From an uncultured bacterium (lineage in GTDB: Bacteria > Hydrothermota > UBA3073 > NMUJ01 > CBEVQO01), in assembly GCA_965552055.1 (NCBI GenBank), contig CBEVQO010000005.1:96001-160000 (forward strand): a stretch of DNA of 64,000 nucleotides. The letters run 5' to 3'. The position numbers were made by a program, and so were the translations under genes. Positions 1 through 64,000 of the stretch are shown here, piece after piece; positions within the stretch are counted from its first letter, which is position 1, and each line of letters begins with the position of its first letter. The notes under the pieces were generated by a model. It was not told where the DNA came from and did no database searches. It saw only the letters and a program-made list of their open reading frames with translations.

Positions 1-2711
1 TGGTAAATGGTTATAGTCCTTATCGTGATAAGAAAGCAAAAGACTGGTCCTGCAGGCCTGTTCTTTACACCTATGTGTCTTTTTCCATGTGGTCAAGTTT
101 GAGGTATCACAGCAAAAGGGATGGTGCTTTTATAAGAGGGGGACTTGCTTTAAGATGGAATTTTGGTACATTTTCTTATGGCTTGGAAGCGGGTGTGTTT
201 AAAATATGGTCTAAAAATGGTTTTGATACCGGTATAAAATTTTATTTTGGATTGATAGGTGGCTGGGGTGGATGGCTGGGTCTTGGTGTTAAGAAATTTT
301 ATCCTCCTAAATTTGTGCCAGAAGTTGTAATAGAAGATTCTACAGGAGATGGAGTTTTTACACCATCAGAGAAAGGAAAAATAATTTTAAAAGTAAAAAA
401 TGAAGGAAAAGGACCTTCTTTGAAATTGAAAATATTTCCCGAAATTTTAACAGAACAATTTAAAGATGCGATAAAGATAGGCAAATTTAAAATGGTTAAA
501 AGAATAAAAGTGGGTGCTGAACATCAATGGGAAGTGCCTTTGCGAACAGAATGGTTTTTACCTGAGGGCGAATGTGAAATTGCATTTAAAGGTATAGATG
601 CAAAGTTTAATAAAATGGAAGTGAGGACGAAAATCAGGGCACAGAGAACACCTCCTCCAGAGTTATATGTTGAATTCAAAGATAAAACAGGTGATGGAAT
701 TTTAACGGGAGAAGAATCAGGAGAGATAAAGGTGAGTGTGCAAAATGTTGCGAGAACAACCCTTTACGGCATAAAATTGATATGCCGTCCGGATAAAGAT
801 TTGCAAAAATATATTTCGGTTAAAAAATCGGTGGTAATAGGAAAATTATCACCCCGTAGAAGAAAAGAAGCAAAATTTGATTTAAGAAGTTTACATTCAT
901 TACCAACGGGTGAATTTAAATTAACAATTGTTTGCAGGGATGCCCGTGGTAGAGAAAATAAAGAAGAGATTACTATAAAAACACAGAAATTACCTGCACC
1001 TGATTTCGAAGTAGAATTCGCCGACCCCAATAATTCAGGCTATCTTGAAGCAGGAGAAGAAGCAGAAATTTTGCTTAAATTTAAAAATAAATCAATAGGC
1101 ACTAATAAAAACATAGTTGTTAATCTATCTTTAAAAGAGAAAAAATTCGAAAAACATATTGAAATACCCGAAAAAGTGAAATGCGGAGATATATTGAGCG
1201 GTAAAGAAAAGAGGATACCCGTTAAAATAAAAGCTGGCTTTTATCTACCCGATGGTGAGATAACAATTGTTGCAAGGGGTAAAGATGACCTTGACAATAC
1301 TTTTGAAAAAGAGTTAAAAATAAGGACAAAGAGTGTGGTGCTACCGGAAATGATAGTAGAATTTAGGGACGAAAACAAAAACAGTGCACTTGAACCATCT
1401 GAAAAGGGTAATATTTTTGTTGTTTTGAAAAATAGATGGGCGTTGCCGAATAGAGGTATAAAATTGAAATTGAATATTAAGGAGTTAAAATTCCAGAAAG
1501 AAATTATTTTGCAAAAGTTTATAAATGTTGGTACAATAAAACCGGGTGCTGTTTGCAGTACCAGGGCATTTATCGTTGCGAAGCCCACGCTACCGGAAGG
1601 CGAGTTTACGATAAAAATAGAAGGAGAAGATTTTAAAGGTAATAAATTTTCGAAAGAGATAACCATACCCACTCGAAAAATCCTTGCACCTGAGCTATCC
1701 GTATCTTTTGCTGATGCATCCGGGGACGGTATTTTTGATGCAGGTGAAGAGGGGGTATTGAAACTGAAGTTGAAAAATGTAAGTGGATTAAAGCATCAAG
1801 ATGTTGTTATGGAAATAAAGGTAAAGGAACATAAATTTGCTAAAGATTTGAAGTTTCAGGATAAAGTGAATATGGGTGACCTTTTACCTGATGAAGAGAA
1901 GGAGAAAGAAATAAAGATAGTGGCTAAAAAATCTTTGCAATCAGGTGAATTTACTTTACTTATAAAAGGAGAAGATAAACTTGGTGTTAAATTTTCGGAA
2001 GAACTTACTATAAGAACAAAAGCACTTCCGCCTCTTGCGCTAACACCAAGATTAATAGATGAAAGGAAAGATGGTGTGCTTGAAGCAGGTGAGAAAGCAG
2101 AATTTCATCTCGAAATAACGAATTCAACTCCCGTTAAATTAACAGGGATAAAAGTTTATTTAATGCCCGATGTAAAGATAGCAAGGTATTTAAAATTTGT
2201 AAAAAGCAAATCTGTTGGCTCAATGGAACCCGGTGCTACAGATAGCGTGAAATTACCGGTTAGAGCATTTTATAACATCAGGGAAGGAGAATTTCCTTTA
2301 ACATTTAAAATCGAAACCGCAGAAGGAATAAAAGCCGAAGGGAAATACCTGTTGAAAACCAAAAAAGCGTATCCACCTGAAATGTATGTGAGATTTGAAG
2401 ACGAATCAAAAGATGGTGTGCTTTCGCCGGGTGAAAAGGGAGAGGTAAAAATAAGTTTCAAAAATACATCTTTTGTAAGATTTTCAAATGTTAGGCTAAC
2501 ATTTAACATAAAAGAGATAAGATACAGGAAATTGGTAAAAATTCAATCTTCCAGAAAGATAAAGATAGAGCCACAATCTGAGGAAGAAATAGCAATACCT
2601 GTGAGCACGAAGAAAAAAATAAAAGAAGGACAATTTACCATCGCTATAGATTACGAGGATGAATTCCATCATAGAATAAAACGGGAAATAAAAATCGAGG
2701 TAAAAAAATAA
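1..2711 (+). CDS. Large envelope protein, 5' truncated by window edge; seven tandem ~115-aa Ig-like (CARDB-type) repeats
   Basis: Frame is open from position 3. The motif P-E-x-x-V-x-F-x-D-x-x-G/K-D-G-x-L-x-x-G-E-x-G-x-I-x-x-x-x-K-N recurs 7 times. The N-terminal part has alternating aromatic/Gly beta-strand character. Confidence 0.65.
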   Translation, partial: VNGYSPYRDKKAKDWSCRPVLYTYVSFSMWSSLRYHSKRDGAFIRGGLALRWNFGTFSYGLEAGVFKIWSKNGFDTGIKFYFGLIGGWGGWLGLGVKKFYPPKFVPEVVIEDSTGDGVFTPSEKGKIILKVKNEGKGPSLKLKIFPEILTEQFKDAIKIGKFKMVKRIKVGAEHQWEVPLRTEWFLPEGECEIAFKGIDAKFNKMEVRTKIRAQRTPPPELYVEFKDKTGDGILTGEESGEIKVSVQNVARTTLYGIKLICRPDKDLQKYISVKKSVVIGKLSPRRRKEAKFDLRSLHSLPTGEFKLTIVCRDARGRENKEEITIKTQKLPAPDFEVEFADPNNSGYLEAGEEAEILLKFKNKSIGTNKNIVVNLSLKEKKFEKHIEIPEKVKCGDILSGKEKRIPVKIKAGFYLPDGEITIVARGKDDLDNTFEKELKIRTKSVVLPEMIVEFRDENKNSALEPSEKGNIFVVLKNRWALPNRGIKLKLNIKELKFQKEIILQKFINVGTIKPGAVCSTRAFIVAKPTLPEGEFTIKIEGEDFKGNKFSKEITIPTRKILAPELSVSFADASGDGIFDAGEEGVLKLKLKNVSGLKHQDVVMEIKVKEHKFAKDLKFQDKVNMGDLLPDEEKEKEIKIVAKKSLQSGEFTLLIKGEDKLGVKFSEELTIRTKALPPLALTPRLIDERKDGVLEAGEKAEFHLEITNSTPVKLTGIKVYLMPDVKIARYLKFVKSKSVGSMEPGATDSVKLPVRAFYNIREGEFPLTFKIETAEGIKAEGKYLLKTKKAYPPEMYVRFEDESKDGVLSPGEKGEVKISFKNTSFVRFSNVRLTFNIKEIRYRKLVKIQSSRKIKIEPQSEEEIAIPVSTKKKIKEGQFTIAIDYEDEFHHRIKREIKIEVKK

Positions 2712-2728
2712 TTTAACCTGAAAAATTG

Positions 2729-2755
2729 TTGACAAAGAAATAATTTCATTATAAT
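2729..2755 (+). promoter_or_regulatory. Promoter of hydrogenase operon, TTGACA-N15-TATAAT, leaderless
   Basis: TTGACA 2729-2734, TATAAT 2750-2755, ATG 5 nt later at 2761, no Shine-Dalgarno. Confidence 0.8.
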
Positions 2756-2760
2756 AGGCG

Positions 2761-3750
2761 ATGAAGACCCTGTTCTGTTACAAGGATGTTTTTAGAGAGT
2801 TTTTAAAGAAGTTATCCTGCAGATATAAAATTTTTGCTCCTGTTGAAGGCATTTTTGGTACTTCTTTTGAGCAGCTTGATGAAGATAATATTGATAGGAT
2901 TCGCTTATTTGATGCTCGTTTGTCACAATCACTTAAATGGTTTTTCTATCCGCCTTTTGAATGTGTAACAGAAGAAGCAAAAGCAGAAGATTTTATAGTG
3001 ATAGGAGCAAAAGCATGCGATATAAAGGCTTTAAAAATACTTGATAATGTGTTTATTGGTGGAGATTATGTTGATGATTTTTATAAATCAAAAAGAGAAA
3101 AGGGTATAATAATTGCTTGTGATTGCACTGAGCCTTTGGAATATTGTTTTTGCATATTGCTGGGTGATAAGCCATATGTTGAAGAGGGTGCTGACCTATC
3201 GATTTCCGAGGTCCCACGGGGATACATAATAGATGTTTTGACGGAAAAAGGAGAGAATTTAATTCGTGGATTGAATTCAAGAGAAGCAGAAAGGACAGAA
3301 ATTGAGCAAAGGGAGGACAATAGAAAAAAAGTTATAGAAAAATTAAAAGAGATAAATAAGAAATTCAAATCCCTTGATAATGTTCGTGATATTATAAAAG
3401 ATTTATATGATAGTGAAGTGTGGCGTGAATATAGTGAGAGATGTGTTGAATGTGGTGCATGCACAATGGTATGTCCATCCTGTCATTGTTTCCTTTTACA
3501 GGAGAGTGTTGTCAGGGAATTTGGCAAAAACAGAGTTTGGGATTCATGCCAATATACCGGGTTTGCAAGGGAAGCAGGAGGTGCCAATCCTCGTAAAGAA
3601 GTATTTGAGCGCCTGAGAAACAGGTATTATTGTAAGTTCCAGTATAAGCCCGAGAATTTTGACCTTGTTGCGTGCACTGGCTGTGGTAGATGTGTTGCGG
3701 CGTGTCAGGGTGGGATTGATATGAGAGAGGTTTTGAGCAAGATGCTATGA
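2761..3750 (+). CDS. AsrA/HydB (sulfhydrogenase beta)-like 4Fe-4S protein
   Basis: GAKACD motif, CVECGACTMVCPSCHCF and CTGCGRCVAAC clusters, RVWDSC. Confidence 0.85.
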   Translation: MKTLFCYKDVFREFLKKLSCRYKIFAPVEGIFGTSFEQLDEDNIDRIRLFDARLSQSLKWFFYPPFECVTEEAKAEDFIVIGAKACDIKALKILDNVFIGGDYVDDFYKSKREKGIIIACDCTEPLEYCFCILLGDKPYVEEGADLSISEVPRGYIIDVLTEKGENLIRGLNSREAERTEIEQREDNRKKVIEKLKEINKKFKSLDNVRDIIKDLYDSEVWREYSERCVECGACTMVCPSCHCFLLQESVVREFGKNRVWDSCQYTGFAREAGGANPRKEVFERLRNRYYCKFQYKPENFDLVACTGCGRCVAACQGGIDMREVLSKML

Positions 3751-4616
3751 GCATTTATAAGCCAATAAGAGCAAGGGTAGAGAAAATAGTTGATGAGACA
3801 CCAAACATTAAAACATTTACACTTGTGCCAGAAAAGGAGATATCTTTTAAAACCGGTCAATTTATAGCACTTACTGTGCCAAAAGTAGGAGAAGCTCCTT
3901 TTACCCCTTCATCTTCACCTTATCAGAAAGATAAATTTGATGTTACGATAATGAAAATCAATTATAGAACAAGAGAAGGATTTGAGTATAAAGGTTATGT
4001 TACTAATGCGATTCACAATTTGAAAGAAGGAGATGTTGTTGGAGTGAGGGGTCCTTATGGTCGTGGTTATCCTGTTGATAAGATGTATGGTAAAGAGATT
4101 TTGATAGTAGGTGGTGGTGTTGGCATGGCACCTTTGAGGTCTTTTCTTTTGACAGTTTTGCATGATATTGATAAATTTAAGAGGGTTATTTTATGTTACG
4201 GAGCAAGGACTCCCAAAGATATAGTTTATAAGAAGCAATTTGAAGAAGAATGGATGAAAAACGAAAGGTTAGAGGTTTACAGAAGTGTTGACAAAGCAGA
4301 TGAAACTTGGCGAGAAGTTGAAGGAGTAGTTACTGTTTTACTTGATCAGTTTAAACCCGGTGATAAAAAAGCAATAAATCCGGATGAGTGTATATCTGTG
4401 GTTTGTGGTCCACCTATAATGATGAAATTTACGGTTAAAAAGCTGGTTGAAGATTTGAAGTTAAAGCCTGAAAATATTTATTTGTCTATGGAAAAGAATA
4501 TGTCATGTGGCTTGGGTAAATGCGGTCACTGTCAGATAGGCAAATATTATGCATGTAAAGATGGTCCGGTATTTGCATATTCAGAAATAATGGATATACC
4601 GGGGATATGGGAATGA
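3747..4616 (+). CDS. AsrB/HydG (FlxA)-like FAD/NAD(P)-binding 2Fe-2S subunit
   Basis: GEAPFT, RGPYGRG, GGGVGMAP, VCGPPIMM and C-terminal CGLGKCGHC...C motifs. Confidence 0.88.
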   Translation: MSIYKPIRARVEKIVDETPNIKTFTLVPEKEISFKTGQFIALTVPKVGEAPFTPSSSPYQKDKFDVTIMKINYRTREGFEYKGYVTNAIHNLKEGDVVGVRGPYGRGYPVDKMYGKEILIVGGGVGMAPLRSFLLTVLHDIDKFKRVILCYGARTPKDIVYKKQFEEEWMKNERLEVYRSVDKADETWREVEGVVTVLLDQFKPGDKKAINPDECISVVCGPPIMMKFTVKKLVEDLKLKPENIYLSMEKNMSCGLGKCGHCQIGKYYACKDGPVFAYSEIMDIPGIWE

Positions 4617-5020
4617 AATCAAAAATTGTAGAGAAGGTTCGTTTTACAAATTTTGTTGATAAAGAAAAGGTAGTGGAAGCCGATGCTTTAATTGATACAG
4701 GTGCTACTATTTGTGCTTTACCGAAAGATATGGTTGAGAAATTGGGCTTACAGAGATTGAGGAAAGCAAAAGTCCGCCATGCTGATAATAGAGTAGCGGA
4801 AAAAGATGTTTACGGTGTTGTAACTATAAGGATTCTCAACAGAGAAGGTGAGTTTAATGTTGTATGTGAGGAAGAGGGTACCCAGCCCTTGATTGGCTTA
4901 ACGGTTTTGGAGCAATTAGATTTAATGATTGACCCATCGAGGAAATGTGTGATACCCAACCCAAGGTCAGGTGATTTACCTGTAGTTGATTTAATAAGCC
5001 ATGAAGCGAATATTTATTGA
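4613..5020 (+). CDS. Clan AA (retropepsin-like) aspartic protease, inserted in operon
   Basis: ALIDTGA catalytic motif and PLIGLTVLEQLDLMIDP C-terminal motif; ATG overlaps the upstream TGA. Confidence 0.8.
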   Translation: MKSKIVEKVRFTNFVDKEKVVEADALIDTGATICALPKDMVEKLGLQRLRKAKVRHADNRVAEKDVYGVVTIRILNREGEFNVVCEEEGTQPLIGLTVLEQLDLMIDPSRKCVIPNPRSGDLPVVDLISHEANIY

Positions 5021-5459
5021 TCTGGAGAAGTGTTATAAATGCGAGAAGTGTGTAGCCAGGTGCAACTATCCGTATCATCCGGATAATAATGGGGTGCTGA
5101 AACTGATAGAAATGGGTGTGAGGGAAACCGTTTGCAGAAAATGTGAAGATGCTCCCTGTATAAATGCATGTCCAAACGAAGCTCTTGAAAGATTAGAAGA
5201 TGGAAGAGTTAAAAGGTATAATATGAGGTGTACTGGATGTGGCACATGTGTTGTTGCATGTCCTTTTGGTGTTATTTTCCATGAAATAATAACCTATTAT
5301 GATTCGCAATGTGATTTCTGTGAAGGAAGGGAACCTTTATGTGTGAAGACATGTCCTCATGGTGCGATAAAATATGAAGAGGTTGAAGAAGAGCCCGAAA
5401 AAAGGGTTTATGTTATTGGAGATAAATTTGCTGTTCATGCAATGGGGTGGGAGAGATGA
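5001..5459 (+). CDS. 4Fe-4S polyferredoxin subunit (HycB/DmsB-like)
   Basis: Multiple CxxC and CxxCxxCxxxCP motifs. Confidence 0.85.
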   Translation: MKRIFIDLEKCYKCEKCVARCNYPYHPDNNGVLKLIEMGVRETVCRKCEDAPCINACPNEALERLEDGRVKRYNMRCTGCGTCVVACPFGVIFHEIITYYDSQCDFCEGREPLCVKTCPHGAIKYEEVEEEPEKRVYVIGDKFAVHAMGWER

Positions 5460-6376
5460 AGTGGCTATTTGATTTTGTGGTATTTCCTGGCTTTGTATTT
5501 ACTGCGGTAATTGGGTGTATAGTCAAGTGGTTTGACAGGAAGCTTACTGCGAGGATACAGTGGCGGGTTGGTCCACCTTTTTTACAGCAGTTTTATGACT
5601 TTATAAAACTTACTGCGAAGGAAACGATAATACCAAAAGGTGCAGGTGCTACATTTGTATTGCCTCCGATTATAAGTGTAGTAGCAGTTACTATTGTGTC
5701 AACATTGATATGGAAAGCGATATTAAATCCCGAGCAGACATTTGTTGGTGACCTTATCGTTGTGATTTATTTCCTTATGGTTCCTAATATTTGTGCGATA
5801 ATAGGGGGTGCTGCTTCTCGCAATCCTTTGGCTTCTTTGGGTGTAAGCAGGGAGTTGAAGCTGTTACTTGCTGACGAGTTGCCCTTTATTCTTGCTGCAT
5901 TTGTACCTGTTATAAAGGCACATACAATTAGACTTGGAGAGTTACTTACATGGCAATGGAATAATGAATTGTTTATTGCTTCTGCATCAGGTATTATTGC
6001 ATTTCTCGTAATTTTAGCGTGTATGCAGGCGAAACTTGCTTATCAGCCATTTGACATTCCTGAGGCAGAGACAGAGATAATAGCAGGTCCTTATACTGAG
6101 TATTCTGGTGTGCTTCTGGGTCTTTTCCTTTTATCTCGCTGGATGCTGTTATTTGCACTACCCATGTTTGTAGTTGTTATGTTCCTTGGTGGCATTAAAT
6201 TTTCTGGCTGGCATACTCTCTGGGGTATTTTGAAGTATATAGGATTGCTGATTTTGATAATAGTGGTTAAGAATACGAATCCGAGGATAAGGATAGATCA
6301 GGCTCTTAAATTTTTCTGGTGGGGTGTTACACCTCTTGCTATTTTGTCTGTTGTTCTTGCACTATTTGGTTTGTAA
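5456..6376 (+). CDS. Membrane anchor subunit (NuoH/HycD/MbhM family)
   Basis: RKLTARIQWRVGPP and PFDIPEAETEIIAGPYTEYSG motifs; multiple TM helices. Confidence 0.9.
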   Translation: MKWLFDFVVFPGFVFTAVIGCIVKWFDRKLTARIQWRVGPPFLQQFYDFIKLTAKETIIPKGAGATFVLPPIISVVAVTIVSTLIWKAILNPEQTFVGDLIVVIYFLMVPNICAIIGGAASRNPLASLGVSRELKLLLADELPFILAAFVPVIKAHTIRLGELLTWQWNNELFIASASGIIAFLVILACMQAKLAYQPFDIPEAETEIIAGPYTEYSGVLLGLFLLSRWMLLFALPMFVVVMFLGGIKFSGWHTLWGILKYIGLLILIIVVKNTNPRIRIDQALKFFWWGVTPLAILSVVLALFGL

Positions 6377-6480
6377 TGCGAGCGTTAGCGAGCTCATTTC
6401 ATATGGGTTTTTTGTCGCACCCGAGCGAAGCGAGGGTTGCGCAAATGGGAAGGTGGGGACTGGGAGGCGGGGCTAAAAAT
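6374..6480 (-). repeat. Dispersed GC-rich intergenic repeat, shortest complete copy (inverted relative to the other copies)
   Basis: Reverse complement matches the ends of 17539-17725 and 29133-29461 (ATTTTTAGCCCCGCCTCCC ... GCTCGCTWACGCTCGCATTA). Confidence 0.85.
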
Positions 6481-6483
6481 ATC

Positions 6484-6510
6484 TTGACAAAGTTATATTT
6501 TGATTATAAG
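6484..6510 (+). promoter_or_regulatory. Internal promoter TTGACA-N15-TATAAG, leaderless for the hydrogenase small subunit
   Basis: TTGACA 6484-6489, TATAAG 6505-6510, ATG 6518. Confidence 0.6.
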
Positions 6511-6517
6511 AAGAGCC

Positions 6518-6934
6518 ATGGGTATTAAGATTGGTGCTTTAAAGAGGTCTATATGGCTTTTTCATTTTAATTCGGGTTCATGCAATAACTGTGATATTGA
6601 GATTGTTGACTGTTTAACTCCTCGGTATGACATTGAGAGATTTGGCTTGAAACTTGTAGGTAGCATTCGTCATGCTGATGTTCTTGTAGTAACGGGTTTT
6701 GTCAGCCGTCAGAGTGCTATTCGTTTAAAGAGGTTGTGGGAGATGATGCCAGAGCCTAAGTTTGTTGTAGCAGTTGGTACCTGTGCGTGTTCTGGTGGTA
6801 TTTTTGCAGAATCCTATCATATGGCGGGTCCTGTTGATAAGATAATACCTGTTCATGCTTATATACCAGGTTGTCCGCCCAAGCCGGAAGCTATAATTTC
6901 TGGTATTGTGAAATTGTTGAACACTTTAAAATGA
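6518..6934 (+). CDS. Group 4 [NiFe]-hydrogenase small subunit (MbhJ/HycG/NuoB family)
   Basis: GSCNNCDIE, RHADVL, GTCACSGG and IPGCPPKP motifs. Confidence 0.92.
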   Translation: MGIKIGALKRSIWLFHFNSGSCNNCDIEIVDCLTPRYDIERFGLKLVGSIRHADVLVVTGFVSRQSAIRLKRLWEMMPEPKFVVAVGTCACSGGIFAESYHMAGPVDKIIPVHAYIPGCPPKPEAIISGIVKLLNTLK

Positions 6935-7308
6935 GTGAAATCAAAGTTATGGAGGATTTACTGAAAGAGGCAAAGAAATATATTGAAGAGGGTAATGTTG
7001 TTCAGGCGAGCGAGAAGATTTATAAGGTGATAGAGGAAGGCATTAAGTTTTTATCGAGCAGGGATGGAGTTCCTGAATATTCTGTTGCGCAGAAGGAAGG
7101 CAGGTGGTGGACGCATTTACTTGGTAAGGCAGCTGTTCGACTTTCTAAAAAATATAATGAACAGATGATAAATGATTGCTGGGCAAATGCCTATGACCTT
7201 CATGTATGGGGTTATCACGAAAGGAAATATGATATGGATACGGTTAAACCTAAATTGAGATATGCAGAGTGGATGCTTGAATTTGTAAAGAAGGTGTCAA
7301 ATGAGTGA
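6931..7308 (+). CDS. PaREP1 (HEPN-superfamily) protein, tandem copy 1
   Basis: GNVVQASEKIYK and AYDLHVWGYHE PaREP1 signatures; ATG overlaps the small-subunit TGA. Confidence 0.85.
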   Translation: MSEIKVMEDLLKEAKKYIEEGNVVQASEKIYKVIEEGIKFLSSRDGVPEYSVAQKEGRWWTHLLGKAAVRLSKKYNEQMINDCWANAYDLHVWGYHERKYDMDTVKPKLRYAEWMLEFVKKVSNE

Positions 7309-7681
7309 GGAGATAAAAGTTATGGAAGAGTTGCTGAAGGAGGCAAAGAAATATATTGAAGAGGGTAATGTTGTTCAGGCGAGCGAGAAGATTTATAAGG
7401 TGATAGAGGAAGGCATTAAGTTTTTATCGAGCAGGGATGGAGTTCCTGAATATTCTGTTGCGCAGAAGGAAGGCAGGTGGTGGACGCATTTACTTGGTAA
7501 GGCAGCTGTTCGACTTTCTAAAAAATATAATGAACAGATGATAAATGATTGCTGGGCAAATGCCTATGACCTTCATGTATGGGGTTATCACGAAAGGAAA
7601 TATGATATGGATACGGTTAAACCTAAATTGAGATATGCAGAGTGGATGCTTGAATTTGTAAAGAAGGTGTCAAATGAGTGA
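7301..7681 (+). CDS. PaREP1 protein, tandem copy 2
   Basis: Identical to copy 1 except for the first ~10 codons. Confidence 0.85.
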   Translation: MSEEIKVMEELLKEAKKYIEEGNVVQASEKIYKVIEEGIKFLSSRDGVPEYSVAQKEGRWWTHLLGKAAVRLSKKYNEQMINDCWANAYDLHVWGYHERKYDMDTVKPKLRYAEWMLEFVKKVSNE

Positions 7682-8054
7682 GGAGATAAAAGTTATGGAA
7701 GAGTTGCTGAAGGAGGCAAAGAAATATATTGAAGAGGGTAATGTTGTTCAGGCGAGTGAGAAGATTTATAAGGTGATAGAAGAAGGCATTAAGTTTTTAT
7801 CGAGCAAGGATGGGATACCAGAGTATTCTGTTGCGCAGAGAGAAGGCAGATGGTGGATGCATTTGCTTAGTAAGGCATCTCGTCGTCTTTCTAAAAAATA
7901 TAATGAAGATGAAATTTATCATGTGTGGAGTGTTGCGTATGATTTGCATGTATGGGGCTATCATGAAAGGAAACTTGATATAGAAGATGTTAAGCCAAAT
8001 ATTAAATATGCGGAGTGGATGCTTGAATTTGTGAAGAAGGTGTCAAATGAGTAA
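7674..8054 (+). CDS. PaREP1 protein, tandem copy 3 (divergent central patch)
   Basis: Same N- and C-termini as copy 2; central segment differs (MHLLSKASRR, EDEIYHVWSV, KLDIEDVKPNIK). Confidence 0.85.
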   Translation: MSEEIKVMEELLKEAKKYIEEGNVVQASEKIYKVIEEGIKFLSSKDGIPEYSVAQREGRWWMHLLSKASRRLSKKYNEDEIYHVWSVAYDLHVWGYHERKLDIEDVKPNIKYAEWMLEFVKKVSNE

Positions 8055-8475
8055 GATTGATAAAATAAAAGAAAAGTTTGAGAAAGAGATAAAAAAGATA
8101 AAAAAAGTTGGTGAATTTGAATATTTTATTGATATTGACAGAAGAGATTTGCTTAAAGTGGTTGATTATATTTTTAACGATTTAAAAGGCAGATACAATA
8201 TTTTGTCTGCAACGGATCTGGAAGAGGGTTTTGAGATCCTTTATCATTTTAGTTTTGATGAAGAAGGTAAAAGGGTTACTTTGAGGGTGATGCTGTCTCA
8301 TGAAAATCCAGAAGTTGAATCGATAAGTAGTATTGTAAAAGGTGCGCAATGGATAGAGAGGGAGATTATGGATTTACTTCCTATTAAATTTTTGAATCAT
8401 CCTGATCCTCGCAGATTTATCTTATCCGATGATTGGGAAGAGGGGGTATATCCTTTGAGAAGGGAGAAGAGATGA
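8047..8475 (+). CDS. NuoC/MbhK-like hydrogenase subunit
   Basis: EILYHF, WIEREIMDL and FLNHPDPRRF motifs. Confidence 0.88.
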   Translation: MSKIDKIKEKFEKEIKKIKKVGEFEYFIDIDRRDLLKVVDYIFNDLKGRYNILSATDLEEGFEILYHFSFDEEGKRVTLRVMLSHENPEVESISSIVKGAQWIEREIMDLLPIKFLNHPDPRRFILSDDWEEGVYPLRREKR

Positions 8476-9683
8476 AAAGGGTGATACCGATAGGCCCTTA
8501 TCATCCATTACAGGAAGAAGCGGAGTTTTTCCAATTATATGTTGAAGGTGAAACGGTAGTTGATGTTGACTGGAAAACAGGTTTTAATCACAGGGGGATA
8601 GAGAAAATTTCACAATCGCTTTCTTATGATCAAGTTGCTTTTCTTGTGGAGAGAGTTTGTGGGATATGTTCCACTTCTCATCCGATTGCCTATTGTAATG
8701 CTGTTGAAGAGATATGTGGTATTGAGATACCTGAGAGAGCAAAGTATATAAGGAGCATAATAGGCGAATTGGAGCGTATACATTCGCATTTATTGTGGCT
8801 GGGGCTCGCAGGTCATTTTATTGGATATGACACACTGTGGATGTGGGCATGGAAATACAGAGAGCCTGTTCTCGACATCATGGAGATGATAACGGGAAAT
8901 AGGCAAAATTATGCAATGATGAAGCCAGGGGGCGTTAGGAGAGATATCGATGAAGATAAGATACCTGATATTAAAAAAGTTTTAAATAGTTTGAAACCTG
9001 TTCTTGAAAAGTTTGCCAAAATTGCAATGGATGATCCTGTTTTGCATGCTCGCACAAAGGGTGTTGGTATATTGACAAAGGAAGAGGCACATAATTTTGG
9101 GGCAGTGGGTCCTACTGCGAGGGCATCTGGCTTAAAAATAGATGTGAGGTGTGATTTTCCTTATGCTGCTTATCCTCTTGTTGAATGGGAAGTTATAACA
9201 ACGGAAAATGGAGATGTTTTTGATAAAATTGTTGTAAGAGTGCTTGAGATGATAGAATCTGTTAAAATAATTGAGCAATGTCTTGATAGGTTGAAAGAAG
9301 CGAAAGGAGAGATTGATGCAAAGATAAAGGAAGTTCCACCTGGTGAAGGTATAGGGACTCATGAAGCTCCAAGGGGTGAGGTTTTTCATTATGTAAAGTC
9401 AGATGGCAGTAATAGACCTGTGAGGCACAAAATAAGGGCACCGAGTTATTGTAATGTTCCGACATTTAAAGTTACATGCGTTGGATATCAGGTTGCTGAT
9501 GCGGTTATTGCGCTTGCAGCGGTTGACCCTTGTTACAGCTGTACTGAAAGGATGGAAGCGATAGTTGATGGCAAAAGGATTTTAAAGTGGAGAGATTTGA
9601 TAAGGATGAGCAGGCAGAAGACAGAAAAGATAAAGGCAGAGGTTGGCAGGGATTTTCTTTTGAAAGAAAAACCCGAATTGTGA
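8472..9683 (+). CDS. Group 4 [NiFe]-hydrogenase large subunit (MbhL/HycE/EchE family)
   Basis: L1 ERVCGICSTSH and L2 DPCYSC motifs give all four Ni-binding Cys; HEAPRGE; C-terminal extension after TER. Confidence 0.93.
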   Translation: MKRVIPIGPYHPLQEEAEFFQLYVEGETVVDVDWKTGFNHRGIEKISQSLSYDQVAFLVERVCGICSTSHPIAYCNAVEEICGIEIPERAKYIRSIIGELERIHSHLLWLGLAGHFIGYDTLWMWAWKYREPVLDIMEMITGNRQNYAMMKPGGVRRDIDEDKIPDIKKVLNSLKPVLEKFAKIAMDDPVLHARTKGVGILTKEEAHNFGAVGPTARASGLKIDVRCDFPYAAYPLVEWEVITTENGDVFDKIVVRVLEMIESVKIIEQCLDRLKEAKGEIDAKIKEVPPGEGIGTHEAPRGEVFHYVKSDGSNRPVRHKIRAPSYCNVPTFKVTCVGYQVADAVIALAAVDPCYSCTERMEAIVDGKRILKWRDLIRMSRQKTEKIKAEVGRDFLLKEKPEL

Positions 9684-10087
9684 TGGATGTAATAAAAGAA
9701 ATGGAAGTAAGTTTATATTGTGACGGAAAAAGTAGTAAAAAGATGAGATTATATTTTGATAGTGGCTCACCTTATACTTTTATAAAAAAGTCGAGTGCAG
9801 AAGCGATAGGAGGTATTTTTAAATTACCATCTGAAGAAAGATTCGTTGGACTTGGAGGCGGCGGATTTATAAGTGCGGAAGCACAGCATCTTCATATAAA
9901 GGTTTCAAATGTATGGTGCGCGCATTTTGTTTATGTGATTGATGATGCTATTTTCAAAGATGAGTATGATATGCTTGTTGGTCATGATTTTATGCAAAAA
10001 TATGGTATAAAGGTGGTGCCTCATACAGGTGATATTGAGATAGATGAGGTTAGATTGAAATTATCGCAAACTGTGAGGATGGTATGA
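9683..10087 (+). CDS. Clan AA (retropepsin-like) aspartic protease, inserted in operon
   Basis: LYFDSGS motif and MLVGHDFMQKYGI motif; TGATG overlap with the large subunit. Confidence 0.75.
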   Translation: MDVIKEMEVSLYCDGKSSKKMRLYFDSGSPYTFIKKSSAEAIGGIFKLPSEERFVGLGGGGFISAEAQHLHIKVSNVWCAHFVYVIDDAIFKDEYDMLVGHDFMQKYGIKVVPHTGDIEIDEVRLKLSQTVRMV

Positions 10088-11877
10088 CGGATATTCTTTA
10101 TCTATTATTAATACCTGCTGGTGCCGGTGTTTTGAGTTTGTTGTTGCCTCGTCGTGCTAAAATTGGTGCAGAAATAATTGGCTTACTTGGTAGTGCGGGA
10201 GCGCTCTTTTATTGTGTGCTTATCTATTTGCGTTATAACTCATTTACCAATGCATGGTGGAGAATCGATGGATTATCCCGTTTTATACTTTTATTCTGTG
10301 GTATTTTTGGATTTATAATAACTCTTTATTCACTTCCTTATATGAGGAAATTTAAAAAGTTAAATGAGTATTATGGCTATCTGTTATTTACAATTGCAGG
10401 TTCATTTGGTGTGGTTCTTGCCAACAATTTGATTTTATTCCTTGCCTTGTGGGGCTTTTTGGGTTTGACTCTTTATCTTCTGGTAAACATAAGTGATGAA
10501 GGCTCGCCTGCAGCGAAGAAGACGATGATAATTGTAGGAGGTGCAGATTGTTTGATGATATTCGGGATAGTTGTATTAATTTTGATGACTTTTTCTTTCA
10601 GGATGGACCAGATGAATGTAAATGTTTCGGTTTCTCCTTTAGCGGCTCTTGCCTTTGTTGTTCTTGCACTTGCTGCCTTTGCCAAAGCAGGTGTTATGCC
10701 CATGCATACATGGATGCCTGATTATACGCAATGTGCACCAACATCCGTAGCTGCTTATCTGCCTGCGTCACTTAATAAATTGTTGGGAATATATCTGCTT
10801 ATGAGATTGGTTAAAGATATTTTTAAGTTGAATAATGCTATGCAAATATTTTTGCTTGCTATTGGAGCATTCACTATTATAGCTGGTGTAATGATGGCGT
10901 TAATCCAGCATGATGTTAAAAGAGTGCTTTCTTATGATGCAATATCACAGGTTGGATATATGGTGCTGGGGATAGGGACATTGAATTCCATAGGTTTTAG
11001 CGGAGGTTTATTCCATATGTTAAATAGTGCGATATTTACAGGATGTTTATTTCTTACTGCAGGGAGTGTTGAACACAGGTCAGGCACAACCGACCTTGAT
11101 AAACTTGGAGGATTGTCTCGCTATATGCCTGTTACTTTTATTGCATTTATAATATCAGCGCTGGCGATATCAGGAGTGCCGCCACTTAATGGCTTTTTCA
11201 GTAAATGGATGATTTATCAGGGGATAATTAAGCTTGGTGAAAAGAGTAAACTTTGGATTTTGTGGATTGCGTGTGCGATGTTTGGTAGTGCGTTGACCCT
11301 TGCAAGTTTTATGAAGCTTTTGCATGCAATTTTCCTCGGACAAAAAGCCGATTATAAGAAAGAAATAAAAGAGGTGAATTTTGCAATGTTGCTACCGCAA
11401 ATGTTCCTTGCTGCTTTATGCTTTGTATTTGGTATATGGGCATTTAATGTTCCACTGAGTAAATTGATTTATCCTGCTGTTGGAAGTGTGCCTCATTTTG
11501 TAGGCTGGTGGGAGCCCTGTCTTGCTACGATTTTGATAATCGTGGGAATATTAATAGGTGCTATAATTTATGTTGCTGGAAAAGTGAAGGTCAGGGAAGA
11601 GGAGCATCCATTTATCGGTGGAGAGATTTTACCAGAAGAAGCAAGGATTACGGGTGTAGATTTTTATAAGACAGTAGAAGAGATGTGCGTTATAAGGACT
11701 TTTTACGGCTTGGCAAAGAAAAAATTGTTCGATATTTATGAATTGTGCAAAAGAATGTTTCTCTATCTTGGAAGTAAGATTTCGAAGTTGCATACTGGTG
11801 TTTTGACATCTTATATTGGCTGGATATTCTTTGGTTTTATCATAATTTTATTCGTGGTTTGGATGCTTAAATGGTAG
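10084..11877 (+). CDS. Antiporter-like subunit (NuoL/MrpA/HyfB family)
   Basis: AKAGVMPMHTWMPD, SQVGYM and GVPPLNGFFSKW motifs; many TM helices. Confidence 0.88.
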   Translation: MTDILYLLLIPAGAGVLSLLLPRRAKIGAEIIGLLGSAGALFYCVLIYLRYNSFTNAWWRIDGLSRFILLFCGIFGFIITLYSLPYMRKFKKLNEYYGYLLFTIAGSFGVVLANNLILFLALWGFLGLTLYLLVNISDEGSPAAKKTMIIVGGADCLMIFGIVVLILMTFSFRMDQMNVNVSVSPLAALAFVVLALAAFAKAGVMPMHTWMPDYTQCAPTSVAAYLPASLNKLLGIYLLMRLVKDIFKLNNAMQIFLLAIGAFTIIAGVMMALIQHDVKRVLSYDAISQVGYMVLGIGTLNSIGFSGGLFHMLNSAIFTGCLFLTAGSVEHRSGTTDLDKLGGLSRYMPVTFIAFIISALAISGVPPLNGFFSKWMIYQGIIKLGEKSKLWILWIACAMFGSALTLASFMKLLHAIFLGQKADYKKEIKEVNFAMLLPQMFLAALCFVFGIWAFNVPLSKLIYPAVGSVPHFVGWWEPCLATILIIVGILIGAIIYVAGKVKVREEEHPFIGGEILPEEARITGVDFYKTVEEMCVIRTFYGLAKKKLFDIYELCKRMFLYLGSKISKLHTGVLTSYIGWIFFGFIIILFVVWMLKW

Positions 11878-12419
11878 ACCTTTATATCATAATTGGGATT
11901 ATGATTTTAAGTGCCATAATTGCTCTTGAAGTACGGGACCTTATTTCTTCGATTATATGTGCTGGTGTGTGTGGTTTTGCACTTGTTTTTGTGTTTCTGC
12001 GTTTACATGCACCTGACCTTGCGGTCGTTCAAATGATTGTGGAAACTCTATCTTTAATAATTTTAATAGCAGCAATTTTGAGGACTACAAGAGAAGATGT
12101 TCAGGAAGGGATTTCATTTAACAAAGTAATTTTGTATCTTGGAGGACTATTTTTTGTGATAATATTTATGATATTTGCATATAATGTTATAAATGATATG
12201 GCGAAGTTTGGAGAGCCATATTTGAGAATGTCTTATCCTTATATTGAGCAAGGTGTTAGAAGTTTATTCAATGGTGGTCCAAAAGTTGCGAATATTGTGG
12301 GAGCTGTTCTGCTTGATTTCAGGGGATATGATGCACTTGGATGTGCTACAGTGCTGTTTGCCTCTGCGATAGGTGTTCTTGTAGTTTTGAGGAAAATAGG
12401 TAGAAAAAAGGATGTTTAA
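11871..12419 (+). CDS. MbhD-MbhE-like fused subunit (DUF4040 plus MrpB N-terminal region)
   Basis: APDLAVVQ and NIVGAVLLDFRGYDALG motifs. Confidence 0.8.
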   Translation: MVDLYIIIGIMILSAIIALEVRDLISSIICAGVCGFALVFVFLRLHAPDLAVVQMIVETLSLIILIAAILRTTREDVQEGISFNKVILYLGGLFFVIIFMIFAYNVINDMAKFGEPYLRMSYPYIEQGVRSLFNGGPKVANIVGAVLLDFRGYDALGCATVLFASAIGVLVVLRKIGRKKDV

Positions 12420-12813
12420 ATTTGATAAATATTTAAAGGAAGCAAAGAGATATATTGAAAAAGGGGATGCGGTGCAGGCAAGCGAGAAACTTTATAAGTG
12501 TGGTAAAGAAGCGATAAAATTGCTAGCTGAAACTTTTGATATTGAAGAAAATAAAGAAGCAAAAGAGATGGGAAGATGGTATACGCCTTTACTTGGAAAT
12601 GCTGCGATTAGATTGAGTAAAATTGTGGATAGCAGGATATTTGCTTTTTGGAAGACAGTTTATTATTTGCATTGTGAAGGGTTTCATGAGCGTCATCTTG
12701 ATGTTGAAAATGTAAGAGAAAATCTTAAAGATATTGAAGAATTGGTTGAAATAGCGAAGAAATATAAAAATGAAAGAGGGATAAATGAAGGAAGGGATGA
12801 GTTTGATAGTTAA
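12412..12813 (+). CDS. PaREP1 (HEPN-superfamily) protein, divergent fourth copy inserted in operon
   Basis: GDAVQASEKLYK, GRWYTPLL and YLHCEGFHE motifs. Confidence 0.82.
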   Translation: MFKFDKYLKEAKRYIEKGDAVQASEKLYKCGKEAIKLLAETFDIEENKEAKEMGRWYTPLLGNAAIRLSKIVDSRIFAFWKTVYYLHCEGFHERHLDVENVRENLKDIEELVEIAKKYKNERGINEGRDEFDS

Positions 12814-13222
12814 AACAGTTGCAAGGATTTTAAGCTGGGTAATAGCACTTTATGGTGCTTACATTGTGGCGCATGGTCATCTTACACCTGGTGGTGGTTT
12901 TGCAGGGGGTGCTATAATTGCCTGTGCTTTTATTCTGCTGTTCCTCGCTTACGGGTCCGAGGTGAAAGAAAGCCGGGTTAAGCTTTTACAGGCGTTATTT
13001 GCAGGAAGCCTTGGAGTATTCTTCTTCTGGCTGATTGCACTACTTGGATTATGTTTCGGAACATACTTCTTCTCAAACTTATTTGCTAAGGGTAAAGCAT
13101 TTTGTCTTTTTAGTGGTGGGATAATTCCTGTTTGTAATGCTACGATAGGTTTTGGAGTGGCAGGTGCTTTGTGTATGATATTCATAGGTTTTGCTGCAAT
13201 TAAATTATTGGAAGGAAAATGA
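12785..13222 (+). CDS. mrpB: MrpB/MbhF subunit
   Basis: HGHLTPGGGFAGG motif. Confidence 0.88.
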   Translation: MKEGMSLIVKTVARILSWVIALYGAYIVAHGHLTPGGGFAGGAIIACAFILLFLAYGSEVKESRVKLLQALFAGSLGVFFFWLIALLGLCFGTYFFSNLFAKGKAFCLFSGGIIPVCNATIGFGVAGALCMIFIGFAAIKLLEGK

Positions 13223-13569
13223 TTTATTATTTGCTTGGAATATTGCTTTTTGCGATAGGGCTGTATGGAGTGCTTACAAAGAGGAATCTATTTAAAATAA
13301 TAATTGGCTTGCTGATAATAGAATATGCTGTATTTTTGATGTTTGCACTTGTGGGATACAGAGAAGGAGGCATTGCTCCTGTTTTTGTGAAAGGCTTATC
13401 AGCAGGAGATGCGATACAAAAAATGGTTGACCCTATTCCTCAATCACTGGCTCTAACTGTGATGATTATTGGATTGGGTGCTATTGCATTGATATGTGCA
13501 CTTGCCGTAAGGATTTATGAAAAATATGGTACACTCGATGTCAGGAAAATTAAGAAATTAAAAGGATGA
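13219..13569 (+). CDS. mrpC: MrpC/MbhG subunit
   Basis: RNLFKIIIGL and VDPIPQSLALT motifs. Confidence 0.88.
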   Translation: MIYYLLGILLFAIGLYGVLTKRNLFKIIIGLLIIEYAVFLMFALVGYREGGIAPVFVKGLSAGDAIQKMVDPIPQSLALTVMIIGLGAIALICALAVRIYEKYGTLDVRKIKKLKG

Positions 13570-13928
13570 TGGGCATGGTGGAAGTTAAAATTAAAATGAT
13601 AAATCCCCAGAATGGTAAAAAAATGTGTGAGTTAAACTTTGTAGCAGATACAGGTTCGATTTACAGTGTGGTATCTGTTGAGGAACTTTCAAAGATAGGG
13701 ATAACTCCTCGGTATGAGCGTGAGTTTAAAACTATTGACGGTAAAAAGATTCGTCGCAAAGTTGGCATTGCAATATTTAAATACAAAGAATATGAAGGAG
13801 GAGCTCCTGTGATTTTTGGTGAAAAAGAAGATATGAATGTGCTTGGTGTTACTGCACTCGAAGCAATGGGACTGGAAGTTGACCCTGTAAATAAAGAATT
13901 AAAACCTGTAGAATTATTGTTGCTATGA
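13566..13928 (+). CDS. Clan AA (retropepsin-like) aspartic protease, inserted in operon
   Basis: FVADTGS and VLGVTALEAMGLEVDP motifs. Confidence 0.82.
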   Translation: MMGMVEVKIKMINPQNGKKMCELNFVADTGSIYSVVSVEELSKIGITPRYEREFKTIDGKKIRRKVGIAIFKYKEYEGGAPVIFGEKEDMNVLGVTALEAMGLEVDPVNKELKPVELLLL

Positions 13929-15409
13929 TGGAGTGGAGCATTCCAATATTTGTTGCTATACCTTTATTCTTTGCGTTTATTTTACCGATTGCAGGTAGGA
14001 AGTCAGAGAGGGTGGGTGATGTGCTTGCAAATATAGGGACACTTACTACATTAATATTCGCTATACTGAATGTTAAATTTATGAAAGAAACATCGGTATA
14101 TTATGTCGGAGGATGGAAGTTGCCCATGGGAATCTATCTTGTGCGTGATGCACTTACAATATTTATGCTCATTACGGTAAATCTTGTTGCGTTTATGTCA
14201 ACTTTATTCTCAATAAATTATATGCAGAAATTTACAGATAAAACAAAATATTATGCATTATTTATGTTGATGCTTGCTGGTATGAATGGTGTGATAATTA
14301 CAGGTGACTTTTTCAACCTTTATGTTTTCCTTGAGATAGCTGCGATTGCATCTTATGCACTTGTAGCGTATGGGATAGAATCAGAAGAGTTAGAATCTGC
14401 ATTCAAATATCAGGTGATGGGAAGTGTCGGTTCTGCATTTATTCTTCTGGCAATAATTCTGATTTATTCTCATACAGGTACATTGAATATGGCTGATGTA
14501 GGTAAAGTTCTTAAAGAAAAAGGTTTATCAAATCTTTTAATTTTTACAAGTGTTTTATTTATCGTTGGCTTTGGTATAAAGGCTGGTGTTATTCCTTTCC
14601 ATGCGTGGTTGCCCGATGCACATCCATCTGCACCTGCACCAATATCCGCAATGCTATCAGGAGCTGCGATAAAAGTAATGGGAATCTATCCATTAATCAG
14701 AATAATTTATAATGTAATAGGGTTTAATGAATTGTTCTCCAACATTTTGATGATTCTTGCTGTCATTTCAATAATAATCGGTGATTTACTTGCACTGTTG
14801 CAATGGGATTATAAGCGTTTGCTTGCATATTCGAGTATAAGCCACATCGGATTCATATTGCTTGCTGTGGGATTGGGTACGCCTCTTGGAATTCTTGCAG
14901 GATTATTCCATTTATTTAATCATTCTGTTATTAAAGCGTTGTTATTCCTGAATTCTGGTAGTATTGTTTATTCTGCTGGTACTAGGGATTTAAAAGAGAT
15001 GGGAGGATTAGATAAAGATATGCCTGTGACAAGTAAAACAAATCTAATAGGTTCTATGTCTATTGCAGGTATTCCGCCATTTAATGGATTCTGGTCGAAG
15101 TTGCTGATTATAGTGGCGTGTATTACAGCGGGTAAAGCGGGCTATGCATGGTGGGCGATAGCAGGTAGTATAATCACACTCGCTGTGTTTGCCAAAGCAT
15201 ACAAATATGTATTCTGTGGTGAAAGTAAGAAAAAAGTTAAAGAATCACCTGCATGGATGTGTATAGCGATGATAATACTGGCAATAATTTGTGTTGCAGG
15301 AGGATTGTTGCTCTTACCAGAAGTAAAAGTCGCTTTCTTAAATCCAGTAGTGGAAGTGATTAGAGGAGGTTTACAGTATATCGATAGGGTGCTGGGAGGA
15401 TTGCAATGA
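13925..15409 (+). CDS. mrpD: MrpD/MbhH antiporter-like subunit
   Basis: DFFNLYVFLEI, KAGVIPFHAWLPDAH, LLAYSSISHIG and GIPPFNGFWSK motifs. Confidence 0.9.
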   Translation: MMEWSIPIFVAIPLFFAFILPIAGRKSERVGDVLANIGTLTTLIFAILNVKFMKETSVYYVGGWKLPMGIYLVRDALTIFMLITVNLVAFMSTLFSINYMQKFTDKTKYYALFMLMLAGMNGVIITGDFFNLYVFLEIAAIASYALVAYGIESEELESAFKYQVMGSVGSAFILLAIILIYSHTGTLNMADVGKVLKEKGLSNLLIFTSVLFIVGFGIKAGVIPFHAWLPDAHPSAPAPISAMLSGAAIKVMGIYPLIRIIYNVIGFNELFSNILMILAVISIIIGDLLALLQWDYKRLLAYSSISHIGFILLAVGLGTPLGILAGLFHLFNHSVIKALLFLNSGSIVYSAGTRDLKEMGGLDKDMPVTSKTNLIGSMSIAGIPPFNGFWSKLLIIVACITAGKAGYAWWAIAGSIITLAVFAKAYKYVFCGESKKKVKESPAWMCIAMIILAIICVAGGLLLLPEVKVAFLNPVVEVIRGGLQYIDRVLGGLQ

Positions 15410-15891
15410 GGTATATCGTTTTGTTCATCTTTGCTTATGTAATGTGGATTCTGCTGACCTGTGCCGTTGACTGGCAGCATTTACTTACAGGCGCACTTGT
15501 ATCTTTACTTATCACAATAATTTTTGGCAAAAGTGCATTCGCCGGTAAGGTTAAATTCTTTGATTTAAGAAGATGGTTCTGGTTTATAGTTTACATCTTT
15601 GTATTTTTATGGGAATGTATAAAGGCAAATATTGATGTTGCGTACAGGGTTATTCATCCTCTTATGCCGATAAAACCTGGAATTGTGAAAGTTAAAACAA
15701 ATTTGAAGTCGGACATTGCGAAAACATGGCTGGCAAATTCAATAACAATGACACCGGGAACATTATCTGTGGATATAGATGGGGAATACCTTTATGTCCA
15801 CTGGATGTATGTGAGGGATGAAAGTTTGGAAGGTGCTACAGAAAAAATAGTCGGTAGATTTGAAAAGTTACTTATGAGAATATTTGAATAG
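15406..15891 (+). CDS. mrpE: MrpE/MbhA subunit
   Basis: ANSITMTPGT motif. Confidence 0.9.
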   Translation: MRYIVLFIFAYVMWILLTCAVDWQHLLTGALVSLLITIIFGKSAFAGKVKFFDLRRWFWFIVYIFVFLWECIKANIDVAYRVIHPLMPIKPGIVKVKTNLKSDIAKTWLANSITMTPGTLSVDIDGEYLYVHWMYVRDESLEGATEKIVGRFEKLLMRIFE

Positions 15892-15899
15892 GAGCAGTT

Positions 15900-16154
15900 A
15901 TGATGCCACTAATTTTAATATTGATAGGAATAATGGTGCTGTGCCTGATAAGAGTATGGTCTGGTCCCACTATTGCCGATAGGCTTGTTGCAGTTAATAT
16001 GTTTGGGATAATTATGGCAGGAATTACAGGGTTGCTTTCGATTCTTTTCTATCGGGAATTCCTTATAGATATTGCTCTTGCATGTATTTTTTTGCTTTTC
16101 ATAGGCACAATAGCGTTTGCGAAATATCTGGAAAAGAGGAGGTTTGATGATTGA
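15900..16154 (+). CDS. mrpF: MrpF/MbhB subunit
   Basis: GPTIADRLVA motif, three TM helices. Confidence 0.88.
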   Translation: MMPLILILIGIMVLCLIRVWSGPTIADRLVAVNMFGIIMAGITGLLSILFYREFLIDIALACIFLLFIGTIAFAKYLEKRRFDD

Positions 16155-16488
16155 GAAAATAGGTTTTGTAATAATATGCATTGGAATTGCTTTTAACTTC
16201 TTCGGGATACTTGGGTTATTGCGTTTACCCGATGTTTACAATAGATTACAGGCATCTACAAAATGTGTAGCTCTTGGCACATGCGGGATAATGTTTGGTG
16301 TATTTTTGATGGCACTGGCGAAAGGAATGATAAGTTTGGGTATAAAAGCACTTGTTGCAATACCTTTAATTTTCATTACATTAGCTACCGGTTCACATGC
16401 ACTCGCAAGGGGAGCACATAAATTTGGCATAAAGCTATGGGAAAAGAGCATCTGCGATAAATATAAAGAAGATAAGGGGGATAAATGA
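16147..16488 (+). CDS. mrpG: MrpG/MbhC subunit
   Basis: GLLRLPDVYNRLQASTK and SHALAR motifs. Confidence 0.9.
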   Translation: MIEKIGFVIICIGIAFNFFGILGLLRLPDVYNRLQASTKCVALGTCGIMFGVFLMALAKGMISLGIKALVAIPLIFITLATGSHALARGAHKFGIKLWEKSICDKYKEDKGDK

Positions 16489-17105
16489 AATTGCCGAAAA
16501 TTAGAGAATTGGGAGAAGCTTTGAAAGCAATTTTTACAGGTCCCTATACTCTTAAATTCCCGGCAGGTCCGCCAGCAGAAACCACCAAATACTACAGGGG
16601 AAAGCCTGTGCCAGACGACGATTATTGCGTGGGATGCACTGCATGCGCATCAGTGTGTCCTTCAAAAGCAATAGAAGTGGAAGATGACCCGAAAAAGGGA
16701 ATAAGAAAAATAATAAGAAGATACGATAAATGCATATACTGTGGGCAATGTGAAAGATATTGTCTCACAGAAAAAGGTGTTCACCTGACACAGGAATGGG
16801 ATTTAGCGGGATTCAAGCGCGATGAGATGCGATATGTCCAGGAAAAAGAATTAGTAGTTTGTGATAGATGCGGAGAAGTGATAAGCACAAAGCAACATCT
16901 TTTATGGCTTGCACATAAACTTGGAGAAATGGCTTACGGAAATTATCCTTTGATTTTGGTATCCTATGATAAATTACAAATTGTAAAACCTGTTCGCGAA
17001 AAAATAGAAAAAGAAAAACCAGTAACAAGGCAGGACTTTTTCAGAATCTTATGCCCCAAATGTAAACACATAGTCATCCTTTACGATAAATACGCGATAA
17101 GGTGA
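16485..17105 (+). CDS. NuoI/MbhN/HycF-like 4Fe-4S subunit with extra CxxC pairs
   Basis: CVGCTACASVCP, CIYCGQCERYC, CDRCG and LCPKC motifs. Confidence 0.88.
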   Translation: MKLPKIRELGEALKAIFTGPYTLKFPAGPPAETTKYYRGKPVPDDDYCVGCTACASVCPSKAIEVEDDPKKGIRKIIRRYDKCIYCGQCERYCLTEKGVHLTQEWDLAGFKRDEMRYVQEKELVVCDRCGEVISTKQHLLWLAHKLGEMAYGNYPLILVSYDKLQIVKPVREKIEKEKPVTRQDFFRILCPKCKHIVILYDKYAIR

Positions 17106-17542
17106 AAATAGTAGTTTGTGGTGTAGGTAACAGATTGAGGGGCGATGACGCAATAGGTTTACTTATAATAGAAGAACTCAAAAAAGAAAATTTGAACGCA
17201 ATACTTATAAATGCAGGAAGTGCACCTGAAAATTATCTTCAAAAAATAATAAATCATAATCCGGATATTTTGCTAATCATAGATGCTGTGGACTTCAAAG
17301 GCATACCTGGTCAGACAAAAATTGTTAATGTAGAAGAATTGGAAGATAAGTTTTTTTCAACACATTCCCTTTCTTTAAAATTTCTGACACAATACTTAAA
17401 ACAATTTTTACCTGATTTGAAAATTTTGCTGATAGGCATTCAGCCAAAAGATACAAATTTAAGAGAAGGAATAACAAAAGAATTAAAAGAAAAATTACCA
17501 CAAATTAAAAAAGAAATTATCAAAATGCTAAAAAATTATTAG
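17102..17542 (+). CDS. hycI: Hydrogenase maturation endopeptidase (HycI-like)
   Basis: GVGNRLRGDDAIG, APEN, IIDA, FSTH and LIGIQP motifs. Confidence 0.88.
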   Translation: MKIVVCGVGNRLRGDDAIGLLIIEELKKENLNAILINAGSAPENYLQKIINHNPDILLIIDAVDFKGIPGQTKIVNVEELEDKFFSTHSLSLKFLTQYLKQFLPDLKILLIGIQPKDTNLREGITKELKEKLPQIKKEIIKMLKNY

Positions 17543-17725
17543 CCCCACCTCCCAGTCCCCGCCTTCCCATGTGCACACCCCTCGCAAGGCACAGCCTTGA
17601 CAACACCATAGCTCTATAAACGCCCTTCCCGTAAAACCCGACCCATACGCCCCAAAATCACAAAGTACCTTGCTCGGGGTGTGACAAAATACCCATTGGT
17701 GATAGGCTCGCTTACGCTCGCATTA
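17539..17725 (+). repeat. Dispersed GC-rich intergenic repeat with ~85-nt central insert
   Basis: TTAGCCCCACCTCCCAGTCCCCGCCTTCCC ... CCCCTCGC[insert]GCTCGGGGTGTGACAAAA ... GCTCGCTTACGCTCGCATTA. Confidence 0.85.
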
Positions 17726-17740
17726 AAAATTTTTTGATAT

Positions 17741-17825
17741 GCACCCTCGCTAACAAAATGTGATTCATCTTCCACTGCTCGGGTGTGACAAATATTCTTA
17801 TGTGAAACACGCTCCGCCCGTAATA
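17741..17825 (+). repeat. Partial second copy of the repeat (central hairpin arms and degraded 3' part)
   Basis: GCACCCTCGCT ... GCTCGGGTGTGACAAA. Confidence 0.65.
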
Positions 17826-17842
17826 AAAACCCAAATCCCCAC

Positions 17843-17884
17843 TTGACAAAATTAGATTTTTATTATAATATTAGATATGTCTAA
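17843..17884 (+). promoter_or_regulatory. Promoter TTGACA-N15-TATAAT followed by a DtxR/MntR-type operator palindrome
   Basis: TTGACA 17843-17848, TATAAT 17864-17869, near-perfect palindrome TTAGATATGTCTAA 17871-17884 over the expected start site; DtxR-family gene 1 kb downstream. Confidence 0.7.
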
Positions 17885-17920
17885 CAATGTTTGGGATATA
17901 GAATTAAAAAGGAGGGTGGG

Positions 17921-18910
17921 ATGAGGTGTGTGTTTGTTGTGGTTGTGGGAGGCGGTCTTTTCTTTTCGTCCATTGAGGCTGTATTTGCTGAGCCGACCGT
18001 AGGGTGTCCTCACGATGTGGGCAAAGGTAAATTCAAAGTTCGCAATAGAACAGCGTATATTCGGGCATCGAAATGCTACTCTGACGAAGTATGGAAGGCG
18101 CTTCGCGATAGTTCACAGTACTCAAAAGATTATGACAAAATGGTGGGTTTGCCAGAGGGCTGGCATATGAAGAAGAACAAAATTGCAATAGGATTGGAGT
18201 ATGGGATTATTGATAGGCTAAGTGTGGGAATCTTCCTTCCTTATGTGGTGAAAGATTTAAAGAGACAGGTCTGGTCGAAGCAGGCTAATAAAACTGTATG
18301 GAAGGAGGTTAAGGATAGTGGACTTGAGGATTTCTGGCTATCGGTCAAATATCTGGTATATTCAAAATCCAAAGGATTACTGGGCTTTAACTGGGAGGAT
18401 GGGCTTTTTGTTGCCCTCAGCTATAAGCCTTCTGTTAGTTCTGATGAGAAGATTAAAAATGGTATAGGAAGCGGAGCAAATGAGTTTAAATTTGTGGTTC
18501 TCTCTCATCCTCATTTTACCGAGAACTTCTTCCTGTGTAGCGATGTATGGTATCAATACAGAGGAAAGGTCAAAGAGATAGATGGCTTTTCGAAGTCTGG
18601 CTGGGAACTTGGAGATAGATTTGGGTATCGTTTCTTTTTTGGATATGAGTTTAAAAAATTCGCCATAGTTGGTGGTCCACAGGGTTGGCTTGCCCAAAGT
18701 AATAAAGATAAAGACGGAAAAGAAATTGAAGATAGTAATATGTATTCCCACGGAATAGTGGTAAAATTGCGATACCAACCATTTGGGGATGAAGAGGCAG
18801 GCTCCATAGACCTTGGTATAAGAATACCTTATGCAAATAAAACCGCTTTTGCTCCTGATTTTATGCCGGTTATCTGTGGAAGAATGAAATTTGGCAAATT
18901 TAATTTTTAA
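17921..18910 (+). CDS. Putative outer-membrane beta-barrel transporter
   Basis: Signal peptide, GLEYGIIDRLSVGIFLPY and SGLEDFWLSVKY strands, C-terminal Phe; Shine-Dalgarno AAGGAGG. Confidence 0.55.
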   Translation: MRCVFVVVVGGGLFFSSIEAVFAEPTVGCPHDVGKGKFKVRNRTAYIRASKCYSDEVWKALRDSSQYSKDYDKMVGLPEGWHMKKNKIAIGLEYGIIDRLSVGIFLPYVVKDLKRQVWSKQANKTVWKEVKDSGLEDFWLSVKYLVYSKSKGLLGFNWEDGLFVALSYKPSVSSDEKIKNGIGSGANEFKFVVLSHPHFTENFFLCSDVWYQYRGKVKEIDGFSKSGWELGDRFGYRFFFGYEFKKFAIVGGPQGWLAQSNKDKDGKEIEDSNMYSHGIVVKLRYQPFGDEEAGSIDLGIRIPYANKTAFAPDFMPVICGRMKFGKFNF

Positions 18911-18942
18911 TTGACTTTTTGAATTTAAAATTATAATTATCT

Positions 18943-19419
18943 GTGAAGAAGAATTTAACTGCGAGTCTGGAAGATTATTTAGAAGCAATATTTATTATTT
19001 CTCAAAGCCATAAAGTAGTGCGTGTTAAGGATTTGGTGAAACATTTAAAAGTAGCAGGTGCATCTGTTGAAAATGCTTTAAAAATTCTAAAAGAAAAAGG
19101 ATTGATTAATCATGAAAAATACGGTTACATAGAGCTAACGGAAAAAGGTGAAAAGGAGGCACAAAAAATCTATGAGCGTCATAAAGTGCTTCAAAGATTT
19201 TTTTCGCAGATTTTAGGTTTGGATGAATCAACAGCACAAAAGGATGCCTGTGCAATCGAGCATTACATAAGTGAGGAAGGATTAGAAAGATTAATCAAAT
19301 TTTTGAAATTTATAGAAGAATGTCCACAAGGAACTCCAAACTGGCTGAAAAGTTTACACTACTATTTTAAGACAGGAAAAAGACCGGAAGAATGTCCAAA
19401 AAGGAAATCCGCCGATTAA
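18943..19419 (+). CDS. DtxR/MntR family metal-dependent repressor
   Basis: SLEDYLEAI, ELTEKG, ERH and DACAIEHYIS motifs; own TTGACT-N15-TATAAT promoter at 18911-18937. Confidence 0.92.
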   Translation: MKKNLTASLEDYLEAIFIISQSHKVVRVKDLVKHLKVAGASVENALKILKEKGLINHEKYGYIELTEKGEKEAQKIYERHKVLQRFFSQILGLDESTAQKDACAIEHYISEEGLERLIKFLKFIEECPQGTPNWLKSLHYYFKTGKRPEECPKRKSAD

Positions 19420-19425
19420 TTAAAT

Positions 19426-19659
19426 TTATTCAAAGACTGCTTTTACTTCCTTTACTTCTGGGATTTCGTCTTTTATTCTCTTTTCGATAAAGCCTTTAAG
19501 TGTCATCTGAGCAAATGGGCATCCAGCGCATCTGCCTTTGAGACGCACAGTAACCACGCCTTCATCCGTTATTTCAACCAGTTCTACATCGCCTCCATCT
19601 ATCGCAAGATATGGCTTTATTTTATCAACAACATTCTGTACCCTTTCTCTATCAATCAT
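19426..19659 (-). CDS. NifU C-terminal (Nfu-like) Fe-S carrier
   Basis: IKPYLAIDGGDVEL and GRCAGCP motifs; Shine-Dalgarno AGGAGG. Confidence 0.9.
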   Translation of the reverse strand: MIDRERVQNVVDKIKPYLAIDGGDVELVEITDEGVVTVRLKGRCAGCPFAQMTLKGFIEKRIKDEIPEVKEVKAVFE

Positions 19660-20086
19660 CTTTCCTCCTGTTAAAAAGTTTAGAAAAAGTGTCAATTATT
19701 CTTTTTGCATGTTTAAAGCCTTCTTTTATCATCTCAACTCCAACTCCTCCCCTGTAATATCCCAAGATATGCAAATTTTCATGAACAACTCTTAAAGATG
19801 CCTGCAATTTGCCATTGTGGGGTGCTTTCTTAAGCCATTCCCAGTATTCATCATAAGAAGTAGGTAGCTTATCTTCCGGACAGCCTTTTGATAGGGCAAA
19901 TGCATCGATTGCAAGTAATGCAGAGAGATAACCTATAGCACATGCCTCTTTTACAGGTTTCTCATCCGTATAAATCCCATATTTTATTTCAACATTTTTC
20001 AAAATCTCTTTTGCATTGTTGAAATAGCGATGCGACATCTCAATCGCCTCTTCAGCACTCGTTGGACGCTTAAATGCCTTCATCAT
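19652..20086 (-). CDS. DUF5618-like (HEPN/PaREP1-related) protein, tandem copy B
   Basis: RYFNNAKEIL, YTDEKPVK and LHILGYYRG motifs; nearly identical to copy A. Confidence 0.65.
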   Translation of the reverse strand: MMKAFKRPTSAEEAIEMSHRYFNNAKEILKNVEIKYGIYTDEKPVKEACAIGYLSALLAIDAFALSKGCPEDKLPTSYDEYWEWLKKAPHNGKLQASLRVVHENLHILGYYRGGVGVEMIKEGFKHAKRIIDTFSKLFNRRKDD

Positions 20087-20532
20087 GGATTATAATCTTC
20101 ACGCTTCTTTTTTCTATCAAAAAGTTTGGAAAAAGTGTCGATTATTCTTTTTGCATGTTTAAAACCTTCTTTTATCATTTCAACTCCAACTCCTCCCCTG
20201 TAGTATCCAAAAATATGCAGATTTTCGTAAACAACTCTTAGAGATGCCTGCAATTTACCATTGTGGGGTGCTTTCTTAAGCCATTTCCAGTATTCATCAT
20301 AAGAAGTGGGTAGTTTGTCTTCCGGACAGCCTTTTGATAGGGCAAATGCGTCAATTGCGAGTAATGCAGAGAGATAACCTATAGCACATGCTTCTTTTAC
20401 AGGTTTCTCATCCGTATAAATCCCATATTTTATTTCAACATTTTTCAAAATCTCTTTTGCATTGTTAAAATAGCGATGCGACATTTCAATCGCTTCTTTG
20501 GCGCTCGTTGGACGCTTAAATGCTTTCATCAC
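20083..20532 (-). CDS. DUF5618-like protein, tandem copy A
   Basis: As copy B; preceded by TTGACA-N15-TATAAT (20561-20535, minus strand). Confidence 0.65.
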   Translation of the reverse strand: MMKAFKRPTSAKEAIEMSHRYFNNAKEILKNVEIKYGIYTDEKPVKEACAIGYLSALLAIDAFALSKGCPEDKLPTSYDEYWKWLKKAPHNGKLQASLRVVYENLHIFGYYRGGVGVEMIKEGFKHAKRIIDTFSKLFDRKKKREDYNP

Positions 20533-20572
20533 GAATTATAATCAAAAAATGAATCTGTCAAGTTTTCAAAAA

Positions 20573-21211
20573 TTAAAATTTTATAACAGCAAGATGTCTG
20601 CCTGTTTTGCCTTTATCTCTTCTGTAAGAGAAAAATTTATCCGGATGCTCATAGGTGCACAATCCGGGATTGAAAACTTTAACGCCTATCCTTTTAAGCT
20701 TTTCCTCAATTCCTCCCCACAAATCAATGTCATAACAGTTAGGACAGATAGAGGGGCTTATCAGAGCAAATTCAGGTGCTGGCACTAATTTCAGCATAGA
20801 TTCAATGATGCCAGATTCAAAGCCACGCCTACCAATATGTAAAATGCCGATATACTCGGGATGATAAAGAAAAAGAGCAACACAATCTGCAACATACACT
20901 CCAAGTGTTAAATCTTTTTTGAAAGTTATTAAACCATCGCCTTCTAAATCTTCTTTCTTATCCACAATTCTCACAATGTTGCTATGAATCTGCTTTAAAG
21001 TGATGAGATTTTCTTCACTTATGCCTATTTCTTTAAAATATCTTTTTCTATTTTCTTTCACATTTTCGGGTAAATCCCCAACATTAAAAGATAAATTTAA
21101 ACTTTCAAAATTTCCTTCGCTAACCCCTCCCATCCTTGTCGGAAAATACATTTTTACATTTTTGTAAGAGAAGTAAAAAAGTAATAATTTACCTTTTTGT
21201 AGCAATTGCAT
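20573..21211 (-). CDS. pgeF: PgeF/YfiH (laccase-domain, purine nucleoside phosphorylase) family protein
   Basis: TRMGGVS, SLNLS, QIHS, VADC and FFSYRR motifs; start uncertain. Confidence 0.85.
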   Translation of the reverse strand: MQLLQKGKLLLFYFSYKNVKMYFPTRMGGVSEGNFESLNLSFNVGDLPENVKENRKRYFKEIGISEENLITLKQIHSNIVRIVDKKEDLEGDGLITFKKDLTLGVYVADCVALFLYHPEYIGILHIGRRGFESGIIESMLKLVPAPEFALISPSICPNCYDIDLWGGIEEKLKRIGVKVFNPGLCTYEHPDKFFSYRRDKGKTGRHLAVIKF

Positions 21212-21905
21212 CTTTTATTCTTTTCTGTGCGAATTCGTAATATTGAGGCGAAATTTCGAATCCTATGAAATTTCTGCCAGTTTCAAGTGCAGCTACTGCT
21301 GTTGTGCCAGAACCTATAAAGGGGTCGAGCACTATATCCCCCGGATTGCTCGAATACAAAATTAACTTTTTTACAAGCTCGAGAGGTAGTTTTGTTGCAG
21401 TTTTTATCTTGCCAGTCCAGTACTCTCTTTTCATAAAAATAACATCTTCGGGATAATGGTCAATCTTATTGAAAATATATTTTTTCGGATTCTTCACTGC
21501 AAAAATTATATGATAATGACTTGTTACAAATTTTCGCCTTGTATAAACACCAAATTGATATTTCCATATCAGATGATTTATAACCGTTAATCCTGCATCG
21601 TCCACTGCTATCAAAATATCTTTTAAATTAGTCCAGCCAGAAAAAATATAAATGCTACCTGTTTCTTTAAGAACTCTTTTGCATTCAAAAATCCATTTTC
21701 TTGAAAATTCGAGATATTTCTCTTTGGGTATTTCATTGTAGTCTTCGAGCACTTTTTCTGCTTTTCTGTGATAATTTGAGCGCTTTGCTTTGAAATCAAT
21801 TGCAAAAGGCGGGTCTGTTATTACAAGGTCAATAGAATTATCCGGCAATTCTTTAAGAAGAATAAGGGCATCACCGCAATATATTTTATTCAACTCAAAC
21901 ATCAT
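21189..21905 (-). CDS. N6-adenine/N4-cytosine DNA methyltransferase (beta class), orphan
   Basis: N-terminal TDPPF motif IV and C-terminal VLDPFIGSGTT motif I. Confidence 0.9.
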   Translation of the reverse strand: MMFELNKIYCGDALILLKELPDNSIDLVITDPPFAIDFKAKRSNYHRKAEKVLEDYNEIPKEKYLEFSRKWIFECKRVLKETGSIYIFSGWTNLKDILIAVDDAGLTVINHLIWKYQFGVYTRRKFVTSHYHIIFAVKNPKKYIFNKIDHYPEDVIFMKREYWTGKIKTATKLPLELVKKLILYSSNPGDIVLDPFIGSGTTAVAALETGRNFIGFEISPQYYEFAQKRIKDAIATKR

Positions 21906-21936
21906 TTAAAATACTTAAATTATAACAATGTCAACA

Positions 21937-21986
21937 ATTTTTAGCCTGCTCAACTCATATGTAATGCGTGCATTCCGTTTGTAATA
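21937..21986 (+). repeat. Degenerate, internally deleted remnant of the dispersed repeat, between divergent promoters
   Basis: ATTTTTAGCC 5' end joined to CAACTCATATGTAATG (compare CAACCCATATGTAATG near 29425). Confidence 0.5.
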
Positions 21987-22142
21987 GAATTTTAAAATTT
22001 CGCTTGACATTTTCCGTTATCGATTATATAACTACGATGCAAACTTTGAGACATAACTTGCTTAATTGCATTTTAATGAAAAGAAGCACGGATATGAATA
22101 GGGAGGCGCAATTGCTTTAAATGTAAATAAAGGAGGTGTAAA

Positions 22143-22928
22143 ATGATGGGTGCAGTATTGTTGCAAATAGTGTGGATACTTTTAATTGGAGCGATTACTG
22201 GCTTTCTGGCTACCTGGCTTGGAATTGGTGGATGCTTCTTAAGAATACCTATGATGATGGCGCTATTGGGCTTACCCATCAAAACGGCTTATGCAGTGAA
22301 TATGGCTGTTATATCTATCGCCACAATACCAGGTGTAATTACGCATTACAGGATGAAGCATGTGTATAAAAAGGGATTCATTGTTGCTGCTATAGGAGCG
22401 GCAATAGGCGTGATAATCGGCACACAAATAGCAATGTATGTTCCATCAAGGACTCTCAAAATAATCTTCGGTATCGCATGTATTGGCGTCGGAATTTATA
22501 TGACATATTCTTCCATAAAGGGTAAAGGAAAAATGCCTCCAAGAGTGACGGTTGACCAGGTCGAGAAGCTGGAGCATGGGCTGAAACTCGGTGGCTTTAT
22601 GTTTTTGGCTGGTATAGCAACCGGTCTTTGTGGCTTCGGTGGAGGCATTTACTACATGCCTATTTTTAATGCGTTAGGTTATCCAATGCATATCGCTATA
22701 GGCACATCTTCAACTCAGATGATACCTGTTGCAGCAATTGGTGCAACGAACTTGACGATACATGGTTTCCAGAACTGGTTCTATGTTCTAACAATTGGAC
22801 TTGTGACAATGTTTTTCTCATGGTTAGGAGCACGAGCTACAAAGATAATGAAGGCATGGGTCTTGAGAGGAATATTTGGAGTCCTCATAGGACTTGTTGG
22901 ACTTTCTGTTGCCATAGGATTAATTTAA
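22143..22928 (+). CDS. TauE/SafE (TSUP) family transporter
   Basis: Two repeats with GIGG and GFGGG motifs, HIAIGTS; eight TM helices; Shine-Dalgarno AAGGAGG. Confidence 0.85.
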   Translation: MMGAVLLQIVWILLIGAITGFLATWLGIGGCFLRIPMMMALLGLPIKTAYAVNMAVISIATIPGVITHYRMKHVYKKGFIVAAIGAAIGVIIGTQIAMYVPSRTLKIIFGIACIGVGIYMTYSSIKGKGKMPPRVTVDQVEKLEHGLKLGGFMFLAGIATGLCGFGGGIYYMPIFNALGYPMHIAIGTSSTQMIPVAAIGATNLTIHGFQNWFYVLTIGLVTMFFSWLGARATKIMKAWVLRGIFGVLIGLVGLSVAIGLI

Positions 22929-22973
22929 ATTGTCAGATAAATTTAAATTTACCAAATGATAAGGAAAGCAAAA

Positions 22974-23310
22974 GATGATGGAGCGGATTTTTATTTTTGT
23001 CGGCAGTTCGACTCGAAGAAAAATCAAAAAAAGATATGCGAGAGATATAGGATTAGAAATAAAATTATTCCTCTATGAAAAAGCCAAGATGGAAATTCAC
23101 TTTATATCTGACCGCCATAGAATGAAGAATGCTATCTTGAAAAATGTGATATAGAACAGCAATTTGAAATTACCCATCAGGTATCCTGTTTAACGCATGG
23201 ACATCTACGCTCACAGATGGCATGCGGAATCTATGTCCAACTTGGAATTAATCTACTTAAGGGCATGACTCACAGAGAGGCATACGAAAAGGAGAATTCT
23301 GAAATATGAT
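22974..23310 (+). pseudogene. Probable degraded DDE (IS481/IS3-like integrase core) transposase fragment
   Basis: Broken-frame fragments DDGADF...KKICERYRIRNKIIPL*, EECYL and TWN*...LKGMTHREAYEK resemble TDNGxEF ... EEFY ... WN...GMTP of integrase cores. Confidence 0.4.
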
Positions 23311-23431
23311 ATATCAAAATTAAAAGGAGGAGCTCATAAAATCAGATGGTTATGTAGTCAATACACTGGAAGCAAGTTTATGGTGTTTTTTAAATAATGA
23401 TTCATATGAAAATACGGTACTGGTAGCAGTA

Positions 23432-25225
23432 TTACTCTGGCTTAACTACTGCTTTTATGATGTTTTCCGGCACTTCGTGTTTGCGCAAAAATTCTTCCCT
23501 TTCTTTTTTCATCCTCTGCACCCATTCTCTGTATTCATTTAATCTCCCTTTCTTCTCGTAATATAGTCTGGGCTCAAGTATCTCTGCTGGTACTCTTTCG
23601 AGTAGCCATGCATTTTCAGGTGCATTAACATCTGGTATTTCATAGCCAAAATCCGGGTCTTTCTTCCATTTTATTTTATCTAAAATCATTGCTTCAAGCA
23701 TCGAAGAGGAATGTCTTATTTTTACTTTTAGTGCTTCGCCTCGTTTCTCATCGAGTTCATCACCACCGATATATCCCGTATTCATCATCCACACTGTTAA
23801 TTTTGGTAATTTTTTAAGGAGTTCTGAGAATCTCTCTGCCTGCAAGCGATGTACTCTTGGGAAAAACGGCTGGGTAAATGGTGACCTTTCTTTTCCTCTT
23901 TCTTTGCCTGCTGCTGATGTCTTTGTTGTTTCACCGAGCATAAAGTATCCTGCTGCCTGTTCGGGTGATGTAAAGCGAACAATACCGGGTGTCGCAGCAT
24001 CTCTTCCCTCATCACGATTCAAAATCCCGAGAAACCTTAAAGGAGGCACCTTCCTTGGGTCTGCTGCATTTTCGATAACTCTCATAGGAATGATTGACCT
24101 GCCGTTTTGTGTCCACACAACAAAATCCCAGCCATCTTTCGGAACATTGTATTTGTCAACAATTTCTTCAAGCTTGACTTCTCCTTTTATATAACTTTCC
24201 ACATTTTCCGGAGGTGCACCGGTTTTTATAAGTGTATCGCTCCAGACCGCTACTTCTTCTCTTGATAAAATTTGTTTTGAAAAATCAAAAGTTCCATCTG
24301 GTTTCATGAATACATTTTCAACCCATGCATCAGGATGTGTTGTTCCCTTGTAAATGATTGGCTCAGATTCAGGTGTTAATCCAAAGGTCTTTGCGAAGCA
24401 TCCATTTTCGGTAATGGTAATTTTACCATCCGGCCATATACAAATCATATCGTCCTGAAGAGGCTGTGTTAATTCTCCCTGCTTTGAAAATGTGGTTGTG
24501 GTTTTTCCTGTGCCTGACAGTCCAAGTACTGCGAGCATTACGCTCTCGCCTTTCGCATGAACAACTTTTGCACCAGCATGAAGAACCAATCCACCTTTCT
24601 GATAAACATATTCGTTTAACATCCTTAATAAACCTTTCTTACTTTCCCCAAAGTAATCTGCATATAAAACATGATGCGACCAGTTTTCAAGGTCAACTAT
24701 CATCGCCTGATTCCCTGGCATATCTTCGAGATATAAACCAGATGTAAATACCAGTCTAAATAAAGGCTTGAATGGCTTTTTAAGCATGTCAGGGGGTTCT
24801 ACCATTTCCCTTGGGAAAAGCAAAACCTGTTGCATACCCGCTACATTGGCGCATTCAAAAGTATAAAAGCACTGACAGGGAACAGCATAGTCATATTCAA
24901 GCCCAAGATAACCATGTATTTCAATTACTACTCCCTGTTTTTCGACAAATTCCTTTTGACGATTTAACAATTCCTGTGCCTTATCGGGATTTATGATTTT
25001 ATGGGAGTAAAGATGTGCATCTTCTTCTGGTGCGATTATGTAAGTATATTTTGCCATCCTTGCTTTGTTTTTCGTTATTTTATTAACATTGCCGTATGCC
25101 GTGATGAATGTCGCAGGAGTGTACTTCAATGCTATTTTTCTTATTTCCCTCTGGCTCGGATTCTCAATATATTTGACATTGAAAGGTTTTAAATTTTCGT
25201 AAGCTTTTTTCCTTTCCCACATCAC
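23432..25225 (-). CDS. pckA: Phosphoenolpyruvate carboxykinase (ATP), divergent
   Basis: YFGESKKG, LHAGAK, GLSGTGKTT, LQDD, ENGCFAKT and NTGYIGG motifs. Confidence 0.88.
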   Translation of the reverse strand: MMWERKKAYENLKPFNVKYIENPSQREIRKIALKYTPATFITAYGNVNKITKNKARMAKYTYIIAPEEDAHLYSHKIINPDKAQELLNRQKEFVEKQGVVIEIHGYLGLEYDYAVPCQCFYTFECANVAGMQQVLLFPREMVEPPDMLKKPFKPLFRLVFTSGLYLEDMPGNQAMIVDLENWSHHVLYADYFGESKKGLLRMLNEYVYQKGGLVLHAGAKVVHAKGESVMLAVLGLSGTGKTTTTFSKQGELTQPLQDDMICIWPDGKITITENGCFAKTFGLTPESEPIIYKGTTHPDAWVENVFMKPDGTFDFSKQILSREEVAVWSDTLIKTGAPPENVESYIKGEVKLEEIVDKYNVPKDGWDFVVWTQNGRSIIPMRVIENAADPRKVPPLRFLGILNRDEGRDAATPGIVRFTSPEQAAGYFMLGETTKTSAAGKERGKERSPFTQPFFPRVHRLQAERFSELLKKLPKLTVWMMNTGYIGGDELDEKRGEALKVKIRHSSSMLEAMILDKIKWKKDPDFGYEIPDVNAPENAWLLERVPAEILEPRLYYEKKGRLNEYREWVQRMKKEREEFLRKHEVPENIIKAVVKPE

Positions 25226-25240
25226 TCTCTCCTTTTTACT

Positions 25241-25303
25241 AATTTAATCAAAATACAGCATTGTCAACTATTTTTATTGACAAACTGAAATTATCAGTAA
25301 AAA
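25241..25303. promoter_or_regulatory. Back-to-back divergent promoters for pckA and gdhA
   Basis: Minus: TTGACA (25267-25262)-N15-TAAATT. Plus: TTGACA (25277-25282)-N15-TAAAAA, a weak -10. Confidence 0.6.
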
Positions 25304-25326
25304 TTAATAGTAAAAAGGAGGGAGAT

Positions 25327-26571
25327 ATGGCAAGAATATCTCCTGCTGAAATGGCTAAAAAGCAATTAGAAAAAGCAGCAAAGATTATGAAACTTGACCC
25401 AAATTTGCTCGAAATATTAAAACATCCTAAGCGAGTAGTAGAAGTATCAATCCCTGTGAGAATGGATGATGGCTCAATAAAAGTATTCACAGGTTATAGA
25501 TGTCAGTATAACGATTTCAGGGGACCCTTTAAAGGGGGTATTCGCTTTCATCCCGATGTAACAAAAGAAGAAGTTATAGCACTTGCTGCTTGGATGACTT
25601 GGAAGTGTGCAGTTATAGATATTCCTTTTGGAGGAGGAAAGGGAGGAATAAAATGTGACCCCACGAAACTCTCTTTAAGGGAATTGGAAAGGTTAACGAG
25701 GCGCTTCACTTATACTTTGATGCCGTTACTCGGACCTTCAATTGATATACCTGCTCCAGATGTATTTACCGATGAAAAGACCATGGCTTGGATAATGGAT
25801 ACTTTTAGTGTATTTCAGGGACAAACAGAACCTGGTGTTGTAACAGGTAAATCACGCACAATAGGGGGCTCAGTAGGAAGGAGGGAAGCCACGGGTAGAG
25901 GTGTTGCTATCTGCACAAGGGAGATAATGAAATTATATGGAGATGATATAAAAGGAAAAACCGTAGCAGTGCAGGGATTCGGAAATGTCGGCTCTTATGC
26001 ATCAAAATATTTATCCGAAATGGGAGCAAAAATAATAGCTGTAACGGATATCACAGGTGGAGTTTATGACGAGAATGGATTGAATATTCCAGAATTGATG
26101 GAATATGTAAAAGAAAAGAAAGGTGTTAGAGGATTTACAAAAAAATCAATAACAAATGAAGAACTATTCAAACTTGATGCCGATATAATAGTCCCTGCTG
26201 CACTAGAATGTGTTATAACAGAAGAAAATATGAAAGATATAAAAGCAAAATACATTTCCGAAGGAGCAAATGGTCCCACAACACCTGAAGCAGATGAATA
26301 CCTTTACAAAAATGGCAAAATAATAATTCCAGATATTCTGGCAAATTCAGGGGGTGTGCTTGTCAGTTATTTTGAATGGGTGCAGGATAGAATGAGCTTT
26401 TACTGGTCTGAAGAAGAAGTTTTCGCAAGAATGGAAGATAAAATAAAAAAAGCAGTAAAAGAAGTTTATGAAACAGCAAAAGAATACAATACAGATTTAA
26501 GAACAGGTGCATATATACTTGCAATAAAAAGAGTAGCAGATGCTTATTATGAAAGAGGTCTATTCCCATAA
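25327..26571 (+). CDS. gdhA: Glutamate dehydrogenase
   Basis: GPFKGGIRFHP, GGGKGG, DIPAPD, QGFGNVG, EGANGP and NSGGVLVSYFEW motifs. Confidence 0.95.
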   Translation: MARISPAEMAKKQLEKAAKIMKLDPNLLEILKHPKRVVEVSIPVRMDDGSIKVFTGYRCQYNDFRGPFKGGIRFHPDVTKEEVIALAAWMTWKCAVIDIPFGGGKGGIKCDPTKLSLRELERLTRRFTYTLMPLLGPSIDIPAPDVFTDEKTMAWIMDTFSVFQGQTEPGVVTGKSRTIGGSVGRREATGRGVAICTREIMKLYGDDIKGKTVAVQGFGNVGSYASKYLSEMGAKIIAVTDITGGVYDENGLNIPELMEYVKEKKGVRGFTKKSITNEELFKLDADIIVPAALECVITEENMKDIKAKYISEGANGPTTPEADEYLYKNGKIIIPDILANSGGVLVSYFEWVQDRMSFYWSEEEVFARMEDKIKKAVKEVYETAKEYNTDLRTGAYILAIKRVADAYYERGLFP

Positions 26572-27937
26572 ACTTTCGGAACTGAGGTTAGTTGCAAGGG
26601 AATTAATGAAAAATTTGAAGAAAAAAGTTTATTACGGGGATTTGCGTCTTGAATACAGGAAAGTATTATCTTTTAAAGTATCGGAAAAGGGAGTTGATTC
26701 TCTTACACTCGAAGAAAGGGTATCCGGAGGCGTAAGGGTGTGGAAAGGTGCTTTTTCTTTTGCTTCTTTTGATTCACTGGAGAAAATAGCAGAGTCAATA
26801 GAATCGGCGATAAGTTTATCAAAATTATATTGTGAAGATAAAAAATTAACAATTGCTGAAAAAGTCGAAGGAGAATTCTATTATCCGGTGGAGAAAAATC
26901 CAGCAGAAGTTTCAGATGGCGAGAAAAAAGAATTGTTTAAAAAATGGGTAAACATAGCACTCGAAGAGATGAATGTAAAATCTGCCATTATAAATTATAT
27001 CGAAATACATTCTGTAAGAGTTTTCGCAAATACCGAAGGCTCTTTGATTTCACAAATATCACCTTACATAATTGCTTACGGTAGTATAACCGCAGAAAAA
27101 GAGAATATAAAAGAGACTATTTATTGCTATTCATGTAAAAGGGATTTCAATAAATTCAAAGATGAAATGGAAAAAGAAATCAGAGATAAATCTGGCTATG
27201 TAAATAAACTCGTACTTTATCCAAGGGTTAGAACAGGCATTTATGATATTGTCATCGACCCTGATATTTCCGGCACATTCGCGCATGAAGCATTCGGACA
27301 CCTTGCGGAAGCAGATTTCCATTATCAAAATAAGGAAATGCAAAAAGTTTTTAAGAAAGGAAGGAAAATTGGTAATGAAATGATAAGCATAGTTGATGAT
27401 GGCTCCGATATTGCTTATTTCGGTGGATACTACTTCGATGACGAAGGCGTAAAGCCAGAGAAAACTTATCTTATGAAAAATGGAGAAATAACAGGTAGAT
27501 TACATACCATCGAGACAGCAACCATAATGGGTGAAAAACCAACGGGAAATGGAAGGATAACGGACGCTCGCTTCCCACCTGTAGCCAGAATGTCCATAAC
27601 CTATATTGAACCTGGCAAAGATAAAAAAGAAGATTTGATAGCGAGTATAAAAAATGGATTCTACTGCGAAGGAGCAGCAGGAGGATGGACAGAATTCACA
27701 ACTTTTACTTTCACTCCATTAAAAGTTTATAAAGTTGAGGATGGAAAAATAAAATATCCTGTAAGAGGTGTATCTTTGCAGGGTGATATTTTTGAGACAT
27801 TGAAGAATGTAAGGGGTGTTAGCAGTGAGCTGCGATTTGTAGATGGCTGGTGCGGTAAAGATGAGCAATATCCCTTACCCATTAGCTGGGGTGGACCTTA
27901 TCTTTTGATAGAAAAGGTGAGAATAAGTGGCGATTGA
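26549..27937 (+). CDS. tldD: TldD family metalloprotease
   Basis: HEAFGHLAEAD, FDDEG, PTGNGR and CGK..Q motifs; start uncertain. Confidence 0.88.
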   Translation: MKEVYSHKLSELRLVARELMKNLKKKVYYGDLRLEYRKVLSFKVSEKGVDSLTLEERVSGGVRVWKGAFSFASFDSLEKIAESIESAISLSKLYCEDKKLTIAEKVEGEFYYPVEKNPAEVSDGEKKELFKKWVNIALEEMNVKSAIINYIEIHSVRVFANTEGSLISQISPYIIAYGSITAEKENIKETIYCYSCKRDFNKFKDEMEKEIRDKSGYVNKLVLYPRVRTGIYDIVIDPDISGTFAHEAFGHLAEADFHYQNKEMQKVFKKGRKIGNEMISIVDDGSDIAYFGGYYFDDEGVKPEKTYLMKNGEITGRLHTIETATIMGEKPTGNGRITDARFPPVARMSITYIEPGKDKKEDLIASIKNGFYCEGAAGGWTEFTTFTFTPLKVYKVEDGKIKYPVRGVSLQGDIFETLKNVRGVSSELRFVDGWCGKDEQYPLPISWGGPYLLIEKVRISGD

Positions 27938-29132
27938 TATAGAAATAAAAAGAGAAGAAGTAAAATCAATAAGATTGTCTTTTTCTGATAAAAAATTGAT
28001 AAATTGCGAGAGAAGAATTGCGAAAGTGATAACTGTTAGATTAAGTGATGAGAAAAAAAGTGTGATAGTAAGCGGAAGTTTGCCAGAGCAGGAGCTGATA
28101 TTGAGGGCAAGAAATCTTTTGAAATACGGAGAAGAAAGAGATTTTGAACTATCACCTGCTCAAACGATTTCAGAAAAAATGCAATTTAAAGAACCAGACA
28201 TTAAAAGAATTTGCGAAAAAATAAGAGAAATTATGCCAGAAAATCTATCATCCGAATTATTCTTTGAAATAGGAGATGTAAGCGTAAATCATGAAAATAC
28301 AAAAGGTTTTTCAGGTGAATACTCAAAAAGATACTATTCTATATCTTTCTCGATTCCAGTGGAACACGAAGGAGAAATAATTTTTCTGAATTACTCGGAT
28401 ATTTCTACTGCCGATAATTCCAGAGAAATCATAAAAGAATTGTTGAAAGAATATGAAAGTTTTCCAAAGAAAAGAGAAAAAGAACCTGCTAATTTGCCTG
28501 TTGTTTTGCATCCGGATGCTGTTTCAGACTTAATCAAAATGTGCACTTATTTTGCAAGGGGTGAGTATATACACAAATGTGTGAGTCCTTTTTGTGATAA
28601 ATTAGGAGAAAAGATATTTTCCGGGGAATTGACAATTGAGCATATACCTGATGATAAAAATTTCGCAGGATGGCGTCCTTTTGACGATGAGTGTACACCA
28701 ACAAAGAGATTTAAGTTTATAGAAAAAGGTGTATTGAGGAATTTATTTTTATCGCGAAAGAGTGCAAAAAAGTTATCCCTTGAACCAAATGGGTGCGCTA
28801 TATTCGGAGAATCACCGTTTTTCAGAATTGAAGAGACAGCACTTGCTCTGGATGTTTATCCAGGTAAAAATTTATTAACTTCATTAAAAGATTTTATTTT
28901 GATAAGAGATGCATCTTTTGATATTTATCCAACAGGTGAATTCGTGGCAGATTGCATACTTGCATATCTTTACAGGAAAGGCAAAAAAGAAAAATATTTG
29001 AGAAGCTTCCAGATAGCTGGAAACATTTTCGATATACTTGGTAAAAATTTAATCTTTTTGAGCAAGAAAAGAATAAGAATAGGAAATATAATAGCTCCCT
29101 ATATTGGTTTTTCAGGTGTAAAAATTATATAA
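27927..29132 (+). CDS. pmbA: PmbA/TldE family protein
   Basis: PFDDE motif and IAGNIFDIL; follows tldD. Confidence 0.75.
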   Translation: MAIDIEIKREEVKSIRLSFSDKKLINCERRIAKVITVRLSDEKKSVIVSGSLPEQELILRARNLLKYGEERDFELSPAQTISEKMQFKEPDIKRICEKIREIMPENLSSELFFEIGDVSVNHENTKGFSGEYSKRYYSISFSIPVEHEGEIIFLNYSDISTADNSREIIKELLKEYESFPKKREKEPANLPVVLHPDAVSDLIKMCTYFARGEYIHKCVSPFCDKLGEKIFSGELTIEHIPDDKNFAGWRPFDDECTPTKRFKFIEKGVLRNLFLSRKSAKKLSLEPNGCAIFGESPFFRIEETALALDVYPGKNLLTSLKDFILIRDASFDIYPTGEFVADCILAYLYRKGKKEKYLRSFQIAGNIFDILGKNLIFLSKKRIRIGNIIAPYIGFSGVKII

Positions 29133-29461
29133 ATTTTTAGCCCCGCCTCCCTATCCCCACCGCCCTCGTGCACACCCCTCGCTACCAAAAGGCATTGTCT
29201 TGACCACTCACGCTCTTTAAAATGCCCTACCCGTAATAAAGCAAGTTCGCAACCGAAACCTCAATCACATCAAAAACTGCACTACTGCACTCTATAACCT
29301 CTCCCCATAATGAGTGTAGTATCGCACCTAAATCGGCTCCCGCTTTCATTACCACTACCCTTAAAAATCTCCATTTCTGCTCCCAAAATGCAGTTCAGCT
29401 CTCACCGCTCGGGGTGTTGACTCACAACCCATATGTAATGTGCTCGCTTACGCTCGCATTA
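29133..29461 (+). repeat. Dispersed GC-rich intergenic repeat, longest copy (~220-nt central insert)
   Basis: ATTTTTAGCCCCGCCTCCC ... CACCCCTCGCT[insert]CGCTCGGGGTG ... CCCATATGTAATGTGCTCGCTTACGCTCGCATTA; bounded by the inverted repeat AAATTTTTA/TAAAAATTT. Confidence 0.85.
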
Positions 29462-29520
29462 AAAATTTTACAGGTTAACCTGATACTGATGTGGCTTCTT
29501 ACCTCCTGTGAAATAATTTG

Positions 29521-29564
29521 TTGACAGAGGAAAATGTTAATTATAATATGCAAAAGGAGGGAGT
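29521..29564 (+). promoter_or_regulatory. Promoter TTGACA-N15-TATAAT with Shine-Dalgarno
   Basis: TTGACA 29521-29526, TATAAT 29542-29547, AAGGAGG before GTG 29565. Confidence 0.75.
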
Positions 29565-31562
29565 GTGAGGCATGTTGCTTTATTATTCATCATTTTTACA
29601 GGGACGGCTTTCGCAAAGGTATGGGTTGTTGATACCACAGGTGCAGAGGGCAAAAAGCTACAATCTGCAATTGACTCCGCATGGCAAGACCCGGGGATTG
29701 ATACTGTGCTGGTAAAGGATGGAACCTATCATCTATTTATAAATGACACTATGGGCTTGATAATGCATGATTCTGTGGTGCTCATGAGTGAAAACGGAGC
29801 TGAAAAATGCACATTAACAGCTGTATCAGAGGATGGCACAGATACCGCATGGCATGTCATCTATTGCAGTGGATGGGATACTGCATCGCACGCAGCACTT
29901 ATAAAGGGCTTCACCATAAAAGATGGCAATGCAACGGGTCCTTCTTCTCACACTTGGGGAGGCGGAATCTACATTTATTCTGCGTCACCCACAATAGATT
30001 CATGTATAATCACAAACAATTCTGCTAGTGGCGGTGGAGGAATTTTCATTTATTACTATTCTTCCCCCGCATTATTAGGCAATACAATTACAAACAATTA
30101 TGCTGATGCTGGTAGCGGAATTTTTATCTGGTGCCATTCTTCTCCCACAGTATCAGGCAATACAATTGCAAACAATCATGCTTATTATGGCGGCGGAATT
30201 TTCATATCTGATTATTCTTCCCCTACAGTGTCAGGTAATACAATTACAAATAATTATGTTAATAACTATGGCGGCGGGATTTTCATAACAGACTATTCTT
30301 CACCCTTATTATCATGCAACACAATTATAAACAATCATGCTGATGATGGCGGTGGAATTTACATTTCCTTTTCTTCTTTTCCCATATTAACAGGAAATAC
30401 AATCACAAACAATCGTGCTTTTGTTAACGGTGGAGGTGTTTTAATTGAACTTCGTTCCTCACCCACATTATTATACAATGCTATTACAGATAATCTTGCT
30501 TCATATGGTAGCGGAATTTTCATTACAAATTATTCTTCCGTAAAGATAACAAAATGCGTAATCGGAATGAACAAAAGCAATTATGGTGGTGCAATATATG
30601 ACACACTTCATTCAAAAATTATAATCGACAGTTCGTTCATTGTGGATAATGTAGGTCTCGCTTATATTGCATCTGATGCAGATTCAGGAGTGACATTCAA
30701 ACTAACATACAGCCATATATATTATAACACTTTACAGCAAGATACCGAAATCAAAAATTTTTCGGGTGTAACTATAAATCTTGAAAATAATTTCTGGTGG
30801 GACACAACAGATGCAGAAATATCTGCAAAAATATCGGGTGCAAATGACCATACCCCGTGGTTCAGCCACTTTATACCGGGTGTGCCGGGTGAACCCGTTA
30901 GCATTGACTCTTTTAAAAATTACGATAAAGATTTCTCACAAGTTATTGACTCACTTGGCAAAGAAGATACACTTTACATAAGGATTTACGGACAGGATAG
31001 GGATGCACATATACATGAAATCGCAGTGGTAATAATAAAATCGAGTGTTTATCCACAGGGAATAGCAGTTGGGCTCGTTGAAACAGATACAAATTCAGGA
31101 ATATATGAAGGCAAAGCTTATGTTCTGGAAAGCACAGGAAATGACGATATAAGGGATGACGATATAAATCAAATTATCCGTGTTAATCCAGATGGAGACG
31201 ATATTTTCATCATCAGCAATATTGAGCCACAGAAAAAATTTTATGTTAAATATAAAAAAGGTGCTGGGATAAAAGAAATTTCAGTAGAAAAATTCAAAGT
31301 AAGCAATATGCCAAATCCATTCAGCAAATTCACAAAGATTAAATATCAATTGCCAGAAGAAGAAAAAGTAAGGATTGAAATAATAGATGTAACAGGAAGA
31401 TTGATAAAAGTATTGGTTAATGAAAAGAAATCACCGGGATTTCATTCTGTAACATGGAAAGGTGAAGACGCCAGAGGCAAAACTGTTCCACCTGGAATCT
31501 ACTTCTATCTCATAAAAGCAGGCAAAAACAAAGCAATAAAGAAAATGATAAAATTGAAATAA
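29565..31562 (+). CDS. Secreted right-handed beta-helix protein with FlgD-Ig/T9SS-like C-terminal domain
   Basis: Signal peptide; GGGIFI..YSSP....NTITNN repeats; C-terminal PNPF...IDVTGRLIKVL...PGIYFY...KKMIKLK. Confidence 0.82.
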   Translation: MRHVALLFIIFTGTAFAKVWVVDTTGAEGKKLQSAIDSAWQDPGIDTVLVKDGTYHLFINDTMGLIMHDSVVLMSENGAEKCTLTAVSEDGTDTAWHVIYCSGWDTASHAALIKGFTIKDGNATGPSSHTWGGGIYIYSASPTIDSCIITNNSASGGGGIFIYYYSSPALLGNTITNNYADAGSGIFIWCHSSPTVSGNTIANNHAYYGGGIFISDYSSPTVSGNTITNNYVNNYGGGIFITDYSSPLLSCNTIINNHADDGGGIYISFSSFPILTGNTITNNRAFVNGGGVLIELRSSPTLLYNAITDNLASYGSGIFITNYSSVKITKCVIGMNKSNYGGAIYDTLHSKIIIDSSFIVDNVGLAYIASDADSGVTFKLTYSHIYYNTLQQDTEIKNFSGVTINLENNFWWDTTDAEISAKISGANDHTPWFSHFIPGVPGEPVSIDSFKNYDKDFSQVIDSLGKEDTLYIRIYGQDRDAHIHEIAVVIIKSSVYPQGIAVGLVETDTNSGIYEGKAYVLESTGNDDIRDDDINQIIRVNPDGDDIFIISNIEPQKKFYVKYKKGAGIKEISVEKFKVSNMPNPFSKFTKIKYQLPEEEKVRIEIIDVTGRLIKVLVNEKKSPGFHSVTWKGEDARGKTVPPGIYFYLIKAGKNKAIKKMIKLK

Positions 31563-31592
31563 AGTTGATTATAATATGAAAAAGGGGGGAGT

Positions 31593-32291
31593 ATGTGCAA
31601 ATGCTTGATTATTGCTTTAATATTTGGATTGCACGAAGGAGAATTTGGTGGGGGTGTAGGTTTTATTAAAGGTTATTATTTCATGTCTGGAATCACCGGT
31701 TTTATGAGAGGACTCTCACCAATGTGGGAAAATATATTTGAAGGTGAAAATATAAGTCCGATTCTCTCCATAACTGGCATTAAGGGTTATGTTTATATAA
31801 AACATAGGTTCAAGTTGGGAATAATGGCTAACAAAGGTCTAACAAGGGCAAGCGTTGCGTTTGATACTCTCTATTACTCGTGCTTATTTTCGATTGATTA
31901 TTGGACATTCTTAATGGAATATTCCCCTGTGAGACAAGTTGGTTTCGAGATGATATTTAATATAGGGCTCGGCACAGGCAATGCTACCTTGAATTTATTA
32001 AAAATAAGGCGATTACCATGTTGGGAGGAAATATGTGAAAATGAAGAAGACGGATGGGGCTCTTCTGAACTCTACGCAGATTTTGGAAATCTTACATTGG
32101 GAATCGAATTGTTATTCCCAATAATCTCATGCTTTAAAATAGGTTTAGGAGGGGGCTTAATTTACAGTAAAATACCATTCGGCAGTTGGTACTTACATCG
32201 AAGAGGATATCGTGTTCCTGATTCTAAAGGAGTTAATCTCGAAGGATTCACTTTTACAATTACAATTGCATTTGATAGACGCAATTTTTAA
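31593..32291 (+). CDS. Hypothetical outer-membrane beta-barrel protein
   Basis: Alternating hydrophobic/Gly strands, C-terminal Phe. Confidence 0.5.
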   Translation: MCKCLIIALIFGLHEGEFGGGVGFIKGYYFMSGITGFMRGLSPMWENIFEGENISPILSITGIKGYVYIKHRFKLGIMANKGLTRASVAFDTLYYSCLFSIDYWTFLMEYSPVRQVGFEMIFNIGLGTGNATLNLLKIRRLPCWEEICENEEDGWGSSELYADFGNLTLGIELLFPIISCFKIGLGGGLIYSKIPFGSWYLHRRGYRVPDSKGVNLEGFTFTITIAFDRRNF

Positions 32292-32293
32292 TT

Positions 32294-33946
32294 ATGAATA
32301 AATTGCGTAAAATTTTGAATGAGATTGATGGAAAAGGTTATGGTGCTTACAAGCGCCTTTATGGAGAATATAATTTTGGCAAATATACTCTTGAAATTAC
32401 AAAAGTTCAGCCCGACCCCTATGCTCCACCATCTCGCGCAATTATAAAAATACCACAAAAAATAGCAAGATTCCCAAAAGAGGCATATTCAAATCTTTCG
32501 AGAAAAACAGCGTTGATAGATTTTCTGACAAGATTATTTGCTAAAAATATAAAAAATCCAGATATTAAATGTGCGAGGTGCGGACAGGAGATACTTTTGA
32601 GGTCATCAGTTGAAATCACGGATAATTTTTTAAAATTTAAGTTAAAAATTGAATTGCCAGCAGCAGGAAGGAGAATCCTCGGAGATAAGGCATACAAAAT
32701 ATTTTTTAAAGATTTGCCACAGATTGTTGAAAAAACTTTAATTTATGATAATATTCCAAAAAATGAGTTGTGGAGACATATTGAGATTTGTGAAGACCAG
32801 GATTTTCTGCGTGAAAAATTAAAAGAAGAAGGTCTAATTGCATTTGTGAGAGAAGGCGCTGTCCTTCCCCGTAAATCAGGCGTTGACCCGCGTCCCCTTC
32901 CAAATGCAGTAAAATTCATCTCCCCCGATAGTTTAAGAAAAAAGTTTATTTTAAAATCTGGAAGGGAAATTGAAGGCATGGCAATAAAAGAAGGAATAAC
33001 AATAATTTGTGGTGGTGGATTTCATGGTAAATCAACGCTCTTAGAGGCGCTGCAATTCGGGGTTTACAACCATATAGAAGGTGATGGAAGAGAATTTGTC
33101 ATAACAAGGGAAGATGCAGTAAAAATAAGGGCAGAAGATGGAAGATACATAGAAAAAGTTGATATATCACCTTTTATTTCGGAGTTGCCCTATGGTAAAG
33201 ATACATTGCACTTTTCAACAGAGGATGCGAGTGGCTCAACTTCTCAGGCAGCAAACATAATGGAAGCGCTTGAGATGGGCTCAAAACTTTTACTTATAGA
33301 TGAAGATACAACAGCAACAAATCTCATGATACGGGATAGAAGGATGCAAAAAGTTGTAATGAAGGAAAAAGAACCAATAACTCCTTTCATAGACAGGATA
33401 AGGGAATTGTGGGAAAGATTTAAAATCTCAGTTATAATGATAACAGGCGGGCTTGGAGATTATTTTGAAGTTGCAGATTATATAATACAGATGGAAAATT
33501 ATCTTCCACATGATATAACCCAAAAAGCAAAAGAAGTTGTGAATGACTTTCCATCCGGAAGGAGTGTAGAAGTGAAAAAAGAATTTCATCTACCTCAACC
33601 CCGCAGAATAGTTAGAAATTCGGTTGACCCGAGAAAAGGTAAAAAGATAAAAATTGACGCAAAAGGAATAGATACTCTGGTTTTTGGCAGGTATCAAATA
33701 GATTTATCATGTGTGGAACAGATTGCAGATGTATCGCAGGTGAAAACCATTGGCGAAATAATTTATTATGCAGTAAAGAAATATGGAAATCTTACAATAA
33801 GGGAGATGATAGAAAGGTCTATCTCCGATACGATAAGGGAAGATTTTAAGAATTTAAGGTCAAAGGATTCGTGTGACTATGCCTTACCACGCAAATACGA
33901 AGTAGCATCAGCCCTTAATCGCTTAAGAACATTAAAAGTGATATAA
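32294..33946 (+). CDS. ABC-class ATPase domain protein (ABC_ATPase/MRB1590-like family)
   Basis: VQPDPYAPPS, LPRKSG, GGGFHGKSTLL, DASGSTSQAA and LLIDED motifs. Confidence 0.85.
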   Translation: MNKLRKILNEIDGKGYGAYKRLYGEYNFGKYTLEITKVQPDPYAPPSRAIIKIPQKIARFPKEAYSNLSRKTALIDFLTRLFAKNIKNPDIKCARCGQEILLRSSVEITDNFLKFKLKIELPAAGRRILGDKAYKIFFKDLPQIVEKTLIYDNIPKNELWRHIEICEDQDFLREKLKEEGLIAFVREGAVLPRKSGVDPRPLPNAVKFISPDSLRKKFILKSGREIEGMAIKEGITIICGGGFHGKSTLLEALQFGVYNHIEGDGREFVITREDAVKIRAEDGRYIEKVDISPFISELPYGKDTLHFSTEDASGSTSQAANIMEALEMGSKLLLIDEDTTATNLMIRDRRMQKVVMKEKEPITPFIDRIRELWERFKISVIMITGGLGDYFEVADYIIQMENYLPHDITQKAKEVVNDFPSGRSVEVKKEFHLPQPRRIVRNSVDPRKGKKIKIDAKGIDTLVFGRYQIDLSCVEQIADVSQVKTIGEIIYYAVKKYGNLTIREMIERSISDTIREDFKNLRSKDSCDYALPRKYEVASALNRLRTLKVI

Positions 33947-33982
33947 ATTGTTGACAAAATCAAATAAGAATTAAAATTTTTG

Positions 33983-35050
33983 ATGTCGATTTATGAGGCA
34001 GAGATAAGAAGGGGGATTTTCCATGAAGATTTTCTTACTTCGAAAGTTTTCGGTATCTTCAACATTGTAAACAAAAAAATTTTGCTTTATAATTTTTTAA
34101 GGTTTCTCGGGATAAATGTTCCGCAAAAGGATTGTGATAGGTTAAAAATAACTTTCTGGCGATTAGAAGGTAAAAGGGTGCCCGATGTTATTATCTCAAA
34201 TGATAGGATTTTGCTTTACATTGAAGCGAAACTGCATTCTATATCGGAACAGCAATTGATAGAAGAATACAAAGACGGTGTTTTGAAATCGCACAAATTC
34301 AAACTAATTGTGATAACTCCGGATATTGTATTACCCGAAGAAATTAAAAAAGTTTTTATGAATTTAAAAGCTACTCGCAAAATAGTTAACATTCAATGGC
34401 TTTCCTGGCGCAAATTAAATAAATTTTTAAAAAAAGAAGCGAGCAGAGTTGATTACAATGATACCGAGCGAAAATTGTTAAAAGAAACTGTGAGATTGCT
34501 TGACGGACTTGGATTTGGCGAATTTAAAGGTTTTAATGTAAAAATCGATAAATTAAAGTTTGATGATTTTCTCACATTACTTTCTGATTTTTCGCATCTA
34601 TGTAAAGATGTTGCAGAAAATCTCGATATTGATATTTTGACTCAAATTTCAAAGTCAAGAGAATCGAAGTCAATAAATTTACCAGAAGAATGGTTGCCAC
34701 ATACATTTACGGTTTATCTTTCAAAAGATAAAAGCAATAAAAATGCACTTTTTCTGGAATTATGTTTAAAAACTCCTATCTGCATAAATTATGGAGTTGA
34801 AATAAAGGAAGATGAAATTGAATTTGAATGTGTTCGTAAGTTTTTTGATTTGAAAAGATTTAGAGCAAGTTTTTTATCACAGGGAATAGAACTTGATTGC
34901 AATTCAGAAGAGGAATTTAGAAATGCTTTATTTTCCGAAACAAAGGGTGTGCGTTTTTTAAGGACATTTTTTGTAAATGATTTGAATGATAAAGATTATT
35001 TCAATTTGATGATTTCAGATTTATCACAACTGCGTGATTTATTATGGTGA
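33983..35050 (+). CDS. PD-(D/E)xK nuclease-like protein
   Basis: HEDFLTSKVFG N-terminus and PDVII...IEAK motif; leaderless promoter TTGACA(33951)-N15-TAAAAT-N5-ATG. Confidence 0.6.
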   Translation: MSIYEAEIRRGIFHEDFLTSKVFGIFNIVNKKILLYNFLRFLGINVPQKDCDRLKITFWRLEGKRVPDVIISNDRILLYIEAKLHSISEQQLIEEYKDGVLKSHKFKLIVITPDIVLPEEIKKVFMNLKATRKIVNIQWLSWRKLNKFLKKEASRVDYNDTERKLLKETVRLLDGLGFGEFKGFNVKIDKLKFDDFLTLLSDFSHLCKDVAENLDIDILTQISKSRESKSINLPEEWLPHTFTVYLSKDKSNKNALFLELCLKTPICINYGVEIKEDEIEFECVRKFFDLKRFRASFLSQGIELDCNSEEEFRNALFSETKGVRFLRTFFVNDLNDKDYFNLMISDLSQLRDLLW

Positions 35051-36129
35051 AAGTGCTGATGATATGCGACCCTTATCCCAATGATGTGAAACCAATAGTT
35101 CAGGTTTATTTGAAGGAGCATGTAGAGATGGCAAAAAGGATAGCAGAAGTGAGATTGCTTGCATTAAATAGATTTCATTTTTTATTAGATAATTTTGTGA
35201 GATTCAAATACAAGGGTGAAAAAATTGAAGTTTATTTTACACAATTTGATAAGTTTTTAAGTTACATTTTGTATTATGTTATAAGTATAATGCTTTATCT
35301 TTTGTATTTTCGCAAATTTTCACCTCATCTTTTGCATGCACACGATGTTTTTCCAGCAGGTTTCCTTGCTTATCTTTTAGCGAAAATTTTTAAGAAAAAA
35401 TATATAATAACAGTACATTCAACCCATCTGATAACCGATAGAATAAATCCACTGAAAAGATTTCTTTTCAGAAGAATATTCGAGAATGCAAAAAAAGTAA
35501 TTTTTGTGAGTAACTATTGTAAGAAAGAAATAGGAAAAAGATTGAATTTGAGTTGTTTTAACTGCATCAGTATTCCAAATCCGGTAGGATTGGTGTCTAT
35601 ACCGCATCATGAATCGAATAATGTGATTTTTGTTGGTAGTATTACAAGAAGAAAAGGAGTCCATAATTTAGTAGAAGCATTTGCTTCTTTAGATACCGAA
35701 GATAATCTTATTTTAATTGGAGATGGTGATATGAGGGAAGAAATAGAAAAAAAGATACATGATAGAGGTATAAAAAATGTAGTGATGAAAGGTATGCTTC
35801 AGCCTTACGAAGTATTTAGAGAAATGGCGCGATGTAAATTTCTTATCTTACCGAGTGAAATAGAGACATTTGGCAAGGTTTTAATCGAAGCTATGTCTCT
35901 TGGGAAACCGGTTATTGCTACAAAATGTGGCGGACCAGAAGAGATAGTTAAGCCTTTTTGCGGGATACTCATCCCAAAAGGAGATGTTAAAGCACTCAAA
36001 GAAGCGATAGAATATATGTTGAAAAACTACAGAAAATACGATTCTGAAAAGATAAAAAAATATGTGGAGGAAAATTTCTCAATAGAAGCAGTAGCAAAAA
36101 AATTAAAGGAGGTGTATTATGAAGCGTGA
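35044..36129 (+). CDS. Glycosyltransferase family 4
   Basis: LLHAH and LPSEIETFGKVLIEAMSLGKPVIATKCGG motifs. Confidence 0.9.
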   Translation: MVKVLMICDPYPNDVKPIVQVYLKEHVEMAKRIAEVRLLALNRFHFLLDNFVRFKYKGEKIEVYFTQFDKFLSYILYYVISIMLYLLYFRKFSPHLLHAHDVFPAGFLAYLLAKIFKKKYIITVHSTHLITDRINPLKRFLFRRIFENAKKVIFVSNYCKKEIGKRLNLSCFNCISIPNPVGLVSIPHHESNNVIFVGSITRRKGVHNLVEAFASLDTEDNLILIGDGDMREEIEKKIHDRGIKNVVMKGMLQPYEVFREMARCKFLILPSEIETFGKVLIEAMSLGKPVIATKCGGPEEIVKPFCGILIPKGDVKALKEAIEYMLKNYRKYDSEKIKKYVEENFSIEAVAKKLKEVYYEA

Positions 36130-38446
36130 TAAAATTTATATTGCGGTATTATTTTTGTTATCTCTTTTATATTTCGGACGATTTTTAACGGGAAAATACA
36201 TGATACATGGTTCCGATTATCTTCTGGAGGGTTATGTTTTTCATAACTGGATTGCGGAAGAGATGCGTAAAGGCGTTGTTCCTCACTGGTGTCCTTATAT
36301 TTTTGGTGGATTACCACTTGGTTCGCATTTAACATTTATCAGGATTATCTATTTGATATTTCCTGTGCATATTGCTTGGAATTGGCTTTTTATGCTATCC
36401 ATGTTCTTTGCGGGTTTGGGTGTTTTTCTTCTTTTAAAGCAGATGAAGGTATCATCGGAAGTTTCCTTTTTATCTGCTCTTATTTATATGAGCTCGGGAT
36501 GTGTTCTTTCTGTTACTTATCCCGGGCATGATGGAAAAGCTTATGCTGCTGCTTTTTTGCCTTTTATATTCCTGTTTTTATATAGAGGCATTAAAAAAGT
36601 CAATTTGTGGGATTTTTTGATTTTCGGCGGACTTTATGGACTTTCCGCTGTTCACTCTCATTTTCAAATAATTTATTTCTTTGCTTATTTTTGCCTTTCT
36701 TATTATATTTATGCATTTATTTTATCGAGACAAAAAAAGAAATTATTACTTTATGGCATTTTGGGAGCTCTTCTTGTTGTTTTCCTAGCTGCTCATAAAT
36801 TTTTACCGACTTTCAGGCATTTAAAATGGGGTGCAAGAGGTGCATTTGAAAGAGGATATGAGTTTGCAACATCATGGGCAATACCAGTAAACGAGCTTTT
36901 AAATCTCATAACTCCACACTTCTCAGGGATACTCGATAATTACTGGGGATACAACTATTTCAGATTAAATACTTTTTATCTCGGAATACTGGCAATCCTT
37001 TTGTTTTTCCTGTCCTTTAAATTTTATAAAAAGACGAAATTTTTCCTGATAGCAGCTATTGTTACACTTTTGCTCTCTTTAGGAGGGAACACTCCTCTTT
37101 ACAAATTGGTTTATTATGGACTACCGGGTGCTAAAAAATTGAGAGCACCTTCTATGTTTTTCTACATCACAAATTTAAATCTTGCTATAATAAGTGGATT
37201 GGTAATGCAGGAGATTTTGAATATTAAAAATGAAAAGGAAAAAAGAAGAACACTTAATCTGATATTTGTCTTTACGGGTATTATTTTCCTTTTGTTGTTA
37301 ATTTTTGGTGCTTTTAAACATGTGATGCTTCCAGCCCTTAAAGATTATTTTACCACGCGTTTAATAAGTATGTGGGGTGCTACGGGTGATGCGAAAATAG
37401 CGCGCTTCATAGCTAACTATCCAAATTTCGTAAAGGGACTCACTTTTGCATTTATCATTACGGTAATTTATACTTTTATAATGTGGCTTATTTTGCGAAA
37501 AAAATTGGATTATAAATTTTTAATCTATACACTTTGTTTTGTCACTTTAGTAGATGAATGGCTAATTTGCAAGAAATTCTTACAGAAAGCTCCACATCCA
37601 TCGGAATATTTTAGAAAAGATGAAGTTGTGCAATTTTTATCTTATGATAAGAGTATTTTCAGAGTATTTCCTCTTCATTACGAACATGCAAGAGATGAAT
37701 ATTTAATGTATCATGGGATACAGTCACTGGGAGGTTACACTGCAAATCCCTATTACCGCTATCAGCTGCTAATAGGTGCAGGAAAAAGTGTTATGTTTAA
37801 TCCGGTGAATTTAATACAATATCCACATTTGCTTAATATTTTAAACACAAAGTACATAATAGCATACAGTATGCCGGAGACCACAAAAGTTGATAAAAGA
37901 TATAGAAAACAGGTAGCTATGTGGAAAAATTATCTTAAGAATTTCAAAGAAGCATATAGATTGAGGACAAGACCTTTTGTAATTTACCTTAATGAGAAAA
38001 GATTCGAAAGAGCATTCCTGTGTCCAGATTATGTTGTTGTTTCGGAAGATAGTGCATTGAAACTTATGTTGAATCCAGATTTCAATCTTAAAAGATATGT
38101 AATACTTGAGGAAGATGTGGATTTTGAACATAATGATAGAGTAGAAGGCGAAGTTCAAATTTTAAGATATTCAGCTAATGAAGTTGAACTGAGAGTGAAG
38201 ACAGATAAAGAATGTTTCCTTGTGCTAACCGATAACTATCATCCTATATGGGAATGTGAGGTGGATGGTGTTCCTGCAAAGATTTATCTTGCTGATTTCG
38301 CTTTTAGAGCCGTTAGAGTGCCTGCAGGTGAGCATACGGTAAAATTCAGGTGCAAATCTCCAGATAAACCTTTGCATAGATTAATGTTTATACTTGGGTT
38401 AATTGCTTTTGCTTTTGCAGTTTATAAAAAGAGAAAAGAAAAATGA
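36119..38446 (+). CDS. YfhO family membrane protein (GT-C-like glycosyltransferase)
   Basis: PHWCPYIFGGLP, many TM helices, C-terminal LVLTDNYHPIW...VDG...FRAVRVPAGEH. Confidence 0.82.
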   Translation: MKRDKIYIAVLFLLSLLYFGRFLTGKYMIHGSDYLLEGYVFHNWIAEEMRKGVVPHWCPYIFGGLPLGSHLTFIRIIYLIFPVHIAWNWLFMLSMFFAGLGVFLLLKQMKVSSEVSFLSALIYMSSGCVLSVTYPGHDGKAYAAAFLPFIFLFLYRGIKKVNLWDFLIFGGLYGLSAVHSHFQIIYFFAYFCLSYYIYAFILSRQKKKLLLYGILGALLVVFLAAHKFLPTFRHLKWGARGAFERGYEFATSWAIPVNELLNLITPHFSGILDNYWGYNYFRLNTFYLGILAILLFFLSFKFYKKTKFFLIAAIVTLLLSLGGNTPLYKLVYYGLPGAKKLRAPSMFFYITNLNLAIISGLVMQEILNIKNEKEKRRTLNLIFVFTGIIFLLLLIFGAFKHVMLPALKDYFTTRLISMWGATGDAKIARFIANYPNFVKGLTFAFIITVIYTFIMWLILRKKLDYKFLIYTLCFVTLVDEWLICKKFLQKAPHPSEYFRKDEVVQFLSYDKSIFRVFPLHYEHARDEYLMYHGIQSLGGYTANPYYRYQLLIGAGKSVMFNPVNLIQYPHLLNILNTKYIIAYSMPETTKVDKRYRKQVAMWKNYLKNFKEAYRLRTRPFVIYLNEKRFERAFLCPDYVVVSEDSALKLMLNPDFNLKRYVILEEDVDFEHNDRVEGEVQILRYSANEVELRVKTDKECFLVLTDNYHPIWECEVDGVPAKIYLADFAFRAVRVPAGEHTVKFRCKSPDKPLHRLMFILGLIAFAFAVYKKRKEK

Positions 38447-39249
38447 TTTATAAAATATACAAGGATTTTATAAAATTTCTGGAGAAAATAAAAGAGAGAG
38501 AAGGCAATAAATTAGAGTTTTACAGAAAATATTATCTTGATAAACATTTTGAGTTTTTGATGGCATACTGGAAAAGTATGTTTTCGTATTCGCCGGAGAA
38601 ATGGCTGTATGAAAGAGTTAATCAGATAAAATATCGGGATTATAAATTTTTAATCGTAAATGTAAAAGAAAATCCACCTGAATTTATAGTAGAGGATACA
38701 TTGAGGCTGTGTCGGAAAGTGTCGCTTTTTGATAAATTGCCCGATGTCTATTTATTTGTGGGCTTTTTCTCATCCGATGGTGCTACTTTTTTCTTTAAAG
38801 ATTCACCTGTTATAGCAATTGGTCTTGAGCGCTTTTTTGATTTTGCGGATATGAAATATGTAGTGGCACATGAATATGGACATTTCTGGTTTTTAAGTTT
38901 ATGTAAAATGGAAACAAAATATCTCTGGCAAAAGATTTTAAAAGAAGGACTTGCATTTTACTTTACAAAATGCGTATTTAAGAATTCTCCTCTTTACAAA
39001 ATATTATTGATGCACAGAAGGAAAATTAATGCTTGCATTTCTCAGGAAAGCATTATAATAAATTATGTGAAAGGGAATTTTTATAAAAAATTTGATGGAA
39101 GTTACGAGAGGGAGATTAATTATTTGAGTTATAAATTGATTTATGATGTTGCGAAGAAATTCTCTTTTGATGTTAGAAGTTTGTTTTACGAGGCATCGGA
39201 GAGAGGGGAGCTGCTTTTAAAGGAGGGTTTGTGCCTTTTGAGCAGGTAG
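38443..39249 (+). CDS. Putative Zn-dependent protease (DUF2268-like)
   Basis: AHEYGH...EGLA gluzincin motif. Confidence 0.6.
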   Translation: MIYKIYKDFIKFLEKIKEREGNKLEFYRKYYLDKHFEFLMAYWKSMFSYSPEKWLYERVNQIKYRDYKFLIVNVKENPPEFIVEDTLRLCRKVSLFDKLPDVYLFVGFFSSDGATFFFKDSPVIAIGLERFFDFADMKYVVAHEYGHFWFLSLCKMETKYLWQKILKEGLAFYFTKCVFKNSPLYKILLMHRRKINACISQESIIINYVKGNFYKKFDGSYEREINYLSYKLIYDVAKKFSFDVRSLFYEASERGELLLKEGLCLLSR

Positions 39250-39638
39250 CACATACTGCTGACCTTGCTCTGAAAATATGGGCTGATGACCTTAAAAGTT
39301 TATTCTGCGAAGCCGGAAAAGCGTTGTTTGCGACGATTACAGATATTAATAAAATAAAAAAAGAAGAGAAGACAGAAATTGAAATAAAAGCAGAGGGATA
39401 TGAGAATCTATTGCACGATTTTCTCGAAGAATTAATCTTTTATTTTGATGCACGATATAAATTATTTTGTGACTTTGAAGTGCTTGAACTTACGCCGAAT
39501 TATTTAAAGATAAGGTGCTGGGGTGAGAGCATAAAAGGACATAAAATAGAAAAGTGCGTAAAGGCAGCAACTTATCATGAGTTTGAAATCAAAAAGGAAA
39601 ATGGTAAATACATTACAACAATCATATTTGATGTGTAA
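39231..39638 (+). CDS. Archease
   Basis: HTADL N-terminal motif, VKAATYH, C-terminal IFDV. Confidence 0.92.
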   Translation: MPFEQVAHTADLALKIWADDLKSLFCEAGKALFATITDINKIKKEEKTEIEIKAEGYENLLHDFLEELIFYFDARYKLFCDFEVLELTPNYLKIRCWGESIKGHKIEKCVKAATYHEFEIKKENGKYITTIIFDV

Positions 39639-40287
39639 TTGGAATTTGTCACCGCGAGATGCTGTAGAATTTCAAAAGAAATTATCGCGAAAAGTGAAGA
39701 TAACAAAATATCAAGGTAAACTGGAATTAGTTGCAGGTTGTGATGTATCTTTTTTGCGCGATTTGGGCTGCGCAGCTGTCGTTGTGATGAAATTACCGGA
39801 ATTCGAAATAGTTGAAAAAGAGATTTTTATCGATTTTGTGGAATATCCCTATATTCCTGGATTGCTTGCTTTTAGAGAAGGTCCCCTTTTGTTGCAGGCA
39901 ATTAATAAGCTGAAAATAAAGCCGGATATTTTTATTTTTGACGGACAGGGTATTGCCCATCCAAGAGGTCTGGGAATTGCTTCTCACATGGGTGTGTTAT
40001 TAGATATTCCTACAATTGGATGTGCGAAATCGATTTTGATAGGAAAATACCAAAATTTGGGGAACAAAAAAGGAGATTTTTCGCCTTTGATTTATCGAGG
40101 CAAGATCGTGGGATACGCTTTGAGAACGAGAGAAAATGTGAAGCCTGTTTTCGTTTCACCCGGTAATCTTTGTAATTTTGAAGATGCAAGGGAAATCGTC
40201 CTGAAGTGTTGTAAAAAATACAGATTGCCCGAGCCTTTAAGACAGGCACATATCGAGAGTAATGCACATATACAGGAGGGGGTATGA
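39631..40287 (+). CDS. nfi: Endonuclease V
   Basis: AGCDVS, YPYIPGLLAFRE, DGQGIAHPR and YRLPEPLRQAH motifs. Confidence 0.95.
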   Translation: MCNWNLSPRDAVEFQKKLSRKVKITKYQGKLELVAGCDVSFLRDLGCAAVVVMKLPEFEIVEKEIFIDFVEYPYIPGLLAFREGPLLLQAINKLKIKPDIFIFDGQGIAHPRGLGIASHMGVLLDIPTIGCAKSILIGKYQNLGNKKGDFSPLIYRGKIVGYALRTRENVKPVFVSPGNLCNFEDAREIVLKCCKKYRLPEPLRQAHIESNAHIQEGV

Positions 40288-41165
40288 AAGCATTTGTTTT
40301 TCCGGGTCAGGGTGCGCAATTTGTAGGTATGGGAAAAGACCTTTATGAAAAATATGAAAAGGTAAAAGAAATATTTGACAAAGCAGTGGAAATACTGGGT
40401 TACGATATTAGAAAACTATGTTTTGAAGGTCCGGAAGATGAATTGACTAACACTCGCAATGCTCAACCAGCAATTTTTCTGCATTCATCTGCTATGCTGC
40501 AATTGATAAATGAAAAGCCCGATATTACAGCGGGTCATAGTTTGGGTGAATATACAGCGCTTTATTGTGCGGGAGTATTTGATTTTGAGACAGCATTAAA
40601 AGTGGTGGCAAAAAGAGGTGAATTGATGGCTAAAGCAGGAGAAAAGGCAAAAGGAAAAATGTCGGCAGTGATAGGTCTTTCAATAGAAAAAATCGAAAAA
40701 ATACTGAGTGATTTATCAAAAAAGGGAGTGATTTTGATAGCGAATTATAACTCGCCGCAACAGGTGGTAATAAGTGGTGAAGAAAAGTTAATTGAAGAAG
40801 CAAATGAGATTTTAAAGAAAGAGGGAGCAAAAAGAGTAATTCCTTTAAAAGTGAGCGCAGCATTTCATAGCCCTTTGATGGATGAAGCAGGTAGGGAATT
40901 TGCACAATTTCTTGATAGGGTAGAATTTAGGGAGCCTGAAATTCCCGTTGTGCCAAATGCTACTGCAAAAGTTACAAAAGATGTAAAAGAAATAAAAGAT
41001 GCGTTGAAAAAACAAATGACATCAAAGGTATTATGGATACAGTCTGTGGAAGAGATGATAAAATGGGGTGTGAAAAAGTTCTGTGAAATAGGTCCTGGTA
41101 GAGTTTTAACGGGATTGATAAAAAAGATAGCGCCAGAGGTAGAAGTAGAAAAGATTGAGCTATGA
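40284..41165 (+). CDS. fabD: Malonyl-CoA:ACP transacylase
   Basis: FPGQGAQ, AGHSLGEY, AFHS and EIGPG motifs. Confidence 0.95.
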   Translation: MKAFVFPGQGAQFVGMGKDLYEKYEKVKEIFDKAVEILGYDIRKLCFEGPEDELTNTRNAQPAIFLHSSAMLQLINEKPDITAGHSLGEYTALYCAGVFDFETALKVVAKRGELMAKAGEKAKGKMSAVIGLSIEKIEKILSDLSKKGVILIANYNSPQQVVISGEEKLIEEANEILKKEGAKRVIPLKVSAAFHSPLMDEAGREFAQFLDRVEFREPEIPVVPNATAKVTKDVKEIKDALKKQMTSKVLWIQSVEEMIKWGVKKFCEIGPGRVLTGLIKKIAPEVEVEKIEL

Positions 41166-44100
41166 TTTTGTTTTTATTACTTCAATATAAATTAGTGTGG
41201 TGTGATAGTGTAAATTTCAGCAATTATGATAGAGCCTTTGCAATAAAATTTAGAGGAAGCGAAATACTCGTTGCGGGATACGGTGTTATAAATCTTGCAT
41301 ATCGTGGAGTTATTTTACATTACGATAAATCCGGGAATTTGTTAAGAATAGATACAATTTACACGGGTGCAGCTACTTACATTTATGACATGGATGTAAA
41401 GCAGGATAAGATAATTCTTGCAGGACAGAGAGGTATAGGTTCATCCGGTGATTTACTCATTGTAAGAATGGATACTTTAGGTGATACTCTCTGGACAAAA
41501 TGTGTTGATAAATTTGGAGATGCAGAAAGAGGCAACGGAATATTTTATGCGAATAATGACACTTTTGTTGTAACAGGTTATGCAAAACTTAATGCCAATA
41601 ATTATTTTTACACTTTAATGTTAATGGATACTGCTATCATATGGCAAAATAGCGATTATTTAGGACAGGGAGAAGATGTGATTTATACTAATGCTGGAGT
41701 TTTTGCATGTGGAGTAGGAGAGTTGTCTTCAAGTGAGGCATTTTTACTTTTAAAATATAATTTCACAGGTAATATTGTAAATATAGATACAATTGATTTC
41801 GCAGGAGATGAAGGAGCATATTCTTTGATAAAAGAAAATCAAATTTATGTTACAGGATATGTTGTGCCTTCAGCAAATGCAGATTGCTATATTGTGAAAT
41901 ATAATTTTAATTGCGATACTATATGGACAGGGAAATTTGCTAAAGGCGGTGGAGATTATGGGTATTCTGTATTTTGTAAAAATGGCTATGTATATGTAGC
42001 AGGTATGACACAGACAGCAACAAGGGGAAATGATATTCTCATTTTGCAATACGATACTCTTGGTAATTTGATGTATTGTGATTCAATCGATTTAGGGACG
42101 GATGAAGAGGCGCACGGTATAATAGTTGACGATTCGCTAAATGTTTACATTTGCGGATATAAAGGCGGGGTTAATACAGATATTTTTGTGCTGAAACTGA
42201 TGCCGGTAGCTGACATTGAATTGTCAGATACTTTTCGTGACTTTGGCAATGTAAAAGTTGGTGATACAGTAAGATGGCAATATCTTATCATTAAAAATAC
42301 AGGTTTTAAGTGTTTAACAATAGATAGTATAAAAGTGGATTTTCCGTATTTTGTGGATATTTCTCAAATTGCGATATCACCTTCTGATAGTGTACTACTT
42401 ACAGTTTCTTTTTCACCAAAGGATTCGGGAGTTGTTGAGAAATTGTTGAAAATATATTCAAATGACCCAGATGAGCCTATAAGTACAGTAAGATTAAAAG
42501 GAGGAGGGTTAAAGCCGGGAATCTCTCTTTCCGATACTATTTTGGATTTTGGACAAGTTTTAAAAGGCGATACATCAACGAAAATACTTGTCATAAAAAA
42601 TGCAGGCAATGATACTCTTTTTGTAGATAGTATGAAAATAGAAGGAAATTATTTTTCTGCGAAGTTACAATCTTTTTATTTGTTACCTGCTCAAACTTAC
42701 AATGAAACACTTTATTTTATTCCCCAAGATACAGGCGAATTTACAGGTACATTTTACATATACTCAAATGACCCCGATAAGCATGTATCTTATGTTGATT
42801 TAATGGGAAAAGGAATTAAACCGATTTTAATAATATCCCAACGAAATATAGATTTTGGAAATGTTGACCTAAAAGACACAGTGATGTCGCAAATTTGTCT
42901 CAAAAATGCAGGGAACGCGAATCTCATTATAGATAGTGTTAAAAATGAATTAGAGTGTTTCTGGTTTAGCCAGATTTCTGGATGCACTTTGACACCAAAA
43001 GATTCTACCCTTTTAAACATTTATTTTAGTCCGAAAGATTCCGGTGAATTTTCAGATACTTTAAAAATTTACTCTACCGATATTGATAGTCCTTTGAAAT
43101 TTGTCTCAATTTTTGGAATGAGCATTTTGCCTTATATTTTGCTTTCGCAGAATTTTTATGATTTTGGTCAAATCTTTATAGGTGATAGTGCTGAATTTTC
43201 GTTTTACATAAAAAACATAGGTTCTGCAACTCTTATCATTGACAGTATTGCTGGAGAAGAAAATTCGTTTAAAGTATTGCTACAGGATAGTACGATAAGG
43301 AGAGAAGATAGTGCTTTATGTGTTATTAAATTTATTCCTCAACGAATGGGAGAGATTTCAGAATCAATCTGTTTTTATTCGAACGACCAGAAAAGAGTCA
43401 AAGTTTATTTTTATGCTACAGGTACGGGATTGTGGGCGGATATTGAAGTTGGGGATACCACACTGGATTTTGGTGTAATCGCAATAAATGATACCTTTGA
43501 GAAAGAGATAATGGTGTATAATCAGGGAAATTACAGGATAAAGATAGATAGTGTGATTTTGAGAGATTCGGTATTCTGGCTCACTTCTTTTCCAGAGAGT
43601 ATTGCGGGGTTTGACACTGTTTATCTCAAAGTATATTTTGCACCCAAAGATAGCATTGAATATACAGGGAAGTTATACATTTATTCGGATGATGAAGATG
43701 AAGGAATTTTAAGCGTAGCGCTGAAAGGAAAAGGAGGTTTACCTGAAATAAAGGTTTACCCTGATTTCTTAGATTTTGGAGAAGTAAATTTAAAAGATAC
43801 AGCGGATACCCATATTGTGATAAAGAATGAAGGAGATGCATTACTTGAAATAACAAAAATGACCTTTACGGATACCAGCTTCTGGACACTATCTTCTTTT
43901 CCTCTATATATTTCTGGCAGTGATAGTATTCTTTTGGGGATTTATTATAATCCCAAAGATACTTCTTCTGTGCTTTGCACACTTTATATTTACTCAAACG
44001 ATAAAGAAAATGCAGTTCTCACCCCTATATTGAAAGGTAAAGGCACGATATTAAAAATTGAAGAAATATCACCTGTTTATAATTTTGTAGAGATAAAACC

Positions 44101-44320
44101 GAATCCGGCAAAAAATAAAATAACTATTTATTTTGAAAAAGAAGTTAAAGTTGATATTGGAATCTTTGATATTTGTGGAAGAAGTGTTAAAAATTATAAA
44201 GGGGAATTTAAGAGGCTTGATATCGATTTGAAAGAGTTTAAATCGGGTATTTATTTTGTGAGATGTGAGATTGAGGGGAAGAGATTCGGTTTTAAGTTTT
44301 TGAAGATGGGGGCAGAATGA
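41162..44320 (+). CDS. Secreted protein: beta-propeller, six choice-of-anchor D (ASPM/Abnormal-spindle Ig-like) repeats, T9SS-like C-terminal domain
   Basis: Six DFG.V...D......I.N.G...L.IDS...IYSND repeats; C-terminal PNP...IFDICGR...SGIYFV. Confidence 0.8.
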   Translation: MILFLLLQYKLVWCDSVNFSNYDRAFAIKFRGSEILVAGYGVINLAYRGVILHYDKSGNLLRIDTIYTGAATYIYDMDVKQDKIILAGQRGIGSSGDLLIVRMDTLGDTLWTKCVDKFGDAERGNGIFYANNDTFVVTGYAKLNANNYFYTLMLMDTAIIWQNSDYLGQGEDVIYTNAGVFACGVGELSSSEAFLLLKYNFTGNIVNIDTIDFAGDEGAYSLIKENQIYVTGYVVPSANADCYIVKYNFNCDTIWTGKFAKGGGDYGYSVFCKNGYVYVAGMTQTATRGNDILILQYDTLGNLMYCDSIDLGTDEEAHGIIVDDSLNVYICGYKGGVNTDIFVLKLMPVADIELSDTFRDFGNVKVGDTVRWQYLIIKNTGFKCLTIDSIKVDFPYFVDISQIAISPSDSVLLTVSFSPKDSGVVEKLLKIYSNDPDEPISTVRLKGGGLKPGISLSDTILDFGQVLKGDTSTKILVIKNAGNDTLFVDSMKIEGNYFSAKLQSFYLLPAQTYNETLYFIPQDTGEFTGTFYIYSNDPDKHVSYVDLMGKGIKPILIISQRNIDFGNVDLKDTVMSQICLKNAGNANLIIDSVKNELECFWFSQISGCTLTPKDSTLLNIYFSPKDSGEFSDTLKIYSTDIDSPLKFVSIFGMSILPYILLSQNFYDFGQIFIGDSAEFSFYIKNIGSATLIIDSIAGEENSFKVLLQDSTIRREDSALCVIKFIPQRMGEISESICFYSNDQKRVKVYFYATGTGLWADIEVGDTTLDFGVIAINDTFEKEIMVYNQGNYRIKIDSVILRDSVFWLTSFPESIAGFDTVYLKVYFAPKDSIEYTGKLYIYSDDEDEGILSVALKGKGGLPEIKVYPDFLDFGEVNLKDTADTHIVIKNEGDALLEITKMTFTDTSFWTLSSFPLYISGSDSILLGIYYNPKDTSSVLCTLYIYSNDKENAVLTPILKGKGTILKIEEISPVYNFVEIKPNPAKNKITIYFEKEVKVDIGIFDICGRSVKNYKGEFKRLDIDLKEFKSGIYFVRCEIEGKRFGFKFLKMGAE

Positions 44321-45399
44321 AAGAGATGGTTGTGGCTGTTCCCAATATGGGTCCTCTGGCGATAGTTGCCCGTGGTATTTTTAAGTCACTTGGTATACCG
44401 ATAGTTACTGTGCCAAGAATTACTCGTGAGATGATAGAACGCGGAGTCAAATATTCACCTGAATTTGCGTGTTTTCCTTTAAAGGCAGTGCTTGGCAATT
44501 TTATGAAAGCAGCAGAGATGGGTGCAACTCACCTCTTGATATTCGGTGGAGGAGGACCCTGTAGATTCGGATTATATGGAGTAACTCTTGACTATATACT
44601 CAAAGATTTGGGATACGATGCAAAGGTTCTGATCTTTGATACGATAAGAGAAGAATGGAGCAAAGAGATGTATAAAGAAATAGGATTTCTGGACCATAGA
44701 TTAAAGATAAAAAATATGGCAAGAGCTTTATTTGTTGGATATTATAAGCTGAGGCTTGCGGAATATGCTGAGAAACTTGCAGGAGAATATAGGGCATATC
44801 AGGTGGAGAAAGGTGCAGTTGATAGAGTATTGAAGGAAGCTTATCAGATGATAGATGAAGAATTTTCAATTCACAGACTTATGAAGATGAAGAAAAAAAT
44901 AAAAGAAATGTTCGATAAAGTGGAAAAAGATATGAGCAGAGAAGTTGTAAGAGTCGGGATAGTAGGTGAGATTTATATGACAGTGGAGCCCACCATGAAT
45001 CTTGAACTGGAACGCAGGCTCGGGGAATTAGGAGCAGTATGCGATAGGAATATAACAGCCTGGAACTATGTGACAGAGACCTTAAAATTAAATAGAAAAT
45101 ATAAATATGTGCAAAAACTTGCGAAACCTTATTTGAAGTATCATGCAGGCGGTAAGAGCAGTTATTCGGTTGGTTTTACAATAGATTATGCATTAAAGGG
45201 CTATGATGGAGTTGTACATATAATGCCTTTCGGCTGTATGCCAGAAATTATAGCACAGTCAATAATAAATAAAGTTTCAAAAGATTATAATATACCTGTG
45301 CTCGAAGTGGTACTCGATGAGCATGTAGCGGAAGCAGGTTTGCAAACAAGATTAGAGGCTTTTGTTGATTTACTTTTTAAAAGAAAAATTAAAAGGTGA
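44317..45399 (+). CDS. Acyl-CoA dehydratase/activase-associated protein (DUF2229 plus HgdD-like)
   Basis: SPEFACFPLK, GGGPCRFGLY, VGEIY, PFGCMPE and DEH..EAGLQTRLEAF motifs. Confidence 0.75.
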   Translation: MKEMVVAVPNMGPLAIVARGIFKSLGIPIVTVPRITREMIERGVKYSPEFACFPLKAVLGNFMKAAEMGATHLLIFGGGGPCRFGLYGVTLDYILKDLGYDAKVLIFDTIREEWSKEMYKEIGFLDHRLKIKNMARALFVGYYKLRLAEYAEKLAGEYRAYQVEKGAVDRVLKEAYQMIDEEFSIHRLMKMKKKIKEMFDKVEKDMSREVVRVGIVGEIYMTVEPTMNLELERRLGELGAVCDRNITAWNYVTETLKLNRKYKYVQKLAKPYLKYHAGGKSSYSVGFTIDYALKGYDGVVHIMPFGCMPEIIAQSIINKVSKDYNIPVLEVVLDEHVAEAGLQTRLEAFVDLLFKRKIKR

Positions 45400-47936
45400 T
45401 TCTGAGCGCCATAATACTGTGGCATCAGTTAAATACACAAAATTATGTAGTTTTATATCCCGGGGATTATGAAAAAATAGCAATTCAGGTAGCAAAATAT
45501 CTGGAGACATACAGAATGAAAGTGAAAGAAATAACAGGCGTTAAAAATGAGAAGTTAATCTGTGTGATTGAAGATATGGGGCTTTTTTCTAATGGTTTTG
45601 CTTTACCTCCTTTAAATACAATTCATATTTTTACCGGTATTCCTTCTTCTGATCCTCATTTTGATGTAAGGTCGTGGTTTCGCATTGTTACCCTTCATGA
45701 GCAAACTCACTGTGCACATATGAGAAATTATACGGGTCTTTCTTTGATTTTTAGATTGCTTTTCGGTGAAATTATGTCGGGGAATATGTGGGTGCCTAAC
45801 TGGATTGTAGAAGGTGTGACAGTTTATACTGAATCGCAGATAGATAAATATGATGGTAGATTGAACACAGGATACTATAACGCATATTTACTCTGTTGTG
45901 CGGCACATAGAAAAATTCCGGGCTTAGCATCTATCGCAAATAATATAGCAAGATATCCGTATTATACTCAACATTATTTATTTGGCGGAGAATTTACACA
46001 ATATCTCGCAATAAAAGGACATTTGTCTTCGCTTTATAATGATTTGTCATTGTTTTTCTTTCCATGGATAAATATTGAGCTTTCCTTTTTTGTAAATTAT
46101 TTAAATTTTCCGTTTCTGCTTGCCGAAAGATGGAGAAAAACATTATATCGAAAAGCAAAATGGGTAAAAAATGGTAAAACCTTACTAAAAACAAATAGCG
46201 AGATAAAATTTTTGACTATATATGGTGATTATCTTTACTATGTGAAAAAAAGAGTAAATGCAAGTGCACCTCTGGAAATCGTAGAGGAAAGCGGTATTTA
46301 CAGGTTAAATCTGGAAAATAATATAGAAGAAAAGTTGATAAATGCGTTTGTAGAGATTCCTTTTAAAATAAAAGATGATAAAATTTATTATTGCGTTGAT
46401 AAAATGAAAAGAGGTTATAAAAATATAACTGCATGGGGATATGGAGTTTACAGAAAATTAATTTCATACGATTTACAATCGGGTGAAAAGAAAAAAATAT
46501 ATGAAGGAAATATAAGAAGTTATGAAGTTTTAAAATACGATAAAATTTTAATTTTTGAAGAAGATAGGTTATTACATACTTCGATTAAGTTGTTGGATAA
46601 TGGAAAGATTGAAACGATAGGAGAACTTGATGGAAAAATAATTCTTGAGAGTGTGCTTTTTGATAGTTTGATTTTTTGTGTTGTGCATGATGAAAAATGG
46701 GGTAAAGATTTGTATGCTTTAGATTTAAAAGATATGGAAATAAAAAGGATAACGAAGACGCCTTTTTCGGAAATGTGCATTTCCAGATATGGTGATCTAT
46801 TAATCTTTGTAGCAAATAAGGATAATTTTTATAAAATTTATGGATATGATGTTAAAAGGAAAAGATTTTACGAGTTGCTATCCGAAACATTTTCGGCTTA
46901 TCCTGTTGTATATAAAGATAAAATTTTTTATGTTACATTACATCCCGAAGGTGAAGAAATTTGTGTATCTTTATACACGAAAAAAGATATAGATTATCCT
47001 GAATTTTCTGAAGAATATGGTATTCATCCAGAAGAATTTGCGGTTAAAAAGAGTTCCTGTTATGCAAATGAATTGAGATTTCTTTTGCCCGTATTCTATG
47101 TCTTGTTTCCGCCTTATGTGTTTTGTATTATAAGTGCTGATGCTTTCATGCAAAAAGCGTTGGGAGTATTTTACACCAGATACGAAGAAAATACTTATAT
47201 AAACAGCATTGGATATTGCATAATTAAGCCATTTATTGTGTTTGGAAATATAGAAAGGTATAATTTTGATTCGCAAAAGGAATTTGAGAGCTACGGGGCA
47301 GGTGTAAATTTAATCGCCAGATACAATATGGGATACGGAGAAAATTTGAGAATATATGGAATTAGAGTGCAATATGAGAAAGATACCCTTGATAAGGTAA
47401 AAATTGAAAAAGATGTTTTTGTGTTTTCAAATTTAAAAGGTTTTAACAATTACAAAAATTTAATGTTCGGAGTGTATCAGGTTGATGGTGATATTAAGGT
47501 GTATTTTGATTATTTACATGAGGAATATATAAGGTTTTTAAAGGCAGAGTATGGGGTGGGTATGGGATACTGGGGAAGTGGGTGGAGCTGTGAATATCTT
47601 TTGCATTTGATAATGCCCGTTTTAAAGCCAAGGTTGAATCTATATCCTCTTTTCTTTGATACTTTTTACATGGGAATATTTTTGGAAGGCAAGTTTAATC
47701 ATAAGATGAGAAATACCTGGAATACCGGTTTGAAATTTATCGCAGAAACTGGCACGAGTTATGGGTTTATAAAATTAACACCCTATTTAAAAATTTTTTG
47801 GGATGAAAATTTAAAATTTGATTATGAGATAGGAGTTGAAAATGTTACGATGTCTTTGTTAAAAGGTAAAATAAATTTATCCAGATTAAAATATTACAGG
47901 TTGTTTTATCTTGACAAAATAGGAAAAGGATTATAA
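45396..47936 (+). CDS. Hypothetical exported protein: gluzincin-like domain, propeller-like middle region, possible C-terminal barrel
   Basis: LHEQTH...PNWIVEG motif. Confidence 0.5.
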   Translation: MILSAIILWHQLNTQNYVVLYPGDYEKIAIQVAKYLETYRMKVKEITGVKNEKLICVIEDMGLFSNGFALPPLNTIHIFTGIPSSDPHFDVRSWFRIVTLHEQTHCAHMRNYTGLSLIFRLLFGEIMSGNMWVPNWIVEGVTVYTESQIDKYDGRLNTGYYNAYLLCCAAHRKIPGLASIANNIARYPYYTQHYLFGGEFTQYLAIKGHLSSLYNDLSLFFFPWINIELSFFVNYLNFPFLLAERWRKTLYRKAKWVKNGKTLLKTNSEIKFLTIYGDYLYYVKKRVNASAPLEIVEESGIYRLNLENNIEEKLINAFVEIPFKIKDDKIYYCVDKMKRGYKNITAWGYGVYRKLISYDLQSGEKKKIYEGNIRSYEVLKYDKILIFEEDRLLHTSIKLLDNGKIETIGELDGKIILESVLFDSLIFCVVHDEKWGKDLYALDLKDMEIKRITKTPFSEMCISRYGDLLIFVANKDNFYKIYGYDVKRKRFYELLSETFSAYPVVYKDKIFYVTLHPEGEEICVSLYTKKDIDYPEFSEEYGIHPEEFAVKKSSCYANELRFLLPVFYVLFPPYVFCIISADAFMQKALGVFYTRYEENTYINSIGYCIIKPFIVFGNIERYNFDSQKEFESYGAGVNLIARYNMGYGENLRIYGIRVQYEKDTLDKVKIEKDVFVFSNLKGFNNYKNLMFGVYQVDGDIKVYFDYLHEEYIRFLKAEYGVGMGYWGSGWSCEYLLHLIMPVLKPRLNLYPLFFDTFYMGIFLEGKFNHKMRNTWNTGLKFIAETGTSYGFIKLTPYLKIFWDENLKFDYEIGVENVTMSLLKGKINLSRLKYYRLFYLDKIGKGL

Positions 47937-47937
47937 T
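47911..47937 (+). promoter_or_regulatory. Promoter of hdr cluster, TTGACA-N15-TATAAT, leaderless
   Basis: TTGACA 47911-47916, TATAAT 47932-47937, ATG 47945. Confidence 0.75.
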
Positions 47938-47944
47938 TTGTGCT

Positions 47945-50900
47945 ATGGGTAAAGGTAGTGTGCTTGTGGTGGGTGGAGGCATAGCGGGTGTGCAATCGGC
48001 TCTTGACCTTGCGGAATCGGGCTATAAAGTTTACCTGCTTGATAAAAAGCCATCAATCGGTGGTACGATGGCGCAACTTGATAAGACATTTCCAACAAAT
48101 GATTGTGCAATGTGCATCCTTGCACCGAAGCTCGTATCAGCAGGAAGACATAAAAATATAGAATTGTTAACTTATTGTGAAATCGAAGAAATAAAAGGAA
48201 AACAGGGTGATTTTAATGTGAAAATCAGGAAAAAGAGTAGATTTATTGATTTATCGAAATGTACAGGGTGTGCTGAATGTGAAAGGGTATGTCCTATAGA
48301 GCGTGTATCTGAATTTGATGAAGGTTTATCCTGCAGGAAGGCGATTTATAGATTGTTTCCGCAAGCAGTTCCAAATGCTTTTACCATTGAGAAAGAAGGG
48401 ATATCAGCGTGTAAAAGTGCCTGTCCTGCGGGTGTAAATGTTCATGGCTATGTTGCGCTTATATCGCAGGGCAAATTTAAAGAAGCGATACAGCTGATAA
48501 GGGAAAGATTGCCTTTTCCCGGGGTGTGCGGTAGAGTGTGTCCACATCCCTGTGAATCGGAGTGCAAAAGAAAAGATGTAGATGAGCCTATAGCGATTGC
48601 CGGTTTAAAACGCTTTGTAGCAGATTGGGAAAGAAAGAATCCGGTAGAAGAAGAATTTGAGAAAAAGAAAAGGGATAAAAGGATAGCAGTAATTGGTGCA
48701 GGACCGGCAGGTTTAACCTGTGCTTATTTCCTTGCAAAAGAAGGATTTGATGTTACTGTTTTTGAAAAAGAAGAAAAACCAGGTGGATTGATGAGATATG
48801 GAATTCCTGATTTTAGATTACCGAAAGATGTCCTTGATTATGAAATCGAGAGAATTAAGAAAGCAGGTGTTGAAATAAAATGTGGAGTAGAGGTAGGTAA
48901 GGATATAGAATTTTCTCAAATTTTGAAAGAGTATGATGCTGTATTTGTTGCGATAGGTGCCACAAAAGAGCAGAAACTCGGTATAAAGGGTGAAGATTTA
49001 GAAGGAGTAATATACTGTTTGTCTTTTCTTAAAGATGTTAATTCTGGGAAAGAAGTAAAAATTGGTAAGAAAGTAGCAGTAATAGGTGGTGGTAATTCTG
49101 CGATAGATGCTGCGCGTACTGCTTGGCGACTTGGTGCTGATGTAACGCTCTTTTATCGTCGTAGCAGAGCAGAAATGCCAGCTAATCCATGGGAAGTTGA
49201 GGAAGCAGAGGAAGAAGGCATAAAGTTTGAGTTTTTAACCGCACCTGTTGAGATATTGGGAGAACAGGGTAAAGTAAAGAAGTTAAAATTAATAAGGATG
49301 AAACTCGGAGAGCCCGATGAATCCGGTAGAAGAAGACCTGTACCCATTCCGGGGAGCGAATTTGAGATAGAAGTGGATACTGTAATTCCTGCGATAGGTC
49401 AGAAGGTATCCCTTGATTTTCTGAGAGAAGAAGATTTAAAAAATCCAAAAGTTTTTACAGGCGGTGATTTTGTTACGGGACCTGCCACGGTGATAGAGGC
49501 TGTAGCTGCAGGTGTAGAAGCTGCAGAAGCTATAAAAAATTTCCTTGAAGGTAAAATTTTGGAAAGGAAAAAAGAAAAAGAAGAGAAAATAGCAGAACCC
49601 AAGATTCCCGAAGATATTCAAAGGATGAAGAGAAAAGAAATGAGAAAATTACCTGTGGAACAGAGAAGGAATTTCAAAGAAGTTGAACTTGGTTTTACAG
49701 AGGAAGAAGCAATAGAAGAGGCTAAAAGATGTTTATCTTGTGCTATATGTTCAGAGTGTAAGGAATGCGTAAAAGTATGCGAAGCAGAGGCAATCGATCA
49801 CTTTATGGAAGATGAAATTATAGAATTAAAAGTAGGAGCCATAATTTTCACGCATGGAGCAGATAGATTTGATGCAAAATTAAGGTCTGAATATGGATTT
49901 GGCAGGTATAAGAATGTAATTACAAGCATACAATTTGAAAGATTATTAGCACCAACGGGACCCACACAGGGACAAATTTTAAGACCTTCTGATAATTGTC
50001 ATCCACGAAAAATTGCATTCATACAATGTGTTGGCTCAAGGGATAAGCAAAAAGGAGCTCCTTATTGTTCCGCTGTATGCTGTATGTATGCGATAAAGGA
50101 GGCGATAATAGCACTCGAACATCAGAAAGACCTTGATATTACGATTTTTTACATGGATATAAGAGCATACGGTAAAGGATTTGAAAGATACTACTTAGAA
50201 GCAAAAGAAAAAGGAATAAAATTTGTAAAATGTAGGGTGGCAAGAATAGAAGAAGTCGAAAATAATGACCTGGTTATAATTTATGAGGATGAAGAAGGCA
50301 ATTTAAAATCAGAAAAATTTAACATGGTGATATTATCTGTGGGTTTAAGACCTTCAGAGGAACTAAAAGAATTTGCTGAAAAATTTGATATAAAATTAAA
50401 TGAATATGGATTTTTTGCTGTGGAAGAATTTGACCCCGTTAAGGTAGCAGAAGGCATTTATACTGCGGGTATCGCGCAGTCACCCAAAGACATACCTGAG
50501 ACCGTTGCAGAAGCATCTTCGGCTGCATCGGAAGTTCATGAAATTTTAAAACATGAAAGATGGAAAGAAACAGAAAAAATCGAATATCCACCAGAAAGAG
50601 ATGTAAGTAAAGAACCTGTGAGAATAGGAGTATTTGTATGTCATTGTGGCATAAATATTGCAGGATATCTCGATGTTAAGGAAGTAGTAGAATATGCAAA
50701 GACTTTAAAGGATGTGGTTTATGTAGAGGACAATTTATATACTTGTTCACAGGATACTCAGCAAAAGATAATCCAAAAGATAAAAGAATACAATTTGAAC
50801 AGGATTGTTGTGGCGGCGTGTACTCCTCGCACCCATGAGCCACTTTTCCGTGAGACATTGCGACAGGCAGGCTTAAATCCTTATCTATTTGAAATGGCAA

Positions 50901-52297
50901 ATATTAGAGACCAATGCTCATGGATACACATGGAAGACCGAAAAAGTGCAACAGAAAAGGCAAAAGACTTGGTAAAAATGGCGGTGGAAAAAGTTCGCTT
51001 AGCAGAACCTCTGAAAGAAATAGAAGTAGAAGTTAATCCTTCTGCACTTGTGATAGGAGGAGGGCTTGCAGGCATGACATCGGCGTTATCTATTGCTGAG
51101 GCAGGATTTCAAGTTTATCTTGTAGAAAAAGAAAAAGAGTTGGGAGGAAATTTGCGACATATTTACTATTCACTTGAAGGAAAAGATGTGCAGAAATTTT
51201 TAAAAGAATTAATCCAAAAAGTGGAAAATCATCCAAAAATAAAAGTTTATAAAAATGCGAGATTGAAAGATTTTACAGGGTTTATTGGAAATTATGAATC
51301 AGAGATTGAATATGATGGCAAAGTTGAAAGGTTAAAGCATGGAGTGGTGATAGTAGCGATTGGTGCAAAAGATTATAAGCCAAAGGAATATTTATATGGA
51401 GAAGACGAAAGGATATTGACTCAAAAAGAATTTGAAGAAATGTTGGCGAAATCTCCCGAGAAAATTAAAACTGCGAAAGTTATTTGCGTTATACAATGTG
51501 TGGGCTCAAGGGATGAGAATCATAAATATTGTTCGAGGATTTGTTGTAGTGTTGCTATGAAAAATCTTAGAAAAGCATTCGAAATAAATCCAGAATTGCA
51601 GGCGTTTGTATTGTATAAAGATATAAGAACATATAGTTTTTATGAAAAATTGTATGATGAGGTGCGGGAAAAAGGGGCAATATTCATAAAATATGAAGAT
51701 GAAAGAAAACCCGAAGTTTTTAAAGAGGAAGGTGTTTTAAAAGTGAAATGCTTCGATTATATACTGGGAGATTATTTATTGATAGAGCCGGACTATCTTG
51801 TTTTATCTACAGGGATTGAGTGCAATGAAGATGTGTATTCTTTATCGAAGATGTTAAAAGTGCCTGTGGATGGTGATGGCTTTTTACTTGAGGCACATGT
51901 GAAACTTCGACCAGTTGACTTTGCTACAGATGGTATTTTCCTTTGTGGATTATGTCATTCACCCAAGAATATTAAAGAGACGATTTGTCAGGCGAAAGCA
52001 GCAGCTGGCAGAGCATTGACTATTTTGACGAAAACAAAATATACTACAGAGCCACAGATAGCCAGGGTAAATGAAGAAATTTGTTCAGGTTGTGGAATAT
52101 GTGTATCGATTTGTCCTTTTGATGCGATAAAACTTATAGAGAAGGAAGAAGATGGCAAAACGATAAGGGTTGCTAAAGTCGAGGATGTATTATGTAAAGG
52201 CTGTGGCACATGTGCGGGTGCCTGTCCTTCGGGTGCATTAGAACAGTCTGGTTTCACAACAGAGCAATTGCTCTGTCAGGTAAATGGGGCGCTCTGA
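47945..52297 (+). CDS. hdrA: Large HdrA-like flavoprotein (HdrL type): HdrA with an inserted GltD/NfnB-like NAD(P)H domain and a second HdrA module
   Basis: GGGIAG...LDKTFPTNDCAMC; insert CKSACPAG...GAGPAG...GGGNSAID; two IQCVGSRD...YCS..CC motifs; GVFVCHCG; terminal ferredoxin domain. Confidence 0.9.
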   Translation: MGKGSVLVVGGGIAGVQSALDLAESGYKVYLLDKKPSIGGTMAQLDKTFPTNDCAMCILAPKLVSAGRHKNIELLTYCEIEEIKGKQGDFNVKIRKKSRFIDLSKCTGCAECERVCPIERVSEFDEGLSCRKAIYRLFPQAVPNAFTIEKEGISACKSACPAGVNVHGYVALISQGKFKEAIQLIRERLPFPGVCGRVCPHPCESECKRKDVDEPIAIAGLKRFVADWERKNPVEEEFEKKKRDKRIAVIGAGPAGLTCAYFLAKEGFDVTVFEKEEKPGGLMRYGIPDFRLPKDVLDYEIERIKKAGVEIKCGVEVGKDIEFSQILKEYDAVFVAIGATKEQKLGIKGEDLEGVIYCLSFLKDVNSGKEVKIGKKVAVIGGGNSAIDAARTAWRLGADVTLFYRRSRAEMPANPWEVEEAEEEGIKFEFLTAPVEILGEQGKVKKLKLIRMKLGEPDESGRRRPVPIPGSEFEIEVDTVIPAIGQKVSLDFLREEDLKNPKVFTGGDFVTGPATVIEAVAAGVEAAEAIKNFLEGKILERKKEKEEKIAEPKIPEDIQRMKRKEMRKLPVEQRRNFKEVELGFTEEEAIEEAKRCLSCAICSECKECVKVCEAEAIDHFMEDEIIELKVGAIIFTHGADRFDAKLRSEYGFGRYKNVITSIQFERLLAPTGPTQGQILRPSDNCHPRKIAFIQCVGSRDKQKGAPYCSAVCCMYAIKEAIIALEHQKDLDITIFYMDIRAYGKGFERYYLEAKEKGIKFVKCRVARIEEVENNDLVIIYEDEEGNLKSEKFNMVILSVGLRPSEELKEFAEKFDIKLNEYGFFAVEEFDPVKVAEGIYTAGIAQSPKDIPETVAEASSAASEVHEILKHERWKETEKIEYPPERDVSKEPVRIGVFVCHCGINIAGYLDVKEVVEYAKTLKDVVYVEDNLYTCSQDTQQKIIQKIKEYNLNRIVVAACTPRTHEPLFRETLRQAGLNPYLFEMANIRDQCSWIHMEDRKSATEKAKDLVKMAVEKVRLAEPLKEIEVEVNPSALVIGGGLAGMTSALSIAEAGFQVYLVEKEKELGGNLRHIYYSLEGKDVQKFLKELIQKVENHPKIKVYKNARLKDFTGFIGNYESEIEYDGKVERLKHGVVIVAIGAKDYKPKEYLYGEDERILTQKEFEEMLAKSPEKIKTAKVICVIQCVGSRDENHKYCSRICCSVAMKNLRKAFEINPELQAFVLYKDIRTYSFYEKLYDEVREKGAIFIKYEDERKPEVFKEEGVLKVKCFDYILGDYLLIEPDYLVLSTGIECNEDVYSLSKMLKVPVDGDGFLLEAHVKLRPVDFATDGIFLCGLCHSPKNIKETICQAKAAAGRALTILTKTKYTTEPQIARVNEEICSGCGICVSICPFDAIKLIEKEEDGKTIRVAKVEDVLCKGCGTCAGACPSGALEQSGFTTEQLLCQVNGAL

Positions 52298-52676
52298 TAG
52301 GTTAAAAATAATTGTGTTTTGTTGTAACTGGTGCTCTTATGCGGGTGCGGACTTAGCGGGTGTATCCCGTCTTCAAATGCCATCGGACTTTAGAATAATA
52401 AGAACTATGTGCTCCGGAAGAGTTGACCCCGAAGTAATACTCTGGGCGTTTAAACAGGGTGCAGATGGCGTTATGATAACAGGATGCCACCCGGGTGATT
52501 GCCATTATCTTACAGGTAATTACAAAACATTAAAAAGAGTAAAGCTATTGAAGAAAGTACTCGAACAATTTGGTATAAATCCAGAGAGATTGGAATTGCA
52601 ATGGATTTCTGCTTCCGAAGGACAAAAATTTAAGGAAGTTATAGAGAAATTTGTAGAAAAGATAAAGAAGTTATGA
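52284..52676 (+). CDS. mvhD: MvhD/FlpD 2Fe-2S subunit
   Basis: FCCNWCSYAGAD, CSGRVDP, GCHPGDCHY and WISASEG motifs. Confidence 0.93.
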   Translation: MGRSDRLKIIVFCCNWCSYAGADLAGVSRLQMPSDFRIIRTMCSGRVDPEVILWAFKQGADGVMITGCHPGDCHYLTGNYKTLKRVKLLKKVLEQFGINPERLELQWISASEGQKFKEVIEKFVEKIKKL

Positions 52677-53125
52677 AGCTGTTTGTAGGAATAGGTAATG
52701 AAATAATGGGAGATGACCAGATTGGCATTGCTGTTACCAGAAAATTGTATGAAAGATTTAAAGATAAAAAGGGAGTTTGCTTTATCACAGGTAGCTTTAA
52801 CGGTATGAAGTTGTTTGATGTCATAAAGGATGCAGATGAGGTTGTGATAATCGACAGTATCGTTGGAGAAGAAGAAGGCAAATTACATAAGCTCGATATA
52901 GACGAAGTTGATAGAATAAAGACGATTCATCCACATTCGCTCGGTATAGCGTTGCCTGTGAAATTATCACAAAAATATTTTGGAAAACCTGTATCCGTAA
53001 AAATATATGCTATTGAAGTGAAGGAGGAGAACCTAAAGTTTTCTGAAAATATTTCGTTTTATCTTAAGGCAAAAATAGAAAAAATTGCAGATATTATTGC
53101 AAAGAACGAATTATCAAATGATTGA
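52673..53125 (+). CDS. Hydrogenase maturation protease (HybD/HyaD family)
   Basis: GIGNEIMGDDQIG, IIDS and HPH motifs. Confidence 0.85.
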   Translation: MKLFVGIGNEIMGDDQIGIAVTRKLYERFKDKKGVCFITGSFNGMKLFDVIKDADEVVIIDSIVGEEEGKLHKLDIDEVDRIKTIHPHSLGIALPVKLSQKYFGKPVSVKIYAIEVKEENLKFSENISFYLKAKIEKIADIIAKNELSND

Positions 53126-53582
53126 GGTCAGGAAGAAAGATTTGAATTTTAAATTTGAAGTTTTAAGGGAAAAAGGAGGTGATGCTCTCTTACGCTGTTT
53201 TGCCTGTGGTACATGCACCGTTAGCTGTCCTGTTCGCGCCGTTGACGAACGCTATAATCCACGAAAAATAATAAGGATGACAATTCTTGGAATGAAAGAA
53301 GAAGTTTTGAAAAATGAATTCATATGGCTTTGTGCGGGTTGTTATTCATGTTATGAAAGATGTCCGCAAGATGTAAGATTAACCGATATAATGACAGCAC
53401 TTAGAAATATCGCAGTAAGAGAAGGATATATTCCTGAAGGAGTAAAATTGCAAATTGAAAATTTAAAGAAATTTGGAAGACTTTATGAAATTGACGATTT
53501 TATAGCGAGAAAAAGGGAAAAAGCGAATTTGCCACAAGTTGAAAGAGAAATTGTGGATATTAAGAAAATATTAGAAAGATGA
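53118..53582 (+). CDS. hdrC: Heterodisulfide reductase subunit C
   Basis: CFACGTCTVSCP and IWLCAGCYSCYERCPQ motifs. Confidence 0.92.
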   Translation: MIEVRKKDLNFKFEVLREKGGDALLRCFACGTCTVSCPVRAVDERYNPRKIIRMTILGMKEEVLKNEFIWLCAGCYSCYERCPQDVRLTDIMTALRNIAVREGYIPEGVKLQIENLKKFGRLYEIDDFIARKREKANLPQVEREIVDIKKILER

Positions 53583-54454
53583 AAGGAGCTTTATTTCTTG
53601 GTTGTACGATACCTGTAAGAGCTCAGCATTATGAAGTATCTGCGAGAGAAGTAGCAAAGCATTTAGGGATAGAGCTCATTGATATACCTCACTTTGGTTG
53701 TTGCGGCTTTCCTGTGAAGTCGGTTGATCATAAAAAATATTTGATTATGGCTGCAAGAAATCTTGCACTTGCCGAAAAAGAAGGTCTTGATATATGGGCA
53801 CTTTGTTCCGCATGCTATGGTTCATTATCAGAAGCAAACCATTTGCTCAAAGAAAATGAAGAAATGAAAAAAGAAGTGAATCAAGTTTTAAAAGAGTTTG
53901 GCTTAAAATACGAAGGAAAAGTTGAAGTTAAACATTTTATAAGAGTACTTTACGAGGATTACGGGCTTTCGAATTTGCGTTTGAAAGTGAGAAAAAGTTT
54001 AGAAGGATTAAATTTTGCACCACATTATGGCTGTCATTACCTGAGACCTTCAAAAATTCATAAAACAGGGGAAGATGTTGAATTTCCGAAATCTCTTGAT
54101 GAACTTATCGAGATAACAGGTGCTAAATCTCTTTCTTATTATAACAAGTTAAACTGTTGCGGGGGAGCGGTGCTTGCAATTGATGAGGAACTTGCTTTGA
54201 GAATAGCAAATGAAAAGCTAAAAGAAGTTGCAAAATCAGGAGCAGATGCGATTATTCTGATATGTCCTTTTTGTGATATCATGTATGAACAAAATCAGAG
54301 AAGGATAAATTCAAAATTGGGTGAGAATTACAAAATACCTGTTTTGTTTTACACACAGATACTTGGGTTAGCACTTGGGATACCTGTAGAAAAACTTGGT
54401 TTTGAATTTAACAGAATAAAGCCAAAAGATATTTTATCTTTTTTGGGAAAATAA
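53579..54454 (+). CDS. hdrB: Heterodisulfide reductase subunit B
   Basis: Two CCG domains (GC...CCG...CSAC; HYGCH...CCG...CPFC). Confidence 0.92.
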   Translation: MKGALFLGCTIPVRAQHYEVSAREVAKHLGIELIDIPHFGCCGFPVKSVDHKKYLIMAARNLALAEKEGLDIWALCSACYGSLSEANHLLKENEEMKKEVNQVLKEFGLKYEGKVEVKHFIRVLYEDYGLSNLRLKVRKSLEGLNFAPHYGCHYLRPSKIHKTGEDVEFPKSLDELIEITGAKSLSYYNKLNCCGGAVLAIDEELALRIANEKLKEVAKSGADAIILICPFCDIMYEQNQRRINSKLGENYKIPVLFYTQILGLALGIPVEKLGFEFNRIKPKDILSFLGK

Positions 54455-54458
54455 TCTT

Positions 54459-54920
54459 TCATAGTCCAAGGATTATTTCGATTAATTTGCGTGAGATTTC
54501 TTTTCCAAGAAGCTGTATTCCTCGCTCCTCTGTTTCAGTAGAAGGATACTTAATCCAGATGATAAAATCTTTATTCAGTATTTCTCTCTGTTTGCTATCC
54601 ACTAAGATTATTTTTATTTTGCATGTTAATTTGTATTCTTTTATATTTCCCTGCTCATCGTATGTGAAAGGTATTCTTTCGTAATTTAGGATTTCTCCTT
54701 CAATTATTATCTGTGCATTTTTGCGTGAAGTAAGAGTGAAGCGTGGGTCAGATGAAAAAGCAGAAGAAATGGTGTTGTAAAAAACATCTTCAAGACCCGA
54801 TTTTACCGTCATATTTTTGAAAACAGTCAAAGTAACTTTGCTGTATTTTACTTTCTCAAAACCTGTAAAAGAATAAACACATCCGCCAAAAATTAAAAAT
54901 GTAAAATAAATTAAACGCAT
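54459..54920 (-). CDS. lptE: LptE-family lipoprotein
   Basis: Lipobox FGGC followed by YSF; EGEI..Y motif. Confidence 0.7.
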   Translation of the reverse strand: MRLIYFTFLIFGGCVYSFTGFEKVKYSKVTLTVFKNMTVKSGLEDVFYNTISSAFSSDPRFTLTSRKNAQIIIEGEILNYERIPFTYDEQGNIKEYKLTCKIKIILVDSKQREILNKDFIIWIKYPSTETEERGIQLLGKEISRKLIEIILGL

Positions 54921-55606
54921 TTCTTCATTTTAACGGCTAAATGAGTGCCATAGAAAGAATTGCCAAAAATAGCGGATAAATAAAAAAGAGGAAAAAATAA
55001 ACGCAAAAGGAAATTTCCAAGTAATTTATATCTAAAAAATTGAAAATCATAACCAAGTGCACAAATTCTGTTTATAAAATATTTTACTTTTATGATTTTG
55101 AAATCCTTAAAAATAGAATAAATTTCAGAGATGCAAAAACCTTTTTTCTTATGACCGAAATTTTTCAGGATTTTTTCTTCTTTTAAGCAAAAGTTTTTTA
55201 AAAAATTATAAAAAGGTAATCGCCAGTATTTTGAAGGGCAAATTATCAAAAGAAAGCCATCTTTTTTGAGTACTCTCTTTATCTCGGATGCAACTTTTTG
55301 GATATCATCAACATGTTCAAGAATAGCCGAAGCAATTACCTGCTGAAATACATTATCTTTGAAAGGCAGATTTTTAACATCACCCCTTACATAATGAAAA
55401 TTTTGTGGCTTAAAATGAATTTTTGGAACTAAATCTATTCCTATTTTCTTACAACTGATAAATTTCGAAGCAGTTGCCCATTCACCACAACCAAGGTCAA
55501 GAGTGAATAAGTTTTTCTCAATTAATTTTTTCAATATAAATTTATGTTCCCAATAGGAAGTCCATGGTAGGTTGTGCCACAAATATTTTAAAAAGCGCTT
55601 CATCAT
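54911..55606 (-). CDS. Class I SAM-dependent methyltransferase
   Basis: LDLGCG, LPFKDN.F and LEHV...EIKRVLKKDG motifs. Confidence 0.85.
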   Translation of the reverse strand: MMKRFLKYLWHNLPWTSYWEHKFILKKLIEKNLFTLDLGCGEWATASKFISCKKIGIDLVPKIHFKPQNFHYVRGDVKNLPFKDNVFQQVIASAILEHVDDIQKVASEIKRVLKKDGFLLIICPSKYWRLPFYNFLKNFCLKEEKILKNFGHKKKGFCISEIYSIFKDFKIIKVKYFINRICALGYDFQFFRYKLLGNFLLRLFFPLFYLSAIFGNSFYGTHLAVKMKKCV

Positions 55607-55608
55607 AA

Positions 55609-55664
55609 ATTAAAATTGAAATACTAAAATGTCAAGCTTGACATTTACAAAATTTATTTATAAT
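55609..55664. promoter_or_regulatory. Divergent N15 promoters sharing the palindrome AATGTCAAGCTTGACATT
   Basis: Minus: TTGACA (55635-55630)-N15-TTTAAT. Plus: TTGACA (55638-55643)-N15-TATAAT. Both leaderless. Confidence 0.72.
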
Positions 55665-55671
55665 TTTTGAA

Positions 55672-56877
55672 ATGAATGAAATACTTACATTATTAAAAGA
55701 GGTTTCGCAAAAGACGGATACGAAGATATTGCTACTTGTGATAGATGGAGTAGGTGGCTTACCTGTTTCTGGCAAAACCGAGTTAGAAGCAGCCAATACG
55801 CCGAATCTCGATGAACTCGCAAAGAAAAGCGCACTCGGACTGACAGACCCTGTATTTCCCGGTATAACCCCTGGTAGTGGACCCGGGCATCTATCACTTT
55901 TTGGCTATGACCCGATAAAATGGAATATCGGAAGAGGGGTGCTCGAAGCACTTGGAGTTGGGCTTACTCTTTCTAAAAAGGATATAGCCATAAGGGGAAA
56001 CTTTGCTACAATCGAAAATGGAGTCATTACAGATAGAAGAGCAGGAAGAATTCCCACAGAAGAAAATAAAAAAATTTGTCAGAGGTTAGCGGAAAATATA
56101 AAAAAGATTGAAGATGTTGAAATACTGATAACTCCCGGAAAAGAGCACAGATTTGTGCTGGTATTACGGGGAGAGAATTTAGGTGATAAAGTTTGCGATA
56201 CCGACCCGCAACAGACAGGAAAACCACCAATAGAGCCAAAAGCAATAGAAGAAGATGAAGGTTCTAAAAAAACCGCTAAAATTTTGAAAAAATTCGTAGA
56301 AGAAGCAACGAAATATCTGGAAAAGCCGGCAAATTATATTTTATTAAGAGGAATTTCAAAACCGCCAGATATTCCACCGATGCAGGAAGTTTATAAAATA
56401 AAACCATGTGCGATAGCAACCTATCCGATGTATAAAGGAATAGCAAAACTTGTGGGAATGGATGTAGTGGAATGCGGGACCACACTTGAAGAACAGGTAA
56501 AAGCTTTAAAAGAAAATTGGGATAAATATGACTTTTTCTATTTTCATGTAAAGAAAACAGATTCAATGGGTGAAGATGGTAATTTTGAGGGTAAAGTTAA
56601 ACTTATTGAAGAGGTTGATAAAATAATCCCTGATTTACTTTCTTTGAATCCCGATGTTTTTGTGATAACGGGTGACCATTCTACTCCTTGCGTTCTTAAG
56701 TCTCATTCATGGCATCCGAATCCTTTTTTGCTTTATTCAAAATATGTGATACCTGATGATGGTAAAAGATTTACAGAGAGAGAATGTGCGAAAGGTATTC
56801 TTGGTAGATTTCCTGCACTTTATGCAATGTCCTTAATGCTTGCCAATGCTTTAAAGTTGAAAAAATACGGTGCTTAG
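55672..56877 (+). CDS. apgM: 2,3-bisphosphoglycerate-independent phosphoglycerate mutase (archaeal ApgM type)
   Basis: IDGVGG, TELEAANTPNLD, PGSGPGHLSLFGY and TGDHSTP motifs. Confidence 0.93.
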   Translation: MNEILTLLKEVSQKTDTKILLLVIDGVGGLPVSGKTELEAANTPNLDELAKKSALGLTDPVFPGITPGSGPGHLSLFGYDPIKWNIGRGVLEALGVGLTLSKKDIAIRGNFATIENGVITDRRAGRIPTEENKKICQRLAENIKKIEDVEILITPGKEHRFVLVLRGENLGDKVCDTDPQQTGKPPIEPKAIEEDEGSKKTAKILKKFVEEATKYLEKPANYILLRGISKPPDIPPMQEVYKIKPCAIATYPMYKGIAKLVGMDVVECGTTLEEQVKALKENWDKYDFFYFHVKKTDSMGEDGNFEGKVKLIEEVDKIIPDLLSLNPDVFVITGDHSTPCVLKSHSWHPNPFLLYSKYVIPDDGKRFTERECAKGILGRFPALYAMSLMLANALKLKKYGA

Positions 56878-57657
56878 TTATTCTCGTTCAGGATAAAGCA
56901 CGATAATTAAATCTTTTCCACCCGGACCTTTTTCTTTTAAAGGTTCGCCTTTTTCATCGAATCCCAAGATACCGTAAGATATGGCGTAATTCTTGCCTCT
57001 TGGTGCATAGTATCCATAAGCGAGATAACCTGGTTTTCCGCGCATTTGACCATTTATGCCTTTGGGGTCCCTATCTTCGCAATCTGCTTCACGGAAATAG
57101 GTGAAAAGTTTAATTCCGCATTTCACATAAGTTTCGCCTTTTTTCAATACATATCCTTTTGTTCGAATGATTTTTCTTGGATAAACTTCGCCTTTTTTCA
57201 ATACATATCCCGCAGTAAAAGTATCGGCTTTGATTACGAGTGAGTCCCCAACCTTTTCCTGTCTGAATTTTATGTAAACATCGCCTTCTTTTAAAGTATC
57301 GCCTTCCTTTAAGAATTCTATCTGGACGAGGGTATCGCCTTCTCCTAGAGTATCCCCTTCTTTCAGCACAGTATATTTTGGTAGCGGTTTTCCCGTGTAT
57401 GGATTTACCGGGTATTCGAAGAATTCTTCGATTTGCTGAATGGATGTTGGATATTTCCCATCGTGGAATGCTGCATACTGTTCGACAGCGGCTTTTAGTT
57501 TATACATGTTCAGTTTCACCTCGTATCTTTTATTTTGCAGTTCATACTGTTTGTACTGTGGGATTGCGAGTATGAGTATTACGCAGACCGCGGCTACACC
57601 AATTCCAATATCCAGAGCAATTAAAGCCTTTCTACTAATTTTGCCCCCCTTCTTCAA
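56878..57657 (-). CDS. Pilin/pseudopilin-like protein with degenerate N-terminal motif and internal repeats
   Basis: Hydrophobic helix ending ILAIPQY; VKLNM..LK.AVEQY...HDGKYP and PVNPYTG resemble GspG-like pilins. Confidence 0.55.
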
Positions 57658-58096
57658 ATTTTACAACTTCAATTCCTGCTTCTTTTAGAATCTCTTTTGC
57701 AAATTCATCGGGATAACCTTCCTTATAAACTATTTTTTTAATTCCTGCGTTTATCAACATTTTTGCGCATGTAAAACATGGATGATGCGTTATGTAAATT
57801 GTTGCGCCATTTAAATTTGCGCCCAATTTTGCTGCCTGAATTATTACATTTTGTTCTGCATGTACTCCCCTGCAGAGTTCCTGTCTTTCACCTGCAGGTA
57901 TTTTTAATTTTTCGCGTAAACAGCCGATTTCTTCGCAATGTTTTAAATTTTCGGGTGCCCCATTATAACCTGTTGCAATTATTCTTTTATCTTTCACGGC
58001 TACTGCTCCCACTTTTCTTCGTAAACAGGTCGAACGAGTAGCAACGAGTTGCGCGATTTCCATAAAATAAGCATCCCATGACAAACGCTTACTCAT
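57635..58096 (-). CDS. dCMP deaminase (ComEB family)
   Basis: [20 protein letters not shown] and PCFTC motifs. Confidence 0.93.
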
Positions 58097-59349
58097 TCAT
58101 ATTCCTCCAAGACATCGTCATATAAAGGAAATTGTGAACATAATTCCTTTACTTCTTCTCTTACTTTTTCAATCGTCTTTTCGTCATCGATATTCGATAA
58201 AACTTTATCTATTAATTCTGCTATTTTTTTCATTTCTTCCTCTTTCATACCTCTTGTTGTAACAGCAGGGGTTCCCAGTCGTATTCCGCTTGGGTCAAAA
58301 GGTTTTCTTGGGTCAAATGGGATTGTATTTTTGTTAACCGTAATACCCGCACGCTCAAGCGCTTCTTCTGCTTGTTTCCCAGTAATTCCTTTGTTTCTTA
58401 AATCAACGAGCATCAGATGGTTATCGGTTCCTCCCGATACTAACCTATATCCTCTTTTCATAAGTTCTTCTGCGAGTGTTTTTGCATTTTTAACGATTTG
58501 TTTTTGATATTCTTTAAATTCTTCGGTCATTGCTTCTTTAAAGCAAACAGCTTTTGCTGCAATTATATGCATATGGGGTCCGCCTTGAAGCCCTGGAAAC
58601 ACCCATTTATCCACAGCTTTTGCGTGTTCTTCTTTGCACATTATTATCGCGCTTCGAGGTCCTCTTAGGGTTTTGTGAGTAGTAGTAGTTACAACATCTG
58701 CATAAGGTACAGGTGAAGGATGCAAACCTGCTACAACGAGTCCTGCTATATGCGCAATGTCTGCAACATGATAAGCACCTACATCATCGCAAATTTCTTT
58801 AAATTTATCAAAATGGATGATGCGGGGATATGCACTTGCACCCGATACTATTATCTTTGGTTTATGTTCTTTTGCTAATCTCCAGATTTCGTCATAATTG
58901 AGCATTTCGGTTTCTGGGTCAACTGTATAGTGGACTGCATTGAACCATATTCCGGAGAAACTTACTTTATGTCCGTGTGACAAATGTCCGCCGTGAGCCA
59001 GTGCCATACCCATTATTGTATCGCCTGGTTTTGCGAGTGCAGCATAAGCAGCCATATTCGCAGGCACTCCAGATAAAGGTTGTACATTAACATGGTCACA
59101 GCCAAATAATTTTTTCGCTCGCTCAATAGCAAGGCGCTCAACTTCATCAACCCATTTACATCCACCATAATATCTTTTTCCGGGATAACCTTCAGCATAT
59201 TTATTTGTCATAACACAGCCCATTGCTTCAAGAACTGCTTTTGAAGTAAAATTTTCGGATGGAATTAATTCAAGAGTGTTTCTCTGTCTCCCTATTTCTC
59301 CTTTTATTGCCTCATACACCTCTGGGTCGACTTCTTTTAACTTAAGCAT
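58093..59349 (-). CDS. glyA: Serine hydroxymethyltransferase
   Basis: [32 protein letters not shown] and SGIRLGTPA motifs. Confidence 0.97.
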
Positions 59350-59797
59350 AATTCCCTCCGGATGATTTTTCTATTTCTTTTATTTTGTTAAATCTTCTCT
59401 CATGTCTTCCGCCTTCAAATTCTGTTTTTAAAAATATTTCTACCATTTTTTTAGCTTTCTCAGCATCAATAAAATCTGCTGGTAATGCGATTATATTTGC
59501 GTTGTTATGCTGGCGTGCTCTTTTGGCAAGTTCTTCATCCCAGCATAGTGCGCAATATGCACCTTTTACTTTATTTGCCGTTATCGACATACCGATACCA
59601 GAGCCACATATTAAAATGCCTTTATGCGCTTCACCCTTTGCCACGATTTCCGCTACTTTTTTGCCAAAATCAGGATAATCACAGGAAGCAGTAGAATTAG
59701 TTCCACAATCTATTATTTCATGCTCTTTCTCTAAATATTTCTTTAGTTCCTCTTTTAATTTATAACCTCTGTGGTCTGCACCCATTACTATTTTCAT
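59342..59797 (-). CDS. rpiB: Ribose-5-phosphate isomerase B
   Basis: GADHRG, DYPD, CGSGIG, HNNAN and FEGGRH motifs. Confidence 0.95.
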
Positions 59798-59802
59798 CTT
59801 AA

Positions 59803-59864
59803 ATTTTAAACAAAATACAAAAGTGTCAAGAAAAATATTGACAATCTTAAGAAATTTGTATCAT
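59803..59864. promoter_or_regulatory. Divergent N15 promoters for rpiB and wzm
   Basis: Minus: TTGACA (59829-59824)-N15-TAAAAT-N5-ATG. Plus: TTGACA (59838-59843)-N15-TATCAT-N6-GTG. Confidence 0.72.
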
Positions 59865-59870
59865 ATTGTA

Positions 59871-60692
59871 GTGAAGAGAGAAATCATAATAAAACCCAGT
59901 CGTGGTATAAACTGGCGTGCTCTGAAAGAGATAAAGCACTATAAAGATTTGCTTTTCTTTTTCATCTGGAAAGAGTTTAAAGTTCGTTATAAGCAAACTT
60001 TACTTGGTGTTGCATGGGCTATTTTGCGTCCTGTTATTCAAATGTTAATATTCACTTTAATTTTCCACAAATTTGCGAAAATACCTTCTGAAGGGATACC
60101 TTATCCTGTTTATGCTTATTGCGGGTTATTACCATGGCAGCTTTTTTCTCTGGGACTTGGTAGGGCAAGCGAAAGTGTGGTGGGCAATGCTTCTATAATA
60201 ACAAAAGTTTACTTCCCAAGAATTATTCTGCCTCTATCTTATACTCTGGGCGGGCTTATTGATTTTGGGCTTCAGTTTTTTGTTTTGATAATTTTAATGT
60301 TGATATTTGGAATAAAAATAGGTTTGAGTATTCTTTTCATTCCTTTTTTCATAATTCTTGCTTTATTGTCTTCTCTGAGTGTTGGGATTTTATTTTCTGC
60401 TCTAAATGTTAAATTCAGGGATATTCGTCATCTGATGCCGTTTTTGACTCAAGTATGGTTTTTTGCCACACCTATAGTTTATTCACATGAAATAATTCCA
60501 GAAAAATTCAGGTTAATTATGAGGATAAATCCAATGACAGGGGTAGTTGAAGGTTTCAGATGGTCGCTATTAAACAAAGGCAGTGTAGATTTTCAAGCGA
60601 TTTTATTTTCGGTTATAATAGTTTCTTTTCTGATATTCGTAGGTTTACTTTATTTTTCGAAGGTAGAGCGAGAATTTGCAGATATAGTATAA
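59871..60692 (+). CDS. wzm: ABC-2 polysaccharide exporter permease
   Basis: KVRYKQTLLGVAW, KVYFPR, TPIVY, NPM and EREFADIV motifs. Confidence 0.92.
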   Translation: MKREIIIKPSRGINWRALKEIKHYKDLLFFFIWKEFKVRYKQTLLGVAWAILRPVIQMLIFTLIFHKFAKIPSEGIPYPVYAYCGLLPWQLFSLGLGRASESVVGNASIITKVYFPRIILPLSYTLGGLIDFGLQFFVLIILMLIFGIKIGLSILFIPFFIILALLSSLSVGILFSALNVKFRDIRHLMPFLTQVWFFATPIVYSHEIIPEKFRLIMRINPMTGVVEGFRWSLLNKGSVDFQAILFSVIIVSFLIFVGLLYFSKVEREFADIV

Positions 60693-60725
60693 CTTGACAA
60701 TTTTAAAATATGAATAAAATAAGAG

Positions 60726-61925
60726 ATGAAGACAATAATTGTTGAAAATTTGAGTAAATGTTATAGAAAAGGAGGCTATAATCCTTATCAAAGTTTAAGA
60801 GATGCATTTTCTGGCATTTTGAGGAAGAGAAGAGAAGACGGAATTATATGGGCTCTTAAGGATGTGAGTTTTGAGGTTGAAGAGGGGGAAGTTTTAGGAA
60901 TTATAGGTCCAAACGGAGCTGGTAAAACAACTCTTTTAAAGATATTGTCGAGAATTACGGAGCCAACGAGTGGCAGAGCGATAGTTAGGGGTAGGGTGGG
61001 TTCTTTGCTTGAAGTGGGTGTAGGTTTTCATCCAGAGTTAACCGGAAGAGAGAACATTTACCTGAATGGAGCAATACTTGGTATGAAGAAATCGGAGATA
61101 GACAGGAAGTTTGATGAAATTGTTGAATTTGCAGAATTATCCGAATTTATAGATACACCGATAAAATATTACTCAAGTGGAATGAGGTTGAGATTGGCTT
61201 TTTCGGTTGCTGCTTTCCTTGACACGGATATAGTTTTGGTGGATGAAGTACTTGCAGTGGGTGATGTTGCTTTTCAAAGGAAATGCTTGGGTCAAATGGA
61301 TGATGTAACGAAAAAAGGAAAAACTGTTCTTTTTGTTAGTCATCAAATGAATCAGGTGAGAAAACTTTGTAAAAGGGCTTTGTGGTTAGAAGGAGGGGAA
61401 ATAAAAAAGGTAGGATACACTGAAGAAGTTGTAAGCGCGTATGAGAAGGCTTCCATTGGGATAGAAAGGGTAACTACCGTTAGGAATTTTACAGGAGGAA
61501 AGTTTTTCAAATGGGAAATAATCTCACCACGGGGTCCGAAACCTAATATTTTAATAGACGACGAGAATGTGAGAATAAAGTTTTGGGTGAAAATAGATAA
61601 AGAAATTCAAAGAGGAGTACATGGCATTGCGTTATTCGATAAAGAAGGGAAATTGCTATGGGCATATGGATTCTATAATTTGAAACTAACCCGAGGCGTC
61701 CATTCACTCACTTACCATTTTAAAATTTTACCTTTAACTCCTGGTCATTATTTTTGGAAAGTAAGTTTATATGATGAGGATAAAATAATAGATGCATGGG
61801 ACTGTTTACCTGAAATGATAGTAGCGACAAAAATTATTTCACATAGGTGTGATAAATGGGTTGGTATATTAAATTTAAAATTTGATTTTGAATGTGCTTT
61901 AGAAAATGAAAAAAATCTTTATTAA
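60726..61925 (+). CDS. wzt: Polysaccharide ABC exporter ATPase with C-terminal carbohydrate-binding domain
   Basis: GPNGAGKTT, YSSGM, VDEVLAVGD and C-terminal Wzt-C region; own promoter TTGACA(60694)-N15-TAAAAT-N5-ATG. Confidence 0.92.
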   Translation: MKTIIVENLSKCYRKGGYNPYQSLRDAFSGILRKRREDGIIWALKDVSFEVEEGEVLGIIGPNGAGKTTLLKILSRITEPTSGRAIVRGRVGSLLEVGVGFHPELTGRENIYLNGAILGMKKSEIDRKFDEIVEFAELSEFIDTPIKYYSSGMRLRLAFSVAAFLDTDIVLVDEVLAVGDVAFQRKCLGQMDDVTKKGKTVLFVSHQMNQVRKLCKRALWLEGGEIKKVGYTEEVVSAYEKASIGIERVTTVRNFTGGKFFKWEIISPRGPKPNILIDDENVRIKFWVKIDKEIQRGVHGIALFDKEGKLLWAYGFYNLKLTRGVHSLTYHFKILPLTPGHYFWKVSLYDEDKIIDAWDCLPEMIVATKIISHRCDKWVGILNLKFDFECALENEKNLY

Positions 61926-63558
61926 GAAAATAATTAATTTTTTTCCTTTGAATTTTTTAAAAATTTGTCTTTATTTCTTACTTTTAAAAAAGAGAATTAT
62001 TTGTCTGCAAGAATGGAAAACTGGATTTATAGAAAAAAGAGGTAATATTCTTGTGAAATTACGCAGAATTATTTTTGAGAGATTAAGGGAGAATTTGAAT
62101 TTCTTAACTCTCCCTTGGTATTATGGAACAAGATTATTTTTACCGTCAAAAAGTGAAATTACTCGAAATTTAGCTGTCGAAAATATATATGAGCCCTGTG
62201 AACTTAAATTTGTTTATCAATTTTTAAAAAGGAAAATGACTTTTATCGATATAGGAGCTCATAATGGGGTTTATACCATATTTGGAGCTAAAAAAGTAGG
62301 CGAAGAAGGGAAAGTATTAGCAATTGAGCCTAGTAAAAGAGAATTCAATATATTAAGGATGAATGTAAGACGCAATAAATTAAAAAACATTAAATTAATT
62401 AACGACGCAGTTGGAGAAAAAGACGAAGAGAGATTTTTAAAAATAGCTCAAATTCAAAAAAGCGGGCATAATACCTTTTACAATTTTGTATACGAACAAA
62501 CAAAATTAGCATATTATCAAAAGGTAAAAATAAGAACGCTGGATGAAATTATAGAAAAAGAAAAAATAAAACCCGATTTGATCAAAATAGATACAGAGGG
62601 AAGTGAATATGATATTTTAAAGGGAGCGCAAAATACCATTAAGAAATATAGACCTGCATTTTTGATTGAAATTCATAAGAACAAAGAGGAAATATTTAAA
62701 TTGCTTAAAAAATATAATTACAGAATACTACCAGCTGGTCAATGCTTTAAAATACTGCCTTCTTTTAAAACTAGCAGGAGAAAAGGAAAGTTTATTTTAA
62801 TTACAGGAATAGGACATTGTGGTACCAAGTGGTTAGCGACTGTTTTGAATTCCTTCGATAAAGAGGTGAAATTCTATCATGAATATAAACTGACTGTAAC
62901 AGGATTAAAATGGGATGAAGCCTTAGAATATGAATTACAAAAAGGATTGGGTGCCATTTTCATACCTTATTTTGATTTTATGGAAGAATTACTTACTTTC
63001 TGCAAAATAGTAGGCGATTCAAATTCATGGACTATGCTTATGATTCCTGAAATTCATAAAAGAATAAAGGTTGATTTAGTAATTTATCTTGTGCGAAATG
63101 GTATACAGAATGTTCATTCTTGTTATTATCATAATATAAATCTTCCGGAAGATCATTTTTTTTATAAAACTTTTTTAAAAAAATATGCGGAGATAACGGG
63201 AGAAAGTGAATTTGATAAATACGATAAATGGGAGAGATGGTGTTTTTGGTGGAAAGTTAATAGATATATGCCTGAATGGTTAAAAGAAAAAATAGGTTCA
63301 GATAAGGTGTATGTTTTCCGCCTTGAAGACTTAATTATGAATGTAGATTATTTATTCAATATTTTTAAGCTAATAATTAATGAGTGTAAAGTGAAAAAAT
63401 CTTATTTGAAAAAAATGCAGAAAAAAGATATTAATAGAAAAATAGGGGGAGATAGAACGCCGCGTAAATTATGGCAAAAATGGTCAGACGAACAAAAAGA
63501 AAAGTTCTTGAAAATATGCGGAGATACAATGAGATATTATAGTTACGGAATACCCTAG
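61906..63558 (+). CDS. FkbM-family methyltransferase fused to a sulfotransferase-like domain
   Basis: FIDIGAHNG, IEP and IKIDTEGSE motifs; then ITGIGHCGTKWL...HE, YLVRNG and RLEDL. Confidence 0.75.
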   Translation: MKKIFIKKIINFFPLNFLKICLYFLLLKKRIICLQEWKTGFIEKRGNILVKLRRIIFERLRENLNFLTLPWYYGTRLFLPSKSEITRNLAVENIYEPCELKFVYQFLKRKMTFIDIGAHNGVYTIFGAKKVGEEGKVLAIEPSKREFNILRMNVRRNKLKNIKLINDAVGEKDEERFLKIAQIQKSGHNTFYNFVYEQTKLAYYQKVKIRTLDEIIEKEKIKPDLIKIDTEGSEYDILKGAQNTIKKYRPAFLIEIHKNKEEIFKLLKKYNYRILPAGQCFKILPSFKTSRRKGKFILITGIGHCGTKWLATVLNSFDKEVKFYHEYKLTVTGLKWDEALEYELQKGLGAIFIPYFDFMEELLTFCKIVGDSNSWTMLMIPEIHKRIKVDLVIYLVRNGIQNVHSCYYHNINLPEDHFFYKTFLKKYAEITGESEFDKYDKWERWCFWWKVNRYMPEWLKEKIGSDKVYVFRLEDLIMNVDYLFNIFKLIINECKVKKSYLKKMQKKDINRKIGGDRTPRKLWQKWSDEQKEKFLKICGDTMRYYSYGIP

Positions 63559-64000
63559 GATATTACGCGTGGATTTAGAAAAATTGCATCGCCCCATTTG
63601 ATTCTGAGAGAAGGGGTATACCTTAAATTATAGAAATTGAATAAGAAATAATTTTTCTCGTATAAAAACTTGCAAATGTCATGAAAAAGAGATTGATTTT
63701 TATATAAAGGTATAAACATGATTTCTGTGAAAATGAGCCATATTCTCTTTTCAGTAAGCATTCTCTCGGCTCCCTTCAAGGCTTTTAACTCAGCTCCTTG
63801 AATATCCATTTTTAGGATATGAATTTCTTCGATGTTTTTATCCTCACAAAATTCATCGAGCGTTGAAGAAAATACTTTGATGATGTTTTTAGTTTCTAAG
63901 TCCTTTATATTATTAACAAATTTTTTACTGGACTCCATAACAGGTAATAAAGAATTTGTCGCTTCATTTTTGTTTATAAAAAATTGAGTTTCCCCTGTTT
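63555..64000 (-). CDS. FkbM-family methyltransferase, 5' end beyond the window
   Basis: TLDEF, ILKMDIQGAE and WGDAIF motifs; frame open to the window edge (…FFINKNEATNSLLP…). Confidence 0.85.
   Translation of the reverse strand, partial: TGETQFFINKNEATNSLLPVMESSKKFVNNIKDLETKNIIKVFSSTLDEFCEDKNIEEIHILKMDIQGAELKALKGAERMLTEKRIWLIFTEIMFIPLYKNQSLFHDICKFLYEKNYFLFNFYNLRYTPSLRIKWGDAIFLNPRVIS

Follow-up and report, generated by a model that had tools for sequence, protein, structure and literature searches.

In the genome examined here (G000, 2.23 Mb), the two boxes of sigma-70-type promoters are most often separated by 15 bp, a geometry that likely reflects a re-tuned sigma factor. The fuller reading, that these are genuine sigma-70-type promoters preferring a 15-bp spacer and that the shift stems from re-tuning of the principal sigma and not from the core enzyme or DNA twist, is put forward tentatively, with confidence a little short of even. 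Counted as TTGACA-Nx-TATAAT, perfect matches genome-wide number 7, 121, 27, 7 and 4 at spacers of 14, 15, 16, 17 and 18 respectively. The first-pass annotation had proposed 15 bp as the genome-wide default, to be given up were the mode 17, and the default holds, the mode being 15. With at least 11 of 12 positions matching there are 341 sites at N15, against 32-89 at other spacers and 6-25 in a reversed-sequence control. Most apparent N17 matches, when inspected by eye, re-read as N15 with TATATA or TATAAA, and true N17 is nearly absent; N16 is the sole tolerated neighbour, a genuine minor class in which, also by eye, the distance from -10 to ATG is the same as at N15 sites.

In other features these promoters are like canonical sigma-70/SigA promoters (TTGACA-N17+/-1-TATAAT). 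The -35 box is TTGACA, with C directly before it in 57% of 295 sites and an AT-rich stretch upstream, and the -10 is TATAAT (A at position 2, T at position 6) both in a TTGACA-anchored profile and in a position weight matrix. The likeness extends to a cognate sigma with region 2.3/2.4 aromatic residues and region 4.2 RER-RQ, and housekeeping use is indicated by an N15 promoter within 60 nt of 20 of the 46 tRNA genes. They are unlike the canonical type in having their mode at 15, outside 17+/-1 bp, in tolerating only N16 with no true N17 class, and in an apparent start some 5-6 nt after the -10. An extended -10 (TG at -15/-14, one base before the hexamer) is lacking; in the spacer, G is most frequent (45-49%) two bases ahead of the hexamer, as compared with the canonical TRTGn of an f4 relative (G 58%), and the TG is one base further from the -10, its distance to the -35 being what is kept. 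Literature searches found no published description of a 15-bp default spacer, in agreement with the earlier statement that none was known. The ProFinder report (bioRxiv 10.64898/2026.09.23.753901) covers 49 genomes, each with a median spacer of 17, and puts 99.2% of promoters at 16-18 bp; PMC12641261 gives strongest binding at 17 bp.

The geometry was noticed in what is here called the window, the whole 64-kb stretch of DNA that was analysed, where almost every intergenic TTGAC(A/T) was said to have its best -10 hexamer exactly 15 nt downstream. All 17 sites then listed exist, each with its hexamer exactly 15 nt downstream. TTGACW-N15-TAnnnT fits 13 of them, the others being 6484 (TATAAG), 22004 (TATATA), 55635 on the minus strand (TTTAAT) and 25277 (TAAAAA), and a further match at 43611 brings the window total to 14. 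Chance level, from 100 dinucleotide-preserving shuffles, is a mean of 1.95 (maximum 6 per window), with no shuffle reaching 14. For all 67 TTGACW in the window, TAnnnT is present at N15 in 14 and at every other spacer from 12 to 20 in 1-7; for the 14 outside ORFs of at least 100 aa, a crude call, it is at N15 in eight, with three near-matches and three lacking one. The sites, promoters except for the weak candidate at 25277 and the extra match at 43611, are as follows (index being counted from the first T of the -10).

2729..2755, plus strand: TTGACA-N15-TATAAT, then N5-ATG; leaderless-type start, ORF of 329 aa
6484..6510, plus strand: TTGACA-N15-TATAAG; ATG at index 13, ORF of 138 aa
17843..17869, plus strand: TTGACA-N15-TATAAT
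18911..18937, plus strand: TTGACT-N15-TATAAT, then N5-GTG; ORF of 158 aa
22004..22030, plus strand: TTGACA-N15-TATATA, then N6-ATG; one of a family of dispersed, near-identical promoter-plus-start units (ATGCAAAC...)
25277..25303, plus strand: weak candidate TTGACA-N15-TAAAAA, graded weak also in the first-pass annotation; Shine-Dalgarno leader then ATG, ORF of 414 aa
29521..29547, plus strand: TTGACA-N15-TATAAT, leader AAAGGAGGGAG; not leaderless, ORF of 665 aa
33951..33977, plus strand: TTGACA-N15-TAAAAT, then N5-ATG
47911..47937, plus strand: TTGACA-N15-TATAAT; ATG at index 13, ORF of 1450 aa
55638..55664, plus strand: TTGACA-N15-TATAAT; ATG at index 13, ORF of 401 aa; divergent pair with the minus-strand site 55635
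59838..59864, plus strand: TTGACA-N15-TATCAT; GTG at index 12, ORF of 273 aa; divergent pair with the minus-strand site 59829
60694..60720, plus strand: TTGACA-N15-TAAAAT, then N5-ATG; ORF of 399 aa
20535..20561, minus strand: TTGACA-N15-TATAAT, then N5-ATG
21908..21934, minus strand: TTGACA-N15-TATTTT, then N5-ATG
25241..25267, minus strand: TTGACA-N15-TAAATT, leader AAAGGAGAGAG; ORF of 597 aa
55609..55635, minus strand: TTGACA-N15-TTTAAT, then N5-ATG; divergent partner of 55638 (plus)
59803..59829, minus strand: TTGACA-N15-TAAAAT, then N5-ATG; ORF of 151 aa; divergent partner of 59838 (plus)
43611..43637, plus strand: TTGACA-N15-TATATT; lies within a long ORF and has no start codon close by; may be a chance match

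The comparison covered 22 genomes of the class, G000 included, in families f1 (that of G000), f2 (its sister in the same order), f4, f5 and f6, together with 150 other sampled genomes of the phylum. The spacer histogram in relatives, suggested earlier as a check, peaks at 15 in f2, as in G000, and at 16 or 17 in the class's other families: f5 and f6 have their mode at N16, and f4 genomes have 128-237 sites at N17 and 0-2 at N15. None of the 150 other sampled genomes has more than 11 strict N15 sites. The N15 rule is lineage-specific, being common to the order's two families and not observed in the rest of the class or of the phylum sample. Because the sister family also peaks at 15, the short spacer is seen as inherited, and the change would have arisen once, in the order's ancestor. 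The boxes themselves vary: C precedes TTGACA in 49% of sites in f1, 60% in f6, 75% in f4 and 19% in f2, which is RpoD-less; f1 has a TATAAT consensus and many perfect sites, typical of RpoD-bearing families, and the f2 -10 is TAxxTT, with 2-7 perfect sites only.

The N15 order is alone in the class in having lost group-1 RpoD (f2) or in having a strongly divergent one (G000). All three f2 genomes, one of them 99% complete, are without group-1 RpoD, their sigma factors being limited to a short one and one ECF-like one. RpoD of G000 (575 aa) is full-length with all regions intact, yet it is the most divergent of the class, with 47-50% identity to class RpoDs over regions 2-4 (others 58-80%), the longest terminal branch among RpoD sequences (1.08) and a score below curated RpoD cut-offs (288 vs 354 bits). 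Substitutions fall in regions 2.4, 3.0 and 3.2, region 3.2 is two residues longer and no longer has its acidic tip, region 1.1 is duplicated, and N is present at the residue equivalent to E. coli E458. Retention of region 4.2 (TRERIRQ) fits the unchanged TTGACA. Regions 2.4 and 4.2 are 152 residues apart, as against 151 in relatives, which means that the linker is no shorter, and since f4 (N17) and f5/f6 (N16) differ in spacer without an indel in RpoD regions 2-4, the ruler is not simple linker length. The suggestion that some part of the holoenzyme reads a shortened spacer is partly supported, in that loss and divergence of RpoD point to sigma; as to the sigma linker and the beta flap, both named in it, RpoD has no shortening and the flap tip no indel.

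G000 also encodes an RpoS-like short sigma of 272 aa (C5:66583-67398, minus strand), and both this and RpoD have the WW-RQ and TRER-RQ motifs (regions 2.4/4.2) of a cognate sigma. The reader of N15 promoters in G000 would probably be the divergent RpoD, which is somewhat favoured over the short sigma; in f2, which lacks RpoD, reading them would have to fall to the conserved RpoS-like sigma (about 280 aa). That a sigma alone can change apparent spacing follows from S. aureus SigB-type promoters, for which a cryo-EM study (PMC11156646) describes GTTTWW-about 14-GGGWAW, a spacer about 3 bp shorter with a sigma-70-family holoenzyme. There, the spacer is short because the -10 element is a different one, partly read as duplex by sigma-2/sigma-3, in contrast to the ordinary TATAAT (A at position 2, T at position 6) and the housekeeping genes served in G000; assignment to the SigB/group-3 short-spacer class, as defined in that text, was rejected, the boxes being TTGACA/TATAAT and not GTTTWW/GGGWAW. 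Counting against sigma re-tuning, the N15 spacer and sigma loss or divergence coincide in a single clade and so amount to one evolutionary event.

A different role for sigma, with an appreciable though minor chance of being right, is that the 272-aa protein serves as principal sigma throughout the order and is the sole N15 reader, RpoD having become dispensable, lost in f2 and drifting in G000. One sigma lineage and one change would be most parsimonious. The short sigma is conserved across the class (22 of 22 genomes), with the f1 and f2 copies forming one group; it keeps WWIRQ and TRERVRQ, and it is the only group 1-3 type sigma of f2, itself with an N15 mode; the long branch and sub-cut-off score of G000 RpoD are also as drift would have it. 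However, f1 promoters are like those of the f4/f6 RpoD type (C at -36, TATAAT, hundreds of perfect sites) and unlike the degenerate ones of f2, the G000 RpoD has every region intact, and in f4, f5 and f6 short-sigma orthologues coexist with no visible N15 class. The best NCBIfam match of the sole f2 sigma is rpoS_proteo (205 bits, below cut-off). E. coli sigma-S is a group-2 sigma that uses sigma-70-like boxes with less strict spacing, and the RpoS-like character of the f2 sigma is a point of likeness; tolerance, though, differs from a sharp new optimum at 15.

DNA topology and the sigma changes are confounded, since within the class reverse gyrase is unique to the N15 order (above cut-off in 3 of 22 genomes, G000, G001 and G002 only) and the type IIA topoisomerase of G000 has lost the GyrA box, with a 9-residue gap in GyrA exactly at Q-x-RGG-x-G, a motif present in all 10 other class genomes examined. 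On a relaxed or positively supercoiled chromosome, extra twist could move the optimal spacer of an ordinary holoenzyme from 17 towards 15. The model in PMC9303308 has short spacers, including 15 nt, favoured by relaxation, with an optimal angle of 543 degrees, from which we calculate an optimum near sigma = 0 for N16 and near +0.065 for N15; the model deals with modulation within E. coli, in which 17 is still the most common spacer, and does not address a lineage default. Topology is nevertheless an improbable explanation. Reverse gyrase is not sufficient for N15: none of 27 other phylum genomes with it has more than 3 strict N15 sites, and relatives with it keep 16 (G029, 31 of 53; G139, 7 of 13) or 17 (G026, 12 of 15; G097, 14 of 29, despite a degenerate GyrA box). 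Conversely, f2 has N15 despite an intact GyrA box, f5 and f6 have N16 without reverse gyrase, and a sigma-28-type flagellin promoter, described below, is not shortened. Also counted against it is Thermotoga maritima, which is positive for reverse gyrase in the control and is among the species of PMC12641261; it may or may not be represented in the ProFinder panel, whose genomes all have a median of 17.

If two different sigmas read N15, RpoD in G000 and the short sigma in f2, it would be simpler to suppose one common cause outside sigma, and changed residues in the beta flap, the beta-prime clamp or the zipper that bring the sigma-4 anchor about 2 bp nearer sigma-2, for every sigma-70-family factor, would explain both at once. 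Columns invariant in the other families and changed in both f1 and f2 number 18 in RpoB and 18 in RpoC, three of the former (G000 positions 815, 823 and 825) being near the base of the flap tip, and the sequence of the flap-tip helix varies by family. Nevertheless, the flap-tip helix is without an indel, and none common to f1 and f2 only is present in the RpoB or RpoC alignments. The three flap changes are conservative, the first two giving the residue found in the solved RNAP sequences compared. In addition, the G000 flagellin promoter of sigma-28 type aligns, with canonical spacing, to a perfect TAAAGTTT-N11-GCCGATAA of an f5 relative, though this is a single case, one imperfect promoter (6/8 + 5/8 matches) with a weak genome-wide peak (9 vs 1). 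A core-enzyme ruler is accordingly rated quite improbable.

Start points were approached by proxy, from start codons and tRNA ends. A start codon falls at index 9-15 in 55% of 522 N15 sites, with a peak at 11 (control spacers 4-7%); indices 11, 12 and 13 account for 154, 54 and 27 leaderless starts (235 of 522 together), and tRNA 5' ends are at index 12-17 in 19 of the 20 promoter-bearing tRNA genes. On this basis transcription would start at about index 11-12, some 5-6 nt after the -10, and the -35 box would then begin near -32/-33, not -35. Though TATAAT followed by A/T can be read as TA-TAATWW, a possibility already raised in the first-pass annotation, a true -10 two bases downstream with a real spacer of 17 is extremely improbable, as it does not fit these start codons and tRNA ends (it would sit 3 nt before leaderless start codons, leave just 3-4 nt past the shifted -10 and place the canonical start inside many tRNAs), as anchoring on TTGACA alone gives T and A peaks at offsets 21 and 22 and T at 26, not 28, and as N16 sites have an unchanged -10-to-ATG distance.

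A TAnnnT lying a few nt ahead of a real ORF's start codon, as found here, recalls Deinococcus-Thermus, where according to PMC12340547 leaderless mRNAs are driven by an element so placed; the 55% of G000 N15 sites that look leaderless and -10-adjacent are the likeness. The working -35 distance cited there is 17+/-1 bp, whereas G000 has a strong -35 at 15 bp, and its start codon peak 5 nt after the -10 is also unlike Deinococcus-Thermus promoters.

It is about an even call that an order bearing reverse gyrase has reset its initiation ruler, bringing the -35 box 3 bp closer to the start than in any bacterium studied (spacer 15, discriminator about 5), along with loss or remodelling of the primary sigma, the class being a natural 15/16/17 series. 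N15 promoters offer a natural test of what sets promoter geometry and, if this is true, the series within the class would let the molecular determinant of promoter spacing be mapped.

A spacer of 17 bp counts as a constant of bacterial promoters, and promoter predictors have it built in. In the source genome, G000 (2.23 Mb, 15 contigs, 35.6% G+C), the default is 15 bp genome-wide, as the first-pass annotation had proposed from the window: TTGACA-Nx-TATAAT, with x nt between the -35 and -10 hexamers, occurs 7, 121, 27, 7 and 4 times at x of 14, 15, 16, 17 and 18, respectively. With one mismatch in twelve allowed, N15 yields 341 sites against 32–89 at other spacers and 6–25 in a reversed control. 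In the window, which spans G000:C5:96001–160000, each promoter that annotation named does have TTGAC(A/T) with its hexamer exactly 15 nt downstream; there are 14 TTGACW-N15-TANNNT matches versus a mean of 1.95 expected (0 of 100 shuffles reached 14), and among the 67 TTGACW, TAnnnT is at N15 in 14, versus 1–7 at each other spacer. The N15 observation is real and strong. Re-reading the 25 relaxed N17 matches by eye turns most of them into N15 sites, with AT behind a -10 of TATATA, TATAAA or TATACA; read as N17, none of these has a start codon where one usually falls. At the 55 N16 sites, start codons are as far from the N16 -10 as they are from the -10 of N15 sites, which makes N16 a genuine class. 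The base before TTGACA is C, with an A/T-rich stretch further upstream, and the N15 spacer ends 3′ in TTTTGAT, so that a G is two bases before the -10 hexamer, not one as in TGn; at N16 sites the spacer T and G shift with the -35 and not with the -10.

The register of the -10 was judged via two proxies, start codons and tRNA 5′ ends; index positions take the first T of the -10 as their origin. Of 522 TTGACN-N15-TANNNT sites, 55% have an ATG or GTG at index 9–15 that opens an ORF of 60 aa or longer. Index 11 stands out sharply with 154 sites, ahead of index 12 with 54 and index 13 with 27; at control spacers N13 and N19 the share of such sites is 7% and 4%. The majority of N15 promoters have a start codon 5–7 nt past the -10 (TATAAT-N5-ATG), e.g. 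in the window:

2729, 33951 and 60694, plus strand: promoters with a start codon 5–7 nt past the -10
20561, 21934 and 59829, minus strand: promoters with a start codon 5–7 nt past the -10

The arrangement, judged from sequence, implies widespread leaderless mRNAs, and is the leaderless layout described for Deinococcus-Thermus (PMC12340547). The start-codon peak is one base later (index 12) in f2, the sister family in the same order, and at index 12–13 in f6, another family of the class; in f4, also of the class, the share of sites with start codons is no higher than at its control spacers. An N15-type promoter is within 60 nt of 20 of the 46 tRNA genes, and in 19 of these 20 the mature 5′ end is at index 12–17 in the N15 register, to which four tRNA sites flagged as N17 were assigned by eye. 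Examples outside the window are:

C2:24485: tRNA gene with a TTGACA-N15 promoter
C2:316809: tRNA gene with a TTGACA-N15 promoter
C3:32313: tRNA gene with a TTGACA-N15 promoter

The tRNA 5′ leaders would then be of ~1–5 nt, or absent. Given the indices of start codons and tRNA 5′ ends, transcription probably starts at about index 10–12, which would place the first base of the -35 box near -32 or -33, not -35. The alternative raised by the first-pass annotation itself, a true -10 (TAATWW) two bases downstream and a spacer of 17, does not fit since it would leave 3–4 nt before the start point.

Some promoters recur as part of larger repeats. Near-identical units of the form TTGACA-N15-TATATA/TATACA-ATTATG-ATGCAAACT..., with the same promoter and gene start, are in at least six dispersed places, perhaps a gene in several copies or a mobile element; TTGACA-atctacgaaaatcat-TATAAA occurs four times, each time followed by a conserved ...AAAGAGCTCTTTGAAAAACG... 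stretch, and two local tandem duplications are in the window, at ~7000–8050 (minus strand) and ~19700–20560.

Window 22004–22040 (plus), C2:13685, C3:215218 (minus), C7:29436, C9:28374, C10:26327: dispersed promoter and gene-start units
C1:379336 (plus), C1:154783 (minus), C1:213893 (minus), C6:20569 (plus): TTGACA-atctacgaaaatcat-TATAAA copies
7300, 7673 and 8046, minus strand: TTGACA...AAGCAT strings of a three-copy tandem duplication, period ~373 bp
20116 and 20561, minus strand: two-copy tandem duplication, period ~446 bp, each copy holding a small gene and a promoter for it

Relatives differ in spacing. The eight f4 genomes have 128–237 perfect sites at N17 versus 0–2 at N15, with a canonical TRTGn, and the mode in f5 and f6 is N16 (e.g. 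73 at N16, 25 at N17 and 3 at N15 in G014). In f3, TTGACA-Nx-TATAAT is without a clear mode (0–7 per spacer in a hand count on G008). A different f3 genome, G004, has 11 strict N15 sites versus 3 at N16 and 0 at N17, possibly a small N15 class; both of the sigmas considered below are present in f3. The sister family, f2, has few perfect TTGACA/TATAAT sites, and was counted with TTGACN-Nx-TANNNT: N15 gives 49 versus 9–27 at other spacers on 351 kb of G001, and 41 versus 8–24 on 257 kb of G002, for which a separate hand count (N15 in 18 of 60) agrees. Across 150 further phylum genomes that were sampled, strict N15 sites never exceed 11, versus 121 in G000. With f2 also N15 and no other sampled genome near, N15 is therefore a trait derived in a single order. 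Contig searches of genomes and metagenomes with RpoD for further members of the source family, f1, returned distant sigmas and one identical contig only, which leaves f1 represented by G000 alone.

Two sigmas are at issue in G000, a 272-aa RpoS-like short sigma and RpoD:

G000:C7:57373–59097: RpoD, 575 aa, all regions present

A ~270-aa RpoS/RpoH-like sigma, below every curated cut-off, is present in all 22 class genomes. The three f2 genomes (G001, G002 and G003, one of them 99% complete) have a ~280-aa RpoS-like sigma and one ECF-like sigma; a long group-1 RpoD was looked for in all three and none was found, so that f2 apparently lives without a group-1 sigma, a second and linked surprise. 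By sequence, the G000 RpoD is an outlier of its class: in regions 2–4 it is 47–50% identical to the other class RpoDs (58–80% among the rest), has the longest terminal branch among the RpoD sequences in a quick tree and scores 288 bits versus a curated RpoD cut-off of 354 bits. Its region 2.4 has RQQIMKAI for RQAI[S/T]RAI, region 3.0 has HMSN for HM-E, and region 3.2 has two inserted residues and has lost its acidic tip; region 4.2 is unaltered. Region 1.1 is tandemly duplicated (two Pfam Sigma70_r1_1 stretches, residues ~16–65 and 80–125), and class relatives align only from residue 49, 80 or ~130 on, which suggests a single copy in their RpoDs. Both G000 sigma genes lie within operons, hence their own upstream promoters are uninformative.

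Of the holoenzyme parts to which the first-pass annotation had attributed a shortened spacer, the sigma3-sigma4 linker is not borne out as a ruler, its WW-to-RER distance being 152 residues in the G000 RpoD and 151 in class RpoDs, though changes at the level of sigma sequence are present. In short sigmas the distance is 148–149 in the N15 order and 148–150 in all other families except f4 (142), and with this overlap linker length is not diagnostic. The beta flap, which it had also named and proposed to check for indels, is likewise without one at its tip: the flap-tip helix has substitutions and no indel, and no RpoB or RpoC indel common to f1 and f2 only was found. (A variable stretch, RpoB 903–916, reflects a lineage insertion, +55 aa in f4, and is distinct from the flap tip.)

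A ruler in the DNA itself, with a relaxed or positively supercoiled chromosome shifting the optimal spacer to 15, is attractive on physical grounds, short spacers being favoured by DNA relaxation (PMC9303308). Two genes are pertinent:

G000:C1:27269–29566: gyrA
G000:C4:82901–86113: reverse gyrase, full

Among the 22 class genomes, reverse gyrase is above cut-off only in G000, G001 and G002. The G000 GyrA scores below the gyrA cut-off and has a 9-residue gap in place of the GyrA box (Q-x-RGG-x-G), which every one of the 10 other class genomes examined has, those of f2 among them; with the box missing and a full reverse gyrase, G000 may be without any negative-supercoiling activity. However, f2 is N15 despite an intact box, f5 and f6, which lack reverse gyrase, are N16, and the 27 further phylum genomes with reverse gyrase peak at 16 or 17 where checked, G097 with its degenerate GyrA box among them. 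A core-enzyme change that shortens spacing for all sigmas is less supported than one at the sigma level, given the RpoB/RpoC and flap-tip comparisons. With either a core or a DNA ruler, promoters of every sigma should be shortened, yet the G000 flagellin promoter, of sigma-28 type, matches base for base, at canonical spacing, the perfect TAAAGTTT-N11-GCCGATAA of an f5 relative, a single imperfect case on which the sigma-28 comparison rests. Genome-wide, [TA]AA[AG]GTT-Nx-[CT]CGA[AT]A gives a weak signal at the canonical x of 13 (9 versus 1 in the control, other spacers up to 7), and TAAA-Nx-CCGATA gives no spacer peak.

With these weighed against, a sigma-level change is left as the best-supported cause, the inferred mechanism being that the lineage's sigma would have been re-tuned in sequence to prefer a 15-bp spacer. 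The short sigma, the only one common to both N15 families, is a real contender as reader of the N15 promoters in G000, at somewhat below even chances. Against it, those promoters look RpoD-type, like the ones in f4 and f6: they have C at -36 and TATAAT, and perfect sites number in the hundreds. In RpoD-less f2 the sites are degenerate, with other base preferences. The lean is to the divergent RpoD, which would, with modest confidence, be the sigma that reads the N15 promoters of G000.

Where bacteria have been TSS-mapped, the ProFinder preprint (bioRxiv 10.64898/2026.09.23.753901) gives 17 as the median spacer of each tested genome and places 99.2% of promoters within 16–18 bp, the only range that some predictors search, and binding is reported as strongest at 17 bp (PMC12641261). 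SigB promoters have a ~14-bp spacer, explained by a different -10 element read as duplex (PMC11156646), which is inapplicable to the TATAAT box of G000. A full-text search of literature outside subscription journals turned up no account of 15 bp as a default, in agreement with the first-pass annotation, which knew of none. A lineage with a default of 15 beside relatives at 16 and 17 means that promoter geometry can evolve, and the three together allow its determinant to be sought by comparing sigmas, flap sequences and topoisomerase repertoires. Promoter finders fixed at 16–18 bp would miss most promoters of the N15 order, and gene callers for it must expect leaderless starts 5–6 nt past the -10.
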